Shown: piece after piece, positions 1-64,000 of the stretch
Position numbering within the stretch: the stretch's first letter is position 1
How the letters are laid out: each line of letters begins with the position of its first letter
Virus record (IMG/VR): IMGVR_UViG_3300045988_044010
DNA length: 64,000 nucleotides
Reading direction: 5' to 3' (one strand)
DNA from: a virus
Translations under genes and position numbers: made by a program
Notes under the pieces: generated by a model
What the model was told of the DNA's origin: nothing
What the model saw: the letters and a program-made list of their open reading frames with translations, nothing else
Database searches by the model: none

Positions 1-198
1 GTAGAAAACCCAAACAAAGAAATTAACTTTGTGATTGAAGAAGCTATTGCTAAGAATATCATTAGAAAGAATAGAGCTCAATATTACTTTGGTACAGACC
101 TTATTGGTAATGGTTTGGAAGACGTAATTGCTTATTTAAAGGATAAGAAGAATAATGATATCAAGATGGCTATTTTAAATGAAATCAAGTCCAAGTAA
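1..198 (+). CDS. hypothetical protein, C-terminal end (5' part lies outside the window)
   Basis: Frame 1 is open from base 1 to TAA 196-198. The stop overlaps the next start as TAATG. Confidence 0.5.
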   Translation, partial: VENPNKEINFVIEEAIAKNIIRKNRAQYYFGTDLIGNGLEDVIAYLKDKKNNDIKMAILNEIKSK

Positions 199-896
199 TG
201 AATAACCGTACTGCACATATTTAGTTTAAAGTTATCCTAGATAAGAATGCTCAGGGAGTTGCCTATGGTGGCTCACCTGCATTCTTACCTGAGGAAATAG
301 ATATCTTTCTTAATTAGGCTCAAAATGAGATAATTAGTAATAAGATAAGTGGGAACAATGTATTAAGACAGGGTTTCGAAGGATCTCTCCAAAGTATATC
401 TGAACTGGATGCTTTAGTACGTACTGATGAGAACATCTTTGCTAACAATTCTATGTATAATGAATTCGTAATAGATGATATACATGATGGTGGTAGAAGA
501 GTAACTATATTATCTGCAGTAATTATGTTTAAAGGTTCATCTACTAATTGCTTAATAGTAGACCATGAGAATGCGAACCTATTTAAACAAACATACAACA
601 ATATACCTTGGGTTGAAGTACCTGTAGCTACATTAGAGGATAATAGAATGAAAATCTATGTAGATCCTGTAATGCAGATATCAGATAGTTTTAAACCATC
701 AAGCAATAAGTATGCAGTTAATATTACTTATATAAAGAGACCTAAACAGTTTGATTACACACAGTTAGACGAAGAATTAGATCTACCTGAAGATGTAATG
801 AATGAAGTTATCAATAGAGCTGTAGTAATAGCATTGGAAAATATTGAATCACCAAGAACATCTACTAAATTACAGTTAAACCAATTATCTGAATAA
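198..896 (+). CDS. hypothetical head-associated protein, 232 aa with TAG read-through
   Basis: ATG 198 is in frame with track ORF 453..896. The only interruptions are TAG 222-224 and 315-317. It ends at TAA and sits directly upstream of the capsid candidate. Confidence 0.6.
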
Positions 897-897
897 T

Positions 898-1563
898 ATG
901 ACTGAAAGACAATTCCAAATAGCATTTGAAAGATAGTTGAATAATATTATACCGGGTTATAATATTATGAGTAAGTTAAACTCAGACACTATATTCTACT
1001 ATATAAATAGAGCTAAAGACGAATATGTTAAACAGTTATACAGAGCGTTTTAGCTTAATCAAGAATTGTCTGATAAGTTACGTACTCTAGTAAAGACAGA
1101 TAAATATACTAGTTTTGATTTTAAAAAAGTAAATAATAGGTGGTCTACTAATTATCCTGATAATTACTTATATACTTTAGGCGAATAGGTAAGCATCAAT
1201 ATATATAATGATAGATGTCCGCAATTGGCTTCTAAATCTACAGATGTTATTGAAGCTACTATTGAAACAGTTGATAGAATATTAAGTAACAGCTTATCAG
1301 AATATCATTTACACCACAATCAAGCTAGACCAGTTAGATTATATACAGACGGTAATATCGTGTTGATAACTGATGGAAACTATGGTATAGATGAATATCA
1401 GTTAACTTACTTAAGAAGTGCTAAAGACCTAGGTAATAATCTAACGGAAGAGTACACTGAAATGCCAGTTGATACTCACCAAGAAATTATAGATGCAGCA
1501 GTAATGATGTATATACAGCAAGCTGCTTCTATGCAATAGTCAGGTAAATCTGACAAAGACTAA
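898..1563 (+). CDS. hypothetical head-associated protein, 221 aa with TAG read-through
   Basis: ATG 898 is in frame with track ORF 1225..1539. Internal stops are TAG only. The apparent stop TAG 1537-1539 is followed 8 codons later by TAA 1561-1563. Confidence 0.6.
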
Positions 1564-1662
1564 TGCGTTCATTGACGTGGAAATCTGAAATAAGGAAAGT
1601 AGAAGATGAACTAAGTTTACATGAGCGCGCATTTATGTTAAACTAAAAATAAAATTTAAATT

Positions 1663-2643
1663 ATGTTACAACACGTAGATATCGTATTGATCGGTAAAAA
1701 TATCCCTGCATCATATACTACTGCTGATGCTTTAGCTGTAGGTGATGTTGCTTTGTTCGACCAGAATAGAGCTATCTTAAAAACTGCTGCTGAAGCTGCT
1801 AACGCTACTTCATTGTATGTAGGTGTAGCTCAGAACAAAGTTAATGTAACTATGCCTGATGGTACAGTTGCTCAGAAAGCTAATATCAAATTTGGTAATG
1901 AAATCAAGAAAGATTCAAAACCTAGTGCTGTTATTGGTGAATATGTTGCTCCGGTTCAGGATAAAATTACTATTACTTTGACTGATGCAACTATCGTAGC
2001 TGGTCACAGATACGTTCTGAGAATGGTTTACAAAGATATGTATGAAGCTCCGGGTCAGTTTACTCATACTTATGAAGTATATGCTGCTAGCACAGATGCT
2101 TCTGCTTTAGCTGCTGCTATTGTTAAGAAGATCAACAAACACGCAAATCGTAGAATTAATGCTACAGTTTCTGGTGCTGTTATCACTTTGACTGCAATGG
2201 AAAAAGATGATAATGAAGGAGTTTACTCACTGTCTGAATATTCTACAGTAAGCATGGAAGCTAGTCTGTATGTTACTATTCCGGGAGCTATCCTTAGCAA
2301 CTACCCTGAAGCTATTCCGGGAGCTACTATCAATAAAGTTGAAGGTACTCCGGGTAAGGGTTACTGGAAACAAGTAAGAGATACTGAAGTACGTTTCATG
2401 GGTTACCAAGGACATGTATTTACAGGTGCTTATCCTATTGTAGAACAGCCTAGAATGGTAGAAGAAGGTGCAGAATACAACTACATCACTATCGAAAATG
2501 ACAATAAATATCTTAGTAATGATAACCAGTATATCAAGACTACTCCTCTGACAACTGAGGTTTATGTTAAGAAAGCTGAAGGTTTCACAAATTCAATCGT
2601 TGCTAAAGGTATCGAAGCTTTCATCTCAGGAGAAGCTGCTTAA
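1663..2643 (+). CDS. major capsid protein candidate (326 aa)
   Basis: Intact ORF with no TAG and a TAA stop. Codon usage is strongly biased (GCT/GGT/ACT rich), which suggests high expression. A strong terminator hairpin follows and head-type genes flank it. No family motif was verified by eye. Confidence 0.55.
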   Translation: MLQHVDIVLIGKNIPASYTTADALAVGDVALFDQNRAILKTAAEAANATSLYVGVAQNKVNVTMPDGTVAQKANIKFGNEIKKDSKPSAVIGEYVAPVQDKITITLTDATIVAGHRYVLRMVYKDMYEAPGQFTHTYEVYAASTDASALAAAIVKKINKHANRRINATVSGAVITLTAMEKDDNEGVYSLSEYSTVSMEASLYVTIPGAILSNYPEAIPGATINKVEGTPGKGYWKQVRDTEVRFMGYQGHVFTGAYPIVEQPRMVEEGAEYNYITIENDNKYLSNDNQYIKTTPLTTEVYVKKAEGFTNSIVAKGIEAFISGEAA

Positions 2644-2668
2644 TCGAATTAATTCAATCAATTATGAA

Positions 2669-2707
2669 GTGGGGCTGGTGGAGTATATCTCCCCGCTCCA
2701 CTTTTTT
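2669..2707 (+). terminator. rho-independent terminator after the capsid gene
   Basis: GTGGGGC (2669-2675) pairs with GCTCCAC (2695-2701). An inner GGAG/CTCC stem follows, then TTTTTT at 2702-2707. Confidence 0.8.
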
Positions 2708-2718
2708 ATTTTAATATT

Positions 2719-3336
2719 ATGAATAAAATATTTAATGTAACCATAAAGGATAATCTAATGGTATTCAGTGTGTATACTAATATATCTATAGTAAATACTA
2801 ATGATATAGTATTATACATTGACGAATGCCATAATATAGGTAATATATATTGCGAGAATCCAGACAATCATGATTACGTGTTGAACTATAATAACGCTAG
2901 GATATCTTATAAAGAGATTGTACGTGAAGGCGAAGAGAAGGAAGTAACAACTATATATGCATATGAAATAACAGTTGAATCTGATGTATTAACAGAGTTT
3001 GATACTAATATGAAGTATATTAAGATGTTTGTTACTACTGAGTATTACGCTAATGACTATGTAGATGGTATATACTATGATCCTAATATTCTGTACAATG
3101 CAGAAATAAAGATGCTGCGTAAATATTGTCAGACGTGTTTGGATGATAGACAGATGTAGCTTCTAATGTTAATAGTGTTTAAGAGACAATTACTAGAATA
3201 GGCTATTGCTACTGCGCATAATAAGGAAGCACTATAGTTTTACTTGGATTTATGCAAATTGTTGAACGTTAATATTAATACTAAAACTGTTAACACAGGA
3301 TGTAAAACATGTGTTAATGGAGTATGTAAATTGTGA
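2719..3336 (+). CDS. hypothetical protein with Cys-rich C-terminus, 205 aa with TAG read-through
   Basis: Track ORF 2719..3159 continues in frame through 3 TAG codons to TGA 3334-3336. The C-terminus reads GCKTCVNGVCKL. Confidence 0.6.
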
Positions 3337-3340
3337 GAAT

Positions 3341-3553
3341 ATGTGCACATGTGATGAATTAAAATAGTTCCTATATATTGCGTTAGACTATCATGGCAAT
3401 ATTGTAGTGATATCAGATTATGCTAAGTATCCCAATGCATTTGTGGATTCTAAGGATAATCAAATTACTTTTGATGCACCAGATGTTAAAGACTTTATTA
3501 AACCAGAAACAGAATTAATTTTTTAGAATGGAATATACGAAATTATTAGGTAA
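3341..3553 (+). CDS. small hypothetical protein, 70 aa with 2 TAG
   Basis: ATG 3341 to TAA 3551-3553. It overlaps the start of the fibre gene by 26 nt. There is no homology evidence. Confidence 0.35.
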
Positions 3554-6500
3554 AGTTACACTTACATGTGACGGTAAACATGATTCTTCTAAATAGTATG
3601 ATAGACTTTGTTTGGTCTATGATAACGATTATAAGTCTTTTATATCTATAAAGGAAGTACCTGTTAATATTAGCATTACCAATAAAGCATATTGGCAACC
3701 AGTAAGTGCAATATCAGCAGATGGTGAAGACATAATGGTTGATTATGATTTCAACCTTAAGTTTGCAGATAAAGAATATGTACCAAATCAGTTTAGCGGT
3801 TTGGGTAGAAAGATATTGCGTAAACGTATTGTTAACAATGTTAATTTACTTCAGTAGTCAGATATAAATAGAGCTGGTACTATTTATAGAATATAGTATG
3901 ATTATAATCTGCAAGGTCAAACAATATAGATGCCAGCTAACTGTGTATTGTTCTTTGATGGAGGTAGTATATCTAATGGTAGTATTATACTGAATAATAC
4001 TTTAGTATTACCGCAGTGTTTAGACATTGCTAAGAATATTAAATGTAATATTAGTGGTACTTATCAAAATGGTCAGATATACTATGATTCTACTTAGGAT
4101 AAACTCATGGCAGTAATAGGTCATAAGTTAGTAGACTTATCAGAGAAAGGATCAGGTAGTGGTGCTGTAAGTAATTATACTTGGATTAGATACGCTAATA
4201 ACTCTAGTGGTCTTAATATGACTATGCAGCCTCAACCAGATACTACTCATATAGGTATTGCTGAGAATCAAGCTGTAGAAACTCCTAGTTCAAATCCTGT
4301 AGATTATACTTGGATACTATTCAAAGGACCACAAGGAGAACAAGGTAAACAAGGAGAAAGAGGTATACAAGGACCTCCGGGAGAGAAAGGTGATCCGGGT
4401 AAAGATGGTGTTGACGGTCAACCGGGAGAATCAATTAAACCAAATTGGAATACATGGGTATTCAAACAATCAGAACTACAACCAAGTAAACCAAACTTCT
4501 TTGTACCTACTCCGGGAGCAGCAGGTATTGACGGTTGGTTTGATGGTCCGGGATCTACTGGTAGATGGTGGATGTCAATGGGTTTGGTAGATGGTAGTAC
4601 AGACACAGTGGCTACTTGGACGGATCCAGTACAATGTACAGGTGAAGACGGTAAGACTAATAGTTATATGGACTTCAAGTATGCTAAAAGTGCTGCTGAG
4701 ACTATTCCACCTCCATTAGATAGAACTGTGAGATTCCCAGAAGGATGGACAGATGAACCACCAACATTGATCAAAGGTGAATTCATGTGGATGATTAATG
4801 CGTTAATCGACGAAAATGGTGATCTTGTTGATAAATGGGTAGGTCCTATTAGAATTACAGGTGAATCAGGTCCTCAAGGAGAACCGGGAGAAGGATTACC
4901 CGGAGTATCTTACAAGACTGTGTTTGCATATAAATCTAGTGAAGAAGAACCTGAGAAACCAGTAGGCGGATCATGGGACTCTGAAACTAACGAGGTAGTA
5001 TACCCAGAAGGATGGCAAGGCAATGATCAGAAACTGACTCCTCCAATATGGATGTCAGATAGAACATTTACTTCTAATCCTGATATAGTAGAGGATTGGT
5101 CTACTCCAATTAAGATATCTGGTGCTGATGGTAAGCCGGGTGAAGATGGAAAAGCTGATGAATTTATCTATATACGTACTGCAACAGCTGGTGATTTAGA
5201 TAGACCTGATACTCCGCCTAGTGAACAAGTTGATGATTATGTACCTACAGAGTTAGGTTGGACTGATAATCCTAGAGGTGTAACAACTAATTATCAGGGA
5301 GAATGGGTTAGTACTAGAAGTAAGAGAAACGGTAAATGGAGTGTATTTAGTCAACCTGCCTTATGGTCTAAATGGGGAGAAAATGGTTAGGATGGAGATG
5401 GTATATAGTATATATTCTTTAGAACTGGAACAAATAATGATCCAGATAATCCTACTCCAAATAATACTAACTCTGATGCATATCAAGAAACAGGTGACTT
5501 CGAAGGAATAGAATATATTCCTGGAGGTGGTTGGTCTGATAATCCTCAAGGAGTAACTAAAGAACTTCCATACGAATGGGTATGTCAAAGAAAGTTCAGA
5601 GGAGGTAGATGGAGAGCATATACTGGACCATCATTGTGGGCTAAGTATGGTAAAGATGGTCTTGACGGTTTAGGTAGTATTGTATTAGACTTAGATAATG
5701 AAATACAGTCTGTAGCCACAGATAGCTTAGGAAATGTAATTAGTGGATTACCACTAAAGACAACCCTAAGTATGTACTATGGAACTGTGCAATTAAATCT
5801 AAGTTCATTAACTGTACGTCCTCCAGAGGGAGTTGTAGCAACAGCTGATAGACAAACAGGAGTTATTACTGTTACTTCTATTGCTAATACTACAGATACC
5901 ACAATACGTATACCTATTGATGCTAGTACAGTATATAACAATGAGTTAATGGAACGTACTACGTACCTTACTATTAACAAAATCAGACCCGGTGCAGATG
6001 GAGAAGATGCTATACTATATTCACTGATGCCTAGTGTAGATGCTATTCATGTAGATAAAAAAGGTGTATCAGACGTAACATTCATTAGTTGTGGTATTAA
6101 GAAGACTCAAGGTACTAATACTATAGAACTATCTCAATTACCTAATGGATATGCTTTTAAATACGTAATTGATGAAGACCTAGCTGAAAATTATACCATA
6201 GATCAAAATATATCTACTGCATCTATTAAGAAGAAAATAATCTTCATGCTTACTAATGGTGGTCAGTTAGTAGATAAAGAGACTATCTATAAGATTAGTG
6301 ATGGTAAAGATGGAGTAGATGGTGTAGGTGGTTTAGTTACAGACTTTGATAATGATATGATTGCTGTAGCTTGTGACTCTGAAGGTAATGTAGTAAGTGG
6401 TTTACCAGTAACATCTACAGTAAGTATGTATTATGGCACTACTAAATTAACTCTATATGAAAATCCTACACTAGGAGAAGTAACCGGAGTAACAGCTACA

Positions 6501-8981
6501 TCTTCAGTATTAGGTACTATTACTATAACTGCTATTGACAAATCAGCACCAGAGATAATAAGACTTCCTGTATCAGTAAAAGCTGTATATGAAGGTAATA
6601 CATATATAAGACAAGTTACTTTAACTATCACAAAAGTTAAACCCGGTGCGGATGGTCAAACTCCTAAGATATATCAACTAGCTCCTTCTGTTAGTGCTAT
6701 TCATGTAAATAAGAATGGTACTCCATCTGTAGCTAATGTATCATGTGGTATAAGATTGTTCGAAGGTGATTCTACTACTACTGTAGATAGTACTCCGTAT
6801 GGTTATTACTTTGCTTATAAGATTGATAATGCTAATGAGGTAAGATATTATGCTAACAATACTATTAGTACTAGTAGTATAGTTGCTTATATTACATTCT
6901 CGCTATATGATCAAAGAAATAGTAGTAATATACTTGTAGATCAAGAGACACTATATGTACTGAAAGATGGTGAGGACGGAGAATCAGGATCAGTGCCTAA
7001 TTGGAGCACATATGTATATAAGAAATCTAATTCTAGACCAGCTAAACCAACATTTAAGAACCCTAGACCGGGTACTACTGGTATAGACGGATGGTTAGAT
7101 TATCCAACTACTTCAGATGGTCAATGGTGGCAATGCGTTGGTATGGTAGATGGACCTAAAGATGAAGTACAAACATGGTCTGAGGTTATACAATTGAATG
7201 GTAGAGATGGAGAAGCTCTAGATGGTCAGCATACAGAGTTTAGATTTATGTCTATGACCAAAGGTTATTCTCCTAGCATTGCTTCTACTGTTAGAAACCC
7301 AGCAGGTTGGACTACTACTGTACCAGTAGTTAATAGTTATGAGTACTTGTGGATGTCGCATGCCGAAATATCTGCTAACGATGATTTGATTGGAGTATGG
7401 GACCAACCTGTCAGAATTAGTGGTGAAGATGGTGCTGCAGGTGAACCGGGTACTAGTTTATACACTTGGATTAAGTATTCTGATGATCAACCTACATCTG
7501 ACTCATAGATATACGACAAACCTAATATGTATACTAAGTATATAGGTTTAGCTTATAACCAAACTAGTTAGGTAGAAAGTACTCGCTATACAGACTATGA
7601 ATGGGTTAAATGGGTAGGTAATGATGGTGTAAATGGTACTAATGGATTAAGAGGAAGACTTGTATATCCAGCAGGAACTTATATTCATAGTAAAACATAT
7701 GAAGCAACTGATACTCAAGCACCGTTTGTGTTAGAAGGAGAAGCATTCTATGTAATGAATAAAACCACTACATGGAATGGTCAAAATTTAGGAATTACTC
7801 CAGAGCAAGATTGGAATTCTAATGGCGTCAATGCTACTTGGATATTGATGGATGATTTTGAAGCAGTATATACTAAGCTATTAATTGCAGATAACGGTAC
7901 ACTTGGCGACTTTGTATTCAATAAAGAGTATATGTTCAGTAAACAAGGTACTGATACACTTGGACAAGATTCAACTGATTATTAGAACTTTAATAGTACT
8001 GTTAAACCGTTTTCATTCACAGATACATCTATATGGTCATATAATTTTAAAAGTAGCAGTAGTAACTACAATGGAACTATAACAAGTGATATTATCACTG
8101 TTACTGGCAAAACATCATCTTCTACTGCATCAGATTATTTAGTATGGACTCAAAGTAGTCATAAAGATCTCCCAGAATTTAATATAAGTGTAAAAGGAGT
8201 TTCTAATAATGCTAACATATATCTCTTATATAACTATATGACAGAAGGTGGAACAAGGGACTCTATAAGAATGGATTATGATGGAACCTATGCTCTACCT
8301 AAAAGTTTTATACGAAGTGGTTCTCTAAAATATGGTTTATAGTTAGTAGTAAATCTTGCAAGTACCTATTTGAGTGAGAATGTTGTAGTTACTTTGTTGC
8401 CTAATAAATTCAATCCAAATTTCTAGGTAAATGGAGTTACTGGTGAAGTAATAATGAATAAAGCAACTGTAAAAGGAAGATTTAGTACGAATGCTGTAAT
8501 TCATAAGGTTACTTCACTTACTACCACACATTCTCTAACTATACCTAATGATTATTCTTTTAAAACTTTGTATATAGTCAGATAGAGAGACGATGTAACT
8601 GTAACCAATAATACCATAGACTTATACACAGCTTCTTTTGCAACTCCAGATCCTGAATTTTACCCAGATGAATATTAGGCAGATCAAATGGTATAGGCTT
8701 AGCTAAATATAGTAAACTTAACTAGTTATAATGTAGATATACACAAAGGACCTAGTAGACTAGATCCCGGTTTTGTATTGCCTAATTCGGGCGGTTTTGG
8801 AAGTTGTGATACTATTCGACTATACAATGGAGGTAATGTTACTATAGATTTTATATATTTTAAGAATGAGTTATACGCCATGGGTAGTTAGACTAATGAA
8901 TTAAGAGTAGTAAAAAATTCTGGAGATTTTGTGAAGACTACAATAGGAAATTATACATATGCTGTTAATAAATCATTCTAA
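3528..8981 (+). CDS. tail fibre/tailspike protein 1 with collagen-like Gly-X-Y tracts, 1817 aa with TAG read-through
   Basis: ATG 3528 follows an in-frame TAA at 3516. Track ORFs 3612, 4107, 5634 and 7728 share one frame (start coordinates divisible by 3). About 17 TAG are the only interruptions, and it ends at TAA 8979-8981. It has Gly-X-Y runs, repeated W-rich modules of about 75 aa, and an internal duplication of about 219 aa. Confidence 0.8.
4326..4430 (+). repeat. collagen-like Gly-X-Y tract in fibre 1
   Basis: The translation GPQGEQGKQGERGIQGPPGEKGDPGKDGVDGQPGE has Gly at every third residue. Confidence 0.85.
5646..6965 (+). repeat. tandem duplication of a module of about 219 aa inside fibre 1
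   Basis: GKDGLDGLGSIVLDLDNEIQSVATDSLGNVISGLP...KIRPGADGEDAILYSLMPSVDAIHVDKKG is repeated as GKDGVDGVGGLVTDFDNDMIAVACDSEGNVVSGLP...KVKPGADGQTPKIYQLAPSVSAIHVNKNG. The second copy starts near 6303. Confidence 0.7.
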
Positions 8982-8983
8982 AA

Positions 8984-9241
8984 ATGACAAACAAAGTAGA
9001 TAATAAATTAAGATATAGCGCTATCATAGACAATAGATCTGTGGTAGCAGCTATATGTATAAATGAACTAGAGTTTCTAATAACACAAACTGATTTCGTA
9101 TAGGACAGATAGATGTTACAATCTATGATTTGTGGATGTAATAGACAGATTGATACTGACAATCCGTTGAAATTAGAAACACTATGTAATATTATAGATT
9201 GTAAAGTTTGTAATTCATGTAAGACATGTAACATTTTTTAA
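8984..9241 (+). CDS. small Cys-rich protein, 85 aa with 2 TAG
   Basis: ATG 8984 lies 3 nt after the fibre stop, and the ORF ends at TAA 9239-9241. The C-terminus reads CNIIDCKVCNSCKTCNIF. The antisense track ORF 8965..9234 is its shadow. Confidence 0.5.
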
Positions 9242-9277
9242 CGTTAATAAATATTATTAATTTTAAAACTAAATATT

Positions 9278-9595
9278 ATGTTGATTGATTTTAGAAACAT
9301 TACAATTAAGAACATTGAGGGAGAAGAATCTACAGTTGATATTTCTAAAGATTTAGGAAATCTATTGTATAATTCTGCAGTAAGTCAAGAAGGTTTAGAA
9401 ATATCTAGAGAACTGTATCATAATGGTGAAATGGATGTTACTAAAGAAAATGTAGAAGTACTTAAAGGCATTATAGCTGGTAACTTCTTAGCAGTTATAC
9501 AAGAATCTTTGAACCCTATTTTTGATAAGATCATGAACACTGAAGAAATCGAAACTAGTGCAGAGGAGATTAAGGATGAACAAACAACTCGCTAA
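9278..9595 (+). CDS. hypothetical acidic protein (105 aa)
   Basis: Intact ORF with a TAA stop. Confidence 0.6.
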   Translation: MLIDFRNITIKNIEGEESTVDISKDLGNLLYNSAVSQEGLEISRELYHNGEMDVTKENVEVLKGIIAGNFLAVIQESLNPIFDKIMNTEEIETSAEEIKDEQTTR

Positions 9596-9767
9596 ATATA
9601 CTGATAGAGAATTGTTAGAGTGGATCTACTTAATGTAGATCCATATTCTATCCAAAGTAAATGAGATAGATAATGATGATAAACAGTTTGGAATGAACTT
9701 AGCTGCAGATTTATTGGGTAGTGTAGTATATGATGCTCAACCAAGAACTACAAGATATGCAAATTAA
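9576..9767 (+). CDS. small hypothetical protein, 63 aa with 1 TAG
   Basis: ATG 9576 overlaps the end of the previous ORF. It ends at TAA 9765-9767. Confidence 0.35.
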
Positions 9768-9778
9768 AAAGATATAAA

Positions 9779-10180
9779 ATGAAATACTTTACTATAAAAG
9801 AATTAACAGAATCTACTACAGCTACAGCTAAGAAATTAGATAATACTCCTACAGAGTAGGCAGAGAAGAATCTAATTACTCTAGTAGAAAAGGTACTTGA
9901 TCCACTTAGAGAATTGTATGGTAAACCTATTATAGTTAATTCAGGTTATCGCAGTCCAGAAGTAAATAAAGCAGTTAAAGGAGCTAAGACAAGTCAACAT
10001 GTATTAGGAGAGGCTGCTGATATAACAGCAGGTAGCAAAGAAGAGAATAAGAAGTTATTTGAGTTAATCAGAGATAACTTTGAGTTTGATCAACTTATTA
10101 ATGAGAATGACTACTCATGGATACATGTATCATATAGAGAAGGAAGACTTAGAAAACAAATATTAAAGCTTGGTAAATAA
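9779..10180 (+). CDS. peptidase M15 family cell-wall hydrolase (endolysin), 133 aa with 1 TAG
   Basis: ATG 9779 is in frame with track ORF 9914..10180. The motifs SGYRSPEVN, SQHVLGEAADI and WIHVSY match the zinc-binding H/D/H pattern of VanY-type and phage M15 peptidases. Confidence 0.8.
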
Positions 10181-10182
10181 AG

Positions 10183-13100
10183 ATGGTAAGATTTGTTAAT
10201 TTTAGAGCAAGTGATATATAGCCCAATCCTGATGAAGTAATGTACTGGGTTGACCTTAATACTGATCCACTTGGTGGTAGTATAAAGGTATGGAATGCAG
10301 AAGGATATTGGGAGACTATAAAAGTACTTCAAGGAACTCTACCTGAATTTGAAAACAGAATAAAGAAATGGGTAGAACAACAATTAAAGAACTTTGATGA
10401 GCATCTGAATGAAGAGATACGTCAATTTGACGGTAGGATTGCTATCATAAGTTAGGATATAGAGACATTAAAACTAACTAAATAGGATAAACTTATTGCT
10501 GGTTCAGGCATAGATATTACTGATAATGTAGTATCATGTGTACTGGATCTAACTTTATATAAGATAGTATCAGAACTGCCTACAGAAGATATTGATACTA
10601 CTAAGATATATCTAGTAGTTGATAGTGAAGGTACTCATGGTAATCTCTATAAAGAGTATATCTATGTAGATGGAGAGTGGGAACTGTTGGGCGAATATAA
10701 AGCCGATATAGATCTATCTCCTTATCTTACTAAGGTAGAAGCTGCTGATACTTATGCTACTAAACTAGAACTGCAACAAGAAGTAAATCGTGCAACACAA
10801 GCAGAGGTTACTGAGAAGAATAGAGCATTAGCTGCAGAGGAACAACTGTCTAAAGACATTGATGCAGAAAAGGATAGAGCTCTTATTGCAGAAAGAGATA
10901 ACTTCAACCGTATTATAAATGAAATTGCACGTGCAGAAGCTGCAGAAAAAGCTAATGCTAAAGCAATAGAAGATGAGGCAAAGCGTGCTATAGAAATTGA
11001 AACAGCTCTTGCTTCAGGAATGGTAGAAGAACAGAACAGAGCAATTGAAGCGGAAGAACAGTTACAAGGTGAAATATGGGCTGTAGATGCTAAAATATCT
11101 GAACAGGGTGGTTCTTTAATTGATGCTATAAATTCTAATACACAAGCTATAGCTGATGAAACTGCTAGAGCTACTCAAGCTGAAGATAATAATAGGAATC
11201 TTATTAATGCAATGGATACAGCTTATAAGGCTGCTGATACTGCAACTAACACTAAATTAGACAATGAGATTACTAGAGCTAAAGCAGCTGAGAAAACAAA
11301 TGCAGATGCTATAGTAGTAGAAGCGGATCGTAATGATGCACAAGATACTTTAATCAGCAATCTGCAATCAAGCAAAGTTTCTACTGTTAACTTAGTATAG
11401 GATCCTGATAATGAGTTACATTATACATTGATGGTAGACTCTACTAATGCTGGTGAAATAAGCATACCTAAGGATAGATTCTTAAAGCAAGCTTATTACG
11501 ATCCACAGAAGAAGAGCCTTATTTTTATATTTGTAACTGAGGATGGTGAACAAACTGTACCTGTAGATATTAGCGATCTAGTAGATACATATACTGCCGG
11601 TAATGGTTTAAGTCTAGCGAATAATAAGTTTAGCATTACTATTGATAGTACTTCTGATTCTTACTTAACTGTAGGAGCTAATGGAATCAAATTATCTGGT
11701 GTAGCAGCAGCTATTAACAAACTAGATACTGACTATAAAGCAGCAGATACTGCAACTCTTAATTCAGCTAAAGCATATACAGATACTAAAGCATCTGATA
11801 TAACTGATGCAGTTACACAACTACAATCAGATATAGAAGCTGAAGAAATCAGAGCTACAGATGCAGAGAATAGATTGGCAGGACAAATATTTGCGTTAGA
11901 CGCTGCGAAACAAGAAAGACTAGTTAGTGGTGAAACCATTAAGACTGTCAATGGTAGTTCATTACTAGGAGCTGGTAACATTGTTATTGAAGGTGGTAGT
12001 AGTGGAGGAATTGATGATGCTCCATCTGATAGTAAAGAATACGTTAGAAAGAATGCAGCATGGTCAGCATTACCTACTAGATCTGTAACTCCAGTTGCTG
12101 ATTCGTTAGTATAGAGAGACGGTTCAGGTAATCTGATAATTAATAAAGGCTCCATTAATTTCAACAATAATATGGAATGGTGGATGCAGGTTAATTCTGA
12201 TGGTAACTTCATACTTAACAGTACTGGTAATGCAAATAAGTTCTTATATCATGGAGACGAAGTAGGTACTTTAAAGAATCTTTATGTTTTGAAAGAAACA
12301 CTAATAGATACTACATCATTAGATCAATACACATACTATCCTGTAACTATAGAAATATCTTCAGCTTATAATTCTAGAATAGAAGTTCATTCAGCATTAT
12401 ATCTTTCTGGTACACCAGAATGGTCTACACATGGCAATGGATTTACTACTCATTTTATAGAAGAAGTTTATGGTAGTGGATGGGGAGCTAATTATTCTAC
12501 TCACAGAAGAATAATTGATTACCAATATAAATATACTAATAATGTACAACCTATTGGTAAAGTAAGACAGATGGGAAATTCCTCAGAAGAGGTCATTTGG
12601 GTAAGAGGGGGAGCTAAGTATTATTTTGAAACTAGTAGAAACGCTACTCCTATATTACATACCGTTGCTTACACGAATAGTAATGATACGGTGTATCCTA
12701 CAGGAGCTGCTGATATGACTAATGCCGATTATAGTACTCTTAAAAGAACTATGGTTGAAACTTCTGATACGAATGTTTCTGCTACTGGAGATTCGCTTGT
12801 AAAAAGAGATGGTAACGGTAGTATAATAAATATCAGTTATTAGACTACACAAAGAGTAAATGACGATGGAACTATATCTGTTATCTGGGTAGACAATGGA
12901 GATGGTTGGTTAAGACGAAGAACTTTATCTAGCTTTAAAACACAAATATCAGGTACAGGTCTAGATGCAGATACATTAGATGGTCAATAGGATACTGCTT
13001 ATTTAAGATATAGAAGTACTACGACAACGCATGATGATAATACACTATGGGATAAGATAGGTATTAAAGAATATTCTTCAGCTAATCCAGATCAGCTAGA

Positions 13101-15024
13101 TGCGCCGTTTAATTATGGAGCCGCTATATCATTACCTGCAGGTTCGAGAAGATTTGATATATGGTATTCTGATAACTCGTCAACTAATTCTACTTAGAGA
13201 GGAATATTCTATAGAACTGGTTGGAATGTAACTAAAAATCCATGGGTTAGATTTTTAGATGCCAATGATATGAGTGCTACTAATACAGCAGACAAAATTC
13301 CAGTTAGAGACGCTAACAAACAGATACTAACTAGTGGTTATAAGAAAGAAGGATCTAGTGATTCATACGTACTACTTGGTGGTGGAGGTCATGTACTGTT
13401 GGCAAAAGGAACAACTGGTAATACTATGGTACAGAGAGATGCTGATGGTATTGTATATGGTAAGTATTTTTACACAGAACAAGAAGATGAAGCAGCTGGT
13501 ACATCTATATCTTCAGTGTATATAAAGAGTACAGATAAAATTATTAGAAGAGTATCCTTTGCTAACTTTAAATCAGCATTAAACATTCCTTCTGCATACA
13601 CATTACCAACCGCATCTAGTACTACTTTAGGAGGTATCAAGGTAGGAGCAGGATTGTCTATTAGTAATGGAGTATTATCTGCTAATGGAGGTGGCACAGC
13701 TGATTCAGTTGCATGGGCTAACGTAACAGGAAAGCCAACGTGGATTGGAACTACTAAACCAACTTACAGGCTAGACGAGATAGCTTCATCTACTAATCAA
13801 ACTGTAGATGCTAGTACTACCCCTGTATCTAGAAAGAAGATAGTTTATGTAGGCAAATCAGGTAATGGATGTATTAGTGCTGTAGCTTTAGGTATACGTA
13901 ATGTAAATGGATCATTTGGTCCAGCTGTATTATCGTTAGGAACTAAAGATACGCCATCAGATACAGCAGCTATTGATGACGGATGGGTAGATTACCAATT
14001 CCAAACTAGTGGTAGAGTTGTATCTAAAGCAGGTACATTTGCTGTCACTTCTGATATTCCTACTTCATTAAAGAATCCTAACGCCATTAAGTTTACAGGA
14101 GCAGTTACGGGTACTTATGATGGTTCTTCTGCTGTTACTTTGAATATACCAACTATTGCTGGACCAAAAGGCGATACTGGTGAGAAGGGAGAAAAAGGTG
14201 ATTAGGGTCCGTAGGGTTTGAAAGGTGACACTGGGGATCAAGGACCTAGAGGATATGCTGGTTCAGATGGAGCTAATGGTAAATCGTTAGAGTTTGTATG
14301 GAGTGGTTATACTCTTGGTGTAAGACAAGAAGGTACTACATCATATACTTATTCAACTAGTTTACGTGGAGCAACTGGAGCGAAGGGTGATAAAGGAGAT
14401 AAGGGTGATACAGGTCCAGCTGGTACTACAACGTGGTCTGGTATTACTGGAAAACCATCATGGATTGGTAGTAGCAAACCAACGTATACATGGTCGGAAA
14501 TCACAAGTAAGCCATCATGGATCGGTTCAAGTAAACCTTCCTATTCATATTCAGAAATATCTGGTACTCCATCTCTTGCTGATGTAGCCACATCTGGATC
14601 ATATAATGATCTAAGTAATAAACCAGTTATTGATACTGCTCTATCTTCTACTAGTACAAATGCAGTTCAGAACAAAGTAATATATGAATAGTTAGTAAAG
14701 AAGGCTGAGATAGTAGGATATTAGGCAGGTTAGAATGGTTACATAAAGTTTGACAATGGTTTATTAATGCAATGGGGGTATAAAACAGCAAGTTCTACTG
14801 GTACTAATACTACTTATACACCTATAGCTTTTTATAATGCTACATATGTTCCCGTTATTACTTATTATGAACCGGGCAACGGTATGAATATTGTCACAGG
14901 TCTTATTATAAATAAACAGACTAGTTATTTCACGATAAGGAGTAGATATACAGTGGGAGATTCAAACGGTACTGGCGCGGGAACCAATGATTTTTATTGG
15001 GTAGCCGTTGGTAGATGGAAATAA
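10183..15024 (+). CDS. tail fibre protein 2 (coiled-coil and collagen-like), 1613 aa with TAG read-through
   Basis: ATG 10183 and track ORFs 10240, 10687, 11428, 12172, 13270, 14218 and 14767 are all in one frame. About 13 TAG are the only interruptions, and it ends at TAA 15022-15024. It has RAxxAE coiled-coil repeats, Gly-X-Y tracts, repeated KP(S/T)WIG(S/T)(S/T)KP(S/T)Y motifs, and a C-terminal tip ending FYWVAVGRWK. Confidence 0.8.
14161..14283 (+). repeat. collagen-like Gly-X-Y tract in fibre 2 containing two TAG codons
   Basis: GPK GDT GEK GEK GD[TAG] GP[TAG] GLK GDT GDQ GPR GYA GSD GAN GK. The TAG codons are at 14203-14205 and 14212-14214. Confidence 0.9.
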
Positions 15025-15037
15025 AAAATTAACTATT

Positions 15038-15568
15038 ATGAAATATTGGAAATAGGGATTCTATGATGAATTTCAAGAAGGTTCGGTTGAAATAACCGAA
15101 GAATATTGGCAGAAACTATTAGTCGGGTAGTCATCAGGAAAAGAAATAAAAGAAAACGAAGTTGGATATCCCATATTGGTCGATTATCAGTATACTATTG
15201 ATGAATTAAAAGAAATGAAAATAGCTGACATTAATGCTTATGATAAATCAGATGCGGTAAATTCATTTTATCTTTCAGGAAAAAAAATGTGGTTAGATAA
15301 AGAAGACCGAGTAGGGCTTGTTAACTCAATTAATATTGAGAAACATACTGGTAAACTAGATACAGTTTTATGGTTTGATACAATAAAATATACTATACCT
15401 ATAACAGATGCTATATCTATGCTAAATTCATTAGAGTTATATGCACTTAATTGCTATAATACTACCCAACAACACATTTCGGCAATCTATAAATTACAAA
15501 CAAAAGAGGAAATAGAGTCTTATAACTATAAGACAGGTTATCCAGATAAGCTATAGTTTACATTATAA
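15038..15568 (+). CDS. DUF4376-like protein (possible tail fibre assembly/accessory), 176 aa with TAG read-through
   Basis: ATG 15038 is in frame with track ORF 15176..15556. It ends at TAA 15566-15568. The pattern KIADINAYDKSDAVNSF...MWLDKEDRVGL...LELYALNCYN...GYP resembles DUF4376 as I remember it. Confidence 0.5.
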
Positions 15569-15595
15569 ACATATAAAATTAAATAATTTTTTCAT

Positions 15596-16126
15596 ATGAA
15601 AGAGAAAATAATATTTCTAGCCCAAACGTATGCTCCAAATCCATCGGAGTGTACTTATTGGATTGATTTAAAAGAAGATCCGACTGGAGCTGTCATCAAA
15701 GTATGGAATGGCGCTACATGGAAACCTATTAGTGGAGACACTGAAGTGGTAGCTATGTTACAGGAAGAGATTAAAAAGAAAGCTACTAAGGCTACTACTT
15801 TATCTGGTTATGGCATTCAAGATGCATATACCAAAGATCAAGTAGATGCAAAAGTAGCATCAGTATACAGAGTAAAAGGATCGGTTGCTGATTTTGATTC
15901 ATTACCAAGTACAGCATCAGTTGGTGATGTGTATAACTTGGATGATACAGGAGCTAACTATGTATGTATTACAGCTAGTCCTGCAGAATGGGATAAATTA
16001 TCTGAAACTGTAGACTTAACAGGGTGCATTGCATCTGACGTAGTATCTAATGTAGTTTATATGACTCAGGCACAATACGAAGCATTATCGGTTAAAGATT
16101 CCAAAACATTATATTTAATTTACTAA
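15596..16126 (+). CDS. short tail fibre-like protein (176 aa)
   Basis: Intact ORF with a TAA TAA stop. The N-terminus PNPSECTYWIDLKEDPTGAVIKVWNGATW parallels the fibre 2 N-terminus PNPDEVMYWVDLNTDPLGGSIKVWNAEGYW. Confidence 0.6.
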   Translation: MKEKIIFLAQTYAPNPSECTYWIDLKEDPTGAVIKVWNGATWKPISGDTEVVAMLQEEIKKKATKATTLSGYGIQDAYTKDQVDAKVASVYRVKGSVADFDSLPSTASVGDVYNLDDTGANYVCITASPAEWDKLSETVDLTGCIASDVVSNVVYMTQAQYEALSVKDSKTLYLIY

Positions 16127-16130
16127 TAAT

Positions 16131-17399
16131 ATGAAATTACAGAATAATGACATAATAGCAGCTTATCTAGGTGCTTAGACTATTTCTGATATTAATTTAG
16201 GAGATAACAATGTCTTCTCTAATTACTATGGAGTTAGCTTTCCATTAGAACCTCAGAATACTCTTATGACTAGAATAGGTTATATGCCTTGGCATAAGTC
16301 ATTACCTATTCAATCTAAAATGAAAACATGTACTATTACTTCTGATGGTACTGTTAAATATATCAATGCATCTGATAGAACTAAGTATGAAGATGGAACT
16401 GACAGAGATATGACGCTTAATACTATGGTAGAAATACCTGAATTCTGGTATAAGTGTATGAAGAATGATACAGACGTTTTCCTTAACTTGTATGTTAATG
16501 ATCCTAAACTAGCAGACGTGGAACATGTAACTAAATTCTATATTTCAGCATATGAGGCTACTACAGTAGATGATAAGTTGATGTCAGTTAATAATGGTTC
16601 TACCCCTACAGTATCTATCCCCAGAACTACTATGCAATCTAGAGCTAGAGCAAATGGTAGTGAAAAATGGAATATGTATACTTATAAAGCACATAGAATA
16701 CTTACTATTCTTTACTTAGTAGAATACGCATGTACTAATAGTCAAGCAACTTACAATGCTACATTAACTTCAGAAGGATATAGACAAGGCGGACTTGGCG
16801 CAGGTGTAACTGGTGCAGGTCAACCAGTTAAGAACGGTTCTAATATATACTCAATTGTTCCATGTGGCACCACAGATTCTTTAGGTAATTCTACGGGTGT
16901 GGTTTCGTTTGCTTGGAACAATACTAATGCAGAAGGTGCTACTACATCTACATTCAATTATAATGTACCTAGTTATAGAGGTGTTGAGAATCCATTTGGA
17001 CACTTATGGAAGAATGTAATAGATGCATTAGTACACTTTAACTCTACTGATAATTGTAATGATGTAATGTTGAATAGTAATCTCGCTACATTTGGTTCAA
17101 CCACAATAGGTGATTATACATTACAAGGGCAGACAACAATTAGAGAAGGATATAAAAAGCAGTTGATATATAACTCTGCCTTTGATTTATTCCCATCTAA
17201 AGACGAAGCATTTGGAGGAAATACTACAACATATTGGTGTGATTATAATTACAGCAATAATAGTACATCAGACAGAACTATCCTTTTGGGTGGTAGCGCG
17301 GCTCACGGCGGTATTGCTGGGTTGCTCCATGTGGGTTCTAACAATGGGCTTGGTCATTCCTATGCTTCTGTCGGTACTCGGTTAATCTATATACCGTAA
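16131..17399 (+). CDS. DGR target protein (receptor-binding candidate) with C-terminal variable region, 422 aa with 1 TAG
   Basis: ATG 16131 is in frame with track ORF 16266..17399. There is a TAG at codon 16, and it ends at TAA 17397-17399. The last 39 codons contain the VR. Confidence 0.85.
17283..17379 (+). repeat. DGR variable repeat (VR)
   Basis: It aligns without gaps to 17441-17537 (offset 158). All 23 differences lie opposite adenines in the other copy. Confidence 0.9.
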
Positions 17400-17440
17400 A
17401 AATATAGAATTTTATTGAAAAATAATAGGTTGTTCTCTTG

Positions 17441-17537
17441 CATTTAGGTAGTAACACGACTAACAGCAGTAATGCTAGGTTACTCAATGTGAATTCTAAC
17501 AATGAGCTTAGTAATTCCAATGCTAATGTCAGTACAC
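17441..17537 (+). repeat. DGR template repeat (TR)
   Basis: This is the A-rich, AAC/AAT-rich non-coding copy of the VR. It lies 41 nt after the target stop and upstream of the RT. Homology decays after 17537 (T/G mismatch at 17538). Confidence 0.9.
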
Positions 17538-17662
17538 TGATCCCCAAAACAGAAAAAATATTTAAAGAAGCACTGTTAGAGAAGACCTTACCTCTTGGTA
17601 AAAAACGACATTTTAAAACACTGTATTAGTAGCGCAAGCGAAAATTCGGTATGGGATTTCAG

Positions 17663-18685
17663 ATGAAAAGATATAATAATTTATTTGAACAGATTGTTAG
17701 CTTAGACAATCTACGTCTAGCTGAAAAGAAAGCTAGAAAAAACAAGACTCACAGACCAGAAGTTATTGAGTTCGATAAGAATAAAGAACAGTTACTGTTA
17801 GAGTTATAGAAAATGTTAATTGATGGTACATATGTGACATCTCCGTATTATATCTATAAGATATATGAACCAAAAGAAAGAGAAATCTTTAGGTTGCCAT
17901 ATTATCCAGATAGAATAGTACACCACGCAATAATGAATATATTAGAACCTATATGGGTTTCAACCTTCGTGAAAGGTACATATAGTTGCATTAAGAAACG
18001 TGGTATTCATAAAGCTATGAGAGATGTAAAAGAATCATTAAAGGACATACAAGGAACTCAGTATTGTCTAAAGTTAGATATCAGAAAGTTCTATCCTTCA
18101 ATTGATAATGATATACTCAAACAAGTAATAAGAAGAAAGATAAAGGACGTTAAGTTATTAAATCTATTAGATAGTATAATAGACTCTGCTGAAGGAGTAC
18201 CTATTGGAAATTACTTATCACAATTCTTTGCAAACTTATATTTAACTTATCTAGATCACTATATTAAGGAAGTTCAGAAAGTTAAACACTATTTCAGATA
18301 TGCAGATGATATTGTAATATTACATAGTGATAAGAAATATCTTAGATATCTATATGAAGATATTAAGGATTATTTAGAGAATAAACTTAATTTACATTTC
18401 AAAGATAACTGGCAGATATTTAAAGTAGATTCTAGAGGAATAGATTTTGTAGGATACAGATTGTTTCATACACATATACTTCTTAGAAAGAGAATCAAAC
18501 AAAACTTCTGCAGAAAGATAACAAAACTAAATAAAAAAGATATTGATAAGGATGATTATAAACAAAAAATATGTAGTTATATAGGTTGGATTAAACATTG
18601 TAATGGAAGGAATTTGTTCAGTAAAATGTTGAAATATAAAGAGCTATTAGAATACGTTAACATCCATAGACCAAGTAAAACATAA
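17663..18685 (+). CDS. DGR reverse transcriptase, 340 aa with 1 TAG
   Basis: ATG 17663 is in frame with track ORF 17813..18685, joined through TAG 17807-17809. YADD is at 18299-18310, and the IGNYLSQ motif is typical of DGR-type RTs. An alternative in-frame ATG lies at 17651. Confidence 0.9.
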
Positions 18686-18780
18686 CATACTTATATACGT
18701 TTTATAGTTATATCTCAAAACGATTATCAGCCCTAGCAGATCAAGTTCAGCCGGGGTTTTTACTTTTAAACTATTATCAA

Positions 18781-19404
18781 ATGTTTTTAGAATTCTTGCC
18801 ACAAATACTTACAGGAGTAGCTTCAATTTTAGCTTTATGGTTCACTTATAATCAGTACACAAAGAATAAGATAACTGACTATAAGATTGAAAGATGGAAA
18901 AAGCAAGAGCATGTTAACAATGTTAAAAATGCTGGAAATATAGCTACAATTTATGGAGAACTATGGGAACTCCTATACTTCTTAAAAGCTGACAGGGTAT
19001 ATCTTATCCAACCACATCCTCTATATAGAGAGATGTACATATCTGCTACATTAGAAGTAAAACAATATGGAGTATCTTCAGTAAGAGATAGTTTGTCTGA
19101 TATCAAGATTGAAACAATCTCTAAGTTCGTATCTGATTTGGCAAATACTGAATATACATTTATAAACGATATAGATTCATCAGACTTTCTGGATAACAAG
19201 ATTAAGTCAATCATGACAGGTAATGGTTGTCACTCCGTTGCTATCAGAAGATTAAGCGATGAAAAGAATAATTGGATAGGATCTATAGTAATAGGTTACA
19301 TACATACTTTTGATGATAACGTAGATCCTCAACTTATCGAAAAAATGTCTAGGTCAAGTGCACTTTCGATCTAGTACATATTACCAGAATTCAAAACAGA
19401 ATAA
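18781..19404 (+). CDS. hypothetical protein with N-terminal transmembrane helix, 207 aa
   Basis: Track ORF 18781..19374 ends at TAG. Read-through adds 9 codons to TAA 19402-19404. The N-terminus is hydrophobic (FLPQILTGVASILALWF). Confidence 0.55.
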
Positions 19405-19405
19405 C

Positions 19406-20017
19406 ATGTTATTAAAAAGCTTTTTCAACAAATTGGCAGTCACTATCATAATTGGTTTGACTGCCTTTTGTTTTTTTTAGAGATAGAAAATAAAGACACT
19501 AGATAAAAGTCTAGGTCAAGTAACAAACAATTACAAGTATTATCAGGAATTAAATAGCAAACTAAAAGAAGATAATAGAACCTTACAACTTACTATAGGT
19601 GAATTGAATAATAGTAAAGATAGTTTAATTACTGAAGTAAAGAAGGTTTAGAAGGAACTTAAAATCAAAGATAAGAATCTCTAGTAGGTACAAGTAATCA
19701 ATACAGAAATGAAAGACTCAGCATCCGTTGAAATAAAAACTAAGAATGTTGACTTTAGTGAAAAACTAAAGCTAAATGAATTAACTACTATCACAGTAAA
19801 TAGAAAAGACTCAATCTTAACTGCCATACTAGATCTAAGAAATTCCCAGATACTATTTGTAGAAGAAAAAAAAGAATATCGTAATTAGTATAAAAATGGC
19901 TTCTAGAGGTTCTTGCACTTTGATTGGAAGAAAGATCGTGTCAGAAAGTATCAAATACATAATAGCAACAAACTTATAAAGGTAACTGATACTAGAATCG
20001 TAGAAGTTACTAAATAA
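19406..20017 (+). CDS. membrane-anchored coiled-coil protein (spanin-like by architecture only), 203 aa with TAG read-through
   Basis: ATG 19406 runs to TAA 20015-20017 with about 7 in-frame TAG. An N-terminal hydrophobic segment (LAVTIIIGLTAFCFF) is followed by heptad-like K/E/L-rich sequence. Confidence 0.45.
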
Positions 20018-20056
20018 AAAATAAATCAATCTATTAATATATTAATCAATAATAAT

Positions 20057-20653
20057 ATGCATAGAATAATCCGTATAAAAGCTTATGAAGCTGAACACGG
20101 TCCTCATTTCAATGATGAGCATGCTCGCAAAGCTGTAAACAAGATGGAAAATGAAGACGGAACAAGAGGTCAGCATTGGTCACTTGAGGAAACTACAGCA
20201 TTAGCTAATCAGTATGGTATTCGTTTGGATGAAAAGATAAACAAATATGACTGGTACGTAGCATTAAATATGGTATACTCAGATTACTACCGTGTAGTTG
20301 TTAGCATGACAGGCTCTAATAATACGAAGTACTTCGTAGAATTAGCTAAAGCATGGCTGCATGACAAAGACATAGATGAAGGTAAAATGTGGTTCTACTA
20401 TATTTATGTAATGTGTGATAAGATTAGAAATGCTGAAGAGGATCTTTTCGAAAGACATTACAGCAAATATGAAGATGACGACGAAGAGGAACGTTACGGT
20501 AACTACCGTAGAATGGGCAGATCTTCATATGGTAGACGTAAAGAGTACGACAGAGAATACGATGAAAGAGACTTTGAAAGGGAAAGAGAGAAATTTTTTC
20601 CTATGGAAGAAGAATCCAAACGTGGTCGTTCTGTGCGCTACATTAGATATTAA
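20057..20653 (+). CDS. hypothetical protein with R/E/D/Y-rich tail (198 aa)
   Basis: Intact ORF with a TAA stop. Confidence 0.7.
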   Translation: MHRIIRIKAYEAEHGPHFNDEHARKAVNKMENEDGTRGQHWSLEETTALANQYGIRLDEKINKYDWYVALNMVYSDYYRVVVSMTGSNNTKYFVELAKAWLHDKDIDEGKMWFYYIYVMCDKIRNAEEDLFERHYSKYEDDDEEERYGNYRRMGRSSYGRRKEYDREYDERDFEREREKFFPMEEESKRGRSVRYIRY

Positions 20654-20685
20654 TCAAATTAAATCAATCCTAAATAAAATCAATT

Positions 20686-21540
20686 ATGTTAGAAGATAAA
20701 ATTATCGTTCAAGATCGCGGTTTTGACGCTGGTCTAGCTGCTTTAATGCAGAATGCAAACAAAGGTAATATGGACCCTGCAGCTCTCATGGCTATGATGA
20801 ATAACAATGGTATGGGTGGCAATGGTTGTTGGTGGATTTGGATCATCTTACTGTTCTTTGTATGGGGCGGTTGGGGTGGAAACGGCTTTGGCAACAGAGG
20901 CGGTGAAGCTTCACAATTGGCTTCTCAACTGAACACAGATGCTAACACTAATCTGTTGATGCAGGCAATCAATGGTAACAAAGAAGCTATCAGCACATTA
21001 TCTAATACTTTGAATTGCGATATCAACTCAGTACAGTCTGCATTAAACACTATTAATACTAGCGTAAGTCAGATCGCTTGTGACACTAAACTTTCTGGTG
21101 CTCAGGTAATAAATGCTATCCAGAGTGGAAATGCTAGTCTTGCATCACAGCTCGCTTCTTGCTGCTGCGACGTAAGAAATGCCATAACTACTTAGGGTTA
21201 TGAAAGTCAATTAGCAATAGTAAATCAGACAAATACATTAACTAGCAACGCTAATACTCAGTTCAATATCCTAGGAGCTAAGATAGACGCTTAGACTCAG
21301 ATTATCAATGATAGATTCTGTCAACTTGAAATGCGTGAAATGCAGAACAAGATTGACTCATTACGTCAAGAAAACACTCAGTTGGCTTTGGCTGCTTCTC
21401 AGCAAGCACAAACAGCTAATATTGTTTCTCAGTTGAAAGCTCCGTGCCCAACTCCTGCGTACGTAGTTCCTAATCCTAACTGCTGCTATGGTGGGTTTGC
21501 AGGCTATGGATATGGCTACAACGAAGGATGTGGTTGCTAA
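20686..21540 (+). CDS. Gly/Trp-rich membrane protein with Cys-rich C-terminus, 284 aa with 2 TAG
   Basis: Track ORFs 20686..21195 and 21331..21540 are in one frame, joined through TAG. It contains a WWIWIILLFFVWGGWGG hydrophobic segment and ends CCYGGFAGYGYGYNEGCGC, with a TAA stop. Confidence 0.65.
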
Positions 21541-21545
21541 TAGAA

Positions 21546-21551
21546 AGGAGG
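21546..21551 (+). promoter_or_regulatory. Shine-Dalgarno-like AGGAGG
   Basis: AGGAGG lies 5 nt upstream of ATG 21557. The other starts I inspected (1663, 2719, 9278, 15596, 20057, 20686) have A/T-only leaders. Confidence 0.45.
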
Positions 21552-21556
21552 TAATT

Positions 21557-22000
21557 ATGTATCCTTTCTATAATCTAGGTTACGGTTTTCCTCGTAGAAA
21601 TGTATAGAGATTAGATAGAGCTGGTATACCTGTAGCACGTACAATATACGTGACTACAGATACCGAAGCTAATCAGGTTACTTATGGTCTGTGCCCATAC
21701 CAATGGAGACAATTGCCAAATGAAGGTATCTTACTGTTGAACGTACAGCACACTCCTTCAGCTAGTACTGCTGCGGATGCAGCTATCCTGATTGATCCTA
21801 CTCATACTACATCTTCTGTTAACACAGTAAGCAATGTATCTGCGGGAGGAAAACAATTGGTAAATGGTTCTGGTGATCAGATGGTTAATCAAGAAGTTAC
21901 TGTTGGAAATAAATATTTCGTATACTATAATAAGTGTAATGGAATATTCCAAGTAGTAAACCATATTGTTACTCCAGCTGCCCCAGCTCCAGCAGCTTAA
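21557..22000 (+). CDS. hypothetical protein, 147 aa with 1 TAG
   Basis: ATG 21557 is in frame with track ORF 21650..22000. It has a TAA stop and a terminator hairpin follows. Confidence 0.65.
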
Positions 22001-22004
22001 TAAT

Positions 22005-22026
22005 AAGGGCTCTATATGAGCCCTTT
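22005..22026 (+). terminator. hairpin terminator candidate
   Basis: GGGCTC (22007-22012) pairs with GAGCCC (22018-22023) around a TATAT loop, followed by TTT. Confidence 0.55.
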
Positions 22027-22042
22027 AAACACTATACTAATT

Positions 22043-22609
22043 ATGATGACATTTTCCCAATTAAATATTGGTCAACCAATTCATGTGCTTGAGGTAGTAG
22101 GCACATTTAAAAAGAGTACTACTTACTATAGAGGTATGGTTACTAGCGTATCTAAGATATACGAAGAGCAACTACCACCACAACAATTTCCAATGCCTAA
22201 TTAGACTAGAAAGAAATTAGTAGATATAGTAATTAGTTGTGATGGAGAATCTAAGAAGTTGTCAGTAGAAGAAAACAAATCTATAGTGACAGATGGGTCA
22301 ATAGGTTTAACAGTGGCTACTGATAAACAACAAATAATAAACATGGTTAAAGCTAACTACGATGAATGCAAAGCTAAGAAAGAAGCAATGGCTAAGTATG
22401 ATGAAGAGATGAACAAATGCGAGAACATACTTAAGTAGTTAGACTATAATGACAAAGAACCTGAGAAAGAAGATCCAAAGATAAAGGAGCTGCAAGATCA
22501 GGTAGAAGAACTCAAAGGTTTAATAAAACAAGCGAGTAACATGGTTCCACCTTAGATGAAGTAGATGTTACCATAGAATATTCAAAAAGCAATGAATGAG
22601 GCTAGTTAA
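22043..22609 (+). CDS. hypothetical protein, 188 aa with TAG read-through
   Basis: It is in frame with track ORF 22016..22204 and ends at TAA 22607-22609. I place the start at ATG 22043 because ATG 22016 lies inside the upstream hairpin. Confidence 0.5.
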
Positions 22610-22624
22610 TACTAGCCTTTTTTC
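22600..22624 (+). terminator. rho-independent terminator
   Basis: GGCTAGT (22600-22606) pairs with ACTAGCC (22611-22617) around a TAAT loop, followed by TTTTTT. Confidence 0.7.
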
Positions 22625-22742
22625 ATTTATAGCCCCAAGAACAAACGCTATTAGTTCATATGGTCTATTGTATTACTTACTACGTAAAGTGGCTAGAAAC
22701 GCCTTAAAATACGTTATTATTATATTTAATAAATAATGCATT

Positions 22743-23399
22743 ATGAAATTAAACACATTGAATACTATTATTGATGATATTCTACTTGAATTGCGCAACA
22801 GTTCTATTGCCGAATCAGAACATATAAGTAGAATACAAATCGAGCAATGGATTCATAACTACAGAGCTATGTTAATTAAATAGGATATTGATAAAGGAAG
22901 AGATATCAATCCTATGTATGTGTAGACTCTGCCTTGTATTCATCTAGATCGTGTTGAGTGCACTCCCGGTCATATTGAATACGTAAGTAATATTGAATTA
23001 CCAAAGCTTATAGACTTTCACTTTAGAACTGGATTAGTATCTGTAAAAGATATGTTCGGCAATTTAATCTAGTTAGGAAGTGAAACTAAAAACAAATATC
23101 AAAAGTATAGAAAATATACATGCAAAGACTACATAGCATATCTGAAAGGTAACAGAATATATGTAGATGGAGGTAATCATCAGTTAGAATATATCGAGGC
23201 AGATGTTATATTAGAGAATCCAGCTGATGCAAATGAATGCTTTGATCCAGATATGCCTTATCCAGCACCAGCTCACATGATACCAACTATTAAAGATTTA
23301 ATCTTTAGTAAAGAGTTAAATATAATGCCAAAAATGCCTACTGATGAGACTAATAACTCTAGAGATGATATGTAGAACATTTATAAACAGCAGAAATGA
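22743..23399 (+). CDS. hypothetical structural-module protein, 218 aa with TAG read-through
   Basis: ATG 22743 runs to TGA 23397-23399. Interruptions are TAG only. The stop overlaps the next ATG as ATGA. Confidence 0.6.
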
Positions 23400-23845
23400 C
23401 ACACAGAAAATCTTACACAATAAGTGACTTCTATTAGTTCTACCTATCTAATATTGAAAGAGATACTGTATATGATATTGATTATAAAGTGTACAGACAA
23501 ATAATAGAAGACTATTTTAAATTTATAGCAGACTAGGTTATTGAACATAGTAGAGAATTTAAACTACCATGCAGATTGGGTAATCTAAGTATAGTGAAAC
23601 GTAGACCTAAGAACTTTGATAATAAGAGTCTAAGGATTGATTATCATGAAAGTGCTATACAAGGTAAAGCAGTATACTTTATCAACGAACATTCCAATTT
23701 TTTTAAATTCAGATTTTTGTGGTCAAAAAAAGACAGTCTTCTAAAAAATAAAACCAGATATTAGTTTGTTGCCACCAGAGCAAACAAGAGAAGATTAGCA
23801 CAAATAATAAAAAATAGAGAGCATGATTACGTGGAGATTCGCTGA
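23396..23845 (+). CDS. hypothetical protein, 149 aa with TAG read-through
   Basis: ATG 23396 is in frame with track ORF 23576..23764 and ends at TGA 23843-23845. Confidence 0.55.
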
Positions 23846-24578
23846 TGTTAACAAATTACCTGAGGAATCTGGTATTTATATGATATTGAATATATTAAAC
23901 AATCATAAATACGTAGGTAGCACCAATAACTTTAAGAGAAGACTAACCAGACATCGCGGAGAATTACGTAAGGATAAACATCATTCCACTTACTTGTAGA
24001 GGGCGTATAATAAATATGGTGAAGACAAATTCATAATATATATACTAGAGAGATGTTAGCCTATAAAAGATACTTTGATATATTTAGAGTAGAAGTATTT
24101 GGATTTAAATCCAGAATATAATATCGAGAAAGTAGCAGATAGAAGATTTACTAAATAGGCAAAGATAAAAACAAATAAGGTAAAGCATCCAATACAACAA
24201 TATAGTTTAGACGGTAATTTTATCAGAGAATTTGACAGTATAACACAGGCAGCCAAATGGTGTGGAAATAAAAACAAACACCCTCAAATATCTTTGTGTT
24301 GTTAGGGTAAATTGATCCAAGCGTGCGGGTATCTATGGAAATATAAGAATGATGATAGAAGCATTATGCAAGTAACAAAACAACCTTGTGATAAAGGAAT
24401 AAAAGTTGATCAATTAGACATAAACGGGAACTATATTAAAACTTATGATAATATGAGAATAGCTGCAGAATCAAATGGATCAATACAAAATAGATCTGCT
24501 ATAAATAGAGTATGTAGAGGATAGAAGAAAACAGCTTTTGGGTATAAGTGGAGATACCATACAAATAATATATTATGA
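23823..24578 (+). CDS. GIY-YIG homing endonuclease, 251 aa with 6 TAG
   Basis: The GIY-YIG core reads SGIYMILN...KYVGSTNNFKRRLTRHRGEL...HHSTYL[TAG]RAYNKYGEDKFIIYILE. Two repeated modules in the C-terminal half (QYSLDGNFIREFDSITQAA, DQLDINGNYIKTYDNMRIAA) look like DNA-binding repeats. It is in frame with track ORF 24312..24524 and ends at TGA 24576-24578. Confidence 0.85.
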
Positions 24579-25486
24579 TAGACAATAATATGATATCATC
24601 TAAAGCAGTTATAGCCAAAATAATTGCTGATTTAGATTTAAAAGAAGATGAAGTTAAAATAACCGATATAAGAGAATATATTGGTGAGGCTATGGAAAAG
24701 ATAGGTGCTATATAGCAACTAGAACATAAAGTAGAAAATATTCCTGTAATAGGTTACTAGGCAAAGTTGCCATGTGATCTATACAGATTAAATTAGGTAG
24801 CATTTTCATTTGAGAATAGTTGTGGTTGGTTACCCATGAGAAAGGTTACCAACTCTTTTGGTGTTTATACCAAATGTGATAAATGCGATCCTAATATGAT
24901 AATTGGAGATAACGCTCTTATACCTTTGGTAAAGAATTTATACAACCTTATAGATGATAGGTCTGCATTAGATATCATTAACTCTGATCCTAACGTTAAA
25001 AAGACATTAAGTGCTTTAGTAAATCAATATACTATACCTAGTGTAAATGGTAGACTTATAGTAGGTAATCCAGCATCATTAAACGGATCATTACAATACT
25101 CTACTAAACCGGGGTATATTACAGTTAATGTTCCTTGTGGTTGGGTTAAGATATCTTATCATGCTATCATTACTGATGAAGATAGTATGCCTATGATACC
25201 TGACAATCCTTCTTATTTCGAAGCTATATTTTGGTATGTAGCTATGAAGTTATCTTATCCTAAGTATCTAAAAGGACAACTGAATCAAAACATATACTAT
25301 GATATGAAGAACTCATGGAACTTCTATCGTAGACAGGCTTACGCAGAAGCTATGATGCCGGGTGTAGATGAAATAGAATCTATCAAGAATGATTGGCATA
25401 AGTTATATACAGAGTTTGATGATCATGATACGTTCTTTGCTACTACTGGAGATGAACAAATAATATATAATTAGAATAGATTATGA
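24575..25486 (+). CDS. hypothetical structural-module protein, 303 aa with TAG read-through
   Basis: ATG 24575 (ATGA overlap) is in frame with track ORF 24836..25474. The apparent stop TAG 25472-25474 is followed by TGA 25484-25486, which overlaps the next ATG. Confidence 0.6.
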
Positions 25487-28400
25487 CAAATACTTTACAA
25501 ACTAACAGTTTCGTAGGTGGTATGAATATGGATATTGATATTCATGCAATACCTGAGAATCAGTATAGATATGCTGAGAACATCAGAATCATTACTGATA
25601 CTGAAGGTACTAGTGGAGTATTGCAAAATATTTAGAATATTCGCCCAGTAGATGGTGGCGGATTTATATCAGATGATGAAACTGTATTATATGCTGTTAC
25701 TGTAGATAAGTATGCTGTTATTCTTACTGTAGATAGTAAAAACATAAATAGAGTATATAGAGTATCTGATTATAATAATCTACCTCTAAAGAACACTGTA
25801 ATAATAAAAGGTAAACTATAGTATGGTAAGTCTAATAGGGTTAAAATAGTAGCTAACTATGAGGCTGAGAATAATATTAAGATATACATAACAGATGGAA
25901 ATACTCCTATTAGAGTATTAAACATTATGGATAATAAGTATGTATATGAACCGGGTGTTACCAATGACTTGTTAGATAGTGAAGGCAATATTAAAGATCT
26001 AAGTATATTAGATTTAACTCCGAGTTCATTACTATCTCCTCCAAAAATAACAGAACTAGGCTCTGGTAATTTATCATCTGGTATTGTACAATATGTATAC
26101 CAATTATTTAATGTTAGAGGATCTAACACTATTATGTCTCCTTGTAGTGGTTTAGTGCATTTAACAGACAGTAATACTTCTAGTAGCCTAAATGAATATC
26201 ATGGGTTAGATAAAGAGGTATCTACAGGTAAGTCTGTTAAAATGACTATTGATCTGGTAGATAAAACTACAGGAATAAACTATAATAGTTATTATACTAA
26301 TTGTAGGATATTTAGGATATTTTATAATGATAACACGGCATTACCAACTATTGATGTTATTGCTGAAATTAAATCATCTAGTACAGCTACTAGTATTGAG
26401 TATGAAGATTTAGGTGGAACTCCAATTAATACTATTACTTTAGAAGAATTAAATTCTTTAACAAACAATTCATTTGTAGCTTCTACTATTGAGAAGAAAG
26501 ATAATAGATTATTTGCTGCTGGTATTAAAGAAAATACTTGGAGAACAGATTATGATGCTAGAGCTTATAGATGTACTAAGGAAGGGAGACTTATTCTTAA
26601 ATCTGCTAGCGGGTAGAATGATATTGATGTAATGCTACCAGAGTATGGTTCGCAAGCATGGAAGAATATATTATCAGATATAGATCCTGAACATGATTGC
26701 ATCAATCCCTATAACTCTGTAAAGGGATAGCCAACTGCTAACGATAATCTACAATATAGTAATAAGGTTGAAAGAGGTGCTAGAATATTAGGAGGTAGTG
26801 GTATAAATGTAAGCTATAGATTTGTTTATACTGAGCTTACTATGGATACCATGTAGTCTATGAATACATCTGCAACAGAAGGTCATGACTATGCTAAGAT
26901 TCAAGTACTCCCTCAGACTACATCTTCTATGACATTCTATTTCTTAGATGGACTGAAGGATACATCAATAAATCGTAGTATTCCAGAGTATTCTAGATAG
27001 ATGAATTATGCAGATCCATATATTGATGCTAATTTCAGAGGATATTAGAGAGATGAAATATATAGATTTGGTATTGTATTCTATAACAATAAGAGTATTC
27101 CATCTAATGTTAGTTGGATTGGAGATATTAGAATGCCTAACGCTCATGAGTACCCAACCTTCTTTGCAGGAGAAAATCTTATTGGTAAAGCATTAGGATT
27201 ACAATTTGAAGTATCTAATGTACCAGAAGAAGCAGTGGCGTACGAAATAGTAAGGTGTAGACGTACTATTGATGATAGAACTGTATTGATGCAAGGAGTT
27301 ATATCAGAGATAACCAACTATCCATATAAGTATATCAATAAAGGTGATGAACCAGATAATAGTTATAGACCTAGAATACCGCTTGGATACACAGATCAGG
27401 ACATACCTGTTAAGTATGCAAAAGCTTATCCTTATGGAGAACTAGGGGCTGAGCAATCCTCTATGTTCTATAATGATAGAGTTACAAAATACTATGTTAC
27501 ATTCATAAGCCCAGAACTAGATATAACAGGTGAAAGCTTGGTAGGCAAACTTAAGAATGCTCATGCTGAATTACTATATTATTTACACCCAATAGCTAGT
27601 AAAGGATACTGGTATAAAGCTACTGATAGTTCTAATGTATTTTCTAATAAATACTTTATAACTCCTAATAATACAAATTGGGGATTTTCTTCTGACAGAG
27701 TAACAGAATCAAAGCTCATAGGATGTTATAATAGTAGCATTAATGGATTTGTAATAGCATCTGAAGAATTTGGTACACATTAGACTGTACACTCTATATC
27801 AAACTTAATAGGCAAAAGATACATATTACATAATACTGCAATATCTGAAAATAGGTTAACTGTAGATATTAATAATAACTCTATATTTCCACCAATTATG
27901 GCTGGAGGAAATATTATGGCAGAAAAGATGCAGTACTATAGAACTATTGGTGATATTAATTATCTAAACTTAGGTCATATACACAACAGTGATGGCGATA
28001 ATAATGGTGCACGTAGAGCAGGACCATTTGGTTATTGCGCAGTATTGAATGGAGATTTTACTAAGATACCAAAGTTTCATAGAGTGGATGGTGTTATACA
28101 GGCTAACTACAACATAACAAGCGTAATAGGTTCTCAAGATATATTCTTGAATAAGGCTTGGTTTGAGTTACCAGTAGTAAACATAAAACTTAGTAATATA
28201 CCATATGGTGGGAATAGTTATATAGCTAGAACTAACTCTACATATATTAGTACTAACTCATTTACTACAGTAGGACCTAGTGGTGGTCAATCTTTAGTAT
28301 ATGGTGGCGATACTTTTATTGGTGTTCATGATCATAGGACTGCCAACGCATTCCCAGATCCGGGTGACGGAGATTATAGAGCATCATTAATTAGCTGTAC

Positions 28401-29649
28401 AGATTATATTCCAGTAGAAAGTAGTATTAATCTAGCATTGCAATATGGTGAAACTACTAGTCGTAGTTGTGAAGGTATGGATGATTATACTAACCCATAT
28501 TTAGGTACTACTATAGATGGGGGTACGTTGGGTAATTATAATAAATAGACTAAACCATACTATGCATATAATGATGCATATTCAGTTCAAGGTGATGCAA
28601 AGAAGTATGTTACAGAATCAGCTTATGCAATAACTAATGCTAATAATATAAATAGAATTGTATATTCACAAGCTAAGATTAATAATGAAGTAACGGATAG
28701 TTGGTTACAGTTTAAGTTTGCAGATTACTTAGATGTAGACAATCAGTATGGTAAGATAACCAATCTTAAGTCATTTAATGACAAACTGTTCTTCTGGCAA
28801 GATAGCGCATTTGGAGTAGCTTCTGTAAATGATAGATCACTTATTACTGATAACAATATTAGTGAACTTACTTTAGGTACTGGTGGTATATTGACAAGAT
28901 ACGATTATATTACTACTGGTAATGGGTCATCTGTTATAAACGACAATAGTATAACTAACTCTGACTTCGCATTATATTGGCATGATAGAGATAAAAATGA
29001 GTTATGCCAATTCTCTGATACTATACATAAGTTGTCTAAAGAGAAAGGAGTATAGACTTATTTGAATGCAAATCCTAACTTTGTAGTTCATGATTCATTC
29101 TATGATAATGAATTCAACGAAGTTAGATTCTGTTTCAATACTAAGACATTAGTATATAATGAATATACCCAAAGTTTTACTTCATTTTATACTGAAAATC
29201 CTACTAGTCACTTGAAATTTTCTGACAAGTTGTTATATATCAAAGACAATAAAGTGATGCAAACCGAAGATCGTGCGTTAAATGTAATGGAGTGTAAGAT
29301 ATAGTATATTATTAATAAAGATATACTATATACTAAGACATTTGACAATGTATTCTTTAGCGGTCAGTTTAGAGATATAAAGAATATGCTTACTGATGCT
29401 ACATTTAGAACTACAGATCAAGTAGGTACTATTACTTAGGATTATGTAAATGGTGGTTATGCTATAGATCATAGAGAAAATACATATAGATTTGCTATAG
29501 GCAGAGAATAGAATAGTGATGATACATTATCATATCCGGGCAGATTAAGAGGTAAGTACTTAATATGTGATCTTACTTTGAATTGTGGAGAACAACACAA
29601 CTTTACTCTCCCTAATATTAATACAACATATAGATACTCATTAGTATAA
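25483..29649 (+). CDS. large virion/tail structural protein, 1388 aa with TAG read-through
   Basis: ATG 25483 and track ORFs 25927, 27133, 27898 and 29062 are all in one frame, joined by TAG only. It ends at TAA 29647-29649. The N-terminus reads SFVGGMNMDIDIHAIPENQYRYAENIRI. The function is assigned by position and size only. Confidence 0.65.
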
Positions 29650-31838
29650 TGAAAAAAAAGAATAAGATAAATAAATACCAAACGGGCGGGTATAATTTTA
29701 ATAGTGATTATATAAAGTCAAGATACTAGAATATTACTAGTAATCCTTTGCGACCTATTAGTCCTGCAATGTCTGCACAAGTTCCATAGAAACTATCAGG
29801 AAATCCTATACAGACACAACCATATAATCCTAGTACAAGTACTAATATCATGGGAGTAGCTGGTAATATGATAAGTGGAGCAGGTGATATGTTAACTCTA
29901 GTAGGAGGTAATTCTAATGCTGCTACTGGAGGTGAGGCTGCTAAAGAATCTGTATAGAGTGTATTCAAGGGAGCTGCCACTGGAGCTAAAATGGGAGCTG
30001 AATTAGGACCTGTTGGAGCCGTTGTTGGTGGAATAGGTGGAGCTGTAGTTGGTTCCATAGGTAAAAGTGGTAAAGTACAAGTAAACGGATTCTATGAAGA
30101 TCCTACTCTTACATTAGGTACTGGATTTAAAGGAGCTGTATAGAACAAAGGTCTTAGAGAAAAGTACAGAAGAGAAAAAGAAAGAGTACTGGGTAATAGA
30201 TTTGCATTGCAAAATAGTGCATTATTGAATGCTGATTGGAATGAAACATATGATCAGTATGTAGATACTATGGCATATGGAGGTACTACTTCTAGTCTGG
30301 CTTATGTAGATGATGGTGAGCTTATTAATACTCCAGATGGTAACATATTAGAAGTACCAGAAGAAGGTAAACCTACAGATAGTAATTTAGTAAATATTCC
30401 GGAAGGCAGTAGAATATTAAGTGATACTTTGAAAGTGCCCGGAAGTAAAGAAACATTTGCACAAATGGGTAAAAGAATGATGTCTAAAAAGAAAAGTAAA
30501 GGCAAAGACAAATATGCTGAGAATTCAGCTAAATTGAATTAGATGAATGATCAAATGATTCATGATCAATTATTTAACCTACAAGAATCTATAAAGAGTT
30601 CTAAAAATCAATCTATAGACAAGTTTAAGGATGGTGGAACTAAACGAGGCTTCAGATATAGAGATAATTCTGGAAAAGAATATGATTATCAAATAGGTGA
30701 TACATTTGATTATAAAGGAAGAAAATATAAAGTAACAGATAGAAATAGTGCTGTACCATTAGATGACAAATACTCTGGTTTCAACGCAAACATGAATCCA
30801 GATAATATATTGACTTCTTTATATTAGACAGAAGGATTACCTATTAATTTGCCGAATGTAGATGCTTCAGCATCAGCCATTGCCGCCAATAGAATAGCTA
30901 GAAGACCTAGAGCAAAGATGGTAGATACTGTTAATAACGAATTAGATCTTAGTAATGAGGCTATAGATAGACTAGGAACAGAGAGAATACCTACAAGCTA
31001 CTCAGCGTCTCCCACTCGTAAAAGAACAGTATCAAGTGCTACTGCTGTACCTACTGCTACTAGATCTACTAGAACCAATGCAACTACTACTGATCTACCA
31101 CTAATAGATAATGCATTAGATTTAAGTGCAGAATACCCTTCTAGACTTGGACAGGAAACAATTTATACTACTCCTTCTACAGTATCATCTGAAGTACCAG
31201 AAGCAGGTTCTACAAGGAGCCCACGTATCAGAAATAGTTTTGATTGGAGAAAATTAGGTCAAGGATTGACAGATTTAGCAGCTTTAACTCCAGTATTATC
31301 TAACCTAGGAACTACCGCAGAAAGTTTTGATACAGTATATAATCCATACTCTAGTCAAATACTTAGTACTATGGCTGGTAGAAAATATGATATTACTCCA
31401 GCTAGAAGAGCTATCAGAGAGAACAGAGCTATATCAAACTACAATGCTTCTCAATCTAATACAAATACAGGAGCTAGTATGGCTTATAGATTACAAAGTC
31501 AGGTAGCTGCAGATAAAGCTATAGCAGATTTATATTCACAGAAGAGTAATATTGAGAATCAATATAAAGGAGAATACGCAAATACTCTCAATAACTTAGG
31601 ACAGCAATTTGTATCTGCTCGTAACATGTCTACTGATCTGAATGCTAGAAGTAGAGCAGCAGCTAGAAATATTAACAGAGAAGCTTTATCACAGATAAGT
31701 AACTACGCACAGAATAGAAGATTAATGAATAATCAAAAGTATAGAGATATGGCTATGTTGGATGCATACGCTCCTTTCTTAGAATCTATATATAAGACAG
31801 AAGATTATTCTAACTTAATGAGTAAATTTAGAAGATAA
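29649..31838 (+). CDS. virion internal/ejection protein candidate with Gly-rich hydrophobic segment, 729 aa with TAG read-through
   Basis: ATG 29649 (TAATG overlap) and track ORFs 30207, 30543 and 30849 are in one frame and end at TAA 31836-31838. It contains a GAELGPVGAVVGGIGGAVVGSIG segment. Confidence 0.55.
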
Positions 31839-31839
31839 T

Positions 31840-33798
31840 ATGGCAGCAAATATGTACGATCAAGCCGCATAGGCTTAGTTTATTAATACTTATGCTCCAA
31901 TTAATTTTGGAGAATTGTTTAGAATTGGTGCAGCGCAGAAAGAAGAAATGGATAGAGCTGCCCAACAATTTGGAGCATAGTTATAGAAGTTTGGAGAATT
32001 TAGATCACCGTCTGCTGTAGATACTCAAAGATATTATGATCTTACTACTGGTAGACAGGATATACAAGATGCTATAAATCAAATGGTATCCAACCCAGAT
32101 GCTTTGAAGGATGCTTCCTTTAGATCTAGCTTACAGTCGTTAATTAATAATGTAGATTATTCTTCATTAAGTAAGCTAAAACAGAGTGCTGAAAATCTGG
32201 ATGCTAGACAGAAGATGATAGCTCAGATGAGGGCTGCTGGTAAATATAATTAGAATTGGGATGATATAAATATAGGAGAATGGAATACTTTAGAAGGTGG
32301 TATTATGACAGATCTTGCTCCTATAGAGTATTTAACAGCTAACGCACTGAGTAACGCATACTTTGATAACTTAAAACCCAGTACACTTAGTCCTGTATAT
32401 AAAGATGGAGTAAAATATCAAAGACAAGGCATTACCTATGATACTTTGAAAGGTATAGCAGACGCTAGATTCAATGACTTAATCAGAACTCCACAAGGTC
32501 AAAAGTATTATGAAGATGCATTAAGATCTGCTAACGGTAATGAAGATATAGCTAGAGAAGCATTTACTACCATGATAGCTGATTCTCAGAGAGATAGAAT
32601 AGTAGAACAAGAAACTGTAGATCCATATTGGTTAGCTCAAGCTAAACATTCAATGACAAGATCAGGTAGTACTGAGATAGTTAGACCTCAACCTACAAGA
32701 CTTGATTTTCTTAATGATACCATGTATAAGTCTGTTAAGAATAAGGTAGGAGCTAGATTAGATACTGGTTATAGGGATTACATACAAAGTCTTATCACTA
32801 AATACCCTAATACCAAAATAGCAGAAGATGCTAAGAAGGGATTAGCAAATATAGATAATATGACTGACAAAATGGTACAGTTAGGAGAAATGGCTAATTT
32901 ATATGCTAAGAGATATGAAGCTACTGGTAGTGATCAAGATTTTATCAATTACAATACAGCTTTTAATATGGCAAGAGACTATCAAAATAGATTACTACAA
33001 CAAGGAAATAAATATGTATTAAGAAATGAGTTTCAAAATGTTGCTGGATTTTCTCCAATATCTGTATCTACTAATAAAGAATTTAATACAGAGAAATATT
33101 TATCTGGTATAAATTCAGCATTAGATGTTATTAAAGGTAAAATAGGTATTACTAAGGATGATGAGTTATTAACTGCAGTAGGAGGAAGACCATCTACAGT
33201 GGTAAATGATAATGGTACTACTAACGAAATATTTAACTTTGATTCTAGTAATGGTTTCTTAATGCCTGAAACTGTATTCAATATAGCAGCAGATGTGAAA
33301 CCTAGAGAAATTAAAAGAGCTGCTGGTACATTTAGAAGTGGAGACTTCCCTTTGAAAGAATTAGTAGAAGGCGGGAAGCTTAAGGATGTACAATTCAAAC
33401 CAGATAATGGAGTTATTAAAATAGGAGATAATTTTGCTTTATCTGGAAAAATAAGAATACCCAAGGATGAAATAACTAGGTATATCAGTACCGGCATATT
33501 CTCATTACCTAGAGGAAAGCAATACGAAACTACCAACTTCCCAACTACAGTGTAGAGCATTAGATCATCTATAGAAAATTTATTTGGTGGTAGAAAGGTA
33601 ACTGAGAAAGTAGGAGAAGACGGAAAAGAATTCTATGAAATTGAAAGTTATAAAGTATTACCTAAGGAAGATATATCCTCAGAATATTGGCAAAGAGTAA
33701 ATCAATCTTGGCAAGGAGGAAAATCAGGGCTTGGCGGAGCTTCGTAGGCAAAAGATACTTATATGGATTCAGCAGAACAATTATTATCAGGAGTATAA
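31840..33798 (+). CDS. large virion protein, 652 aa with TAG read-through
   Basis: ATG 31840 is in frame with track ORF 32305..33555. It reads through TAG 33553 and one more TAG to TAA 33796-33798. Confidence 0.6.
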
Positions 33799-33803
33799 TT
33801 AAT

Positions 33804-36800
33804 ATGGCAAAACAAAAAATATATGATCCTAGTTTGATCAGTAGTGTAAGACAAAGAAGTCGTGATTATAGTAACTATCTATCTCCCAAAGCGGATTTAG
33901 ATAGTTATGTTCATACTATGTCAAATATTCCTACATAGGATAGTGCGCCAGATTCATTTGGTGTTTCAGATTATTTGTCTAATGCATTCTATGATTGGAA
34001 TCTTACTAGAAATGAAACTAATAAAGATACTGCTTTAGGTGAGTATGTCTTTCTACAAAAAGACTATGATATACTAACAGGAGCTCAATAGTACTTAGAA
34101 GGGGTAAAGAATGTTCTTTAGTTACGCAAAGCTATGGATACGGATCCTAATGCTAACACTCCAGAAAATAAACAGTTACTAAGAGAAGAATCTATCAAAG
34201 TATAGAACAATAAAGTTAATTATGACAAATTATTAGCTAAAGACTTTAATGATCAAGCTGTTCGTGATAATATATTTCCTGAAAGATTTGCTGGTAGACC
34301 TATAGACTTACAGATAGAGATCATACAAACTGTACTAGGTGATGGTGAAATAGATAGACAAGGTGTAATAGCTAGAAGAGACGATGCTTTAAAGAAAGCT
34401 GAGAAATATAAAAAATTTGCAGAATATTGGCAAAGTAAAATGACATCTCAATATTATAGTGATAAGAAGAATTCTCCCGGTATGGATCTAACGGATATAG
34501 ACACGTATCTGTATAAACTACCGGGTCTTTTAGGTTCATCTGCTTCTAGCGCTGGCTCCTAGTTAATAGGTACTCTTGGTGCTATGTTTAGTACAAGAGG
34601 AGCAGGTGGTGTTATGGGTACTTTAGGCTCATTGACTGCGTTTGTAACAGGAAATGTGTACGCAAGAGATCAAGAATCTAAAGCTGAAGTATATCAAAAC
34701 TATAAGTAGAATGTAATGAATTCTGCTAAAAAAGATGGTATAGACAAATAGGTACTTAAAGATGCTAAATCTCAAATGCAAGAAATGGGTTATACACAAG
34801 AACAAATAGATAATGATGATTTTGTGTATGAACAAATATTGTCTAATAAAGTAAAGGTAAATAACAATTCTTTAAACCGTATAAGACTTAATAAAATGGA
34901 TGGTTTAAAGTCTCTTTATACAGACAATATGGCTTTATCTGGAAGTGATATAGTTCAGACAGTACTAGAAGTAACTCCATTGGGTCCTATAGCTAAAAAA
35001 GTAAGAGGATTATCGTCTTTAAAAAAACTTGCTAACAGCAAATATGGTAAAACAGCTTAGGTAATTGCTAGTAAAACTGGAAATCTTAAACAACAGTTAG
35101 CAGATAGAATTGACGATGTTGTAGCATTTGGCATAGAGAGTATAGACAAATTACCTAGACTTACTAGAAGAAAGGCAATAAAAGACATAGCTGGTAGAAT
35201 TGTAATAACATCGGCTTTAGAAGGAGCAGAGGAAGGAGTTCAGTATATAAAAGGTCAAAGATATATAGATGGAGATTTTGAGTCTGATCCTAATCTGATC
35301 AGTAGCTACGTACGTAATTTAGGTACTGGCGCTAGATCTGTATTTGCTGCTATTACTCCATGGGATCCAGTATATTCAGATGACTAGGAGTTTATGGAGA
35401 ACTTTAAAGGTGGTGCTCTATTAGGCGGTTTGATGACTTCTGTAATAGGTACTGCAACTAGTATTAAACCTTTAAATGATCAGATATCTGGTGATAGATT
35501 CTTAGCTGCTTTATATGCAGATAGAGAGGCATAGAAAGATCAAGTTCGTAAGAACATACTATATGGTTCTAAGATAAGAGAAGGTAAATGGAATACTGTT
35601 GAAACAGCGTTTGATAATCTTGTTAACTCTAAAATAGATGGTATAGATGTAGCTGAAATCTAGGAAGAACAGAAAAGAGCTAGATAGATGTATAATATAT
35701 TTACCTCTAATAGAACTGTAGCACAAGCTCAACAGTTAGACATAGATCCAAGAACCGAAGATTATGATATATTTGTAGCTTTAAAAGATCACCACGATCA
35801 GCAAGTAAGAGATGCTAGAGCTACTGCTACTGAACACAGAAGTGAAGCTGATAATTTACTGTATAGTCCTCAAGTATAGGAATACATTGAGAAACTTAAT
35901 ATAAAAGATATAGATCAAGTATCTACTATGAGAAGCGCTATAGCAGCTAAAATTCAACTTGATACTATGTTCCAGTTATATAACGAGTTTGAAAATAAAC
36001 AAAAGACTAAACTAGAGTAGATACAAAAACATACTGGTACTAAAACATCAAAAGCAGATGTAGTACAGTTTGCTGGAATGCTTAACAAAGATATTAAATC
36101 ATTCTAGGAACAGTATGAGAATCTGAAAAAACAGGTTACAGCTCTGGGTATCAAGGAAGAAGATTTAGAGGTTCCATCATTGCATCAAGATTTAAAAGAA
36201 GCTTATGAGAAAGTTATAGCTTCTGAATTAGATCTTAGACGAGCTGAAATGGAACAAACTATTATGGAATCCACAGATAAAGAAGCCATATAGGCTAAGA
36301 TAAATAAGTGGAAAGATGTAGAGGATGCTAGTAATAAGTTTATGTAGCGTCTGGATGACTTATACTCAGGTAAAACAGAAAAGCAGAATGAACAAGATTC
36401 TGAAGATGTCAAACCTGAAGTGTATGAGCAATCACCAGAACCAGTACCTTCTACTATAGAGGATGAGGTTAAAGAACCCACTGATATTTCTGATAAAAGA
36501 AAATAGATAGTTTAGAACAGAGAATAGTATTTTACTCAGGAAAGAGATTCTAGAGGAAGTAATAAATTTGTTTTAAATCCAGACAATACATTTGGTGATG
36601 CCTATAAAAATGCTAATATAAAACTTCAGCAGTCATATAAATTATTATTCCCAAATACAAAAAACTATTCTGACAATGCTGCACAATCTAGGTTAGCATC
36701 TTCTAATCGTCATGGTGAAGTAGCTGATGCTTGGGAAGAGGTGTATAATCTTCGTAATCAATTAGAAGAAGAAGTAGGAGAAAATGGAGCAACACCTAAA

Positions 36801-39800
36801 GCAGAAGAATTAGCCAAAGCGTTAACTCAAAAATCTAATCAATTAATAGATAAAGCTAAGGAATCAGTAGAAATGTGGGAAGCATATAGTGATTTTATAA
36901 GCTCTGGAGAATACTATATTCATCAGCAATTAGAGAGAATTAAGGATAAACAACATAAATTAACTGAACAACAGAATGATGTAACTCCTACTAAAGTTCA
37001 AGAAGCTCCGAGTACTATTCCAGTACAAGATAAAACAAAGACAGAGCCAGCCCAAGTTGAAGATATGCCCACATTAGGTTCTATACTGAGAGGTTTGATT
37101 AGTGAAGAAGATGCTAAAGTGATAGACTAGGCAGTAGAACCAGAAGTACCAACAGAACAAGTGACAGTACCTATAGAAGAACCAATAACTGATAGTGATA
37201 ACGATAAGGTGGCTCCTTTAACATATGATCAACAATTAGATCCATATTCTCATGAATTAAACTACCGTTTAAGTAGAATTACACAAGACAAAGATGGTAA
37301 TTGGACTGTAGTAACTTATAATAAATTCCAAGGTATGGAAGAATACCTTAATAATAAGGAATTTTCAGAAATAAGCGCAGCACCAGATTTTGTATCTGAA
37401 GTTACTAAAAACGGAGTACACTTTGAAGTACGACCATATACTGATGAAAATGGAGTTACGTCTGATGCTATATATGCAATATTTAAATATAAAGATAAAG
37501 AATATGTAGCTTCTGTTAGAACAGAGAAAGGTTTAGCAGCTAAAAGAGGTGGTAGATTTAACAGATTACCTTATGAGCAACAATAGTATATTAAGGAGAA
37601 TTTGCAAAATCTCAGAAACAAAATACTTGAATTGAACAAACAAGTAAAACTTGATGCAGATTTATAGATAGTTCCAACATTTATAAGAACTACTTCAGGT
37701 AGTATTGTGAATGAAGTAAATGCTGATGGAACCCCTAAGAATAGAAATATAATTGACTCTGCTTGGTAGAAAGTAAAGGATCCGTATTAGATTAATCCAA
37801 GTAATACTGAGATGGGTATTAGCACTGGACCTAAAGGTAAATCTATTATCCGTCTTAAAGATAGAGTATTATCATATAATGGTAAGTCTATGGGTAAACC
37901 ATTCTGGATTATAAAAGCTCCTAATTCAGAAGGTGCAATGATAGATAAACCAATTCAGCTTAATTACAAGTACTTTAAAGACCAACCTAAAGTAGCTGAT
38001 CTAATATTAGATTTAGTAACCAGTAATGATCAATTTTACACAGATGCTAATGGAGTACAAACTTCTATTAATCCAAAATAGCTGTTGCACTTTATAGTTA
38101 ACTTTGGTTCACATACTGCTACTAATCCTGAAGACACTAGATTAAATAATGAACAAATTCAATAGAGACTTAAAAAACAATTCTATATTGATGATAATAA
38201 TAATGTAGTAATTGGTACTACTACATACAGTATAAGTGATCTATTAACTGACAAGAATATAAGAGAGCAAGCCAAACAGTACATAATGGACAATTTCCAT
38301 TATGCTATTGATGAAGATGGTCTTAATAAAAATTGGTTAGGTGGAGATTTACAGAATGAAAACAGGGATCCTCACTTTGAATCATTGCACTCTTTTTTCA
38401 AGAACAGCAATGTAGATAAATTGGTTATTGTTCCCGGAGAAATAGAATTTACTCCTAAAGATTTTGGTATAGAATATTAGGATGGTAAGAGAGTTGTATC
38501 AAAAACTAATCCAAATGGTATAAGCGTATTAGGCTGGTATATCAAACAAGGTATACTTATGACTGATATTGCTGATACTTTACAAGATGCTAACATATAT
38601 GTAGATGATGTTACTATCCAAAGTAAGTCATAGAGGTCTGAACAGCAACAGGCTCAGCAACATATCAGTGAGGCTGTAGAAAGGGACTTTAGAAAAGAAA
38701 GTATCAGTTATACTGATGAGCAAGGTAATCAATAGAAACTTGATCTTGGTGAAATCTATAAGATATTAGATGGAAAGAAACGTGGTCCTAATATGACTGT
38801 AGAAGATTCTGTTAAAGACGGAATATGGTATAATGCTACAGAAAAGATGGATGTAGATCAAGCTAAACAGTGGATAGAAAAAACTCTTGGCATTACTCCA
38901 GAAATAACCAATTATGTTATAGATGTTACGGAAGCAGGTCAAAGTGTAGTAGGTAGAGTAACTGTAGATTCTATTAAATTGTATAATGATGCTCCAAAAG
39001 GAGTAGAATTTCATGAGGCTTGGCATAGAGTATCTCAGCTATGCATAGATGAAAAACATAGAAGAAAGATATATGATAGATATAAGAAGAAGAGCAAGTC
39101 AAATCTCTCTGATGCGGCTATAGATGAAATCTTAGCAGAACAGTTCAGAGAATTTATGTTAAATGATGCTGCTAAATATGATTTTGATACAAAGAATTGG
39201 TTTAGACGTATATTGAACTTTATTAAACTATGGGCTAGAACTGGTCAATATGCTTTAGCTAAAATATATGCAGACATTAATAGAGGTAAATATTACGGTA
39301 TAAAACCTAATGAGGCTAATGTAGAAAGATTTAAATCAATATACAGTGACGAAGGTCCAAACTTTGAAGTAAATGGTCACCAATTTAAAGCCATTACTAA
39401 GACTAAATAGTTTGATGATATAGTAAAAAGTCTCACTTATGCTTTCTTCCAATGTTCTTTTGTAGAAGGTAAATCTATTGATTATACTGATATTAATCCA
39501 AAAGATTATAGTTTTGAAAGACTTAAATTAATAGTAGAAGCTTAGAAAAACAAGTTTCCTTCTGAAGCTCTTACTGAAATATATGACAACTTTGATAATA
39601 TATTTGCTCCAGCTATAGCCTCTAAACTTAAATCATTAAATATAAGAACTATAGATAATGATAATGTTACAGCTAAAGAAGAGGGTGAAGAAGGAATAGA
39701 TATAGGACAGCATACAGTAGAAGGGATGAATATATCTATTAAAGACAACGCCCCTGCTGAAGTTAAATTCTTCTTCTAGACTATACCAATGAGACAAAGG

Positions 39801-42800
39801 AATGCCGATGGTTCATATTCAGCTAAGATAGATGCAGTTACCAAATTTCCTAGTTTTGTAGATTCTAATACTGCTTGGAATAATGTACTAAAAGATTTAG
39901 CAGGGTGTAGAACTATTGCCAATATTATGGATAGAATAGTTCTACTGTCTCAAAATGATCAATTCTATGCATCGTTGTTGATAAAGTTCGCAGATTTAGT
40001 TCAAAGATCTACTAATTCAGATCCTAATGTTGCTATAAACGCGGAAGCTATGTTAACTAAGTTAGAAACTGTGATTACTTCTGATATAAACAACTATGTT
40101 ACTGCAAAAATATCATAGGATGAAGCCGGAATGACTACTATGAAATTAACAGACAATACTGTTGATATGAAAGCTATGCAATATCCTAAAGTGTGGTCTA
40201 GGAATATGTTTGAAAATTCTGGCATATTTAAATATAATGAGGATGGTATAGTAGTTGCACAGGATAACGCTAAGAGCAAAATAAACACAGTTCTTAATGC
40301 CCTAAGTACGATCAAACAAGCATTTGTAAATAATAAGGGTATTATACGTACTAAGGATGGTAATTTTGATTTACATGAAATTCAGAATCAAGAGAGGCTT
40401 AAAGATTACATAGTTTCTATATTATAGGAAGTAGGAATTGGGATGGATAAACCTACTATAAATAAGATGTTGTTATCTGGTGATTATGGTAATCCTAAGT
40501 CTGATCCATATACATTGCTAAACACATTTGTAGTAAATACTGTCAACTTTGGTGGATTAAGTAAAATATCTGATACATTAAAGATAATTCAAGATGCTAT
40601 AAAACCTGATAATACTTTGTCTACTATAACAATAAGTGGTAAAGATACATTACCTACACAAATATGGAATGAAGTTGGCTATGTTAAAGCATTGGCTAAT
40701 TATTATGCTTTTGTACATGCTACAGACAAAGGATTAGGTAGTTTAGGTCCAGATGGTAATAGTTATTATATGGTTTCTCAGAACAATTTTGCTAAAGACC
40801 GAGTAAACGAATTAATAACTGATCCAGAATTGTTCCACAATCTAGAAGCTGTAGTATATAATGAACATTCTATTATACTGAGTGCAGTAAGAAATGGTAA
40901 TAAAAATATCCAAGTAGAGACTTTCATTAATTTTAAAGATGAAACTAGTTATGATGCTGGTAGAGATTACTTTAATATAACTCAAAGAGAAGACTACCTT
41001 GCAAAAATGACTGCTATCTTTAATGACAGAATAATATTCCCTACAGTAGCAGATAAGAAGACATATCATTTCATTAGAGGAATTAAATTGCCTCACGAAA
41101 GAATTAGATTTACTAAAACAGGTAATGGTGTTAACATATTATACGGTGAACAATCGTTAGATACAATTATAGGTTATTGTCAAGATGAATTAAATCAGAT
41201 TGAATTGTGTTTAAGACAAATTGACGATGATCCTACTCATTATGATAAAGATAAGAATATCCACTATAATGCTGATGGAACTATAAACAACGACTGGTTG
41301 GATCCTTCTCGCAGAATTAAGAACTTTCATACTCCTAATGAATATAAGTATACAGATGATAAAGGTACAGAGCATACTGTAATGTTAGAAGGTAACGGAT
41401 CTAGATTCTTATTCTTAACCGGAGTATATGTTAATGGGAAGTTCATAGATTTTAACGATCCATCTAAATCTGCTATAGAAAATTTATAGACTGCTAAAGA
41501 TTATTTCTTTAATGCTCCTATTGATACTCAGAAACAATTGATAAGTGGACTGATCAATAGAAGAATGAAGGATGAATTAAAGACAGCTAGAGATTTAGGG
41601 CTTATAGAAATTAATGAAAATCTAGATATCTGGAGTATTAGAAACAAACTATTAGATGATAATGTGCTTGCAGAAAGACAACAAGCGTATGAATCATTGG
41701 ATGCTAATAATGCAGAAGGCTATGCAATATTTGATATGCTTGCAGATTATACTATTAATAGTATTATATCTGTAAGTGAAATAGAGAAAATATTCAATGG
41801 AGCACCTGCTTACTATAAAGTAAAATATGACAGAACCGGTATATTAGACTTATCTGTAGATAAGATTAAACGTCTTGGTTCATTAACTTCTACTGGTACT
41901 AATAATAGGTTAGACTTCTTCAGTAATGATCCTATGAGAGAAGAATACGTAGTAGCTGAACTCAAAGATCATGAAATCCAAAGTAAACAATATTATACAT
42001 ATCGTAATCTATTTACTTTAGGTAATATAAAAGAAACCATTCAAGAAATGAATGGTGAAGAGGCTTGGAATGAAGTTAAGGATCTATCTATACAAGAAAT
42101 AGAGAAACAATATCCAGAAGAAGTAAAAATAGCCAAACAAGCTGCTGAAGTAGAAGTTAGAGGTTATAAAGAGGGAATAAACGTAGCTGACGCTGCTGTT
42201 TACATAAGTCCTATAATGACCAGAGATCTTCTTAGAATGCGTGGACAGTGGAGCCCTGAAATAAAAGAAGCTTTCGATATACTTATGAATGAAGATACTG
42301 CTGAACAGTGGGATTCTAATCCTGAGTTATATGCGAGAGCTAATAAGGTAATACTTAATGCTATGAAGTATATGGCATTTGGTACGAGATTTAATGAAAT
42401 TCCCGGTTTAGGAATACCTTATTTTAATAAAATGGCTTTGTTCCCATTATTTAAATCTGTAGCTACTGGAGATATAAGAGCTTTGTATGATAGGATGATG
42501 GATGAAGATCCTAACAGGAGAATTGATATGGTTATGTTTGATTCTGCTGTTAAGGCTGGATCTAGAGCACCAATGAAAGCATACAGAGCTGCTAAAGACA
42601 GTGAAATAGAGTTAAAAGATGGACAGACTGTATTATCGGCTCATTTAACAGATCAATTACAAAGTGGAGAAGGTAATACTCTGAATGACTTTAATAACCT
42701 AGTTACATATACTTAGAAGTTTAAATACTTACGTCAACAGTTGGCTACAGATCCTCATATTCACGAGGAAACTATGGCTGGTACACAGTTTATGAAAGTT

Positions 42801-45800
42801 AATCTATCTAACATACGTATGAATGATATGTATGGTAAAGAAGGAGAACAAGTATCTGGACAAACTATTAAGGACACAGTAATGAATGCTCTAAATAGAT
42901 TGTCTGATATAGGTAAAGCTAAACTACAAGGTCAACTATTTACTGAAGACGGTTAGGTAAATATAACAGCATTAGGAGAAATGCTTACTGCTGATGCAAG
43001 AGAATCTGATGCCAATGATAATATTATCTCTGGTTTAAATACTAAAAATAATGCGTTTACTATACCATTGTCGGCATTATCTGACAATAAATGGTTGGAA
43101 AGCAGATTCATTTCTATGATCAACAAAGAAGTGATTGACGTACACATGCCAGGAGGTGCGTTTATTCAGCGTTCAGCATTTGGACTAGAAGCTACTAGTA
43201 AGAATGTTATTACTCCTAGTATGATAAATGATGGTAGAGCTTTAAAGGCTATAAATGAAGAAGGTTCTATGGATGCAGTAGTAAGTATAAATCTATTTAA
43301 GCACTTTATACCTGACTACAAAAAAATGACATTCAGACAAGCTAGACAATGGCTTATTGATCACGATATAATAGGACAAAAAGCTACTGCTAATTCTATA
43401 GGTTATCGTATTCCTACACAGTCAATTGCTTCTATATCTCCACTTAGATTTGTAGACGTATTCCCTGAAATAATGGGAGACACAATCATGCTTCCAGAAG
43501 ACTTTACGAAGTTAACTGGTTCTGACTTTGATATTGATAAACTATATGTAGCCAGATTCTCATATAACAAAGATGGTGTAAAGATAAACCACGATATAGC
43601 TAATAGTACAGAACAGGTTGCAAATGCCATTAAGAACGAAATGCTTGATGCATACATGAAAGTATTACTTACTAAAGATAATACCAATTCTCTCAAACTT
43701 TCTATTGATAATGCTACTGAGAATACAAAGGAAGTACTTAAAGATATAGAAAGTAATAGAGAAGTGCATCATGTACAACCATTTGAAGTATATACTCCTT
43801 CATATCAAGAAGCTAGAAAAGCAGAATATACTGGAGGTAAAGCAGGTATTGGACCATTTGCATTGAATAATGCTCATCATATTCTTACTTAGTTAGTAGG
43901 TTTAAAGATGGAAAGTAATGCATTTACAGAAGCTATGAAGATTGTAGATCTTGGTAGAATATACGATTATCCTACAGTAGGTACTAAAAAGGGTGGTAGA
44001 ATATTAGATTGGTTATCTGCTATGATTAATGGTTTTGTTGATATAGCTAAGGACCCATATATTGTACGTCTTAATGTAAACGCTTGGACATATAACATGG
44101 TATCCTTTTTACTACGTACAGGTAAAGGTAAATGGGCATTCTATTTTGTAGGTCAACCTATATTGAAAGAAATGGCAGAAGAAGTTCTTAAAACTAAAGG
44201 AAAATATGGTGTAGATAGAACTAAGTCACCATCGCAACTTGAGAAAGAAGCAATAGAATCTGTACTTGACAAATACGATCCAACTGGTTCTTATAGGAAG
44301 GAATTCCAATATATTAATTCTAAACCAGAATTGAAAGCTAATGCTTATAAGAACTTGTTTGAAACATTTTTTGATGAAGATGGAAAAGAAACTAGCTATT
44401 GTAGAGAGTTATTGTTGAATAATGGAGCATACAATTATTTGAATAAGAGACAAGTAGGTATATATTACGCTTGGCTTGCTCTTAAACCATATGCTGATGA
44501 TCTAGCTAATCTAGTAAAGTACTCCAAGATAGATACTAAAAAAACTGGTAAAACGTTTGCAGAACAACAAATATATTATAATGGTATGCAAGATCTAGCA
44601 GAAGAGAGTCACTTTGCTCCGGGAGAGGTAAGACGTTTTTATGATGAAACTTTTATAGCTAGAAAAACAGAAAATAGTATTCCATTTGGATCTTCTATAT
44701 TTAGGAATTTACTATTTAGAAATACTGATACCTTTATTAGCTAGTATAATACTGTATTATCACTTCTTGGTAGAAAAAATAACGCAAACTCTAAACTATT
44801 AAATCCAATTATATCTGGAATGGAGGCTCAACTGAAAGCTGAATTCTTCAATCAATATGTAGAAGATAATAACATTGATGTAAAAGGTTTGTTCTACGGT
44901 AGAAATAGTATAGCTAAGAGGCTTAATAAGTTCAAAAATATGATATTTAAGGGAGAATATAAATATTTATTGAACGCTGATGGAACTATAAATAATGATT
45001 TCTTAAATTATTTATTACCTAATATAACACATGATGGTTTAGATTTTATTGATACTTCTGAATTATTAAGTTCTGACCAATCTCAGGCTAATAATCTTAT
45101 TAATTACTGGAGAGAATTACTGGATGATCCAAATCCAGAGATTAAGAGATTGGCTAGAGATTTAGCAATATATGCTTTTTACGTATCAGGGGACAATCCT
45201 TCAATGAATTCGTTCTTCCAATATCTTCCAAATAGTTTTAGAAAAGAAATAGGTTACACAGATTATATCCAAGGAAAGTTAGATCAACTAGTAAACGGTT
45301 CCCAACTGGGGTATAAAAATAAAACTGATTTATTCTTAAACAATTGGACTAACGATAGTTTGGTTAAGCCAGTTAGCATGTATAGTGGTAAGAACAATGA
45401 ATAGCTTAGAGGAGTATACATAAACGATAAAGCCGCTATGCCAAACATAATAATGGGCTAGAGAGTAGGATCAGATAAACCAGCCATTAGACCTATTAAT
45501 TGGATTAAAGTAGCTAATCAAGATGGTGTAGAAGAATCTTTCCCGTTATTTCCGCCTTATATTAAATTAAGAGATGGTTTGGGATTTGGTCCATAGAATT
45601 GGCACGTTTATACCATAATTGGTTATAAGTCATTTGTAGAGATACAGCCTAATGGTAAACCCGGTAAAACTGTTTATATACCTTTATATGGTTTAATATC
45701 TAAAAAAGGTTATAAATATAAAGGTCACTCTATAGTAGAGTATGGAAGAGAAACTGCATTTGATTTTAATAAAGAAAATGAATGGGATTATGTAGAAGCA

Positions 45801-47300
45801 TTGAATAATAAAGATGCTTTAGCAGATATGGCTCTTCAACAAGAAAGACAAGATTGGATAGACGATGCTCCTTATATTCATCATATAACAGAACTACCTA
45901 GTTATTAGAACATGAATTATGCGTTAGCTAGACAAGATAGAGTATATACTGAAACGGAAGATGATATGAATGTGGACGATGAGTTCTTTCCTGTATTAGA
46001 AGAAAGAGAAGAACCTACAATTTTGGCTGATTATAGTAATATAAAAAATTACTTGAAAACATATAGTGGTATAATAACTAATCTAGAACCTAATCAAATA
46101 TTTGTATTTGGTTCAAATACACAAGGTAGACATGGTAAAGGAGCTGCTTTAACAGCAAAAAATAAATTTGGAGCAGTGTATGGACAATCAGAAGGTATAC
46201 AAGGATAGTCTTATGCTATAATAACTAAAGATTTGACAAGTAGTGTACAACCATCTAGAACTCCAGAATAGATAGTTGAATAGATAAACAAATTATACAC
46301 TTATGCTAGGCAGCATAGAGACAAAGAATTTTTAGTAGCATATTCTGGCACAGGTACTAATCTAAACTACTATTCTAATGAAGACTTAGCACGTATGTTT
46401 GCTAAATACCCTATACCAGATAATATAGTGTTTGAAAAATCTTTTAGTGAACTTGTGTTTAAATACATAAATAAAGAAATAGATAAAATGTTTAATAACA
46501 CGAATGCTGCAAAATTTATTAATCACTCTGGAGGAGCTCTTGGATCAGATACTATGTGGGGTAAAATAGGTGAAGAATATGGAGTATATTCTAAACACTA
46601 TTACGCAGAAGGTCAAAAGACGCCTAATGGAAATACCGCATTGGGTAAACAATTATTATCTGAATCAGATGTTCATCTGAAGGAAGCTAATAAAAAATTA
46701 GGTAGATTATTTCCTACTAGTAAAGACTATGTGAATAATTTACTTAGACGTAATTGGTTTCAAGTAAAGAATGCTGACGCAGTATTTGCTATAGGAACTA
46801 TAGCTGATAATGGTACTGTAAATGGTGGTACTGGTTGGGCTGTTCAAATGGCAATAGATAATAATAAAGATGTATATGTATTTGATCAAAGTAGGTTAAA
46901 ATGGTATAGGAATAGAGATCATAAATGGTCAGAGGTAACCACACCAAAACTCACTCCTAATTTTGCAGGTATAGGTACTAGAGAAATAACGCAAGAAGGA
47001 ATTCAAGCCATTAGAAATGTTTATGCTCTTACTTTTAGAGGGTAGATTGAAAACTATATTAGTCTAGAAAATAAATCAGATCTATTCCCATCTAGTTTAC
47101 CACTAACTGGAGTTGAATTAATGGCATTATATGAACAAGGAAATTCAAGAATAAGTGAAGTACTTGATCAAATGGAAGATCTTACACCAGAAGAAAGATA
47201 GACTTACTTAAATGAATTTGCACAGTTTATGACAGACAATGAAGTTAATACGCAAGATAAACTTGAAGAAGCATTGAGAAAATTCATATGTAACTTATAA
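33804..47300 (+). CDS. giant virion protein, 4498 aa with about 49 TAG. It contains a zincin-like protease motif and a crAss-type RNA polymerase DFDID motif.
   Basis: ATG 33804 and all track ORFs from 34776 to 46395 start at coordinates divisible by 3. In my codon-by-codon reading the only in-frame stops before TAA TAA (47298-47303) are TAG. Motifs are HEAWH at 39012-39026 and GSDFDIDKLY at 43518-43547. Confidence 0.75.
39012..39026 (+). other. HExxH zinc-metalloprotease motif (HEAWH)
   Basis: CAT GAG GCT TGG CAT is in frame with the giant ORF, in the context GVEFHEAWHRVSQL. Confidence 0.55.
43524..43538 (+). other. DxDxD metal-binding motif (DFDID) of a two-barrel RNA polymerase
   Basis: GAC TTT GAT ATT GAT is in frame, in the context LTGSDFDIDKLYVARF. 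Compare NADFDGD in the cellular beta-prime subunit. Confidence 0.65.
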
Positions 47301-47312
47301 TAACCAGATAAT

Positions 47313-50300
47313 ATGTATAAATGTCCTAACAAAAATCTTCCTGAATGGAAGGAACTAGAAAAAGTTGTACCAGAAGTCGCATATACTATCTGGGATATGA
47401 ATAATGGTCATGGTATAGATAAGGCTCCGAATGGGGAGCCTTCTATATTGTTTGACAATTTAATATAGAAACTAGGTAATAGAGAAGAAGCGATTAAAGC
47501 TAAAGCTAAGATATTCTCTAGAGATTTTATACAGAGTAAAGAAGAATACGCTAAAGATTCTAACGGAGAACCTATAGTTGACGCTGTATTAACATTGCCA
47601 CAAGTAACATATAATGAAGTAAATTTTGATTTACTGAATGAGGATCAAATTAGAGTGATATCAGAAGTATCTAACACTTATAACAAGATACAAAAAGGTC
47701 TAAAAGATAGACTTAATGCTATTAAAAGATACTCAAATAAAAGCCCTAAAGTATGGAGATAGTTACAAACTTTAATACAACAATTATCTAATTCTGAGAC
47801 TGAACAAGGTATGTTACAATTCATGGAGCATATAGATGAATCAGTTAAAGACAGTATCCAGTTCTTGAATAGACCAATTGAAGATATAAATTCTAAATAG
47901 ATTAGGTAGCTGTCCAATGATTATGTTGGATTCTACAAACCACTTATAGACGATATTGCATATTTAGTAGATACTACAGATTTATTCAAAGATAAAGAGA
48001 ACTATCAACAGATAAAAGATAATCTAAGTCAATTACAACAATAGCTTAATCAAGTAAATAATAAATTTATTAATGTTCTCAAAAGTAAAGGTTATTAGTA
48101 TTTGAAGAATTTCTTAAAATAGCAAGGAATGCCTAATGATATCATACAAGAAACTATAAATTGGTTAGATGATCCCAAACATGATTCTAACATGTTTATG
48201 AATTGGTTCGGTATGGCTACTAATAGTAATAATGCTGTTCAACAAACTATAGCTAAAACGTTAAATGACGTAAAAAATGCTACAGATAGAGAAACTCTAG
48301 ATGTTGGTATAAAATTGACTAAAACATTAAAAGTTGCCAAAGATAAGTATGGTAACGATGTCTAGAAATTACTGTATGAAAAACTTGATGATGGTACATA
48401 TTCTGGATTAAGAGTTAAACCTCTTAATTATGGTCAAATGAGTAAAAACAGAAAGGAATTTCTGTAGAAATTAGCAGAAAAATTATCTATAGAAAAAGAT
48501 AGTGATGGACAATATATACTACCATAGGATGAAGATATTTAGAATAAATGGTATACTGCTATAAATAACTGGTATAATGAAAATGCAGACAGAAAATATA
48601 AATCTGAATATTATACGGCTCGTAATAAAATATTATCGTTAAAAACCAGAGATGCTGTGAATGAGGTATAGAGATACATTGATAACTTAACATCTCCTAT
48701 TACTATTGATGGTGTAGAATATACTAACTTACTTAGTGAATCTGAATAGATGCAGTTAGAATAGTTGCGTAAACAAAAATCTCTATTATCAAATCCATAT
48801 AATCTAGATGGAAGTGAGAAGACTGGAGATGATGCTATAATAGCTAAAGAATTATCTGAATTTAACAAGCTAGTATCTGAACATATAAAATATAAAACAG
48901 ATAAAGCTAAATATGATGCAGACAGAGCCAAAGTAGCTAGTAAGTATGGGGAAGGATCCGAAGAGTTAAAGCTATGGGAAAATAGAAACACTGTAGAGAA
49001 ATATACTTAGGAATTCTATGACAGAATAGATAATCTAAATAAAGTAGAACAAAGTGATATATACTAGGATTTAGTTCAAAAAAGAAGACAGCTTCAACAA
49101 CTGTTTAAAGATCCACGTACAGGCAAAATAGATGTTACTTAGTTATCTGATACTGAAAAAGCTGCACTATTATAGTTAGATCAAGATATCGCAGATGTAA
49201 CTGAATTTAAAACAAAGGAAGAAACAGAAAGTAATTCAGATAAGTTCAGTGATTTTGCAGAAATGGCTTTTACTGATTAGTATTTTATAGATATGGACAA
49301 TGCTAAGAAAGCGGGAACATAGGCTTATAATGATTGGTTTATGGCTAACCATTATGAAGACAAAAGAGGATATATGTAGGCTGCATCTTATTACAAAGAG
49401 CTAAAACCGCTTCCTCAATATATACAATAGTATACAGAAAGAGCTCCTATAAACAAATATTCTACATTAGATCCTAGTTCTGATTGGTATAATAACAATT
49501 GGGATCCAAACGGTCCGGCGATACAACCAAAAAAAGATAAGTATAACAATAAGAAGGCTTATGACGCTATGGCTAATAAACCAGAGGTATTAGACCTATA
49601 TAATTAGATTGAAGAAATAATGTCATTAGCCAATAGTTATGTATCTTTCATGTAGTTCGCTAATGACAGTAGAATGCCTCAAATACCTGCTAGATTTATG
49701 CAAGCACTTAATCGTAAAGATGGTCTTTTATCAAAATTAGGATATGCTTTTGAAGATTTAGCTACAACTAAAGCAGATGACTTAGACTTCGTGGAAGAAT
49801 TCGCTACTATGCCTAATGGAGACCCTATAAAAGTAATACCTACTAGATTTATAAAAATGTTAGATGACCCAAATACTATATCTACAGACGCAGTAGCGGC
49901 TACAGTATAGTATTATAATATGGCAGCTAATTATAAAAATATGTCAAAGCATTAGGACGATATAGAGCTTATGCTAAATCTTTTAAAGTAGGTATCAATT
50001 AAAACAAGGAAGGACGTTAAAGGTCCCGGTTCTACTAATGTTTACAAGCAATCACAACTGTTAGTTGATAGACTGATGTATGGTAGAAATAAGAGTCCTA
50101 TATTAGTAGAAGCGTTTGGTAAAGAATATAATGTAGGTAAGATGCTAGATATTGCTAGAGGATTTGTTACTAAAGTTAACCTATCTGGTAACTTATGGTC
50201 TATTGGAACTAGCTTCTTTACAGATGCTACATATACTACTTTAGAGGCAAAAATGGGTAAATACTTTGACTTAGAAGATCTAAACTTTGCTAAGAGTGAA

Positions 50301-51461
50301 TTCTTTAGGTAGCTTCCAGATATGATGGCAAACATTGGTAATCCTATACCAAACGGCAAAGTACCATATTTATTGATGTTAAATCAAGTAGTAAAAGACA
50401 ACAGAGAATTATTTGATAGATTAGACCAAAGTCAAGTATTACGTTCTATTAATCAGAACTTTTGGTTTGCAGGATATACACAAGCAGATTATACTGTTAA
50501 AAGCCACACGCTTCTAAGTATCTATCATAATTATCGTTTCGTAGATGGTGAAGGTTTTTTATCTAAACAATAGTATATTGATAAATTTTATTCAGATGAT
50601 AGAAAAAAAGGAGCAGTGGCATTTAAACAGCTTTCTACTACGTTATATGATGCTTATATCACTAATAATAAAGGCGAGGTTTCTGTAGATTCTAAATACA
50701 GTAAGTATGTTACTGAAAAGCTTTTAAATGATGTTAGAAATAGAATTGATATATTATCTAAAAGAATTGACGGTACTTTGAGAGAAGTAGATAAAGCAGC
50801 AGTTCATGCAAGTTCTATTGCATCTTACTTAGTATTACATCGTAACTTTATGGTATCTGCTTTATAGGATAGATTTAAGAAGAGACAATATAATCTAGAT
50901 CTTGGTGCTATGGAAGAAGGTTATTATAGATCTGCTGGCAAGTTCTTATCAAATGTGTTAAAGAATAAACATTTTGCTCTTACTTAGTTATTAGCAGATT
51001 ATAATAATATGAAAGACTATGAACAATATGGAGTAAGAAGAGTACTTAATGAGTTAATGTTGGTAGCTGGTTCTACGTCAGTAGCTATTGCATTTGCTTC
51101 ATTAGTAGATGGAGATGATGATTATGATATGTGGTTAACACAATCAATTACGTACTTGGCTATGCGTTCAGCATTTGAATTTAGAACTATGTATAACCCA
51201 CTCGAATTAATTTCTTTAATCAAATCTCCTACAGCAGCTTTCAATTGGTTTGATAATTTATCAAGCTTCATTAATCTGATAAATCCATTTGCATATACTG
51301 GAGATAGAACACCTTTTACTATAATAGATAGAGGAGTGTATAAAGGAATGCCTGTTATATTAAAGAATATAATTAAAGTAACCCCATTTAAGAGTGCATT
51401 TGAAGCTTAGGATCCAAAAACAAAACGAAATTATCTATAGAATCAATTAATGAACTTCTGA
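47313..51461 (+). CDS. large virion protein, 1382 aa with TAG read-through
   Basis: ATG 47313 lies 10 nt after the TAA TAA. Track ORFs 48129, 48765, 49674, 50076, 50322, 50616 and 51009 are all in the same frame. Interruptions are TAG only, up to TGA 51459-51461. Confidence 0.65.
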
Positions 51462-51484
51462 GTTTCTATATAAATTATCAATTC

Positions 51485-51534
51485 GCAGTGAACACTGCAA
51501 AAAAGGAAAAGCCTACTAGACAACTAGTAGGCTT
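51485..51534. terminator. convergent-module terminator region (two hairpins)
   Basis: GCAGTG/CACTGC lies at 51485-51498. An 11-bp stem AAGCCTACTAG/CTAGTAGGCTT lies at 51509-51534. On the minus strand the second hairpin is followed by TTCCTTTTTT. Confidence 0.65.
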
Positions 51535-51539
51535 ATTAG

Positions 51540-52040
51540 TTATATGTCATCACCAAATTCCATATAACTATAATAGTCTTCTTCTGGTATTTCAGCTTCT
51601 ATAGACTCACCAAATCTATAGTGATTATAAAACAAACGCTCTTCTAATTCTGGAACTGGCACGTTGTTCCAAAACCTGTTTATTTCTAATGCTGTTTTCA
51701 AATTATAAGTTTTACCATTTATACGAAGCCTATCAATATCTTTTTTATACTTAGGATTACTAAAACAATAGACAGTATAATGTTTTTTCTTAATAGTTAT
51801 ATAGTGAGTATTATAGATAGTATCTAACTGTCTAAACTTAAGAAATCTGTTTAAAGATTCCTTAGTGTTTACACTACTATCATAAACAAAAAAGACCTTA
51901 TCTTCTAAATAAGGTCTATTCTTATCACTAGTAAACGCATTAACAAAACCACTTTCTACTGTTAAATCTTCCCAAGTAATGTTATCGTTGCATAACGGAG
52001 CTATATATATACTTACATCATTCAAGTTCTTCAGTTCCAT
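51540..52040 (-). CDS. hypothetical protein (166 aa)
   Basis: Intact ORF with a TAA stop. It is the last gene of the leftward module. Confidence 0.7.
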   Translation of the reverse strand: MELKNLNDVSIYIAPLCNDNITWEDLTVESGFVNAFTSDKNRPYLEDKVFFVYDSSVNTKESLNRFLKFRQLDTIYNTHYITIKKKHYTVYCFSNPKYKKDIDRLRINGKTYNLKTALEINRFWNNVPVPELEERLFYNHYRFGESIEAEIPEEDYYSYMEFGDDI

Positions 52041-53004
52041 CTTCTTCGTAATATTTACGAGTATGGTCCCAATTACCTGTCTGATAATGATATGATATTT
52101 CTGTTAATGCTTCTGCTATTAGGTCTTTGCGATCCAACAACTCTTTCTCATTTAACATATTAAAAACACGTACTTCATTATTACCATTACTCTGAATAGC
52201 AATAATATACGCTTCTAAATCATATTCTTCTATATCATAACCTTCTTCCTTGAAATACCAAGTAAGAGCTAGTATATAGAATGCTATCTGTCTATAATAA
52301 TCATATTCTTCTACAGAATGCTTGAAATTATAAACATCAGCAGTTGTTTTTAAGTCAATTAATGTAATCCTTCTATTACAATGGTCAATCTTGACTCTAT
52401 CTAATAGTGACTTACAGGATACATTTGCTTTTTCATATTCCCAATTTATATGAAACTCATTATTACATTCTAAACCGGGCTGATTTGTAAGTAACTCACT
52501 TGCTTTTTTATGATTATCTATGTTTTCCTTAATACGTCTAAGCATAGTTATATCAGCAAATGATATTACTGTTTTGTTAGCTTTTTCAAGTTTTAAGTAT
52601 GAAATATATTCTCCGAACGAATCAACTATCTGTTTAGCTTCTTCTAGTTTTTTCTCATTAGATTTACTATTACTATAAGCTTTATTATAGCTATTAAGCA
52701 ATAATTTATCATTATCTTCTAGAGGATTTACAGCTAATTCTTGAACATATTCTATACATAAAGTTTTTTGTTGACTTACTTTAGGTACTACAAAATCTAA
52801 GATTATATAGTTATCCCAAAATTCGTCTGGTTGAAGTAGGTACATATGTATCATAGTTCCTTTTTCAAGAAACTTTCCACTAATACCTTCTTCTTTACCA
52901 TCAAGCATATCCTTGAGGTAACGAGGTCCTTTCTTCAAGAACCATCCTATTGCTGAATTTGATATTCGCGTGTTATCTTCATAATACGGAATTTCTATTT
53001 TCAT
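52018..53004 (-). CDS. PD-(D/E)XK family exonuclease (328 aa)
   Basis: Intact ORF. The ITLIDLKTT motif, with upstream acidic residues, fits the D...(D/E)xK nuclease signature of RecE/RecB-like phage exonucleases. Confidence 0.65.
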   Translation of the reverse strand: MKIEIPYYEDNTRISNSAIGWFLKKGPRYLKDMLDGKEEGISGKFLEKGTMIHMYLLQPDEFWDNYIILDFVVPKVSQQKTLCIEYVQELAVNPLEDNDKLLLNSYNKAYSNSKSNEKKLEEAKQIVDSFGEYISYLKLEKANKTVISFADITMLRRIKENIDNHKKASELLTNQPGLECNNEFHINWEYEKANVSCKSLLDRVKIDHCNRRITLIDLKTTADVYNFKHSVEEYDYYRQIAFYILALTWYFKEEGYDIEEYDLEAYIIAIQSNGNNEVRVFNMLNEKELLDRKDLIAEALTEISYHYQTGNWDHTRKYYEEDGTEELE

Positions 53005-53903
53005 GCTGCTGTTTTTGTTTCTTCAAATATGTTACTATCTACAATAAAATCTTCTTCTATTGTATTAGTGTCAGTAACAAAGTTTCCTGAAGTATCCCAT
53101 TCAACTTCATCTTCCTTTACAGGAATTTCTGCGCGTAGTTCTTCTGAGTAATTCTGTATGAGATCGCTCAGTTGCTTAGAAAACTCTACAGTTTGTGTTA
53201 AATTGGATATTGTTTGTAATCGTAGAAGAATCTCATCTATGATTTCTTGTCTTTTGTCTTCAGTCATAATATCTATTGTTACTATTTCCAAGTTCTTTTT
53301 AAAATTATACCCATCGTCCAATATAGAACAATTATGTTGTCCTATATGCCCATATGATACACCATCATGCCAATGTCCAAACAAATGATGTTTATATCTT
53401 CCAGAACTATAATAAAATAATTCATTATTATAATTAGGATTATCATGAGTAAGCAGTATATCACATTTAGGTATCTTTTTGAATGGATTATCTTCTACTT
53501 CATCAGTAGGATATTCAAATGCCCATTTACCCGGTTGGTATTCGATAGGTTTTATCCAAGGAGTTCCATAGAAGGTTGTACCTTCATATGTATATGACTC
53601 ATCAATAAGCATTTCTACTTTATTACCAGTCATTCCTCTCATAACCTCTTTAGTTTCTGCCCAAGCTTCTTCGTTATAGAGCTTTTCTAGGTAGAAATCA
53701 TGATTACCCGGAACTACGATTATCTTTTTACAAGGTAATTCATTAGCCCATTTAGTAAATCTTCTAGTCCACCAAGTAGCAGATGCATCCATGGATCTTT
53801 GTTCATTTAATGGAATTATGTCTCCACAAATGCACAAAACATCACATTTAGGAATCCCATTATAGAGATTCCCATGTATATCACTAATTCCACATATTTT
53901 CAT
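53001..53903 (-). CDS. calcineurin-like metallophosphoesterase (300 aa)
   Basis: Motifs GISDIHGN, CGDIIP, VPGNHD and GHWH. Confidence 0.8.
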   Translation of the reverse strand: MKICGISDIHGNLYNGIPKCDVLCICGDIIPLNEQRSMDASATWWTRRFTKWANELPCKKIIVVPGNHDFYLEKLYNEEAWAETKEVMRGMTGNKVEMLIDESYTYEGTTFYGTPWIKPIEYQPGKWAFEYPTDEVEDNPFKKIPKCDILLTHDNPNYNNELFYYSSGRYKHHLFGHWHDGVSYGHIGQHNCSILDDGYNFKKNLEIVTIDIMTEDKRQEIIDEILLRLQTISNLTQTVEFSKQLSDLIQNYSEELRAEIPVKEDEVEWDTSGNFVTDTNTIEEDFIVDSNIFEETKTAA

Positions 53904-53954
53904 ACTGTAAGAATTTAGTAAGTTTATATATAAGTATTGAATAAAATAGTATCA

Positions 53955-54788
53955 TTAGAATAAATCATCATCTATATCATCAGAATTACTTGTTCCTGTC
54001 CTTATTACTCCATTTAAGCTAAGATTCATATCTTTAGCTAATTTATCTAATGGAATATCTTCGAAGAGAACAACTTCATCCAAGAATGCTGAAATATTAT
54101 CAAATGATTTAACTTCCATATGTTCGACGATGAAGTTCACAACTTCATCTATGTTCTTTACTCCTTTATCTTCTGCCATATAGCGTACGAATACAGAATT
54201 AGAATTTGCTTCATATTCTTTGAAATAACGAACACGTGAACAACGATCAAAGAAGTTATCGTCTATTTTATCTGTTTTATTACAGGTCATCAATACCAGT
54301 TTCTTTGACGTAGCTTCTACACCATCTAAGAATCCTAACAGATCCTTAGTTTCCCACCAATAACTATTCTTCTCAATTTCGTCAAACATAACTACTACAG
54401 GAGTAGTAAAATGTTTGAAGAAACTAGTAAGTTTATTAGCAGGATAGTCATTTGCGACTATAATAATAGGTAAATTACTTTCTAAGGCAATACGTTTAGA
54501 GAGCATTGTTTTGCCTGTACCTTTAGTACCAGCAAGCAATATACCTGTTGTCTTTCCAGAATTTTCGGAATTAAAATAATTAAGTACACGCTTGATAAAC
54601 TTATTATCTTCTTCTAGTTCATATAATTTATTTGGCATGTTTAAATCTCCATTCTCTTTGAGATAAGATCTTCCCTGCATTCTATCATACTCTAGATCGT
54701 ATACTTTATTATTTATGAGCTCATAAGAAATACCTTCTAACTTAGGTTTAACTGTAATCTCATTTCCAATCTTAATAAATTCTGCCAT
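53955..54788 (-). CDS. AAA+ ATPase (277 aa)
   Basis: Walker A is LLAGTKGTGKT. Walker B is VVMFDEIE. Confidence 0.8.
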   Translation of the reverse strand: MAEFIKIGNEITVKPKLEGISYELINNKVYDLEYDRMQGRSYLKENGDLNMPNKLYELEEDNKFIKRVLNYFNSENSGKTTGILLAGTKGTGKTMLSKRIALESNLPIIIVANDYPANKLTSFFKHFTTPVVVMFDEIEKNSYWWETKDLLGFLDGVEATSKKLVLMTCNKTDKIDDNFFDRCSRVRYFKEYEANSNSVFVRYMAEDKGVKNIDEVVNFIVEHMEVKSFDNISAFLDEVVLFEDIPLDKLAKDMNLSLNGVIRTGTSNSDDIDDDLF

Positions 54789-54801
54789 AACTGTAATTTT
54801 T

Positions 54802-55194
54802 TTATGTTTTTAACTTGTTGACCAATTCATCAACTTGTTTTTGCGTATGTACTATATAATAATCTATATCTAGATTATTTACATACAAATAATACTTAAA
54901 AAGTTTTTCACGCAAAGCCCATGCATCATTTGGATAGCCTTTGCATTCAATAATAAACTTATCACCTACAAAATCAGGTTTATAAGTTATTGCTCTATAT
55001 TTCTTATCACCAAAAGTAAAAGCTGGAAGCAGTTCGTATCGTTGAGTTTCATACTCAGCTTTGATATTCGACTCTTCCAGCTTCTTATATGTATATGTCT
55101 CAAGTTTGCTTTTAAACTTAATACCATTATACTCATTTGGTGTTGCATTGCGAATTTTGCTTTCGCTAGGTTTATTTCTTTTCCTCTACATCAT
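54802..55194 (-). CDS. DUF1064-like PD-(D/E)XK nuclease (possible Holliday junction resolvase), 130 aa with TAG at codon 3
   Basis: It is not in the ORF track. The minus strand reads ATG ATG TAG AGG..., giving MM[TAG]RKRNKPSESKIRNATPNEYNGIKFKSKLE...ITYKPDFVGDKFIIECKGYPNDAWALREKLFKYY, with TAA at 54802-54804. There is no ATG/GTG/TTG after the TAG. Confidence 0.6.
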
Positions 55195-55327
55195 TAGTAA
55201 TATTAGATTTTCTGGAAATAGTTTTCCTTTTATGTCCAAAGGCAATAAAAAAATTACTATTTACTAATTTGAATGGAAAAGCTAATGCTTTACGCAATCC
55301 TTTGGAAATATAATTAAGTTTGCTCAT
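55172..55327 (-). CDS. small upstream ORF (51 aa)
   Basis: The ATG overlaps the TGA of the upstream phosphoesterase as ATGA. It ends at TAA 55172-55174 and overlaps the start of the DUF1064-like ORF by 23 nt in another frame. Confidence 0.3.
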   Translation of the reverse strand: MSKLNYISKGLRKALAFPFKLVNSNFFIAFGHKRKTISRKSNITNDVEEKK

Positions 55328-55896
55328 TGTTTTATATAGTTTTTTATGAAATTAGCCAATTTATCAATAGATACAAAGTCATAATTTGCAAAACTACTAT
55401 CAATACCAACATCTATACGAATGTGGTCAGGTAATTCTGCTGAGTTTTGTAAATCTACCGATCCATGGCAATGACCGTGAAGCATTATACTACCTTTTTC
55501 AATATGTTCCCAAGAGAACATAGGAAAATGACACATAATTACTTCAATGTCTTTTGGTAATGACTGAAACACAGTTTTCTTAAATGTCATATTCTTTATC
55601 TGAGTAATATGATTGAAGAAACATCTGTGATTATCTGATACTTTATCATGATTTCCTAGTATAAGTACTTTATTTCCATTTAATCTCTGAAATAGTTTTC
55701 GTTTTTCATCTGTTGTTCCAAATGCAAAATCTCCTAGAATATATACAGTATCATGTTTATCAATTCTACTGTTCCACTTTTGTATCATTTTCTCTGTTAC
55801 CTCTTTCATATTATTACCAAATAGTTCTCTCCGTTTAGGATGAAAATCTAGTATTCTATTATGAAAGAAATGCCAATCTGCTGTGAACCATATCAT
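55324..55896 (-). CDS. metallophosphoesterase (190 aa)
   Basis: Motifs TADWHFFH, GDFAFG, LGNHD and HGHCHG. Confidence 0.8.
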   Translation of the reverse strand: MIWFTADWHFFHNRILDFHPKRRELFGNNMKEVTEKMIQKWNSRIDKHDTVYILGDFAFGTTDEKRKLFQRLNGNKVLILGNHDKVSDNHRCFFNHITQIKNMTFKKTVFQSLPKDIEVIMCHFPMFSWEHIEKGSIMLHGHCHGSVDLQNSAELPDHIRIDVGIDSSFANYDFVSIDKLANFIKNYIKQ

Positions 55897-56864
55897 TTGT
55901 TAATATTTTTAGTTAACCAATTTTTCACTTTATCAAATCCATTAGCTTTTATAGCATCAGATACATCTTTTGCTTTAAACTTTTTATGAATTAGCATACC
56001 TTCTAAGCCTGTTTTCTGGCTCATTTTACGGAGATATTTTACTCCGGCTTCATCTCTATCAAACAATATAATAATACGTTTAAAACGCTTCTTAAGTTGT
56101 TCTAGAACTCTATCAGGTATGAATGTAGATTCAGATGAAGGTGAGATAGCTGGTATACCCATCTCGTATAGGCACATAACATCTTTCATACTTTTGGTTA
56201 TAACAAGTATATCTCCTGTTTTAGGTAATTGTTTATAACCCTGAATGTCTAATTCAGTTAAGTTGTTACGCCATTTTGTATATTTATCTGCATATGGTTT
56301 ATATATCTTAAAATGATTATATACCTTATATGCGTACATAGGATTTTCTTCTTTGTAAACGCTTTTTACTATGCCGTTACATAGGTAGTACTTTATACTA
56401 CTTACTCCAAACTTCTTTAATGTTTCTACCTGTATATTAAACTGCTTCCAGTAATTGATGTCAGTATCGGTAAATTCCTGACGTACTACACCAATTACTG
56501 TTTCAGTTGACGGTATATATTGCTTAGAGCTATCGAGATGCGTACTACTAGTAATTTTAAGTTTGTTAACTATATCATTTAGAATATCTGAATAATTAGT
56601 TAAACCTGTTATTAAGGATACGAATTTGATAACATTACCACATTCTCCTGTACCATGATCTTTAAACAACAATTGTTTAGTCTTTCTACTATAGAAACAT
56701 CCAAACGATGGTGTTTTATCTTTTCTCAATGGAGAATTATAGATCATGCCAACTTTAAAATTGCCAATATACGCTGCATATATATCATACTCACTTACTC
56801 TAGATAATATATAATCTAAAGTAATAGTAACTTCTTCTTTTATTTTGTTAGTATCAAAAACCAT
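55893..56864 (-). CDS. DNA primase (Toprim type, 323 aa)
   Basis: The C-terminal half has a Toprim-like ILFDRDEAG motif. It lies in the replication module next to the helicase and polymerase. Confidence 0.7.
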   Translation of the reverse strand: MVFDTNKIKEEVTITLDYILSRVSEYDIYAAYIGNFKVGMIYNSPLRKDKTPSFGCFYSRKTKQLLFKDHGTGECGNVIKFVSLITGLTNYSDILNDIVNKLKITSSTHLDSSKQYIPSTETVIGVVRQEFTDTDINYWKQFNIQVETLKKFGVSSIKYYLCNGIVKSVYKEENPMYAYKVYNHFKIYKPYADKYTKWRNNLTELDIQGYKQLPKTGDILVITKSMKDVMCLYEMGIPAISPSSESTFIPDRVLEQLKKRFKRIIILFDRDEAGVKYLRKMSQKTGLEGMLIHKKFKAKDVSDAIKANGFDKVKNWLTKNINK

Positions 56865-56879
56865 ATGATATATTGTTAG

Positions 56880-56965
56880 TGGCAGTGTAGAGATTTGAAC
56901 TCTACAGTAAAGGAAAGCTGTATCTTACTTTCTTTACACCATGCTCCTGACACTCCGGAACTGCC
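56880..56965 (-). ncRNA. tRNA-like element (acceptor helix plus canonical T-arm, non-canonical core)
   Basis: The minus strand reads GGCAGTT...TAGAG-TTCAAAT-CTCTA-CACTGCC-A. A 6-bp acceptor helix stacks on a 5-bp T stem with a TTCAAAT loop. The 54-nt interior forms a 10-bp bulged helix instead of D and anticodon arms. Its 3' end is 15 nt upstream of the primase ATG. Confidence 0.35.
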
Positions 56966-56971
56966 ATTAAA

Positions 56972-57033
56972 ACGTAGGTTGTGTACTATTTCGTAATCAC
57001 TCATTTTTCATAGTGCGGTACACTAACCTACGT
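56972..57033 (-). ncRNA. long hairpin (15-16 bp stem) in the SSB-primase intergenic region
   Basis: ACGTAGGTTAGTGTAC (57033-57018, minus strand) pairs with GTACACAACCTACGT (56986-56972), with one bulged base. Confidence 0.5.
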
Positions 57034-57082
57034 GTTCGTCGTATTATGCCCGACGTGGCGGCTTTATATAAATCCTAACAGA

Positions 57083-57709
57083 TTAGAAAGGTAGATCGTC
57101 AGACGGAGCTTCCGATTTGACTTCTAGAGGATTAACTTCTACAGTCTCTTTATCGGATACTACTGGTTTAACGAACAAGTCTATACCTGTTATTTCTCGT
57201 ATCATGCTTTCATTTTTGCCTTCTTCATAAAATCCCATCGGGATAATCATAGGCTCAATTGCTGCAAATTTTACATAACTTGGAAGTGTAGTATATCCAT
57301 CTTTATTATAGACAACTTTCACTTTCAACAATGTGTCTTTGTTTGCTGCATTCAGCATAGCAACTACCCAGTTAGTGAATTCTTTATAAGAACTACCAGT
57401 GAAGTTTAATACTTCTTTAGGATAGAAACATCTCAAGATACGATTAATTCTTGTAACCTGATTTGTTGCTTTATTCTGGTTCTGTTCTTCAGTATCTTCT
57501 GCACGTTCCTTAGGTTCCCATTCTGTATGAACAAGTTCCTTGCCGTCTTTCTCGAATCTAAATTCAATGAAATTCTTTCCTGTTGGAGATACTGCAGTCT
57601 TCACTGACGTAAATTTAACATTATCATGAATACCTGCTTCGAGGTATTTAGTATTACTACTATTATTATTTAATGTTACTTGGTTTGCTAAATCTGTACT
57701 ATAAATCAT
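57083..57709 (-). CDS. ssb: single-stranded DNA-binding protein (208 aa)
   Basis: Its C-terminus ends in DDLPF, like the acidic DDDIPF tip of bacterial SSBs. It lies in the replication module. Confidence 0.65.
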   Translation of the reverse strand: MIYSTDLANQVTLNNNSSNTKYLEAGIHDNVKFTSVKTAVSPTGKNFIEFRFEKDGKELVHTEWEPKERAEDTEEQNQNKATNQVTRINRILRCFYPKEVLNFTGSSYKEFTNWVVAMLNAANKDTLLKVKVVYNKDGYTTLPSYVKFAAIEPMIIPMGFYEEGKNESMIREITGIDLFVKPVVSDKETVEVNPLEVKSEAPSDDLPF

Positions 57710-57730
57710 AACTATTTGTTTTGTATTTTT

Positions 57731-58471
57731 TTATTCAGGTAAATATATCTTATTCCAATAAGTAGTGATTTCATTGTTTTCATCACTTTCTGCTACTACG
57801 ATATTCTTTCCTCTTAAATGAGGAGCTCTAGCTTCTATGACAGAGTTATCTCCACCTTCAAAAGAAATATGAGTTTCATTTTTCTTTCTATATACATAGC
57901 CAACAGCATCTGCTTCGCCACATATAATATTTGCTAGTGCACCTACTAGATCAAGAGACATTTCAGACATTTCTTCACCATTCTTATTAATCAACTTATC
58001 TCTAGTATGACCAATAAGAATAAAGTTATCACATAATCCTCGGAACATGTCAATAACTTTTCTTACAGCTTGTCTTATATATAAATAACCAGATCCATTA
58101 GGCAAGGTTCTGAGGTCTGTACCTTCATACTTCTTGCCCATTGGAGTAGCTTTATATAACTGTATAGCAAAGCTCATGCACATCTCTTCCAGTCTTGATG
58201 CATTATCAATAGTAATATACTTATAGGGTTTCTTACCTTCTTTTTTAATTTCTTCTCTTATTGCATTTGCAATCTCGCCTAAATCATTTACTGATCTAGC
58301 TTGAATAGCTAATGCCTCTAAGAATTCTGAACCACCTTCCAAATCGACAATAAGATTATTATCTAATTTAGATGCTAAGGTAGTTTTACCAGACTTTGGT
58401 TTGCCAAACAATATCAAGAATCTAGGATTCTCAATTCTGGCTTTTAATTTCTCTTTTGGTAATACAATCAT
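57731..58471 (-). CDS. AAA_24/Sak4-like RecA-fold ATPase (246 aa)
   Basis: The N-terminal Walker A is ILFGKPKSGKTTLAS, followed by LIVDLEGG. Confidence 0.7.
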   Translation of the reverse strand: MIVLPKEKLKARIENPRFLILFGKPKSGKTTLASKLDNNLIVDLEGGSEFLEALAIQARSVNDLGEIANAIREEIKKEGKKPYKYITIDNASRLEEMCMSFAIQLYKATPMGKKYEGTDLRTLPNGSGYLYIRQAVRKVIDMFRGLCDNFILIGHTRDKLINKNGEEMSEMSLDLVGALANIICGEADAVGYVYRKKNETHISFEGGDNSVIEARAPHLRGKNIVVAESDENNEITTYWNKIYLPE

Positions 58472-58544
58472 AAAGCTAGTTTATTTTATGTATCCCTCTG
58501 ATAAATATCTGATAATTTCTGCTAGTTATGGGATTTATATGTTA

Positions 58545-59060
58545 TTAGAACCAACCGTTATTCTTTACTTTAATAGTAAGATTAATGATTGTCTTCTTTG
58601 TTTCGGGTTTCAAATAGTTCAATGAACCCGGAGCGATTGGAATGATATCGTATCCAATCTGTACGAAATTGTGGAAAATTTTAATCGGTGTACCGTAGAT
58701 ATCCTCGAAATCATAATCCAAATCAAATGGATAATTCTTCTTAGCATATGCATCAAGTGCGTCTAATGCTTTAAAGAACTCTGTTTCAAGGTTATAGTTG
58801 TCGATTTTGTAGCACTTTGAGGCAAGTGGACAATTAGCACAAGTCTTAGGCAACCAGCTTACATTGTGTTTCTTACTCAAACCTAATGTAATAGTATCAC
58901 CTGCACCTGCATATTCGATTCCAAAATTAGATTTCGGATAATCAAATGAACTGTCAATAGTCAGCCACGGATATGCTGTAATAACGCGTTCCATCAACGC
59001 ATCTTTATAAATCTTTGCACTATTTTCTTTCTTCGGTAATGTAAATGTATATGTTTTCAT
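58545..59060 (-). CDS. hypothetical protein (171 aa)
   Basis: Intact ORF with a TAA stop. Confidence 0.7.
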   Translation of the reverse strand: MKTYTFTLPKKENSAKIYKDALMERVITAYPWLTIDSSFDYPKSNFGIEYAGAGDTITLGLSKKHNVSWLPKTCANCPLASKCYKIDNYNLETEFFKALDALDAYAKKNYPFDLDYDFEDIYGTPIKIFHNFVQIGYDIIPIAPGSLNYLKPETKKTIINLTIKVKNNGWF

Positions 59061-59086
59061 AAATTCAGCCTTTTTAATTGTTATTA

Positions 59087-60055
59087 CTAAAACGAAATCT
59101 TCTTTGCTGGTTCTTCATTTCGTATAGTTTCAATTAAATTATTGTATTTCAGATCGTTGTCGAATTCTAATATCGAGCATTGTCCAGCATCTCTATTCTT
59201 TATAAGATGCAAGTAGACTTTGTTATTAACTGGTAAACGATTCGGTCCATACTGTTGGATATTTAGTAACTCTGGTCTGTGAATACAAATAACATAATCG
59301 GATGCATGAAATATTGTATCAGCAGAAGAAATATCACTACGCATTGGATAATGCATAGATGGATTGTTAATTCTATCAGGAGTTTCAATGTTACGATTCA
59401 TCTGTGATAACTGTATTACAGTGGTATTAGGTAACTTTTTTACCTTAATAAACAGTTTCTGTAAATCGGAAATCACTTGCAGTGCTGACTCGCGAGATTG
59501 ACCTTCAACAAGTAAAGTATGGTCAAGTATGACTATAAATTTCTTGCCTTTAGCTTTATTCTCATAGAAGTAGTCTATAGTAGAAGCTATATCTTCAACT
59601 GTACCCGGTGTATCTACATAATATATCGGATATGATTTTATCTGTTGAGAAGTCTCTTCGACTTTGGCTAACGATTCATTATCTAAATCATTGTTAGCAC
59701 TATATAGCTCAGCAGTAGTTAGCCTTAACTTACTGCTTAATTTTCTACCAACCTGCCTAGAACTTAACATCTCAAATGAGAAGTTAAGTACTATAACATC
59801 CTGATCAGAATTTAGATCTATTAAATCATTTTCTAACGTATTAACAAATGATGACTTTCCACTACCTGATATACCCACTATTGTATATACAGTATTCGGT
59901 TCAATACCGCCCATACAGACAGCATTAAACTTATTCCATCTTGTTTTAAGAGACTTTACCTCATGGTTCTTTCTCTTCTTAATATACTCCGTAGCTTCTT
60001 TTGTTGCTGCTGATATATGCTGGAATTGTAGTATTTTAGTAGAGATCTGTTCCAT
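59087..60055 (-). CDS. DnaB-like replicative helicase (322 aa)
   Basis: Walker A is GISGSGKSS. Walker B-like is FIVILDHTLL. It stops at TAG, followed at once by TAA TAA (59081-59086). Confidence 0.8.
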   Translation of the reverse strand: MEQISTKILQFQHISAATKEATEYIKKRKNHEVKSLKTRWNKFNAVCMGGIEPNTVYTIVGISGSGKSSFVNTLENDLIDLNSDQDVIVLNFSFEMLSSRQVGRKLSSKLRLTTAELYSANNDLDNESLAKVEETSQQIKSYPIYYVDTPGTVEDIASTIDYFYENKAKGKKFIVILDHTLLVEGQSRESALQVISDLQKLFIKVKKLPNTTVIQLSQMNRNIETPDRINNPSMHYPMRSDISSADTIFHASDYVICIHRPELLNIQQYGPNRLPVNNKVYLHLIKNRDAGQCSILEFDNDLKYNNLIETIRNEEPAKKISF

Positions 60056-60602
60056 AACTATTTGTCATAATTGGTTCTTCTACTTTCATCTGTTCCTCGT
60101 AAGTCTCCCACTCATGTTGAGTGAGCCATTTCCACATAGTTTTCATATAACCTAATTTGCCGGTAAGCATTTTATTATCTATCTCATACTTAAGACAGTT
60201 ACAGATATGCTGATGCATAGCTTTGCTTTTTCCAACTATTCTATTATATTCCTTCCTACATTTGTTCACATTTGCTCTAAGGAAACCTTTGGTTCCATCA
60301 GGGCGTATAACATAAACTGGAAATAGGTCATAAAATTCATCAAACATAGATTTATCTTCTTTAAGAAGTTCTTCTAGTTCTTTTGTTTTCTTTATGACAG
60401 TAGTATCATCTACTATTTTGGTAGTGATTAGTTTACGAGACTCTAACTCTTGTATCTCTTCTTCATTAACTAGGCTGAGAAGTTTCTGAATGTCTTGATT
60501 GATGGTTTGATTATCACTCAATACAAGTGTTAGGAATACTAATTGATTCATAGATAAATCTGAAATTCTATCTAAGATAGAAGTGTCTATTTCTAAAATC
60601 AT
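60036..60602 (-). CDS. hypothetical protein (possible helicase loader/replication organiser by position, 188 aa)
   Basis: Intact ORF that overlaps the helicase start by 20 nt. Confidence 0.6.
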   Translation of the reverse strand: MILEIDTSILDRISDLSMNQLVFLTLVLSDNQTINQDIQKLLSLVNEEEIQELESRKLITTKIVDDTTVIKKTKELEELLKEDKSMFDEFYDLFPVYVIRPDGTKGFLRANVNKCRKEYNRIVGKSKAMHQHICNCLKYEIDNKMLTGKLGYMKTMWKWLTQHEWETYEEQMKVEEPIMTNSYGTDLY

Positions 60603-60657
60603 ATTCTCATATTATTATATGAGCTATGGTCTCTGAAATATATCTGATAAGCCTCTG

Positions 60658-62607
60658 TTAATCCCATAGGCTCATTTGTAACGGTTTTAATTCTCTGATT
60701 ATCTTATAGGCTTCCATAATGTAATACCTATAATTAATCTTTCTCTCTTCAATTGGTTTATCATCTAAGTAATTTAATAAAGTAACACCAGATGCAGTAA
60801 GCATATTCTGATACTGTTTTTCTGTAGGACATGGAATACTTATATCGAAACGATTAGTATCCTTTTCCTTCCATTTCCACAAGTAAGCACCATTAGTACT
60901 TGCATAGAAACGGTTTGTTCTCTGTTGTTCTTTATTATTATACTCAACATGCCATTGTTTACCAGTCTTTTCAGACATTAGAAAATCTCTAATATCTTTG
61001 CAACCTTTTATAGTTTCTTCTACTGGTACTCCGTTCTTAAAAAAGTTTATTACTGCTTTCGGTATGATCTTCGGAGTTAGACCTTTCCCTAATTTCACAG
61101 TAGTAATAAACATACCCTTCTCTTTTACCTTATCATCTTCAGTAATAGCAAAGTAGTCATTTATAGCATATTGATACATAGCTTTAAAACGTTCTTCCTC
61201 AAGCGTTAGCCTAGTAAGTTGTTCCCATTCTCTGCAAACGTTGTTAACTTTTGAATATACGTCTTTCTTAAGTAAGACAAATAATCCATCAGTATTTGCT
61301 TGGACGATTCGACATCCTAATTGGGTAAGTTTCTCTGCTAGCATTAGTAATAGTAACTGTCCATTTATTCTGATTTGCATTACAGCAAATGGACTATAAC
61401 AGAAATTGTGTTCATTCTGTAAGTTACCAGATAATCCATTGAGAGCAAGCTTTAAGGTTTCATTTTTAACCTTATTGCCATTGTGTTTAGCTTCAATTCG
61501 CTCATCTTTAATTTGTTTATATACTTCTAGGAATTCAGGACCTAAATGTTTAGGATAGAATTCATATTCTATTAGCATACTTGGATATAGAGATGCAACA
61601 TCTATATCAATGAGCATTTCATCTTCTTTCGGAATAATTATTTCAGGTTTATTCACTGAGTGAATTCCTCCGACTCCTACAGAATACTGTAATCCTTCAA
61701 ATACGAATTTATTTTCGTATCCTTTTCTACCTGGAGATACTATTTGACTTTTCATGTCATTTAGTACTCTAGTTAGTATAGGACTATCATATTTAATAAA
61801 AGGTAGTATAACACTATTTAATGGTATTACTGACATAGGAGATCTTAAATCTTTAATATCCCACCATGTTTGACCTGTTTTCTCAAGATACTTCTGAGTC
61901 AAGATCTTCATACCAATGTTTACACCATCTTTACTAAGTACACGTACTCCATATTCATCTTCAATAGCTATTCTTAAGTCGATGTCTTTTTTACATCTAT
62001 TGAGTAATTCCTCAGTAGAATTAACATCATTAATATTATAATCAATCATTGAATCAATTTGATTCTCAGGCAAATCTGCCTGCCAATCAGCAACAAATTC
62101 TTGTACATTCTTGTACTGCATTGTTACTTGAATTTCTTTCAAACCTACTCTTAGCTTATTACTATATAACATAGTAAGAATATCAAAAGAGTCAAAACAA
62201 ATCATATACTTCCACTTTCTCCAAGCAGAATTATCATCCTCACTTGAAGTAGTAATTACTTTACTTAGGTTAAACACAGACCTACAAATGTCTCTATAAC
62301 CTTTATATTTCATTATATTGTAACAATCTATTATATAGTTTATAATAGCATTATCATAATGAAGATTATTATAACCACAAAATAATATGTTAGTATCTAA
62401 CTTAATATCTGTAGTATATAAATCTCCGAAAGTATATTTTGTATTAACTGTATGAAAGAATTCAACTAATTCATCTAATTGATTTCTTCTGCAAGATATT
62501 TCAAATTTATGCAATTCACCTGTTTCTGTATTTTTTACAGTACAATGGAAGACATTGGGGAATACCTCAATATCATATACATAAACAATCTTATCTCGTA
62601 TAATCAT
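60658..62607 (-). CDS. family B DNA polymerase (649 aa)
   Basis: Exo I is YDIEVFPN, Exo II is NNLHYD, Exo III is YNINDV. Motif A is DVASLYPS, motif B is KLALNGLSG, and motif C is ANTDGLFV. Confidence 0.9.
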   Translation of the reverse strand: MIIRDKIVYVYDIEVFPNVFHCTVKNTETGELHKFEISCRRNQLDELVEFFHTVNTKYTFGDLYTTDIKLDTNILFCGYNNLHYDNAIINYIIDCYNIMKYKGYRDICRSVFNLSKVITTSSEDDNSAWRKWKYMICFDSFDILTMLYSNKLRVGLKEIQVTMQYKNVQEFVADWQADLPENQIDSMIDYNINDVNSTEELLNRCKKDIDLRIAIEDEYGVRVLSKDGVNIGMKILTQKYLEKTGQTWWDIKDLRSPMSVIPLNSVILPFIKYDSPILTRVLNDMKSQIVSPGRKGYENKFVFEGLQYSVGVGGIHSVNKPEIIIPKEDEMLIDIDVASLYPSMLIEYEFYPKHLGPEFLEVYKQIKDERIEAKHNGNKVKNETLKLALNGLSGNLQNEHNFCYSPFAVMQIRINGQLLLLMLAEKLTQLGCRIVQANTDGLFVLLKKDVYSKVNNVCREWEQLTRLTLEEERFKAMYQYAINDYFAITEDDKVKEKGMFITTVKLGKGLTPKIIPKAVINFFKNGVPVEETIKGCKDIRDFLMSEKTGKQWHVEYNNKEQQRTNRFYASTNGAYLWKWKEKDTNRFDISIPCPTEKQYQNMLTASGVTLLNYLDDKPIEERKINYRYYIMEAYKIIRELKPLQMSLWD

Positions 62608-62627
62608 AATATAATAATGTTAGTTTG

Positions 62628-62750
62628 AGTCCATGAGAAGATTCGAACTTCTAACTTAGGCATTTATTATCAGGCTCTACAGTCTGTTTATTATGATGCC
62701 AGAGGTCGTTGGAACCCCACTTTTTGTTTTGCCTATTAAACTACATGAAC
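62628..62750 (-). tRNA. tRNA-like gene with an insertion of about 50 nt in the anticodon-arm region (isotype undetermined)
   Basis: The minus strand reads GTTCATG-TA-GTTT-AATAGGCA-AAAC-A...AGAAG-TTCGAAT-CTTCT-CATGGAC-T. It has a 7-bp acceptor stem (one G.U pair), U8, a D arm with GG at positions 18-19, and a canonical T arm. There are 67 nt where 17 are expected. Confidence 0.4.
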
Positions 62751-62815
62751 AACCGGTGTTATTACCGACATTGCAATTAAAGAATCATATAATTATTGTA
62801 TTTTGCTAGCAGATT

Positions 62816-63319
62816 TTAGGCGGCTAGCTTTACCTTTTTCATTTGGTATATCTTAGCTGTACTCTTTCGAGCAAAACCTCGATTTTTCTTTTGTCGATGA
62901 CAATTTGTATGATCAACGGGTTCAGTATTATACGTACGTTTGTACGTTTCTTTGAACGCTACAAGGGAAGCTTTGTGCTTAGCCTTGTCTTCTTTGCTCT
63001 GCTTAGCAGATGCAATTTTGGCTTGTTTCATATGAATAATCATCATATTGAATTTAGCCTGAGCAGTTGTTAACTTATTATCCTTATTGAATTGAGGATA
63101 ATTAGGAGTTTGCAACTTAAAATGTTCTTTTCTAGCTTCTGCTAGTGCTTTTAAGTGAGCTTTTCTTTTAGCTCTCTTCTCCTGTAATTTAGGATCATCC
63201 CACATCGGACATGTGTTCTCTCCCTTTACGTTAGGTTTTCTTCCTGAGATAGCTCTTGCAGCTTTTTTATAAGCATTCTTTGCTTTTACTATAGCTTCTA
63301 TTTGTTCTTTTGTCTTCAT
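62816..63319 (-). CDS. Lys-rich basic protein (167 aa)
   Basis: Intact ORF with a TAA stop. The C-terminus reads KVKLAA. Confidence 0.7.
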   Translation of the reverse strand: MKTKEQIEAIVKAKNAYKKAARAISGRKPNVKGENTCPMWDDPKLQEKRAKRKAHLKALAEARKEHFKLQTPNYPQFNKDNKLTTAQAKFNMMIIHMKQAKIASAKQSKEDKAKHKASLVAFKETYKRTYNTEPVDHTNCHRQKKNRGFARKSTAKIYQMKKVKLAA

Positions 63320-63344
63320 ATCTTGATAATGTTAAAAGTTAAAC

Positions 63345-64000
63345 CTATGCTGCTAACAGCGTTGTCTTAGGATAGTAGATAATAGCATTATCTTTACTAT
63401 CTTTTAGTCGTACTCCAGTAAACGAAGTATCATTTTTGTACTTCTTAATTACTGTAGCTGCTTTCTTTTTTGCATCTTCTCGGCTATTAGCTTTGAAGTA
63501 GTCAGTTTGGAAATCATAATCCTTCATAGGATTATCGTCTGAACGGCGCTGAATCGTACAAGTGAATTGGCGCTCTTCTTCTTTTTCTTTCACGGACAGA
63601 TCTGCAGCCGTGTAACTTGGCTGTATATGCCTCTTAATAAAATCTAGAACCTTATCCTTGTGAGTTACTTCGGATATGTGTTTTCTAGATTCTAACAGTT
63701 CTTTTTTATGCTTTTTCTTAGCATTTATACGAGCTTTAATGTCTTCATCTGTTAACATAAGCGGTTTTGGTTGAACAAACAAGTTGTTTTTTACAGCACG
63801 AGTGAATTTCTTCTTCTCTGCTCTAGTATACTTAACTGTAGGATCATATCCTACTTTTTCAAGTATCTGTTTAATTCGTTCTTTCTTGGCTATCTTAGCA
63901 GCTTTGTTATCTTCCATAGCCTTCTTTGCTACATCAGTCAAATGATCAGCTAGATGTACTTTCTTGCTGTTACTGATGAAACCTATTACTTTCCCATCTT
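63345..64000 (-). CDS. Lys-rich basic protein (5' end probably outside the window)
   Basis: The frame stays open upstream of the track TTG start (63941) to the window edge. It stops at TAG 63345-63347, followed by GTT TAA. The C-terminus reads TTLLAA. Confidence 0.6.
   Translation of the reverse strand, partial: DGKVIGFISNSKKVHLADHLTDVAKKAMEDNKAAKIAKKERIKQILEKVGYDPTVKYTRAEKKKFTRAVKNNLFVQPKPLMLTDEDIKARINAKKKHKKELLESRKHISEVTHKDKVLDFIKRHIQPSYTAADLSVKEKEEERQFTCTIQRRSDDNPMKDYDFQTDYFKANSREDAKKKAATVIKKYKNDTSFTGVRLKDSKDNAIIYYPKTTLLAA

What the first reader, a model, noticed from the sequence alone, without database searches (positions are those of the whole stretch)
198..51461. TAG is a sense codon (most likely Gln) throughout the rightward late module
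Under the standard code the + strand is a litter of short ORFs. Consecutive fragments nevertheless keep one frame and are separated only by TAG.

The clearest case is the ATG at 33804. It and all 25 track ORFs from 34776 to 51009 start at coordinates divisible by 3. Reading codon by codon I meet only TAG until TAA TAA at 47298-47303. ATG 47313 follows, and again only TAG occurs until TGA 51459-51461.

Real gene ends are TAA or TGA. Many sit in ATGA or TAATG stop/start overlaps (198, 23396, 24575, 25483, 29649).

Two observations point to Gln. TAG 23997-23999 aligns with the conserved Gln of the GIY-YIG motif (I-TevI has KLQRSFNKHG; here it reads YL[TAG]RAYNKYG). TAG 14203 and 14212 fill Y positions of an unbroken Gly-X-Y run that also contains GDQ.
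Basis: partly seen in the sequence, partly recalled or inferred. Interest (0 to 1): 0.85.

Follow-up and report, generated by a model that had tools for sequence, protein, structure and literature searches.

The report
Amber-recoded late genes, crAss-like phage

Summary
With TAG read as sense, the + strand from 198 to 51461 becomes 29 contiguous genes covering 98% of the region. They hold 192 in-frame TAGs, no in-frame TAA or TGA, and end only in TAA (23) or TGA (6).

Pfam and PDB alignments run straight across TAG positions. In standard-code relatives these positions align with Gln in 19% of cases, against a 3.4% background. Gln beats every other amino acid by at least 66 log-likelihood units.

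The window belongs to Crassvirales, family Suoliviridae, and is Buchavirus-like. RefSeq relatives such as cr52_1 and cr109_1 already have CDSs read through TAG. They also carry a tRNA(CUA), annotated tRNA-Gln, just upstream of the terminase gene.

The window holds no tRNA. A related contig whose end matches window 1-861 at 98% carries tRNA(CUA) about 12 kb upstream of the window start.

The leftward replication module is nearly TAG-free. Its one internal TAG is a conserved codon right after the start of a DUF1064 nuclease gene.

The nuclease "TAG gate" and the variability of the suppressor tRNA are the only mildly new details.

The parts
198..51461 (+). Late (virion, lysis, cargo) gene module. 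It forms 29 genes when TAG is read as Gln, with 192 in-frame TAG codons. Every gene ends in TAA or TGA.
33804..47300 (+). Giant 4,498-aa ORF with 49 in-frame TAG, ending in TAA TAA. It is the ortholog of the single giant CDS of cr52_1, cr56_1, cr50_1, cr10_1 and cr118_1. The last three are standard-code genomes with almost no in-frame TAG in their late-module ORFs overall (0.4-0.6 per 1,000 codons); the giant CDS was not counted on its own.
47313..51461 (+). 1,382-aa ORF with 33 in-frame TAG (41% of its Gln codons), ending in TGA. It is the last gene of the late module.
24575..25486 (+). Tail ring protein 1 (Pfam CrAss_Ring_1, E 1.8e-117, profile 3-271/272), with 4 TAG. The TAG at aa 74 aligns with Gln of phiCrAss001 gp43.
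22743..23399 (+). Tail ring protein 2 (Pfam CrAss_Ring_2, E 2.4e-80, profile 1-210/210). The match spans TAGs at aa 47, 61 and 110.
23823..24578 (+). GIY-YIG/NUMOD homing endonuclease with 6 TAG. TAG 23997-23999 aligns with Gln of I-TevI (PDB 1MK0/1LN0).
9779..10180 (+). Peptidase M15 endolysin-type gene. The full-length Pfam match spans the TAG at aa 27.
14113..14304 (+). Collagen-like Gly-X-Y run inside the 1,613-aa gene 10183-15024. TAG 14203 and 14212 occupy Y positions.
19406..20017 (+). Membrane-anchored coiled-coil protein, the ortholog of the 'lysis regulatory/spanin-like' genes of cr52_1 and cr109_1. It is among the late genes richest in TAG: 7 TAG in 203 codons. The likely start is ATG 19406, directly after the TAA at 19402-19404.
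   Evidence: the start is inferred
51509..51534 (.). Palindromic terminator-like hairpin of 11 pairs, lying between the convergent late (+) and replication (-) modules.
51540..64000 (-). Replication module compatible with the standard code. It includes a PDDEXK exonuclease, metallophosphatase, AAA ATPases, primase, DnaB-like helicase and DNA polymerase. It has 15 ORFs and 3,885 codons, with only one internal TAG.
54802..55194 (-). DUF1064 (PD-(D/E)XK nuclease) gene, annotated as a Holliday junction resolvase in cr109_1. It begins ATG ATG TAG, with the TAG at 55186-55188. No alternative start follows for at least 29 codons. It is the only TAG-dependent gene in the leftward module.
59084..59089 (-). 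Tandem TAG-TAA at the end of the DnaB-like helicase gene (59084-60064). The same arrangement occurs in 9 of 14 homologs. The protein end is the same within one residue under either code.
63339..63347 (-). TAG-GTx-TAA at the end of the ORF 63339-63998. Six of 13 homologs have a TAG immediately followed by a stop.

Best explanation
The window is about two thirds of the genome of a virulent crAss-like phage (Crassvirales, Suoliviridae, Loutivirinae, Buchavirus-like). It uses two coding regimes.

The leftward replication genes contain essentially no TAG, so the host's standard translation system can read them. The rightward virion, lysis and cargo genes contain TAG at about 1.1% of codons. They give full-length proteins only when TAG is decoded as glutamine.

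Decoding is most likely done by a phage-encoded amber-suppressor tRNA with anticodon CUA. In related genomes this tRNA sits at the head of the late operon, just upstream of the terminase gene. That position lies about 12 kb upstream of the window start.

Genes with in-frame TAG cannot give full-length product until the suppressor is active. TAG therefore acts as a translational timer for late functions.

- **Shown here:** the reading frames, read-through homology, Gln identity by alignment, the TAG-free early module, and the tRNA(CUA) in relatives.
- **Inferred:** that this genome carries the tRNA, that the tRNA is charged with Gln, the timing role, and how host RF1 is outcompeted.
For: **ORF structure and statistics**. 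There are 192 in-frame TAG and no in-frame TAA/TGA in 16,810 codons. Stops are only TAA or TGA. Coverage rises from 65% to 98%.

**Homology across TAG.**
- Pfam full-length matches span TAG positions.
- PDB alignments to I-TevI and phiCrAss001 gp43 run across TAG positions.
- Giant single CDSs exist in standard-code Suoliviridae.

**Amino-acid identity.**
- Against standard-code relatives TAG faces Gln at 48 of 251 sites. Background Gln is 3.4%, and Gln is best by 66 nats.
- Against recoded relatives TAG faces TAG, CAA or CAG at 249 of 427 sites.
- Relatives' TAGs face window Gln at 9.1% of Gln sites, against 1-1.5% for other residues.
- In two relatives, KKQGKV (Gln) aligns where their closest DUF1064 relatives have KKqGKV (TAG).

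**Lineage.** The window shares 72-86% DNA identity with the Buchavirus genomes cr52_1, cr56_1, cr109_1 and cr113_1. The RefSeq CDSs of cr52_1 already read through TAG.

**Suppressor tRNA.**
- tRNA(CUA) lies upstream of terL in cr52_1 and cr109_1, annotated tRNA-Gln.
- It is found in 49 of 60 IMG/VR relatives with default ARAGORN, and in 6 more with relaxed settings; in 2 further loci it is present only as two halves split by an insert.
- Locus L038 carries it and overlaps window 1-861 at 98% identity.
- Its closest non-crAss matches include tRNA-Gln genes of actinophages.

**Early module.** It has 1 internal TAG in 3,885 codons, where about 44 would be expected at the late-gene rate.

**Literature.**
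- Yutin 2021 reports TAG-to-Gln in late genes of delta-group crAss-like phages, with suppressor tRNAs (PMC7886860).
- Peters 2022 found peptides with Gln at TAG in two crAss-like phages (PMC9523058).
- Borges 2021 proposed the timing model.
Against: - No tRNA of any kind lies in the 64-kb window, and Rfam finds nothing at gathering thresholds. The suppressor of this particular genome is therefore inferred from relatives.
- Default ARAGORN found no tRNA(CUA) near terL in 11 of the 60 related loci scanned. Relaxed settings recovered an intact candidate in 6 of these.
- The isotype of the tRNA is not proven. Similar tRNAs in other phages are annotated both tRNA-Gln and tRNA-Arg.
- Forty-nine TAGs in one 4,498-aa ORF require near-complete suppression. 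At 90% per codon only about 0.6% of chains would be full length (my arithmetic). No release-factor or anti-RF1 function was identified.
- No protein-level data exist for this genome.
Confidence: 0.94

Rival explanations
1. TAG is a sense codon but encodes an amino acid other than Gln, for example pyrrolysine, Glu, Lys, Tyr, Trp or Leu. ARAGORN labels the relatives' tRNA(CUA) as 'tRNA-Pyl'.
For: ARAGORN names the CUA tRNAs 'tRNA-Pyl'. Only 19% of TAG sites face Gln in standard-code relatives, and Glu (27 of 251) is second. Some similar tRNAs in other phages are annotated tRNA-Arg.
Against: The ARAGORN label follows from the anticodon alone. The substitution profile at TAG sites fits that of the window's own Gln codons. 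Those codons face Gln at 23.6%, and TAG sites do so at 19%. Gln beats Glu, Thr, Lys, Arg and Ala by 66-97 log-likelihood units.

TAG interchanges specifically with CAA/CAG in relatives. Proteomics in other crAss-like phages found Gln (PMC9523058). RefSeq annotates the tRNA as tRNA-Gln.
Confidence: 0.03
2. The host itself uses a TAG-sense code, and the phage simply matches it. There would be no phage-driven code switch.
For: No tRNA(CUA) lies in the window. Published recoded phages without a detectable suppressor exist.
Against: The replication module has 1 internal TAG in 3,885 codons, against 1.14% in late genes. Two of its genes end TAG followed at once by TAA. That pattern is expected if TAG still terminates early in infection.

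Relatives carry their own tRNA(CUA) at the head of the late operon. The literature reports hosts of such phages (Prevotella, Bacteroides) as using the standard code.
Confidence: 0.02
3. The TAGs are genuine stops. The late module would then be fragmented genes or pseudogenes, assembly errors, or genes expressed by occasional programmed read-through without reassignment.
For: Under table 11 the region is a series of short ORFs.
Against: Only TAG interrupts the frames, with no TAA or TGA in 16,810 codons (P about 10^-656). Homology continues in frame across 192 sites. The same pattern occurs in dozens of independently assembled relatives. Classical programmed read-through involves single sites, not 1.1% of codons.
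Confidence: 0.01

Closest known systems
TAG-to-Gln ('code 15') recoding of late genes in delta-group crAss-like phages (Suoliviridae). Examples are RefSeq Buchavirus genomes cr52_1 (NC_055888), cr109_1 (NC_055892) and cr56_1 (NC_055890); see Yutin et al. 2021, PMC7886860.
   Same: - Same gene order.
- 72-86% DNA identity.
- Late genes full of in-frame TAG that the RefSeq CDSs read through.
- Replication genes free of TAG.
- tRNA(CUA) placed before the terminase gene.
   Different: This genome is not one of those records. Its tail proteins are strongly diverged, for example 47% aa identity for the 1,388-aa structural protein. Its own suppressor tRNA lies outside the window. Nothing differs in kind.
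Metaproteomically validated code-15 crAss-like phages (Peters et al. 2022, PMC9523058) and the 'recoding as lysis/late-gene timer' model (Borges et al. 2021 preprint, 10.1101/2021.08.26.457843).
   Same: Structural and lysis genes form one alternatively coded block, and the replication genes are in standard code. The suppressor tRNA is phage-encoded. The spanin-like lysis gene is especially rich in TAG: 7 in 203 codons here, and 'spanin preferentially recoded' in Borges.
   Different: No proteomic or expression data exist for this genome. The N-terminal TAG in the DUF1064 nuclease of the replication module is not mentioned in that text.
E. coli supE-type amber suppressor, a tRNA-Gln with anticodon CUA (established textbook knowledge).
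   Same: A tRNA with a CUA anticodon inserts Gln at UAG in competition with RF1. One suppressor type in relatives (cr109_1/L043 type) starts UGGGGUAU and ends ..CCCCA-A-CCA. From memory of the E. coli GlnRS identity set, this would give a U1-A72, G2-C71, G3-C70 acceptor stem like tRNA-Gln. I did not test that comparison.
   Different: supE suppression is partial and tolerated genome-wide. Here a 4,498-aa ORF with 49 TAGs demands near-complete decoding. The tRNAs are phage-encoded and of several unrelated sequence types.
TAG-recoded Lak megaphages and other alternatively coded gut phages (Borges et al.; Devoto et al.).
   Same: The phage reassigns TAG while infecting Bacteroidota that use the standard code. 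It carries suppressor tRNAs. A Lak tRNA is a weak match to the crAss suppressor, at 76% identity.
   Different: These are unrelated phage lineages. Some Lak phages also encode RF2. No release factor is annotated in the relatives examined here.

Membership tests
Stop-codon-recoded phage, TAG-to-Gln (genetic code 15 type) | Conserved genes are interrupted only by in-frame TAG, and the reading frames are restored when TAG is read as sense. | tested here: met
   192 TAG and no TAA/TGA in 16,810 codons. Coverage rises from 65% to 98%.
Stop-codon-recoded phage, TAG-to-Gln (genetic code 15 type) | Homology to known proteins continues across the TAG positions. | tested here: met
   Pfam full-length matches. 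PDB alignments. 251 aligned TAG sites in standard-code relatives.
Stop-codon-recoded phage, TAG-to-Gln (genetic code 15 type) | TAG positions correspond to Gln in homologs that use the standard code. | tested here: met
   Gln at 19% of sites against a 3.4% background. Gln is the best fit by 66 nats. The reciprocal test agrees.
Stop-codon-recoded phage, TAG-to-Gln (genetic code 15 type) | Recoded genes never terminate with the reassigned codon. | tested here: met
   29 of 29 late genes end in TAA or TGA.
Stop-codon-recoded phage, TAG-to-Gln (genetic code 15 type) | The phage encodes a suppressor tRNA with anticodon CUA. | tested here: inconclusive
   None lies in the window. It is present in RefSeq relatives and in 49 of 60 IMG/VR relatives with default ARAGORN, 6 more with relaxed settings. 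One of these is a contig that overlaps window 1-861 at 98%. The expected position is about 12 kb upstream of the window.
Stop-codon-recoded phage, TAG-to-Gln (genetic code 15 type) | Early and replication genes are compatible with the standard code. | tested here: met
   One internal TAG in 3,885 codons, in the DUF1064 gene.
Stop-codon-recoded phage, TAG-to-Gln (genetic code 15 type) | Peptides carry Gln at TAG-encoded positions. | not testable with these tools
   This needs proteomics. It has been shown for other crAss-like phages (PMC9523058).
Crassvirales / Suoliviridae (Buchavirus-like) | crAss-specific virion proteins, synteny and nucleotide similarity to classified members. | tested here: met
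   CrAss_Ring_1 at E 1.8e-117 and CrAss_Ring_2 at E 2.4e-80. 72-86% DNA identity and the same gene order as Buchavirus genomes.
Pyrrolysine decoding of UAG | UAG is read as Pyl by tRNA-Pyl, with pylS and pylBCD present. | tested here: not met
   The alignment profile at TAG sites is that of Gln. No Pyl-related family appeared in the Pfam hits of the 30 window proteins scanned. The ARAGORN 'Pyl' label reflects the anticodon only. The full genome was not scanned for pyl genes.
Programmed stop-codon read-through (leaky termination, for example Qbeta A1 or retroviral gag-pol) | A single context-dependent read-through site at the end of a gene gives a minor extended product. | tested here: not met
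   There are 192 sites spread through 25 genes, up to 49 in one ORF.

The most novel reading that the evidence does not exclude
Beyond bulk recoding of the late module, this lineage may use single TAG codons as gene-specific timers.

The DUF1064 PD-(D/E)XK nuclease (putative Holliday junction resolvase) sits in the otherwise TAG-free replication operon. It keeps a TAG 2-8 codons after its ATG in 55 of 64 related loci, in at least 10 different N-terminal sequence contexts. This nuclease would therefore be made only once the suppressor tRNA is active.

Neighbouring early genes that end in TAG carry an immediate TAA backup. A linked open point is that 49 TAGs in one 4,498-aa ORF imply near-total suppression, and hence some unidentified way of neutralising host RF1.
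Probability: 0.45. Interest if true: 0.45.

Novelty: already known. Interest (0 to 1): 0.2.

Why it matters
For annotation, calling genes in this region with table 11 shatters the virion genes. A 4,498-aa protein becomes dozens of fragments, so the code must be set to TAG=Gln. For biology it is one more example of the known phage strategy of switching the genetic code during infection to time late-gene expression. It adds no new principle.

The small additions are these:
- a conserved start-proximal TAG in a nuclease gene of the early module
- tandem TAG-TAA gene ends
- several unrelated suppressor tRNA types at one locus
- an insert-split suppressor tRNA in some relatives

These could give handles for testing the timing model experimentally.

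Tried and rejected
- **Finding the source contig.** Exact 38-40-mers from the window hit IMG/VR relatives at 92-98.8% identity but no identical contig. This genome's own tRNA could therefore not be read.
- **Searching with the cr52_1 anticodon arm.** It found only 3 contigs, because the suppressor tRNAs of close relatives have different sequences.
- **Loci upstream of the window start.** Those reach only 4-7 kb and contain no tRNA. The terminase-centred scan solved this.
- **Looking for a bacterial tRNA-Gln with the same anticodon arm.** The genome-contig scan used a 17-mer that was too short. All 120 hits lie outside tRNA genes, so it was uninformative.
- **Rfam on the window.** No family reached its gathering score.
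- **Rfam on the roughly 1-kb insert that splits the suppressor tRNA in L102.** No group I intron model matched at E <= 0.01, only a neighbouring tRNA.
- **Enrichment of TAG near late-gene 3' ends (relic stops).** About 5 genes have a TAG in the last 12 codons, against about 4 expected from the rates. These are my hand counts from the translations. The idea was rejected.
- **Pfam on further late proteins.** It added little.
- **Heavy searches not used.** The 5.8-billion-protein search, structure prediction and fold search were left unused because local comparisons already settled the question.

Full report

Yes. The window has 32.7% G+C. Treating TAG as sense raises the longest + strand ORF from 699 to 4,544 codons. 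Treating TGA or TAA as sense does nothing comparable.

With stops restricted to TAA and TGA, the + strand from 198 to 51461 tiles into 29 head-to-tail genes.
- ATG at 33804
- TAATAA at 47298-47303
- ATG at 47313
- TGA at 51459-51461
- TAATG overlaps at 198 and 29649
- ATGA overlaps at 23396, 24575 and 25483
- TAG at 23997, 14203 and 14212

In the frame of 33804..51461 there are 82 TAG but only 2 TAA and 1 TGA. The other two frames of that stretch hold 297 and 784 TAA+TGA.

Over the module there are 16,810 codons. They hold 192 in-frame TAG, no in-frame TAA or TGA, and stops of 23 TAA, 6 TGA and 0 TAG. Off-frame TAA+TGA occur at 8.6% per codon, so such frames have a chance probability near 10^-656. 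ORFs of at least 100 aa cover 65% of the region under the standard code and 98% with TAG as sense.

**2. What is the sequence?**

DNA and protein searches place it in Crassvirales, Suoliviridae, Loutivirinae. It lies next to the Buchavirus genomes cr52_1, cr56_1, cr109_1 and cr113_1. Identity is 72% in the tail/DGR region and 80-86% in the replication genes, with the same gene order.

Pfam recognises crAss tail ring protein 1 (E 1.8e-117), ring protein 2 (E 2.4e-80), an M15 peptidase, a GIY-YIG/NUMOD endonuclease and a reverse transcriptase.

The - strand from 51540 to 64000 encodes replication functions:
- a PDDEXK exonuclease
- a metallophosphatase
- AAA ATPases
- a primase
- a DnaB-like helicase
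- a DNA polymerase

A palindromic terminator-like hairpin at 51509-51534 separates the convergent modules. The window starts inside the late operon. By synteny with cr52_1 and cr109_1, the MCP, portal and terminase genes lie upstream of position 1.

**3. Do alignments cross TAG, and which residue fits?**

The Pfam matches cover the whole profile across TAG positions: CrAss_Ring_1 3-271/272, CrAss_Ring_2 1-210/210 and Peptidase_M15_3 1-108/108.

Against PDB, I-TevI aligns over residues 15-109 of the GIY-YIG protein. In phiCrAss001 ring protein 1 (gp43), a Gln faces the TAG at residue 74. The two other TAGs in that alignment face Asn and Arg.

For a statistical answer I aligned all 29 proteins to TAG-sense ORFs of relatives. 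Four comparators use the standard code: cr50_1, cr10_1, cr118_1 and Cellulophaga phage phi14:2. They have 0.4-0.6 in-frame TAG per 1,000 codons, against 6-18 in recoded relatives.

At 251 aligned TAG sites these four genomes have Gln 48 times (19%). The background is 3.4%, and the window's own CAA/CAG codons face Gln at 23.6%. The residue profile fits Gln best, with log-likelihood -684 against -750 for Glu and -770 or lower for the rest.

Against recoded relatives, TAG faces TAG 154 times, Gln 95 times, then Glu and Lys, out of 427 sites. Reciprocally, relatives' TAGs face window Gln at 9.1% of Gln sites, but only 1-1.5% of any other residue class. TAG makes up 25% of Gln codons in the late genes.

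**4. The decoding device**

ARAGORN finds no tRNA in the window, and Rfam finds nothing. In cr52_1 and cr109_1 a tRNA with anticodon CUA lies immediately upstream of the terminase gene or of a homing endonuclease gene preceding it. RefSeq annotates it as tRNA-Gln, and ARAGORN labels it 'Pyl' from the anticodon alone.

In cr109_1, TAG-rich genes begin in the terminase gene, about 0.8 kb past this tRNA. The gene in between, a homing endonuclease, has no TAG. The genes before the tRNA and the - strand genes are nearly TAG-free.

A terminase-centred scan of IMG/VR returned 80 loci. Of the 60 scanned, 49 have a tRNA(CUA) up to 2.8 kb upstream of terL on the same strand. Relaxed ARAGORN settings recovered an intact candidate in 6 of the remaining 11.

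Locus L038 carries tRNA(CUA) at 7212-7287. Its last 861 bases match window 1-861 at 98% identity. L043 and L045 behave the same way at 96%. So the window's genome very probably has its suppressor about 12 kb upstream of position 1. This is inferred, not seen.

The suppressors of closely related phages fall into several unrelated sequence types. The type tested is most similar, outside crAss-like phages, to annotated tRNA-Gln genes of actinophages. It also matches some tRNA-Arg genes.

**5. The leftward module and a refinement**

The 15 leftward ORFs (3,885 codons) contain three TAGs. Two are terminal. The helicase gene ends TAG-TAA, as do 9 of 14 homologs. The ORF 63339-63998 ends TAG-GTx-TAA, and 6 of 13 homologs have TAG followed directly by a stop. 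These genes therefore end at the same place, within one or two residues, whether TAG stops or not.

The third TAG is internal. The DUF1064 gene belongs to a PD-(D/E)XK nuclease family (PMC1189080) and is annotated as a Holliday junction resolvase in cr109_1. It begins ATG ATG TAG at 55194-55186. No other start codon follows for at least 29 codons, and the Pfam domain begins 16 residues after the TAG.

In 64 related loci, 55 have a TAG 2-8 codons after the ATG. It is embedded in a Lys/Arg-rich tail that continues on both sides of the TAG. At least ten different sequence contexts occur: MMq, MTq, MKRq, MRRKRq, MKRKKKq, MKKq and others. Two relatives have KKQGKV where their closest relatives have KKqGKV.

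Ordinary late-gene TAGs are retained as TAG in only 17.5-36% of aligned sites. I infer that this TAG is kept by selection, to withhold the nuclease until the suppressor is active. That is in the spirit of the published timing model, but it is not mentioned in that text. Phylogenetic non-independence has not been corrected for.

**6. Mechanism**

Early in infection the host reads the TAG-free replication genes. Expression of the phage tRNA(CUA) then allows decoding of TAG as Gln in terminase, portal, capsid, tail, lysis and cargo genes.

- *Shown here:* frames, homology, Gln identity by alignment, module asymmetry, and the tRNA in relatives.
- *Inferred:* timing, charging with Gln, and presence of the tRNA in this genome.
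- *Open:* a 4,498-aa ORF with 49 TAG needs about 99% or better suppression per codon. At 90% only about 0.6% of chains would be completed (my arithmetic). Yet no release factor or RF1 antagonist is annotated in the relatives.

The spanin-like lysis gene 19406-20017 is among the late genes richest in TAG (7 in 203 codons). This matches the reported preferential recoding of the spanin. Four late genes have no TAG: 1663-2643, 9278-9595, 15596-16126 and 20057-20653. For three of them, the cr52_1 CDSs at the matching map positions and of matching length are also TAG-free; I did not confirm that correspondence by alignment.

**7. Comparison with what is known**

Yutin et al. 2021 described TAG-to-Gln recoding, mostly in late genes, in delta-group (now Suoliviridae) crAss-like phages, together with suppressor tRNAs. 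[quoted passage not shown] Peters et al. 2022 detected peptides with Gln at TAG in two crAss-like phages. A 2026 preprint describes another amber-reassigned Crassvirales genome.

The RefSeq records of the nearest relatives already translate through TAG. The finding is therefore a correct rediscovery, not a novelty.

**8. Verdict**

The novelty rating is already known, and interest is low. Minor points that might merit follow-up are the start-proximal TAG gate in the DUF1064 nuclease, the tandem TAG-TAA ends, the turnover of suppressor tRNA types, and the insert-split suppressor tRNA in some relatives.

Noticed in passing
window 54802-55194 (- strand), with the TAG at 55186-55188; relatives L240-L303: The DUF1064 PD-(D/E)XK nuclease gene lies in the otherwise TAG-free replication module and begins ATG ATG TAG. 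A TAG 2-8 codons after the start is present in 55 of 64 related loci, in at least 10 different K/R-rich contexts. It looks like a conserved translational gate.
   Followed up: yes
window 59084-59089 and 63339-63347 (- strand): Two replication-module genes end with TAG backed up at once by TAA (TAG-TAA and TAG-GTx-TAA). The arrangement recurs in 9 of 14 and 6 of 13 homologs. The protein end is therefore nearly the same under either code.
   Followed up: partly
window 16131-18685 (+ strand): A complete diversity-generating retroelement is present. The variable repeat lies at 17285-17377, at the 3' end of the tail protein gene 16131-17399. The template repeat is at 17443-17535, at 77% identity, and the mismatches I inspected are adenines in the template. 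The reverse transcriptase is at 17651-18685, Pfam RVT_1. DGRs are known in crAss-like phages.
   Followed up: partly
L088 6469-7545 and L102 8481-9555 (IMG/VR relatives, upstream of terL): The suppressor tRNA(CUA) is split within the anticodon, between positions 35 and 36, by an insert of about 1 kb. The insert carries a 301-aa HNH-type ORF (L102 8559-9464). The two halves are 97-100% identical to the intact tRNA of L049. No Rfam group I intron model matched.
   Followed up: partly
L019, L038, L039, L043, L042, L048, L074, L077, L105 (tRNA coordinates are): Closely related phages carry several unrelated tRNA(CUA) sequence types at the same position before the terminase gene. This suggests repeated replacement of the suppressor.
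   Followed up: partly
L102 8369-8472; also L040, L041, L053, L055, L061, L072: A second, 104-nt tRNA-like gene lies directly upstream of the suppressor. It matches Rfam RF00005 at 36 bits. Relaxed ARAGORN calls it tRNA-Val(GAC) with a 16-nt insert. Its role is unknown.
   Followed up: no
L019 31171-31551 (cr52_1 81171-81551, - strand): A permuted tmRNA-like gene with tag peptide GNTSYVTDYTRLVA is called by ARAGORN and annotated in RefSeq in the relative cr52_1. None is found in the window.
   Followed up: no
window 1663-2643, 9278-9595, 15596-16126, 20057-20653 (+ strand): Four late genes contain no TAG at all. For three of them, the cr52_1 CDSs at the matching map positions and of matching length (gp04, gp17, gp22) are also TAG-free; the correspondence was not checked by alignment. 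This suggests gene-specific avoidance, possibly in highly expressed virion proteins.
   Followed up: partly
window 25483-29649 (+ strand): The 1,388-aa virion structural ('stabilization') protein is only 47% identical to its best RefSeq ortholog. The replication genes of the same relatives are 80-86% identical at the DNA level. The genome therefore looks mosaic, or its tail module evolves fast.
   Followed up: no
window 51509-51534: A perfect 11-bp-stem palindromic hairpin lies between the convergent late and replication modules. It is probably a bidirectional terminator.
   Followed up: no

What the first reader, a model, noticed from the sequence alone, without database searches (positions are those of the whole stretch)
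17283..17537. Diversity-generating retroelement: VR/TR pair with 23 adenine-specific differences and no other mismatch
VR 17283-17379 is the last part of the 16131-17399 gene. It aligns without gaps to TR 17441-17537.

I compared all 97 positions. The 23 differences all lie where the TR has A: TR positions 17442, 17446, 17450, 17454, 17456, 17459, 17462, 17465, 17468, 17472, 17477, 17482, 17486, 17492, 17493, 17505, 17510, 17513, 17519, 17525, 17526, 17531 and 17536. No non-A position differs until T/G at TR 17538.

Read in the VR frame, the TR is rich in AAC/AAT/AGT codons (HLGSNTTNSSNARLLNVNSNNELSNSNANVSTL). This is the classic design for A-mutagenesis without creating stop codons.
Basis: seen in the sequence. 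Interest (0 to 1): 0.8.

Follow-up and report, generated by a model that had tools for sequence, protein, structure and literature searches.

The report
Tail-protein diversifying retroelement in crAss-like phage
This is a genuine, apparently working diversity-generating retroelement that rewrites the tip of a tail protein in a crAss-like gut phage; it is a well-supported example of a system already reported in this group of phages, not a new kind of system.

Summary
VR 17283-17379 and TR 17441-17537 align without gaps, with 23 differences, all at TR adenines (P about 2.5e-14); nothing else in the window comes close.

The interpretation (DGR) is supported.
- The cassette reads target gene (16131-17399), VR, TR, a 125-nt structured spacer, then the RT gene (17663-18685).
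- The RT's best solved relative (8ub7, 4e-52, full length) reads as the Bordetella phage DGR enzyme bRT, an identification from my memory of its sequence. It carries the IGxxxSQ and YADD motifs.
- Across 17 genomes of the same species the TR is nearly invariant, yet every VR differs. Diversity is 0.41 at TR-adenine positions, 0.05 at other VR positions and 0.02 in the rest of the gene.
- Two covarying RNA duplexes bracket the TR exactly. One, followed by a hairpin and an A-run, resembles the 'cPRT Stop' element of the Bordetella phage DGR.
- No Avd gene lies nearby.

The host genome is a crAss-like phage (Suoliviridae, Buchavirus-like) with TAG read as Gln in its late genes. Both DGR genes contain in-frame TAG.

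DGRs of this architecture, without Avd, are already published for crAss-like phages, including Suoliviridae. This is a new member of a known kind. The C-type-lectin fold of the target could not be confirmed.

The parts
16131..17399 (+). Target gene: 422-aa tail protein and presumed receptor-binding protein. It has an in-frame TAG at 16176-16178, read as Gln.
   Evidence: The ORF is open under TAG recoding. It matches phrog_5302 'tail protein' at 9.5e-76. There is no Pfam, NCBIfam or PDB sequence hit. GenBank homologues in cr60_1, cr52_1 and cr109_1 are annotated 'tail protein; similar to sulfatase, major tropism determinant'. Structural neighbours in BFVD are crAss-like proteins and 'tail collar fiber' proteins.
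17283..17379 (+). Variable repeat (VR), codons 385-417 of the target. The freely varying core is about 17295-17368.
   Evidence: The hypervariable residues are 389, 392, 395, 400, 402, 404, 405, 409, 411 and 413, which are the 10 AAY (Asn) codons of the TR.
17428..17438 (+). Upstream strand of the long-range RNA duplex B. It ends 2 nt before the TR homology begins.
   Evidence: It pairs with 17578-17587: 10 pairs, 7 with compensatory changes, 98% of cells paired across 16 diverged relatives. Cognate duplex energy is -12.1 kcal/mol against -8.1 for non-cognate partners.
17441..17537 (+). Template repeat (TR): non-coding, 34 adenines.
   Evidence: It is identical or differs by 1 nt in 15 of 17 same-species genomes. 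In two genomes the TR differs at 10 positions, and their VRs carry the same bases at the non-adenine ones, with no non-A mismatch.
17537..17544 (+). TR 3'-flank strand of RNA duplex A. It starts at the last base of the VR/TR homology.
   Evidence: It pairs with 17653-17662. The sequences differ between clades with matching changes in the partner (UCCC/GGGA, AACCC/GGGUU, AAUCC/GGAUU, AAAUAC/GUAUUU, AAGCAC/GUGCUU). Cognate energy is -11.2 against -7.1 kcal/mol for non-cognate partners. The register shifts between clades, so the column-based count gives only 73% paired.
17578..17587 (+). Spacer strand of duplex B (the 'stop'-like duplex).
17588..17606 (+). Hairpin P1 (UUACC-UCUU-GGUAA) immediately after duplex B, followed by an A-run (17602-17605).
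   Evidence: 98.8% of cells are paired, with one compensatory pair. It is part of the Rfam RT-17 match. The same arrangement (duplex, stem-loop, adenosines) is described as the 'cPRT Stop' of the Bordetella phage DGR RNA (bioRxiv 10.1101/2023.10.23.563531).
17620..17650 (+). Hairpin P2 of the spacer.
   Evidence: In the outer stem (4 pairs) 95% of cells are paired and 3 pairs show compensatory changes. It is part of the RT-17 match.
17584..17666 (+). Match to Rfam RT-17 RNA (RF03020), a motif found next to RT genes.
   Evidence: 35.4 bits against a gathering score of 40.4; E 2.6e-5 on the 341-nt stretch and 4e-4 on 5.5 kb. The homologous spacer in relative L040 reaches 40.8 bits, above the gathering score.
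17653..17662 (+). Spacer 3'-end strand of duplex A, directly abutting the RT start codon.
17663..18685 (+). DGR reverse transcriptase gene (340 aa from the conserved ATG at 17663; an upstream ATG at 17651 is not conserved). It has an in-frame TAG at 17807-17809, read as Gln.
   Evidence: RVT_1 at 6e-17; phrog_1423 at 1.7e-126; PDB 8ub7_A at 4.2e-52 over the full length. The motifs VPIGNYLSQ and YADD are present. The TAG codon aligns with CAG/CAA Gln codons in relatives and with a Gln in the 8ub7 chain.

Best explanation
This is a complete diversity-generating retroelement (DGR) in the tail-gene module of a crAss-like phage (Suoliviridae, Buchavirus-like).

Proposed mechanism:
- The TR and its 125-nt spacer are transcribed.
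- The adjacent RT copies the TR RNA into cDNA and misincorporates opposite adenines.
- The cDNA replaces the VR at the 3' end of the tail-protein gene.
- This randomises mainly ten Asn-templated codons of a presumed receptor-binding surface. Ten AAY codons alone allow about 15^10, or roughly 6e11, sequences.

Shown here: the A-specific VR/TR relationship; an intact RT of DGR type; a conserved TR against a unique VR in every genome; VRs that follow TR substitutions; and two covarying RNA duplexes that bracket the TR to within 0-2 nt.

Inferred by analogy with the Bordetella phage BPP-1 DGR:
- The 3' duplex (17537-17544 with 17653-17662) positions the start of cDNA synthesis at about A17536, cis-primed from the spacer.
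- The 5' duplex (17428-17438 with 17578-17587), with its hairpin and A-run, stops cDNA synthesis at the 5' edge of the TR.

The element works without an Avd partner, as reported for other crAss-like DGRs.

Both the RT and the target gene contain in-frame TAG codons in a genome that reads TAG as Gln only in its late genes. Full-length RT should therefore be made only once TAG is being read as Gln. This last point is an inference.
For: - VR/TR: 97 nt, 23 differences, all at TR adenines; P 2.5e-14; unique in the window.
- RT: best solved relative is 8ub7 (identified as bRT from memory of its sequence), 4.2e-52, covering residues 6-326 of 344; group II intron RTs score about 1e-17 to 1e-18. IGNYLSQ and YADD motifs are present.
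- Population evidence: 17 unique same-species VR/TR pairs have a near-invariant TR, every VR is different, and 4 non-A mismatches occur in 1071 cells. Nucleotide diversity is 0.41 at VR positions templated by A, 0.052 at other VR positions, 0.019 in the rest of the gene and 0.034 in the TR.
- Genome pairs that differ at 1 of 1152 nt in the rest of the gene differ at 17-22 of 97 nt in the VR.
- In two genomes the TR differs at 10 positions; their VRs match it at every non-adenine position, which indicates information flow from TR to VR.
- The 90%-identity protein cluster of the target holds 2469 distinct sequences. Among the 12 sequences aligned, variation is concentrated in residues 385-413.
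- 74 of 80 related loci (RT 63-100% identical) show the same VR-TR-RT order. They yield 71 unique VRs from 26 unique TRs.
- RNA: duplex B has 7 of 10 pairs with compensatory changes. Both duplexes are more stable with their cognate partner than with non-cognate ones. The spacer matches Rfam RT-17, and a relative scores above the gathering threshold.
- TAG as Gln.
Against: - No sequencing reads were available, so diversification within this particular population was not observed. The variation shown is between assembled genomes from different samples.
- No GC-rich IMH element and no hairpin downstream of the VR like those of BPP-1.
- No Avd among 13 neighbouring ORFs. Avd is required by the BPP-1 enzyme.
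- The C-type-lectin fold of the target is unconfirmed.
- The order of the two spacer strands is the reverse of BPP-1: here the stop strand lies 5' of the primer-like strand, which makes a pseudoknot. The priming assignment is therefore uncertain. Duplex A could instead regulate RT translation, because it abuts the start codon.
- About 10 TR adenines always correspond to the same VR base. These include two synonymous positions (TR positions 6 and 96). Part of the 97-nt repeat is therefore not being exchanged.
Confidence: 0.93

Rival explanations
1. It is a relic DGR. The cassette diversified the tail protein in the past, but in this genome it no longer operates, and the VR differences between strains are inherited.
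For: Loss does occur in this lineage. cr109_1 keeps the target gene but has lost the RT and has only a degenerate TR remnant. Six of 80 related loci lack a detectable VR/TR pair. One relative (L015) has a TGA at a conserved Trp codon of the RT. No read data were examined for this genome.
Against: The RT here is full length with its catalytic motifs. The TR and spacer are more conserved than neighbouring coding sequence: diversity 0.034 and 0.012 against 0.044 in the RT gene. The window's VR has no non-A mismatch at all; a decaying VR should have accumulated some. Near-identical genomes (1 difference in 1152 nt) carry VRs that differ at 17-22 positions.
Confidence: 0.06
2. It is not a retroelement product. 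The two copies are an ordinary diverged duplication, and the neighbouring RT belongs to a group II intron, a retron or a defence system.
For: NCBIfam's best, sub-threshold match for the RT is the group II intron RT/maturase model (116.9 bits against a cut-off of 300). Drt3a and retron models match weakly. GenBank annotates the homologues as 'Intron reverse transcriptase'.
Against: All 23 differences fall on adenines of one copy (P 2.5e-14). The same bias holds across 71 independent VR/TR pairs. The RT matches 8ub7 (which I take to be bRT) about 34 orders of magnitude better than it matches intron RTs. No intron RNA or other Rfam family reaches its threshold anywhere in the window. The VR tracks TR substitutions.
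Confidence: 0.01

Closest known systems
DGRs of crAss-like phages. Examples: crAssphage LMMB and genus I Intestiviridae (Morozova et al. 2020, PMC7290462); epsilon (PMC11054128) and zeta (PMC12386605) crAss-like phages. Cassettes 'previously found' in Suoliviridae are mentioned in PMC11054128.
   Same: - Architecture: target gene, VR, TR, RT.
- No avd gene.
- The target is a tail protein in the structural module.
- The RT has the GxxxSQ motif.
- The cassette is complete in some genomes and degraded in close relatives.
- Amber (TAG) codons inside RT genes are also noted for zeta phages.
   Different: - This species is absent from the GenBank phage collection searched; the nearest records are 72-76% identical in DNA. 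The same species is present in IMG/VR and in metagenomes.
- The Suoliviridae cassette seems to have been mentioned rather than analysed in the papers I could read.
- I did not find the RNA duplexes that bracket the TR, or the population-level spectrum, described in those papers.
Bordetella phage BPP-1 DGR (Mtd target, bRT, Avd, TR-Spacer RNA)
   Same: - Homologous RT (4e-52, full length).
- Adenine-specific mutagenesis.
- VR at the 3' end of a receptor-binding tail protein.
- A spacer of similar size (125 nt here, 140 nt in BPP-1).
- A duplex between sequence upstream of the TR and the spacer, followed by a stem-loop and adenosines ('cPRT Stop').
- A duplex between the TR 3' flank and the spacer.
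   Different: - No Avd.
- Gene order is target-TR-RT, not target-avd-TR-RT.
- No (G/C)14 IMH and no hairpin after the VR.
- The two spacer strands are in the opposite order, so the two duplexes cross.
- The primer-like strand abuts the RT start codon.
- The target shows no detectable sequence similarity to Mtd.
Rfam RT-17 / RT-18 RNA motifs (RF03020, RF03021)
   Same: The two spacer hairpins and the conserved UAGUAG...CGAAA core match the RT-17 model end to end (positions 1-95). The match lies immediately upstream of an RT gene.
   Different: The window's copy scores 35.4 bits, below the gathering score of 40.4; one relative scores 40.8. The Rfam model does not include the long-range duplexes with the TR flanks.

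Membership tests
Diversity-generating retroelement (DGR) | TR/VR near-repeat whose differences are (almost) all at TR adenines | tested here: met
   23 of 23 differences are at TR adenines over 97 nt; P 2.5e-14; unique in the window.
Diversity-generating retroelement (DGR) | Reverse transcriptase of the DGR clade, with the [I/L]GxxxSQ motif and YxDD, encoded next to the TR | tested here: met
   The best PDB hit is 8ub7_A (328 aa) at 4.2e-52 over the full length; from my own knowledge of its sequence this is Bordetella phage bRT. Intron RTs score about 1e-17. VPIGNYLSQ and RYADDIV are present. The RT gene starts 125 nt after the TR.
Diversity-generating retroelement (DGR) | VR lies at the 3' end of a protein-coding target gene, and the TR avoids creating stop codons | tested here: met
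   The VR covers codons 385-417 of 422. All A-bearing TR codons are AAY, AGY, ACN, GAG, AGG, TTA, CAT or ACA, none of which can become TAA or TGA by changing an A.
Diversity-generating retroelement (DGR) | Hypervariability confined to TR-adenine positions in natural populations, with a conserved TR | tested here: met
   Tested on assembled genomes, not reads. Diversity is 0.41 at A positions, 0.052 at non-A positions and 0.019 in the rest of the gene. There are 17 of 17 unique VRs, and 71 unique VRs from 26 TRs.
Diversity-generating retroelement (DGR) | Accessory protein Avd (or HRDC); present in most but not all DGRs | tested here: not met
   None of 13 ORFs between 8984 and 23845 matches an Avd-like family. 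The gaps are too short for a gene: 41 nt between VR stop and TR, and 125 nt between TR and RT. Absence of avd is reported as normal for crAss-like DGRs of RT lineage 3 (PMC7290462).
Diversity-generating retroelement (DGR) | IMH at the VR 3' end, with a non-identical IMH* at the TR 3' end | tested here: inconclusive
   The 3' ends differ at fixed positions: TR position 96 is A against T in 67 of 67 pairs, then T/G and A/T. This fits an IMH/IMH* distinction. There is no GC-rich block and no hairpin, and function cannot be tested in silico.
Diversity-generating retroelement (DGR) | Structured spacer RNA flanking the TR (template:primer duplex and cPRT Stop, as in BPP-1) | tested here: met
   Duplex B has 7 of 10 compensatory pairs and is followed by a hairpin and an A-run. 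Duplex A is supported by cognate against non-cognate energies and clade-specific complementary changes. Their roles in priming and stopping are inferred, not shown.
C-type-lectin / FGE-like fold DGR variable proteins (Mtd, TvpA, TaqVP) | The VR forms part of a CLec-fold ligand-binding domain | tested here: inconclusive
   The first AlphaFold2 run failed (pLDDT 27). The second run, with 88 sequences, gave pLDDT 68.9 and pTM 0.75, but the VR region (residues 346-406 of the model) stayed below 50. Foldseek against the PDB gave a best E of 0.49. There is no Pfam hit even at E<=10 for the C-terminal 150 aa of 10 family members, and no PDB hit with a 56-sequence profile. Indirect support: one BFVD neighbour is annotated as TvpA-like (E 2e-5); the GenBank note reads 'similar to sulfatase, major tropism determinant'; and the C-terminal pattern YWCDY...LLGG.A..G..AGL....S...G.RL recalls CLec-type VRs (a resemblance, not a test).
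Rfam RT-17 RNA (RF03020) | Score at or above the family's gathering threshold (40.4 bits) | tested here: not met
   The window scores 35.4 bits (E 2.6e-5 on 341 nt). The homologous element in L040 scores 40.8 bits, L063 37.2 and L076 35.2. It is best described as a borderline or divergent member.
Crassvirales, family Suoliviridae (genome context) | DNA/protein similarity and gene content of crAss-like phages, with TAG-to-Gln recoding of late genes | tested here: met
   The nearest records are Buchavirus species (cr60_1, cr52_1, cr109_1) at 72-76% DNA identity. CrAss tail ring proteins 1 and 2 match at 1.8e-117 and 2.4e-80. There is a 4498-aa ORF under TAG recoding. Late-strand ORFs hold 178 in-frame TAG codons against 3 in the opposite-strand genes. 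Genus-level assignment was not tested.

The most novel reading that the evidence does not exclude
This would be an Avd-independent DGR whose cDNA synthesis is delimited by two crossing (pseudoknotted) long-range RNA duplexes, with the primer-side strand directly abutting the RT start codon. Under this reading RT translation and cis-priming compete for the same RNA. The in-frame amber codons in both the RT and the target gene would also restrict mutagenic homing to the late phase of infection, when the genome's late genes are read with TAG as Gln. That would be a distinct way of organising and timing a DGR compared with the Bordetella phage paradigm.
Probability: 0.25. Interest if true: 0.5.

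Novelty: new member of a known kind. Interest (0 to 1): 0.3.

Why it matters
crAss-like phages are among the most abundant viruses of the human gut, and Suoliviridae have never been cultured. A working DGR on a tail protein points to the receptor-binding protein of this phage and to the residues that contact the host.

It also helps explain why this one protein forms database clusters of thousands of near-identical variants.

The comparative RNA result is a compact, testable model for DGRs that lack Avd: the TR is bracketed to the nucleotide by two covarying duplexes, one resembling the Bordetella phage 'stop' element.

The element also shows why DGR finders that assume the standard genetic code can miss such cassettes. 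The RT and the target are split by TAG codons, and in a relative the signature Gln of GxxxSQ is itself TAG-encoded.

None of this changes the general picture of DGRs.

Tried and rejected
- First structure prediction from a shallow alignment (27 sequences, 69-97% identical) failed with pLDDT 27.
- The second prediction (88 sequences) folded the N-terminal roughly 270 residues, but not the VR region. Foldseek against the PDB gave nothing usable.
- No link from the target to known domains by sequence. Tried Pfam, NCBIfam, PDB with phmmer, PDB with a 56-sequence profile, and Pfam at E<=10 on C-terminal fragments.
I used the part of the gene after the TAG instead.
- The metagenome scan with a 33-nt TR pattern returned only 7 loci, too few for a large substitution spectrum.
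- I looked for a BPP-1-like arrangement with the primer strand immediately 5' of the stop strand (17560-17577). CUGU there could pair with TR CAGU in some clades, but the L076 and L083 clades lack it and nothing covaries, so I rejected it (by inspection).
- I mis-specified the inner stem of hairpin P2 (helix 5, 15% paired). Disregard that helix.
- No hairpin or cruciform after the VR. The sigma-70 promoter and terminator scan was uninformative.
- The 63-aa ORF 17438-17629 across the TR is treated as spurious: it has a TTG start, overlaps the TR and the structured spacer, and no family search was run on it.
- A full-text search for PDB code 8UB7 found no paper. Identifying that chain as bRT rests on my knowledge of the bRT sequence and on the bioRxiv paper describing the bRT-Avd-RNA structures.
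Full report
**Observation.**
- VR 17283-17379 and TR 17441-17537 align without gaps at an offset of 158 nt.
All are at TR adenines: 34 A in the TR, with 14 A>G, 5 A>T and 4 A>C.
- The first non-adenine mismatch is T17538 against G17380.
- If 23 differences fell at random among 97 positions, all would hit the 34 adenines with probability 2.5e-14.
- A whole-window scan for ungapped pairs whose only mismatches lie at one base of one copy found this pair and nothing longer than 32 nt. Shuffled windows gave at most 34 nt, and the same scan for C, G or T gave at most 31 nt.
- There is no second VR on either strand: 63 of 63 non-A positions match at 17283, and the next best site matches 31 of 63.

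**Genome context.**
- The window has 32.7% G+C. Under the standard code the + strand is broken into short ORFs. If TAG is read as sense, ORF coverage rises to about 100% and a 4498-aa ORF appears.
- + strand ORFs contain 178 in-frame TAG codons, against 398 CAA and 152 CAG. The - strand genes at 51.5-64 kb contain 3. No ORF ends in TAG.
- The closest GenBank phages are the uncultured crAss-like phages cr60_1, cr52_1 and cr109_1 (Crassvirales, Suoliviridae, Loutivirinae, Buchavirus), at 72-76% DNA identity over this region.
- CrAss tail ring proteins 1 and 2 flank the region. The cassette therefore sits in the late, TAG-recoded structural module of a crAss-like phage.
- TAG recoding to Gln in Suoliviridae is documented, including by metaproteomics (PMC10136315).

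**Cassette anatomy: the target gene.**
- The target gene is 16131-17399 (422 aa, with TAG at 16176-16178).
- It matches the PHROG 'tail protein' family phrog_5302 at 9.5e-76.
- It follows a gene with a phage tail tip domain (15596-16126) and one with tail-fibre-assembly-like matches (14987-15568).

**Cassette anatomy: the RT gene.**
- The RT gene most likely starts at the conserved ATG at 17663 (MKRYNN...). The upstream ATG at 17651 is not conserved in relatives.
- The gene ends at 18685 and has one in-frame TAG at 17807-17809.
- That TAG aligns with CAG or CAA in relatives. Relatives carry 5-6 TAG codons of their own, and five of the seven TAG positions compared across the three RTs align with Gln codons in the others.
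- In cr60_1 the Gln of the DGR signature GxxxSQ is itself TAG-encoded.
- The RT's best solved relative is chain 8ub7_A (328 aa), at 4.2e-52 and aligned over residues 6-326. By its sequence I recognise this chain as the Bordetella phage DGR enzyme bRT; that is my own knowledge. The structures are described in bioRxiv 10.1101/2023.10.23.563531.
- Retron-type and group II intron RTs score about 1e-17 to 1e-18.
- The IGNYLSQ and YADD motifs are present.
- No Avd-like protein was found among 13 neighbouring ORFs, and the intergenic gaps are too short to hold one.

**Is it active?** Reads were not available, so I used related assemblies.
- RT-based and TR-based searches gave 17 unique VR/TR pairs from genomes of the same species, with RT 94-100% identical.
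- The TR is identical or differs by 1 nt in 15 of the 17. All 17 VRs differ from one another. Only 4 of 1071 non-adenine cells differ from the cognate TR.
- Two genomes (L006, L016) have a TR that differs at 10 positions. Their VRs match it at every non-adenine position, as expected if information flows from TR to VR.
- Nucleotide diversity is 0.41 at VR positions templated by adenine. It is 0.052 at other VR positions, 0.019 in the remaining 1152 nt of the gene, 0.034 in the TR and 0.012 in the spacer.
- Genome pairs that differ at 1 of 1152 nt upstream differ at 17-22 of 97 nt in the VR.
- The target's 90%-identity cluster contains 2469 distinct sequences. Among the 12 sequences aligned, variation is concentrated in residues 385-413.
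- In the wider clade (RT 63-100% identical), 74 of 80 loci have the same VR-TR-RT layout. They give 71 unique VRs from 26 unique TRs. The mismatch rate is 2.65% at non-A positions and 72% at A positions.

**Which positions really vary?**
- The freely varying sites are the first two bases of ten AAY codons (residues 389, 392, 395, 400, 402, 404, 405, 409, 411, 413), plus a few ACN and AGY codons.
- About ten TR adenines almost always correspond to the same VR base.
- Seven of these turn AGY, AGG or GAG into Gly codons. Rare A retention at these sites suggests that they are exchanged and then selected.
- Positions 2, 6 and 96 show no variation in the same species. Position 96 is a synonymous third position yet is T in 67 of 67 pairs. 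I read the two ends of the 97-nt repeat as lying outside the exchanged tract, behaving like IMH/IMH*. The effective VR is then about 17292-17368.
- One oddity remains. At TR position 42 (TTA, Leu) the VR is G in 46 pairs, A in 7, T in 4 and C in 1, although A and G are synonymous.

**RNA elements.**
- The spacer matches Rfam RT-17 at 35.4 bits, below the gathering score of 40.4. A relative's spacer reaches 40.8 bits.
- I aligned 16 diverged relatives and tested a structure that I specified.
- Duplex B pairs 17428-17438, just upstream of the TR, with spacer 17578-17587. In this duplex 98% of cells are paired, and 7 of 10 pairs show compensatory changes.
- Duplex B is followed directly by a 5-bp hairpin with a UCUU loop (17588-17601) and an A-run.
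- This arrangement is the one described for the 'cPRT Stop' of the Bordetella phage DGR RNA: an upstream:spacer duplex, a stem-loop and adenosines, which blocks cDNA synthesis at the 5' end of the TR. It has been reported as predicted in many DGRs.
- Duplex A pairs 17537-17544, starting at the last base of the VR/TR homology, with 17653-17662, which ends at the base before the RT AUG. Its sequence differs between clades with matching partner changes. For example, L076 has CUGAAAUAC paired with GUAUUUCAG, and L083 has UGAAGCAC paired with GUGCUUCA.
- Cognate duplexes average -11.2 kcal/mol against -7.1 for non-cognate partners. Duplex B gives -12.1 against -8.1. The register of duplex A shifts between clades, so the column-based count is weaker, at 73% paired.
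- The TR homology (17441-17537) is thus bracketed by the two duplexes to within 0-2 nt.
- By analogy with BPP-1, I infer that duplex A sets the start of cDNA synthesis (about A17536) and that duplex B sets its end.
- The order of the two spacer strands is the reverse of BPP-1, so the duplexes cross. The priming site is therefore not established, and duplex A might also, or instead, control RT translation.

**Target fold.**
- The roughly 400-aa module belongs to a large family with no Pfam model: 1648 representatives at 50% clustering. It often forms the C-terminal part of proteins up to about 1500 aa.
- Sequence and profile searches found no PDB or Pfam relative.
- AlphaFold2 with 88 sequences gave pLDDT 68.9 and pTM 0.75, but the VR region stayed below 50.
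- Foldseek found nothing in the PDB. In BFVD it found crAss-like and 'tail collar fiber' proteins, plus one protein annotated as TvpA-like.
- The C-type-lectin prediction is therefore plausible but untested.

**Comparison with what is known.**
- DGRs with the layout target-VR-TR-RT and no avd were described in crAss-like phages in 2020 (PMC7290462), and later in epsilon and zeta groups (PMC11054128, PMC12386605).
- PMC11054128 states that complete or incomplete cassettes had been found in Intestiviridae, Suoliviridae and zeta phages.
- PMC12386605 notes amber codons within RT genes.
- GenBank already annotates the RT and an Mtd-like tail protein in cr60_1 and cr52_1.
- This finding is therefore a new, well-documented member of a known kind.
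- What I did not find in those papers is the population spectrum, the exact bracketing of the TR by covarying duplexes in an Avd-less DGR, and the reversed order of the spacer strands. These are refinements, and the last is only an inference.

**Verdict.** Interest is modest, at 0.3.

Noticed in passing
window 1-51461 (+ strand) against 51540-63917 (- strand): TAG is used as a sense codon (Gln) only in the + strand late and structural genes: 178 in-frame TAG codons there against 3 in the - strand genes. No ORF ends in TAG. GC skew flips at about 52 kb together with the strand switch. ARAGORN finds no tRNA in the window, so any suppressor tRNA lies elsewhere in the genome.
   Followed up: partly
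window 33804-47300 and 47313-51461: Two very large ORFs are open only under TAG recoding: 4498 aa with 49 TAG codons, and 1382 aa with 33. They were not annotated here.
   Followed up: no
window 23823-24578: A GIY-YIG/NUMOD1 homing-endonuclease-like gene (6 in-frame TAG codons) sits between the tail ring protein 2 region and the tail ring protein 1 gene (24575-25486). It is probably a mobile insertion.
   Followed up: no
L003 (cr109_1, NC_055892.1) 3953-5440: This close relative keeps the target gene but has no RT and only a degenerate remnant of the TR region between the target and the holin gene. It is an example of cassette loss.
   Followed up: partly
L015 4001-5032 (IMGVR_UViG_3300045988_019422): The RT of this relative has TGA where cr52_1 has a Trp codon (DH*IKEE against DHWIKEE). 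This could be an inactivating mutation, a sequencing error or TGA read as Trp.
   Followed up: no
L001 (cr60_1) RT codon 187: The Gln of the DGR-signature motif IGNYLSQ is encoded by TAG in cr60_1. Tools that use the standard code would truncate the RT at its diagnostic motif.
   Followed up: yes
window 17324 (VR) / 17482 (TR position 42), and TR position 6: The synonymous Leu codon TTA in the TR is TTG in the VR far more often than TTA: 46 G, 7 A, 4 T and 1 C across 58 pairs. Other adenines retain A in roughly a third of VRs. The cause is unexplained; it could be a context-dependent misincorporation bias or selection at the nucleotide level.
   Followed up: partly
target-protein family (P0135-P0401): The roughly 400-aa VR-bearing module has no Pfam model, yet 1648 representative clusters at 50% identity match it. 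It often forms the C-terminus of proteins of 500-1500 aa. Several 90% clusters hold about 2000 member sequences (P0001 2469, P0025 2020, P0346 1934), a signature of DGR diversification.
   Followed up: partly
window 17438-17629: A 63-aa TTG-start ORF spans the TR and half of the structured spacer. I judged it spurious.
   Followed up: partly
window 9779-10180 and 20057-20653: A Peptidase_M15 (L,D-carboxypeptidase-like) gene and a DUF7841 gene lie in the structural module.
   Followed up: no

Follow-up and report, generated by a model that had tools for sequence, protein, structure and literature searches.

A giant TAG-containing open reading frame of a crAss-like phage, a probable virion RNA polymerase polyprotein with a strain-variable C-terminal cassette

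Among crAss-like phages, the packaging of an RNA polymerase (RNAP) in the virion, its injection and its transcription of early genes are known only for Cellulophaga phage phi14:2 and for crAss001 (Drobysheva preprint; PMC10172136). The polymerase of phi14:2, gp66 (2180 aa), is encoded separately from its zincin partner gp65 and a third partner, gp67. The module of Kehishuvirus/crAss001 also comprises three separate genes, of which two are encoded on the other strand; the zincin ends the first protein, the DFDID motif lies in another, and crAss001 virions contain gp47, gp49 and gp50 by mass spectrometry (PMC10172136). A giant fused RNAP gene is not new: RefSeq already annotates it as a single CDS in the Suoliviridae phages cr109_1 (Buchavirus splanchnicus; YP_010112503.1, 4328 aa, 12987 nt, 70 TAG) and cr114_1 (YP_010112977.1, 4272 aa, 69 in-frame TAG). 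Published work has likewise described the fused polyprotein and the recoding of TAG to Gln, which in delta-group phages is restricted to late genes (PMC7886860 for recoding), and crAss-like RNAP genes reach ~6000 aa according to a review (PMC10136315). The N4-like virion RNAP (vRNAP; Schitoviridae) is another very large injected polymerase with a zincin-like peptidase and optional effector domains, and according to Iyer et al. 2017 the hub of polyvalent injected proteins is most often a zincin peptidase. An association of SLOG, Macro and NADAR domains, typically found in stand-alone proteins, has been linked to ADP-ribose processing (Iyer et al. 2022).

The window analysed here is a stretch of 64,000 nt of viral DNA (IMG/VR record IMGVR_UViG_3300045988_044010). 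A preliminary description, made from the letters alone, had proposed that positions 33804-47300 form a single open reading frame (ORF) of 4498 codons when TAG is taken as sense. This was confirmed by translation: from the ATG at 33804 to the TAA at 47298-47300, the frame holds 4498 sense codons, 49 of them in-frame TAG, and 0 TAA or TGA, the codons that the description had named as counter-evidence. With TAA and TGA together making up 9.2% of off-frame codons, so long an opening would arise by chance with a probability of ~1e-188; the other five frames contain 168-595 TAA and TGA each over the same interval. Both motifs recorded earlier were recovered in place, HEAWH at aa 1737-1741 (nt 39012-39026) and GSDFDIDKLY at aa 3239-3248 (nt 43518-43547). 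The length had been judged to be at the upper end for phage proteins, which is true in general but unexceptional within the clade, as the complete relatives in IMG/VR carry one ORF of 4036-5002 codons with 28-79 TAG (79/79). The features of the locus are listed in Table 1.

Table 1. Coordinates of the giant ORF, its predicted parts and adjacent features (positions in the window).
Feature	Position	Strand	Remarks
Giant ORF, probable virion RNA polymerase polyprotein	33804..47300	+	4498 codons plus TAA, 49 in-frame TAG as Gln
N-terminal region, aa 1-1650	33804..38753	+	Gln/Glu-rich, most TAG-rich, least conserved
Zincin-like metallopeptidase region, aa ~1668-1850	38805..39353	+	WEU69768 match, HEAWH
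Predicted RNA polymerase body, aa ~1851-4050	39354..45953	+	6VR4 and WEU69770 matches
Predicted catalytic DFDID	43524-43538	+	aligned with gp66 motif
Module D1, aa 4084-4225	46053..46478	+	phrog_2072, macrodomain-like; strain-variable indel 46016-46499
Module D2, aa 4236-4411	46509..47036	+	SLOG/'DprA-like' Rossmannoid; strain-variable indel 46493-47072
Helical C-terminal tail, aa 4430-4498 (69 aa, ...RKFICNL)	47091..47297	+	conserved
Third RNAP-associated subunit (putative), separate gene (~1382 aa, 33 TAG)	47313..51461	+	BLASTP WEU69769
Hairpin, 11-bp stem	51509..51534	.	between convergent late (+) and early/replication (-) blocks

The ORF very probably encodes the virion-packaged RNAP polyprotein of a crAss-like phage of the Suoliviridae ('delta' group) in which TAG stands for Gln in late genes. 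The protein would be a fusion of two of the three RNAP-associated cargo proteins that are kept separate in Steigviridae and phi14:2. Its first part (aa 1 to ~1850) would correspond to a subunit ending in a zincin-like metallopeptidase and its second part (aa ~1850-4050) to a single-chain gp66-type RNAP with a DFDID active site, followed by an effector cassette (D1, D2) and the tail. Judged from relatives and the literature, the gene would be expressed late, once a phage tRNA(CUA) permits read-through of its TAG codons, and the product would be packed in the capsid and extruded, before the DNA or together with it, into a Bacteroidales host. In the cell, the polymerase would transcribe early genes without the host polymerase, and the cassette domains would act in the first moments of infection. 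The main finding confirms a Crassvirales hallmark and therefore matters little by itself. It is of use for annotation: gene callers run with the standard code break the giant gene into ~50 pieces, and the RefSeq names of relatives ('DprA-like recombination mediator', 'DNA helicase', 'exonuclease V', 'nuclear pore complex protein-like') reflect a minor domain or a chance match. Of greater interest is that a protein that is probably injected varies by whole C-terminal, putatively enzymatic modules between almost identical strains of a phage abundant in the human gut.

The window protein is 66% identical to its homolog in cr109_1 and 58% identical to that in cr114_1. The zincin motif, the DFDID motif and the C-terminal tail are common to all three proteins, and their genes occupy the same syntenic position. 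The window protein is 170-226 aa longer than these homologs, of which cr109_1 has D2 without D1 and cr114_1 a different, unassigned C-terminal part of 222 aa. Compared with phi14:2, whose polymerase core is homologous, gp65-like and gp66-like parts are joined in one chain and the C-terminal cassette is added. The statement in the preliminary description that better-studied relatives distribute this function over several genes agrees with the arrangement in Kehishuvirus (three genes), crAss001 (gp47/gp49/gp50) and phi14:2 (gp65/66/67), and the gene boundaries that it had suggested mapping place the zincin and polymerase parts in two Kehishuvirus genes; the third Kehishuvirus subunit is the counterpart of the ORF downstream of the giant gene. 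The N4 vRNAP resembles the window protein in architecture and logic but not through shared descent of the polymerases: that of N4 is a T7-like single-subunit enzyme and has no relationship to the two-barrel crAss type. By its order of parts (N-terminal region, zincin, RNAP, macro-like, SLOG, tail), the window protein matches the polyvalent type of Iyer et al. 2017 and would, like its members, be delivered into the host.

The polymerase body was recognized by its similarity to gp66 of phi14:2 (PDB 6VR4). A phmmer search against the PDB gave E=2.5e-36 with three significant stretches, in which aa 2576-2717, 2987-3266 and 3273-3468 of the window protein correspond to residues 809-935, 1122-1400 and 1487-1682 of gp66, and GSDFDIDK of the window is aligned on GSDFDIDK of gp66 (residues 1361-1365). 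The gp66 regions so aligned include its two double-psi beta-barrels, bridge helix and trigger loop. The body was also matched by Kehishuvirus WEU69770 (8e-22); both polymerases show only ~25% identity to the window protein, in patches. Both motifs are conserved among the 83 relatives compared (HEAWH in 83, DFDID in 82). The co-occurrence of a zincin and DFDID had earlier been taken as the mark of a crAss-type virion RNAP, a view that a lack of similarity between the DFDID region and crAss-type RNAPs would have weakened; the gp66 match and the motif conservation speak for it. Similarity and motif position thus support the prediction that the body is a gp66-type crAss-like RNAP. When PHROGs were searched with aa 1-4060, one weak stray match and otherwise nothing was obtained, the polymerase core and zincin going undetected, and Pfam searches with the whole protein and sub-segments gave no above-threshold match for zincin, core, D1 or D2.

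Within aa 1-1650, identity to cr109_1 is 38-77% per 150-aa block, the lowest conservation in the protein. This region contains a single Gly-rich hydrophobic stretch (aa 536-554), and no homolog of known function was detected for it. No Kehishuvirus protein showed detectable similarity to the N-terminal ~1650 aa outside the zincin region, and a profile of the N-terminal 1900 aa, built from 83 relatives, found the zincin part alone to be homologous to Kehishuvirus proteins. For the zincin region, the counterpart in Kehishuvirus is the C-terminal end of WEU69768, a separate 'RNA-polymerase subunit' (BLASTP 5.7e-13, profile 3.5e-16). The residues flanking the invariant HEAWH are at least 95% conserved, as is a Glu about 39 residues downstream, which no structure or profile match assigns. 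The zincin domain would probably process the polyprotein or activate the polymerase. Zincins have been proposed to process multidomain polypeptides (Iyer et al. 2017), and the corresponding parts act as separate proteins in other families; both points argue against a reading in which the 4498-aa chain stays uncleaved and the zincin is directed, during entry, at peptidoglycan or at a protein of the host. That reading is the less likely one, yet it has in its favour that the Drobysheva preprint offers RNAP activation and/or digestion of the peptidoglycan layer as roles of the zincin, that the HExxH region of the N4 vRNAP was unified with zincin-like metallopeptidases (Iyer et al. 2017) and that no cleavage-site motif was identified in the giant protein.

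The 'extra C-terminal domains' of the preliminary description resolve into a macrodomain-like module, D1, and a SLOG/DprA-like module, D2. In PHROGs, D1 matched phrog_2072 (4.3e-35) and D2 matched phrog_768, labelled 'DprA-like DNA recombination-mediator protein' (5.7e-14); against PDB sequences, profiles of the two modules returned nothing significant. Structure models were built on ENA protein P0001, which is ~99% identical to the window protein over its last 588 aa. The AF2 model of D1 had a pLDDT above 90, and Foldseek retrieved TARG1, Poa1p, 2afc and 5e3b (prob 0.9-1.0, TMt 0.5-0.67, with weak E of 0.03-0.4), these macrodomain matches being attributed to D1 by subtraction. For D2, 3imk, a SLOG-type 'molybdenum carrier', was retrieved (E=1.2e-3, prob 1.0), and the loop NHSGGAxGxD is invariant. 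Since Foldseek gave no PDB match at E<=1e-3 for either model, both fold assignments are tentative. The label of phrog_768 and the RefSeq name of the cr109_1 protein, which was given to the whole protein from its small DprA-like domain only, would suit a D2 that is a true DprA-type mediator loading RecA on single-stranded phage DNA, rather than a participant in nucleotide or ADP-ribose conflict. Such a function is improbable: D2 scored only E=0.15 against Pfam DprA (DNA_processg_A), far below the cut-off (nucleoside deoxyribosyltransferase, E=0.2), the fold that it matches best is that of a cpYpsA/'molybdenum carrier' SLOG protein rather than of DprA, and in relatives it is replaced or accompanied by NADAR, cpYpsA, macro-like and DUF1848 modules, the SLOG-Macro-NADAR combination tied to ADP-ribose processing by Iyer et al. 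2022.

The cassette is bracketed by conserved flanks and takes ~20 architectures among 83 relatives, in which NADAR, DUF1848, cpYpsA, a second zincin and unassigned domains also occur as modules. Strains that are 93-97% identical carry D1+D2, D1 only or D2 only. D1 is missing from strains L007 and L010 and from cr109_1 and cr113_1, and D2 is missing from strains L008 and L009. The tail is kept whatever the cassette content, with FICN[LQ] forming the C-terminus in 78 of the 83 giants. At the cassette junctions, no direct repeats or microhomology were obvious, only short replaced linkers of 16-19 nt; the linker IDKMFNN was rejected as a general recombination signal, as it recurs in only 5 of 83 proteins. 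It is scarcely conceivable that the single ORF, or D1+D2 at its end, arose by chimeric assembly: the assembly is of unknown origin and closely related strains have different cassettes, as could result from a faulty join, but an independent contig (L006) has an ORF of identical length, 4498 codons, with D1+D2, P0001 matches the C-terminal part almost perfectly, and the indels are clean, preserve the reading frame and lie between colinear flanks of 93-97% identity.

Phage SLOG-Macro-NADAR-DUF4326 modules draw on the same set of domains and likewise tend to combine them, free-standing D1+D2 proteins of 315 aa exist with ~46% identity to the window modules, and the N4-like Klebsiella phage Pylas carries a D2 module inside its vRNAP gene (55% identity). 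The window cassette differs from the modules of Iyer et al. 2022 in consisting of strain-variable, in-frame parts of a putatively injected RNAP polyprotein. Module families of the cassette are implicated in the reversal of ADP-ribosylation and the degradation of NAD-derived immune signals. The make-up of the cassette and its variation between strains suggest that its domains may be injected counter-defence effectors. Because the modules would ride on the injected polyprotein, they would reach the cell before any phage gene expression. Tentatively, and with somewhat less than even confidence, the cassette may be viewed as a combinatorial plug-in site with strain-level turnover that places counter-defence enzymes processing ADP-ribose or nucleotide signals on an injected RNAP. 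Its content might then track local Bacteroidales defences (e.g. DarTG-type DNA ADP-ribosylation or TIR/Thoeris-type cADPR signalling), making it a strain-level determinant of host range in the most abundant group of gut phages. If true, the cassette would offer a concrete site at which arms races between gut phages and their hosts can be tested, and an example of counter-defence pre-packaged on a virion polymerase. A description of this cassette was not found in the papers searched on crAss with DprA, SLOG or NADAR, which is not proof of novelty.

TAG codons are unevenly distributed over the giant ORF: aa 1-1650 have one per 55 codons (30 TAG), aa 1651-3860 one per 221 (10 TAG) and aa 3861-4498 one per 71 (9 TAG; chi-square over the three parts, p=2e-4). 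This bears out the earlier observation that they are dense in the N-terminal 5 kb; the TAG-free runs of the core, given there as 278-392 codons, were corrected to 219-408 codons. About half of the unevenness arises because the N-terminal part is richer in Gln (Gln-type codons 7.2% vs 3.7%), and the remainder because the share of TAG among Gln-type codons is lower in the core (12% vs 25%, p=0.048). TAG sites lie at positions of lower conservation. Of 91 aligned cases at these sites, 30 show Gln or TAG in the relative (33%, compared with a background of 4.8%), and Gln is among the top residues at TAG sites in free-standing homologs of D1. The frequency of TAG is 11.6 per 1000 codons in the late block on the + strand vs 0.5 in the block on the - strand. 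The confinement of in-frame TAG to late genes and its alignment with Gln support the assignment of the phage to the stop-codon-recoded Crassvirales.

A suppressor tRNA was not found within the window. In cr109_1, a tRNA with anticodon CTA (tRNA(CUA)) is located ~50 kb upstream of the giant gene, and another was found on the contig of strain L007, which is 96% identical to the window (IMGVR_UViG_3300045988_029815, shared by L099 and L007). The tRNA(CUA) of the window phage probably lies outside the window. By calculation, a useful yield of full-length protein with 49 TAG codons requires read-through of >~95-99% per codon. The proposal that TAG is sense was upheld by its alignment with Gln, its enrichment in the late block and the tRNA of the lineage. 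Standard-code fragments of at most 408 codons and a window devoid of a suppressor tRNA are what would be expected if TAG were a true stop and the region consisted of ~50 short genes or a decayed pseudogene, but this can virtually be discounted and is effectively refuted by conservation already: besides the complete lack of TAA and TGA, the frame stays open in 79 of 79 relatives in spite of differing TAG positions, TAG never terminates a gene in either block of the window, and the homology to gp66 extends across TAG positions.

Read as a recoded polyprotein gene, the giant ORF stands at the end of the late operon, in a 'transcription gene block' beside other large subunits, and the window is syntenic with cr109_1 gene by gene; synteny with Kehishuvirus also supports this placement. 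The gene immediately downstream is 73% identical to cr109_1 gp52 and matches the Kehishuvirus 'RNA-polymerase subunit' WEU69769 (BLASTP 8.5e-28). An antisense ORF at 45766-46443 (13 TAG) was dismissed as spurious. The hairpin that follows the downstream gene is terminator-like for both strands; two terminator-like sites were found, compared with 0.1 expected from shuffled sequences.

The giant ORF of the window, the gene of a crAss-like virion RNA polymerase polyprotein, is intact, TAG-recoded and conserved. Its product consists of an N-terminal part that carries the zincin, a polymerase of the gp66 type, a variable cassette with two modules (D1 and D2) and a conserved tail. Translated with TAG as sense, it runs from an ATG to a TAA over 4498 sense codons (49 TAG, no in-frame TAA or TGA). 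The preliminary description had proposed this 4498-codon ORF and had placed it and the HEAWH and GSDFDIDKLY motifs at the correct coordinates. Each of the five remaining frames holds 168-595 TAA and TGA codons over this interval; given the 9.2% per codon seen off-frame, an open run of this length has a probability of ~1e-188. An antisense 225-codon 'ORF' with 13 TAG, opposing the cassette region, was rejected as an artefact that arises when the non-coding strand, too, is translated with TAG as sense.

Residues 1151-4060 of the giant protein were compared with all PDB sequences using phmmer. The sole meaningful match was 6VR4 (E=2.5e-36), i.e. gp66, the virion RNA polymerase of the crAss-like Cellulophaga phage phi14:2, whose GSDFDIDK is aligned with that of the giant protein, in line with the proposed similarity of the DFDID region to crAss-type RNA polymerases. 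HEAWH is invariant in 83/83 relatives and DFDID was found in 82/83, a conservation that speaks for a function of both sites. In Kehishuvirus (the Steigviridae genus of crAss001), the C-terminal end of an 'RNA-polymerase subunit' (2310 aa) matches giant aa 1668-1833, a 'putative RNA polymerase' (2412 aa) matches aa 2756-3598, and a third 'RNA-polymerase subunit' matches the next ORF of the window. The giant ORF thus fuses two members of a gene trio that Steigviridae keep apart, two of the three lying on the opposite strand there; the earlier suggestion that this function is split over several genes in better-studied relatives therefore held. Its identity as a crAss-like virion RNA polymerase protein is supported by the 6VR4 match, the Kehishuvirus mapping and motif conservation. 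Mass spectrometry has detected all three polymerase-associated products in virions of crAss001 (PMC10172136).

Coordinates of the features of the window and of related sequences
Feature	Sequence	Position	Detail
Giant ORF	window	33804-47300 (+)	
HEAWH	window	39012-39026	aa 1737
GSDFDIDKLY	window	43518-43547	aa 3239
gp66 809-935	giant protein	aa 2576-2717	phmmer alignment
gp66 1122-1400	giant protein	aa 2987-3266	phmmer alignment
gp66 1487-1682	giant protein	aa 3273-3468	phmmer alignment
Pre-flank	giant protein	aa 3960-4050	conserved
D1	giant protein	aa ~4092-4218	phrog_2072 (unknown function), 4.3e-35
D2	giant protein	aa ~4227-4367	phrog_768 ('DprA-like'), 5.7e-14
Cassette interval	window	45954-47297	loci L006-L085 in relatives
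Replaced in L007 and L010	window	46016-46499	16 nt, no D1
Replaced in L008 and L009	window	46493-47072	~19 nt, no D2
Antisense 'ORF'	window	45766-46443 (-)	rejected
Third subunit	window	47313-51461 (+)	33 TAG in ~1385 codons
Hairpin	window	51509-51534	AAGCCTACTAG-ACAA-CTAGTAGGCTT
Replication-block ORFs	window	53001-53951 (-), 55324-55899 (-)	no counterpart in cr109_1
TAG-free late ORFs	window	1660-2643, 15587-16126, 20018-20653 (+)	
D2 in Klebsiella phage Pylas	L003, NC_049444	12001-12513	CDS 9040-20499, ~aa 987-1158 of 3819 aa
tRNA(CUA) and tRNA-Met region	L099	5191-5263 and 6067-6144	
tRNA locus	L086	11608-11687	

The giant ORF is a known feature, of which the window contributes another member: RNA polymerase genes encoding up to ~6000 aa are a hallmark of the group (review, PMC10136315). 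Closest among published genomes, at 74-76% nucleotide identity, are cr113_1 and cr109_1 (Buchavirus, Suoliviridae) together with cr114_1, and cr109_1 is syntenic with the window gene by gene on both strands. In published relatives, the homolog is already annotated as one CDS, of 12987 nt with 70 in-frame TAG or of 12819 nt with 69, and a single ORF (4036-5002 codons, 28-79 TAG, no TAA/TGA) was present in 79/79 complete IMG/VR relatives; that of the close strain L006 has exactly 4498 codons. RefSeq product names of the homologous genes are misleading. They include 'DprA-like DNA recombination-mediator protein', 'DNA helicase', 'exonuclease V', 'nuclear pore complex protein-like protein' and 'hypothetical protein' (NC_055892, NC_055868, NC_055872, NC_055900 and others), and none names an RNA polymerase.

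The part of the window worth follow-up is the strain-variable C-terminal cassette of putative effectors; none of the papers searched describes it for Crassvirales. D1 and D2 lie between the conserved pre-flank and a tail of 69 aa, likewise conserved, whose last residues are FICNL (FICN[LQ] is the C-terminus in 78/83 giants). Among the 83 relatives, the interval spans 30-885 aa and shows ~20 architectures: a short tail without module (~32 proteins), D2 only (10), D1 only (4 with the conserved tail and 2, L027 and L030, with a divergent one), D1+D2 (2, the window and L006), D2+NADAR (5), a second zincin+D2+NADAR (5) and a cpYpsA-SLOG with or without D1 (6), the rest being D2+DUF1848, D2+NADAR+DUF1848, NADAR only, second zincin only and several with unassigned stretches. 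Three of these further module types were confirmed by Pfam, namely NADAR (1.9e-17), DUF1848 (3.3e-24) and cpYpsA (3.9e-23), whereas only a weak SprT-like match (1.1e-3) was obtained for the second HExxH domain. The five closest strains (L006-L010) share 93-97% DNA identity over 21 kb, yet differ by clean in-frame indels in the cassette, with D1 and D2 both present in the window and L006, D1 missing from two strains and D2 from two others.

The extra C-terminal domains of the preliminary description were recovered as two PHROGs matches and as two domains in a structural model; Pfam detected neither D1 nor D2. AlphaFold2 was applied to P0001, a database protein that shares ~99% identity with window aa 3911-4498; the model shows two domains of high confidence (pLDDT above 90) and, after them, a helical tail. 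No PDB structure reached E 1e-3 with this model or with that of a D2-only homolog. The best match of the two-domain model was 3imk, a SLOG-type 'molybdenum carrier' protein (E=2.4e-3), followed by several macrodomains (TARG1, Poa1p and others; prob 0.9-1.0, TMt 0.5-0.67, E 0.03-0.4), whereas the D2-only model matched 3imk only (E=1.2e-3) and no macrodomain. By subtraction, these fold-level leads suggest that D1 is macro-like and D2 SLOG-like.

D1 and D2 also occur together on other contigs as a free-standing ~315-aa protein (~46% identity). Dozens of such proteins (P0007-P0052) retain the module order, some on contigs of 300-400 kb, and other D1 or D2 matches are joined to NADAR (PF08719), DUF4326 (PF14216), YspA-type SLOG (PF10686), a helicase or DUF3127. 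The giant genes of cr50_1 and cr112_1 contain D1. At 55% identity, D2 is present in the virion RNA polymerase gene of the N4-like (Schitoviridae) phage Pylas; this polymerase is of an unrelated type and shares D2 with that of the window, so that injected RNA polymerases of two unrelated kinds have recruited one and the same accessory domain. SLOG-Macro-NADAR-DUF4326 combinations form a recurrent phage toolkit, typically of stand-alone proteins, predicted to destroy ADP-ribose-derived immune signals (Iyer et al. 2022, PMC9503650), and injected 'polyvalent proteins' are centred on zincin peptidases and, in N4-like phages, on virion RNA polymerase (Iyer et al. 2017, PMC5512222). The cassette is consistent with both ideas.

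The giant ORF ends the late operon and is followed by the third subunit and a hairpin with a perfect 11-bp stem, located between the convergent late and early blocks and carrying a T-run on the - strand side. The hairpin resembles a terminator on either strand (2 terminator-like sites found vs 0.1 expected from shuffles). Two ORFs of the replication block lack a counterpart in cr109_1, which is otherwise colinear in this region; because cr114_1 carries an intron-type endonuclease in the corresponding neighbourhood, both may encode mobile endonucleases. By analogy with relatives, the giant gene would be expressed late, once tRNA(CUA) is available, and its product would enter the capsid cargo zone, be extruded partly unfolded through the tail and refold, after which the polymerase would transcribe the early genes of the - strand block. 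More tentatively, the zincin could cleave the polyprotein or activate the polymerase, and D1 and D2 might act immediately on ADP-ribose or nucleotide-based host defences.

TAG density is uneven along the giant ORF, as described previously, with 1 per 55 codons in aa 1-1650, 1 per 221 in aa 1651-3860 and 1 per 71 in aa 3861-4498 (chi-square p = 2e-4). Long TAG-free runs in the core were confirmed, but measured 219-408 codons instead of the 278-392 quoted. About half of the contrast arises because the N-terminal part is richer in Gln-type codons (7.2% vs 3.7%), and the remainder because the TAG share of these codons is lower in the conserved core (12% vs 25%). TAG sites fall at less conserved positions of the protein. 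Full-length yield would be 8% at a read-through of 0.95 per codon (0.95^49) and 61% at 0.99 (0.99^49), so that a useful yield requires read-through above ~95-99% per TAG. The third subunit, with 1 TAG per 42 codons, is among the densest of the window's large genes and exceeds every part of the giant ORF.

The + strand block (1-51461) is TAG-interrupted under the standard code and yields long ORFs with TAG as sense; it contains 11.6 in-frame TAG per 1000 codons vs 0.5 in the - strand block (51540-64000), and TAG terminates no gene in either block. When aligned with two RefSeq relatives, window TAG sites correspond to Gln or TAG in 30/91 cases (background 4.8%), and the top residues at TAG sites in free-standing homologs of the C-terminal modules include Gln. 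This pattern agrees with that published for delta-group crAss-like phages, where the reassignment of TAG to Gln mainly affects late genes (PMC7886860). No tRNA gene was found within the 64,000-nt window. In cr109_1, a tRNA with anticodon CTA (labelled tRNA-Gln in RefSeq) lies just upstream of terminase, ~50 kb before the giant gene, and the same tRNA is present on IMGVR_UViG_3300045988_029815, the contig of L099 that also holds L007 (96% identical to the window). By synteny, the tRNA(CUA) gene of the window phage would lie ~17 kb before the window start. The 'Pyl' label assigned by ARAGORN to this tRNA is due to the anticodon alone. In the lineage, it is found ~0.8 kb from a tRNA-Met gene, and in cr109_1 it immediately precedes the genes of a homing endonuclease and of the terminase. 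Three ORFs of the recoded late block are free of TAG; they might represent structural genes with high expression or genes that were acquired recently.

What the first reader, a model, noticed from the sequence alone, without database searches (positions are those of the whole stretch)
51540..64000. Clean code asymmetry: the replication module avoids TAG while the late module is saturated with it
The leftward ORFs from 51540 to 63941 are intact under the standard code and have no internal TAG. The only exception is the unlisted nuclease at 54802-55194.

Nearly every long rightward gene carries TAG. By my manual count there are about 49 in the 33804-47300 ORF, and about 17 and 13 in the two fibre genes.

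This is the pattern expected if early genes are read with the host code and late genes only after a phage-driven switch. Recoding biased towards late genes has been described for gut phages, including crAss-like ones, so the phenomenon is not new. The strand partition here is very sharp, which makes the locus a good test case.
Basis: partly seen in the sequence, partly recalled or inferred. Interest (0 to 1): 0.7.

Follow-up and report, generated by a model that had tools for sequence, protein, structure and literature searches.

The report
Late-gene TAG recoding in crAss-like phage
This gut crAss-like phage reads TAG as glutamine in its virion and lysis genes but keeps its DNA-replication genes free of TAG; this is a real but already published pattern, and the one exception, a TAG at the very start of a DNA-cutting enzyme gene, is conserved and may act as a timing switch.

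Summary
The 30 rightward genes (198-51461) hold 193 in-frame TAG in 16,873 codons. The 15 leftward replication genes (51540-63917) hold one internal TAG in 3,858 codons. Out-of-frame TAG is equally common in both blocks.

TAG means glutamine: it aligns with TAG or Gln in orthologues. The window is a Suoliviridae (delta-group) crAss-like phage close to cr109_1.

The suppressor tRNA(CUA) is not in the window. In same-species genomes it sits on the late strand just upstream of the terminase gene, and same-strand genes upstream of it are also TAG-poor. The partition therefore follows expression unit, not strand.

The TAG-free replication set is conserved across about 60 related loci. TAG is also rare there as a stop, and when used it is followed within 0-6 codons by TAA or TGA. 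The module suits either code.

Late-biased recoding is already published for these phages (Yutin 2021, Borges 2021/22, Peters 2022), so the main finding is not new.

One addition I did not find in the papers I searched: the exception is a DUF1064 nuclease, annotated as a Holliday-junction resolvase, with TAG at codon 3. A leader TAG at codons 2-9 occurs in 13 of 19 recoded lineages and 0 of 8 standard-code ones. It may gate translation on the suppressor.

The parts
198..51461 (+). Late module (virion, tail fibre, lysis, virion RNA polymerase): 30 genes that need TAG read as sense
   Evidence: 193 in-frame TAG in 16,873 codons; 26 of 30 genes carry TAG. TAG is 24.9% of Gln-type codons. Stops are TAA or TGA only.
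3528..8981 (+). Tail-fibre-like gene (1817 aa), 17 TAG
   Evidence: Same-species orthologues hit Pfam Collagen weakly.
10183..15024 (+). Tail-fibre-like gene (1613 aa), 13 TAG
   Evidence: Orthologues hit Gp53-like_C or Phage_tail_C.
19313..20017 (+). Lysis-regulator (spanin-like) gene, strongly TAG-biased
   Evidence: 8 TAG of 17 Gln-type codons, P_high = 0.039. It corresponds to the cr109_1 'lysis regulatory protein-like' gene. This matches the spanin bias reported by Borges et al.
33804..47300 (+). Giant virion RNA polymerase homologue (4498 aa), 49 TAG
   Evidence: The fragment 42957-43889 matches PDB 6VR4 (phi14:2 gp66 RNA polymerase) at E = 3.9e-19. A DFDID motif lies at residue 3241.
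47313..51461 (+). 1382-aa late gene, 33 TAG, the strongest TAG enrichment; a cassette that differs between strains
   Evidence: TAG is 41% of Gln-type codons, P_high = 0.001. Identity is 97% in some same-species strains and about 25% in others.
51509..51534 (.). Terminator-like hairpin, matching on both strands, between the two convergent modules
   Evidence: 11-bp stem, reported on both strands.
51540..63917 (-). Replication/recombination module: 15 genes, TAG-free apart from one codon
   Evidence: PDDEXK exonuclease, two metallophosphoesterases, AAA ATPase, DUF1064 nuclease, DnaG primase, AAA_24, DnaB and DNA polymerase (cr109_1 annotation). One internal TAG in 3,858 codons. Orthologues in about 60 loci are likewise TAG-free.
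54802..55194 (-). DUF1064 / T7 endonuclease I-like PD-(D/E)XK nuclease (putative Holliday-junction resolvase); start reads ATG ATG TAG
   Evidence: Pfam DUF1064 E = 6e-10. PHROG 190 'Holliday junction resolvase' E = 2e-14. PDF...IECK motif visible in the sequence.
55186..55188 (-). The single internal TAG of the module (codon 3 of the nuclease): candidate amber gate
   Evidence: A leader TAG at codons 2-9 is present in 57 of 63 related loci. No ATG, GTG or TTG lies between the TAG and the conserved domain.
59084..59089 (-). End of DnaB: TAG followed directly by TAA (then a second TAA)
   Evidence: It arises from a +1 T relative to other lineages.
63339..63347 (-). End of the 190-aa gene: TAG GTT TAA
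   Evidence: Relatives read GCA GCA TAA GTT TAA at the same place, so TAG sits at the stop position.

Best explanation
The window is about two thirds of a roughly 100-kb Suoliviridae (delta-group) crAss-like phage genome. The phage uses two coding regimes within one infection.

The replication and recombination genes contain no sense TAG, so the unmodified host translation system (TAG = stop) can read them.

The virion, tail, lysis and virion-RNA-polymerase genes use TAG for about a quarter of their glutamine codons. They can be completed only once a phage-encoded amber suppressor tRNA(CUA) is present. That tRNA is Gln-like and is presumably charged by host GlnRS. Its gene lies outside the window, on the late strand just upstream of the terminase gene.

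The replication module also nearly avoids TAG as a terminator, and it follows the few TAG stops with TAA or TGA. It is therefore read the same way before and after the switch.

The one sense TAG in the module sits 2-9 codons after the ATG of a DUF1064 nuclease annotated as a Holliday-junction resolvase. It most likely makes synthesis of that nuclease depend on, or be attenuated by, suppressor availability.

Shown here: the codon asymmetry, TAG = Gln, the presence and position of the tRNA in same-species genomes, and conservation across relatives.

Inferred: the timing (by analogy with crAss001), charging of the tRNA with Gln, and the gating of the nuclease.
For: Asymmetry.
- It is frame-specific.

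TAG = Gln.
- Of 120 window TAG codons aligned to cr109_1 orthologues, 33 face TAG, 32 Gln, 16 Glu and 8 Lys. Background Gln frequency is 3.3%.

Suppressor tRNA.
- tRNA(CUA) is found in cr109_1 and in most of 60 related loci. These include same-species L075, L076, L078, L079 and L082, where it lies 2-5 kb upstream of the portal gene on the late strand.
- One allele type (L079, L082, cr109_1) begins UGGGGUAU with a U1-A72 pair, as bacterial tRNA-Gln does by my recollection. RefSeq annotates the cr109_1 copy as tRNA-Gln.

Boundary.
- Same-strand genes upstream of the tRNA carry 2.1 TAG per 1000 codons, against 10.9 downstream, over 47 loci.

Conservation.
- Replication orthologues across about 60 loci carry 0-1 TAG per 1000 codons. 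The late 1382-aa orthologue carries 21 per 1000.
- The residual TAGs lie in C-terminal tails, in frameshifted assemblies or in an insertion that splits the DNA polymerase gene. The exceptions are the nuclease TAGs (leader; also codon 116 in four loci) and one strain variant at codon 8 of a metallophosphoesterase.

Stop usage.
- Of 266 distinct replication-gene termini, 12 (4.5%, five events) use TAG. The next TAA or TGA follows 0-6 codons later, against a control median of 11 (Mann-Whitney p = 3e-6; by event).

Literature.
- Published metaproteomics shows TAG read as Gln in crAss-like structural proteins (PMC9523058).
- In the crAss001 transcriptome, replication genes come on at 10-30 min and late genes at 30-60 min, and earlier transcripts persist (PMC8375218).

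Nuclease gate.
- A leader TAG is present in 12 of 13 dereplicated recoded lineages plus cr125_1, and in 0 of 8 standard-code lineages.
- The gene body is TAG-free like its neighbours, while the leader carries about 76 TAG per 1000 codons.
- No alternative canonical start lies after the TAG.
- L041/L042 have CAA where L048 has TAG.
- Ordinary late-gene TAG sites turn over quickly: 0 of 145 TAG columns are conserved in all 9 lineages compared.
Against: - No expression data exist for this phage. 'Early versus late' rests on gene function and on a phage from another family (crAss001, Steigviridae).
- The suppressor tRNA is not in the window. One same-species strain (L074) has no canonical tRNA(CUA) at that slot, only an odd tRNA-like gene.
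- The tRNA lies downstream of TAG-poor small genes on the same strand. It could be co-transcribed with them and so appear earlier than 'late'.
- The nuclease gate is not general. Recoded Oafivirinae (cr131_1, cr273_1, cr124_1, Dulem virus 42) and L041/L042 lack the leader TAG. The lineages are related, so the Fisher tests overstate independence.
- The resolvase function rests on profile matches and a motif only. The structure model was uninformative.
- The DnaB TAG-TAA-TAA ending comes from a 1-nt insertion rather than from a 'designed' tandem stop.
Confidence: 0.85

Rival explanations
1. The asymmetry is a neutral by-product of strand-specific mutation. For example, C-to-T bias on one physical strand would turn CAG into TAG only in genes coded on that strand. 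Selection linked to expression timing would not be involved.
For: In the window, the TAG-rich and TAG-free sets coincide perfectly with the two strands.
Against: - In 47 related loci, genes on the same strand as the late genes but upstream of the tRNA(CUA) are TAG-poor (2.1 against 10.9 per 1000 codons).
- Off-frame TAG trinucleotides are equally common in both modules.
- GC and GC3 are similar in the two modules.
- The single minus-strand TAG is positionally conserved.
Confidence: 0.03
2. The replication module is TAG-free because it was recently acquired by recombination from standard-code phages. Replication genes, especially the DNA polymerase, are known to be swapped in crAss-like phages. 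On this view the module has simply not yet accumulated TAG.
For: - Yutin 2021 (PMC7886860) reports recurrent switching of the DNA polymerase type.
- Cassette swaps and insertions are visible among strains here.
Against: - The TAG-free state holds for every replication gene across recoded lineages that have diverged to 52-92% protein identity, measured on the nuclease.
- Over the same divergence, late-gene TAG sites are gained and lost freely: 75 of 145 TAG columns are singletons.
- TAG does arise in the module (one strain has TAG at codon 8 of a metallophosphoesterase) but does not spread.
Confidence: 0.05
3. The TAG at the start of the nuclease gene is not a gate. Either translation starts downstream of it at a non-canonical codon, or it is an ordinary neutral Gln codon in a gene that happens to be transcribed late.
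For: - Several recoded lineages do without it (Oafivirinae, L041/L042).
- Ile or Val codons lie just before the conserved RNATP motif.
- In the window a 129-nt gap precedes the gene and could hold its own promoter.
Against: - No ATG, GTG or TTG lies between the TAG and the domain in any lineage. The Val codons there are GTA or GTT.
- The Lys/Arg-rich leader runs in frame across the TAG in 12 different sequence contexts.
- TAG and CAA exchange at the aligned position.
- An ordinary late gene of 130 codons should carry TAG scattered along its body. Here the body is TAG-free and the TAG is always within codons 2-9.
- The leader TAG is far more conserved than any late-gene TAG site.
Confidence: 0.3
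4. Recoding exists mainly to sabotage host translation (read-through of host TAG stops) or to block expression of late genes by competitors, not to time late genes. The asymmetry would then be only the unavoidable consequence that pre-switch genes cannot contain TAG.
For: - Proposed by Yutin 2021 (PMC7886860, Discussion).
- The asymmetry itself is predicted equally well by this view.
Against: - Nothing in the sequence distinguishes purpose.
- The TAG bias of the spanin-like gene and the leader TAG of the nuclease fit regulation better.
- This rival concerns why recoding evolved, not what the asymmetry is.
Confidence: 0.15

Closest known systems
TAG-recoded (code 15) crAss-like phages of about 100 kb, delta group / Suoliviridae (Yutin et al. 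2021, PMC7886860; Borges et al., 10.1101/2021.08.26.457843; Peters et al. 2022, PMC9523058)
   Same: TAG is read as Gln. A phage suppressor tRNA(CUA) is present. Recoded codons are concentrated in structural and lysis genes and the replication genes are in standard code. A spanin-like lysis gene is TAG-biased.
   Different: Nothing essential. Three details are not in the papers I searched: TAG stops in the replication module are rare and backed up; the TAG boundary on the late strand coincides with the tRNA gene; and a conserved TAG sits in the leader of the DUF1064 nuclease.
CrAssphage cr109_1, NC_055892.1 (Buchavirus splanchnicus, Loutivirinae, Suoliviridae)
   Same: Collinear with the window at 76-91% nucleotide identity. 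It shows the same TAG asymmetry and the same TAG early in its 'Holliday junction resolvase' gene (codon 4).
   Different: It is a different species. It carries more TAG in some late genes (70 against 49 in the giant gene) and its primase ends in TAG.
Recoded homing-endonuclease gene inside an early gene of TGA-recoded Agate phages (Borges et al., 10.1101/2021.08.26.457843)
   Same: A nuclease gene embedded among standard-code early genes carries recoded stop codons. The authors propose that these hold back its production until the code switch.
   Different: That case involves TGA read as Trp, a mobile intron endonuclease and preferential recoding of the gene family. Here a single TAG is confined to the first 2-9 codons of a core recombination nuclease.
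   Same: A junction-resolving nuclease needed for packaging is kept low early and made mainly late through a post-transcriptional mechanism.
   Different: As I recall it, T4 hides the ribosome-binding site in an mRNA hairpin on early transcripts. No stop-codon suppression is involved.

Membership tests
Stop-codon-recoded phage, genetic code 15 with late-gene bias | Coding density rises sharply when TAG is read as sense | tested here: met
   ORFs of at least 150 aa sum to 39.5 kb under the standard code and 67.6 kb with TAG as sense. TGA or TAA recoding gives smaller gains.
Stop-codon-recoded phage, genetic code 15 with late-gene bias | In-frame TAG aligns with glutamine in homologues | tested here: met
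   Of 120 aligned TAG codons, 33 face TAG and 32 face Gln, then Glu and Lys. In the reverse direction 62 face Gln.
Stop-codon-recoded phage, genetic code 15 with late-gene bias | Phage-encoded suppressor tRNA with anticodon CUA | tested here: inconclusive
   None in the window. It is present in same-species genomes about 11 kb beyond the left end of the window (L075 and others) and in cr109_1. It is absent in canonical form from one same-species strain.
Stop-codon-recoded phage, genetic code 15 with late-gene bias | [quoted passage not shown] | tested here: met
Stop-codon-recoded phage, genetic code 15 with late-gene bias | TAG demonstrably translated, and only late in infection | not testable with these tools
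   Proteomic proof exists for other crAss-like phages (PMC9523058). There are no data for this phage.
Crassvirales, family Suoliviridae | Nucleotide or protein similarity and synteny with classified members | tested here: met
   Best matches are all Suoliviridae 'cr' genomes. Same-species contigs of about 100 kb exist.
Crassvirales, family Suoliviridae | Giant virion RNA polymerase homologue and crAss-type capsid protein | tested here: met
   PDB 6VR4 match at E = 3.9e-19 with a DFDID motif. Pfam Crass_capsid is found on the gene just left of the window in same-species loci.
DUF1064 / T7 endonuclease I-like PD-(D/E)XK nucleases (putative Holliday-junction resolvases) | Profile match to the family | tested here: met
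   Pfam DUF1064 E = 6e-10, above the cut-off. PHROG 190 E = 2e-14. Pfam Phage_endo_I scores only E = 0.008, below its cut-off, and PDB 3CAE scores E = 0.18.
DUF1064 / T7 endonuclease I-like PD-(D/E)XK nucleases (putative Holliday-junction resolvases) | PD...(D/E)xK catalytic motif | tested here: met
   KPDFVGDKFIIECKG is present. The PDF part is visible in the relatives shown and LPDFVGKGFVIECKG is present in cr109_1. Read from the sequence by eye.
DUF1064 / T7 endonuclease I-like PD-(D/E)XK nucleases (putative Holliday-junction resolvases) | Nuclease fold and junction-resolving activity | tested here: inconclusive
   The single-sequence AlphaFold2 model has pLDDT 65.7, and Foldseek against the PDB gives a best E of 0.16. 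Activity cannot be tested here.

The most novel reading that the evidence does not exclude
In the Loutivirinae-centred clade of TAG-recoded Suoliviridae, a single amber codon in the first 2-9 codons of the DUF1064 nuclease (putative Holliday-junction resolvase) is maintained by selection as a translational gate. The nuclease would be made only, or only at a reduced level, once the phage tRNA(CUA) is present. This would couple junction resolution to the late packaging phase from inside an otherwise code-neutral replication operon. It would be a specific, testable example of stop-codon recoding used as a one-codon regulatory switch on a non-lysis, non-structural gene.
Probability: 0.45. Interest if true: 0.55.

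Novelty: already known. Interest (0 to 1): 0.3.

Why it matters
The main pattern matters only as a clean, well-quantified instance of a published phenomenon. It also confirms that gene callers must use two codes on such genomes.

What could matter more are three refinements, each of which turns the general idea 'recoding times late genes' into something testable.

- The replication module is neutral to either code, not merely standard. It has no sense TAG and few TAG stops, and those stops are backed up.
- The TAG boundary coincides with the tRNA(CUA) gene rather than with the strand.
- A conserved single amber codon sits at the head of a recombination nuclease. This could be tested with a leader-reporter fusion with and without the phage tRNA, or with a TAG-to-CAA phage mutant.

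Tried and rejected
- **tRNA search in the window.** ARAGORN at default settings and Rfam at gathering thresholds found no tRNA. Relaxed runs found only tRNA-like elements of doubtful decoding.
- **Promoters.** The sigma-70 scan was no better than shuffles (26 sites against 27 expected). A search for the Bacteroides -7 motif TAnnTTTG found no candidate promoter ahead of any gene: only two intergenic matches, one at the window's edge (position 24) and one on the + strand inside a minus-strand gap. Shared k-mers among gaps were only AT-rich low-complexity sequence. I therefore have no evidence for or against a late promoter ahead of the nuclease.
- **Nuclease structure.** The single-sequence AlphaFold2 model (pLDDT 65.7) gave no significant Foldseek match in the PDB. 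The result is uninformative, not negative.
- **Giant ORF.** Pfam on TAG-free fragments gave nothing. Identity came from a PDB sequence match instead.
- **'TAG-free late genes are special'.** Rejected. After normalising to Gln-type codons none is significantly depleted (lowest P = 0.057 for 1663-2643).
- **'DnaB TAG TAA TAA is a designed tandem stop'.** Softened. It arises from a +1 T frameshift relative to other lineages. The pooled test over five events still shows that backups are unusually close.
- **Apparent sense TAGs in relatives.** Those in DNA polymerase, unk166 and the AAA ATPase lie in an insertion of about 700 nt or in frameshifted assemblies, outside the homologous region.
- **Strand-mutation bias and recent acquisition.** Considered and rejected; see the rival explanations.
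- **Universality of the nuclease leader TAG among recoded Suoliviridae.** Tested and not met. Oafivirinae lack it.

Full report
**What the window is.** The window has 32.7% G+C. Its best matches in the phage collection are all Suoliviridae crAss-like genomes. The nearest is cr109_1 (NC_055892.1, Buchavirus splanchnicus), at 76-91% nucleotide identity in collinear blocks. The 326-aa protein encoded at 1663-2643 occurs with identical sequence on many public contigs of about 100 kb. Six of these are 93-98% identical to the window over the shared 12 kb (five at 96.7-98%), so they are treated as the same species but none is the source itself. The window runs from just after the capsid gene, through the tail, lysis and virion RNA polymerase genes on the + strand (198-51461), to the replication genes on the - strand (51540-63917). 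A terminator-like hairpin that matches on both strands (51509-51534) separates the two convergent blocks.

**Checking the observation.** Standard-code ORFs of at least 150 aa sum to 39.5 kb. Reading TAG as sense raises this to 67.6 kb, and all of the gain is on the + strand. Recoding TGA or TAA gives smaller gains. A further 33 lie in 47313-51461.

| Block | Genes | Codons | In-frame TAG | TAG among Gln-type codons |
|---|---|---|---|---|
| Late (+ strand, 198-51461) | 30 | 16,873 | 193 | 193 of 775 (24.9%) |
| Replication (- strand, 51540-63917) | 15 | 3,858 | 1 internal | 1 of 108 |

The difference is significant per codon (Fisher p = 8e-14) and per Gln-type codon (p = 1.5e-11). Out-of-frame TAG trinucleotides are about equally frequent in the two blocks, and G+C and GC3 are similar. 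The depletion is therefore specific to the reading frame and not a matter of composition. The single internal TAG of the replication block is codon 3 of 54802-55194, at 55186-55188.

**What TAG means.** I aligned eleven late proteins with their cr109_1 orthologues. Of 120 window TAG codons, 33 face TAG, 32 face Gln (CAA 27, CAG 5), 16 face Glu and 8 face Lys. In the reverse direction, 62 cr109_1 TAG codons face Gln. Background Gln frequency is 3.3%. This is the substitution pattern expected of a glutamine codon. It agrees with published mass spectrometry on other crAss-like phages (PMC9523058).

**Where the suppressor is.** ARAGORN and Rfam at gathering thresholds find no tRNA in the window. 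cr109_1 carries a tRNA with anticodon CUA at 11608-11687 on the late strand, just upstream of a homing endonuclease gene and the terminase gene. I scanned 60 of the 80 loci retrieved around the portal gene. Most have a tRNA(CUA) 2-5 kb upstream of the portal on the same strand, including same-species L075, L076, L078, L079 and L082. By position this is about 11 kb beyond the left end of the window. One allele type (L079, L082, cr109_1) begins UGGGGUAU with a U1-A72 pair, as bacterial tRNA-Gln does by my recollection. At least three different alleles occur within the species.

**The partition is not by strand.** Across 47 loci, + strand genes upstream of the tRNA carry 2.1 TAG per 1000 codons, against 10.9 for those downstream. 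In same-species L075 the twelve small upstream genes hold 2 TAG, both in one ORF. The boundary therefore follows the tRNA gene and the expression unit. This also disposes of strand-specific mutation bias as an explanation.

**Is the TAG-free set conserved?** I collected 64 loci around the nuclease gene and matched ORFs called with TAG as sense to the window's 15 replication proteins.

- Fourteen of the fifteen orthologue groups have 0-1.1 TAG per 1000 codons.
- The neighbouring late 1382-aa gene has 21.3 per 1000.
- The few TAGs found fall into five classes:
  - in the last 1-8 codons of the gene, or in a non-homologous C-terminal tail (Mphos1 in L035, codons 248 and 255 of 264);
  - in frameshifted assemblies;
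  - in an insertion of about 700 nt that splits the DNA polymerase gene in three loci;
  - in one case a strain-level variant at codon 8 of a metallophosphoesterase;
  - in the nuclease itself.

**TAG as a stop in the replication module.** Among 266 distinct gene termini in recoded relatives, 205 use TAA, 49 use TGA and 12 (4.5%, five independent events) use TAG. After a TAG terminator, the next in-frame TAA or TGA follows 0-6 codons later. After other terminators the median distance is 11 codons (Mann-Whitney p = 3e-6; by event). In the window's 190-aa gene the TAG sits exactly where relatives have TAA. The DnaB case arose from a 1-nt insertion, so not every case is a 'designed' backup. The module is best described as readable identically under either code. 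That fits crAss001, where earlier transcripts persist through the cycle (PMC8375218).

**The exception.** The gene 54802-55194 encodes a 130-aa protein.

- It matches Pfam DUF1064 (E = 6e-10) and PHROG 190 'Holliday junction resolvase' (E = 2e-14).
- It matches T7 endonuclease I only weakly.
- It carries a PD...ExK motif.
- A single-sequence structure model was too poor to add anything.

The gene starts ATG ATG TAG. In 57 of 63 related loci a TAG lies 2-9 codons after the ATG and 5-13 codons before the conserved RNATPNEY domain. It occurs in at least twelve different leader contexts, such as MMx, MTx, MKRx, MRRKRx, MKRKKKx, MKKx, MKKNxKKx, MRQKKSIAx, MEQKKKx and Mx.

Four points argue that this TAG is translated:

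- No ATG, GTG or TTG lies between the TAG and the domain. The Val codons there are GTA or GTT.
- The basic leader continues in frame across the TAG.
- L041/L042 have CAA where L048 has TAG.
- The gene body is TAG-free, with only four loci carrying a second TAG at codon 116.

After dereplication at 93% identity, 12 of 13 recoded lineages carry the leader TAG, and so does cr125_1, which belongs to another subfamily. No standard-code lineage has it (0 of 8). However, recoded Oafivirinae (cr131_1, cr273_1, cr124_1 and Dulem virus 42) lack it. By contrast, ordinary late-gene TAG sites turn over fast. Of 145 TAG-containing columns in the 1382-aa orthologue across nine lineages, none is TAG in all nine and 75 are singletons.

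The simplest reading is that the amber codon makes nuclease synthesis depend on, or be attenuated by, the suppressor. This is an inference, and I put it at about 0.45. The word 'resolvase' does not occur in the Borges preprint, and a full-text search found no paper linking a resolvase to phage stop-codon recoding. The general idea of a recoded nuclease held back inside an early region is published for an Agate-phage intron endonuclease (10.1101/2021.08.26.457843).

**Other features of the late module.**

- The giant ORF is the virion RNA polymerase homologue (PDB 6VR4, E = 3.9e-19; DFDID motif at residue 3241).
- TAG use is fairly even at about 25% of Gln-type codons. It is enriched in 47313-51461 (41%, P = 0.001) and in the spanin-like gene 19313-20017 (47%, P = 0.04). 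The latter echoes the published spanin bias.
- The four late genes without TAG are not significantly depleted once their Gln content is considered.

**Comparison with what is known.** Yutin et al. 2021 state that in crAss-like phages reassignment is mostly confined to the part of the genome holding late genes. Borges et al. state that in TAG-recoded crAss-like phages of about 105 kb the replication machinery is in standard code, and they propose the early-standard, late-recoded model. Peters et al. confirmed TAG read as Gln by proteomics. The finding is therefore a correct, cleanly quantified instance of a known phenomenon in a known family.

**Verdict.** For novelty I file the main finding as already known. 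Interest is modest at 0.3. What keeps it above routine is the conserved leader amber of the nuclease and the either-code design of the replication module, both of which give concrete experiments.

Noticed in passing
window 56865-57082 (- strand), between the 208-aa gene and the DnaG primase gene: A 218-nt structured RNA candidate. Its minimum free energy is -61.1 kcal/mol with z = -4.1 against shuffles. It is conserved in the species and, at 75-80% identity, in other lineages, where 10 of 38 predicted pairs show compensatory changes. It has a long 5' hairpin and a 3' tRNA-like domain with an acceptor stem, a T-arm (GTAGAG-TTCAAAT-CTCTAC) and an 'anticodon' stem of about 10 bp whose loop holds a conserved AAGAUA. 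It has no Rfam match. Relatives carry ordinary tRNA genes at this slot: tRNA-Leu in cr131_1 and two tRNAs in cr124_1.
   Followed up: partly
window 62628-62750 (- strand), just upstream of the DNA polymerase gene: A tRNA-like gene of 123 nt. It matches Rfam tRNA at 39.2 bits (E = 9e-6), with a 65-nt stretch in place of the anticodon arm. ARAGORN in intron mode calls it 'tRNA-Ser(aga) with a 39-nt intron', which is doubtful. It is present only in the window and in L021 among the 64 nuclease loci. cr55_1 has a tRNA-Val at the equivalent slot.
   Followed up: partly
L074:6652-6754, same species and outside the window; also in L081, L084, L085, L107, L113, L115, L116, L132, L133, L141: A 103-nt tRNA-like gene (Rfam tRNA 35 bits) with an extended anticodon arm whose loop reads CCCUAAAG, so it contains CUA. 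In L074 it occupies the suppressor slot and no canonical tRNA(CUA) is detected, although the late genes of that strain are TAG-rich. In L084/L085 both elements are present. It could be an unconventional suppressor that standard tRNA finders miss.
   Followed up: partly
window 16131-18685 (+ strand): A diversity-generating retroelement. It comprises a tail-protein target gene (16131-17399) with a variable repeat at 17285-17377, a template repeat at 17443-17535 (77% identical, with mismatches at template adenines), and a reverse transcriptase gene at 17651-18685 (PHROG 1423, E = 1e-108).
   Followed up: partly
L075, L076, L079/L082 (same species, outside the window): The suppressor tRNA(CUA) slot holds at least three quite different tRNA sequences within one species (TGCCCTCTAATTTG..., TGCCCTATGGTG..., TGGGGTATAACG...). 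This suggests cassette-like replacement of the suppressor.
   Followed up: no
window 47313-51461 (+ strand): The 1382-aa late gene is 97-98% identical in some same-species strains and only about 25% identical in others. It is a swapped cassette, possibly a host-range determinant, and it is also the most TAG-enriched long gene.
   Followed up: no
L013, L021, L042 (DNA polymerase orthologues); absent from window 60658-62607: The DNA polymerase gene is split after codon 412 by an insertion of about 700 nt, which looks intron-like. The window's copy is uninterrupted. In addition, an HNH endonuclease gene is inserted near window position 9770 in strains L004, L006 and L008 but not in the window.
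   Followed up: no
window 59081-59095 (- strand): Relative to other lineages, the window's species has one extra T near the end of DnaB (TTT TAG TAA TAA against TTT AGT AAT AAC AAT TAA). This removes the last four residues.
   Followed up: yes
window 60658-62607 (- strand): The 649-aa DNA polymerase has no significant Pfam match (only a spurious hit below threshold) but matches PHROG 1252 'DNA polymerase' at E = 4e-148. Pfam does not seem to cover this polymerase lineage.
   Followed up: no
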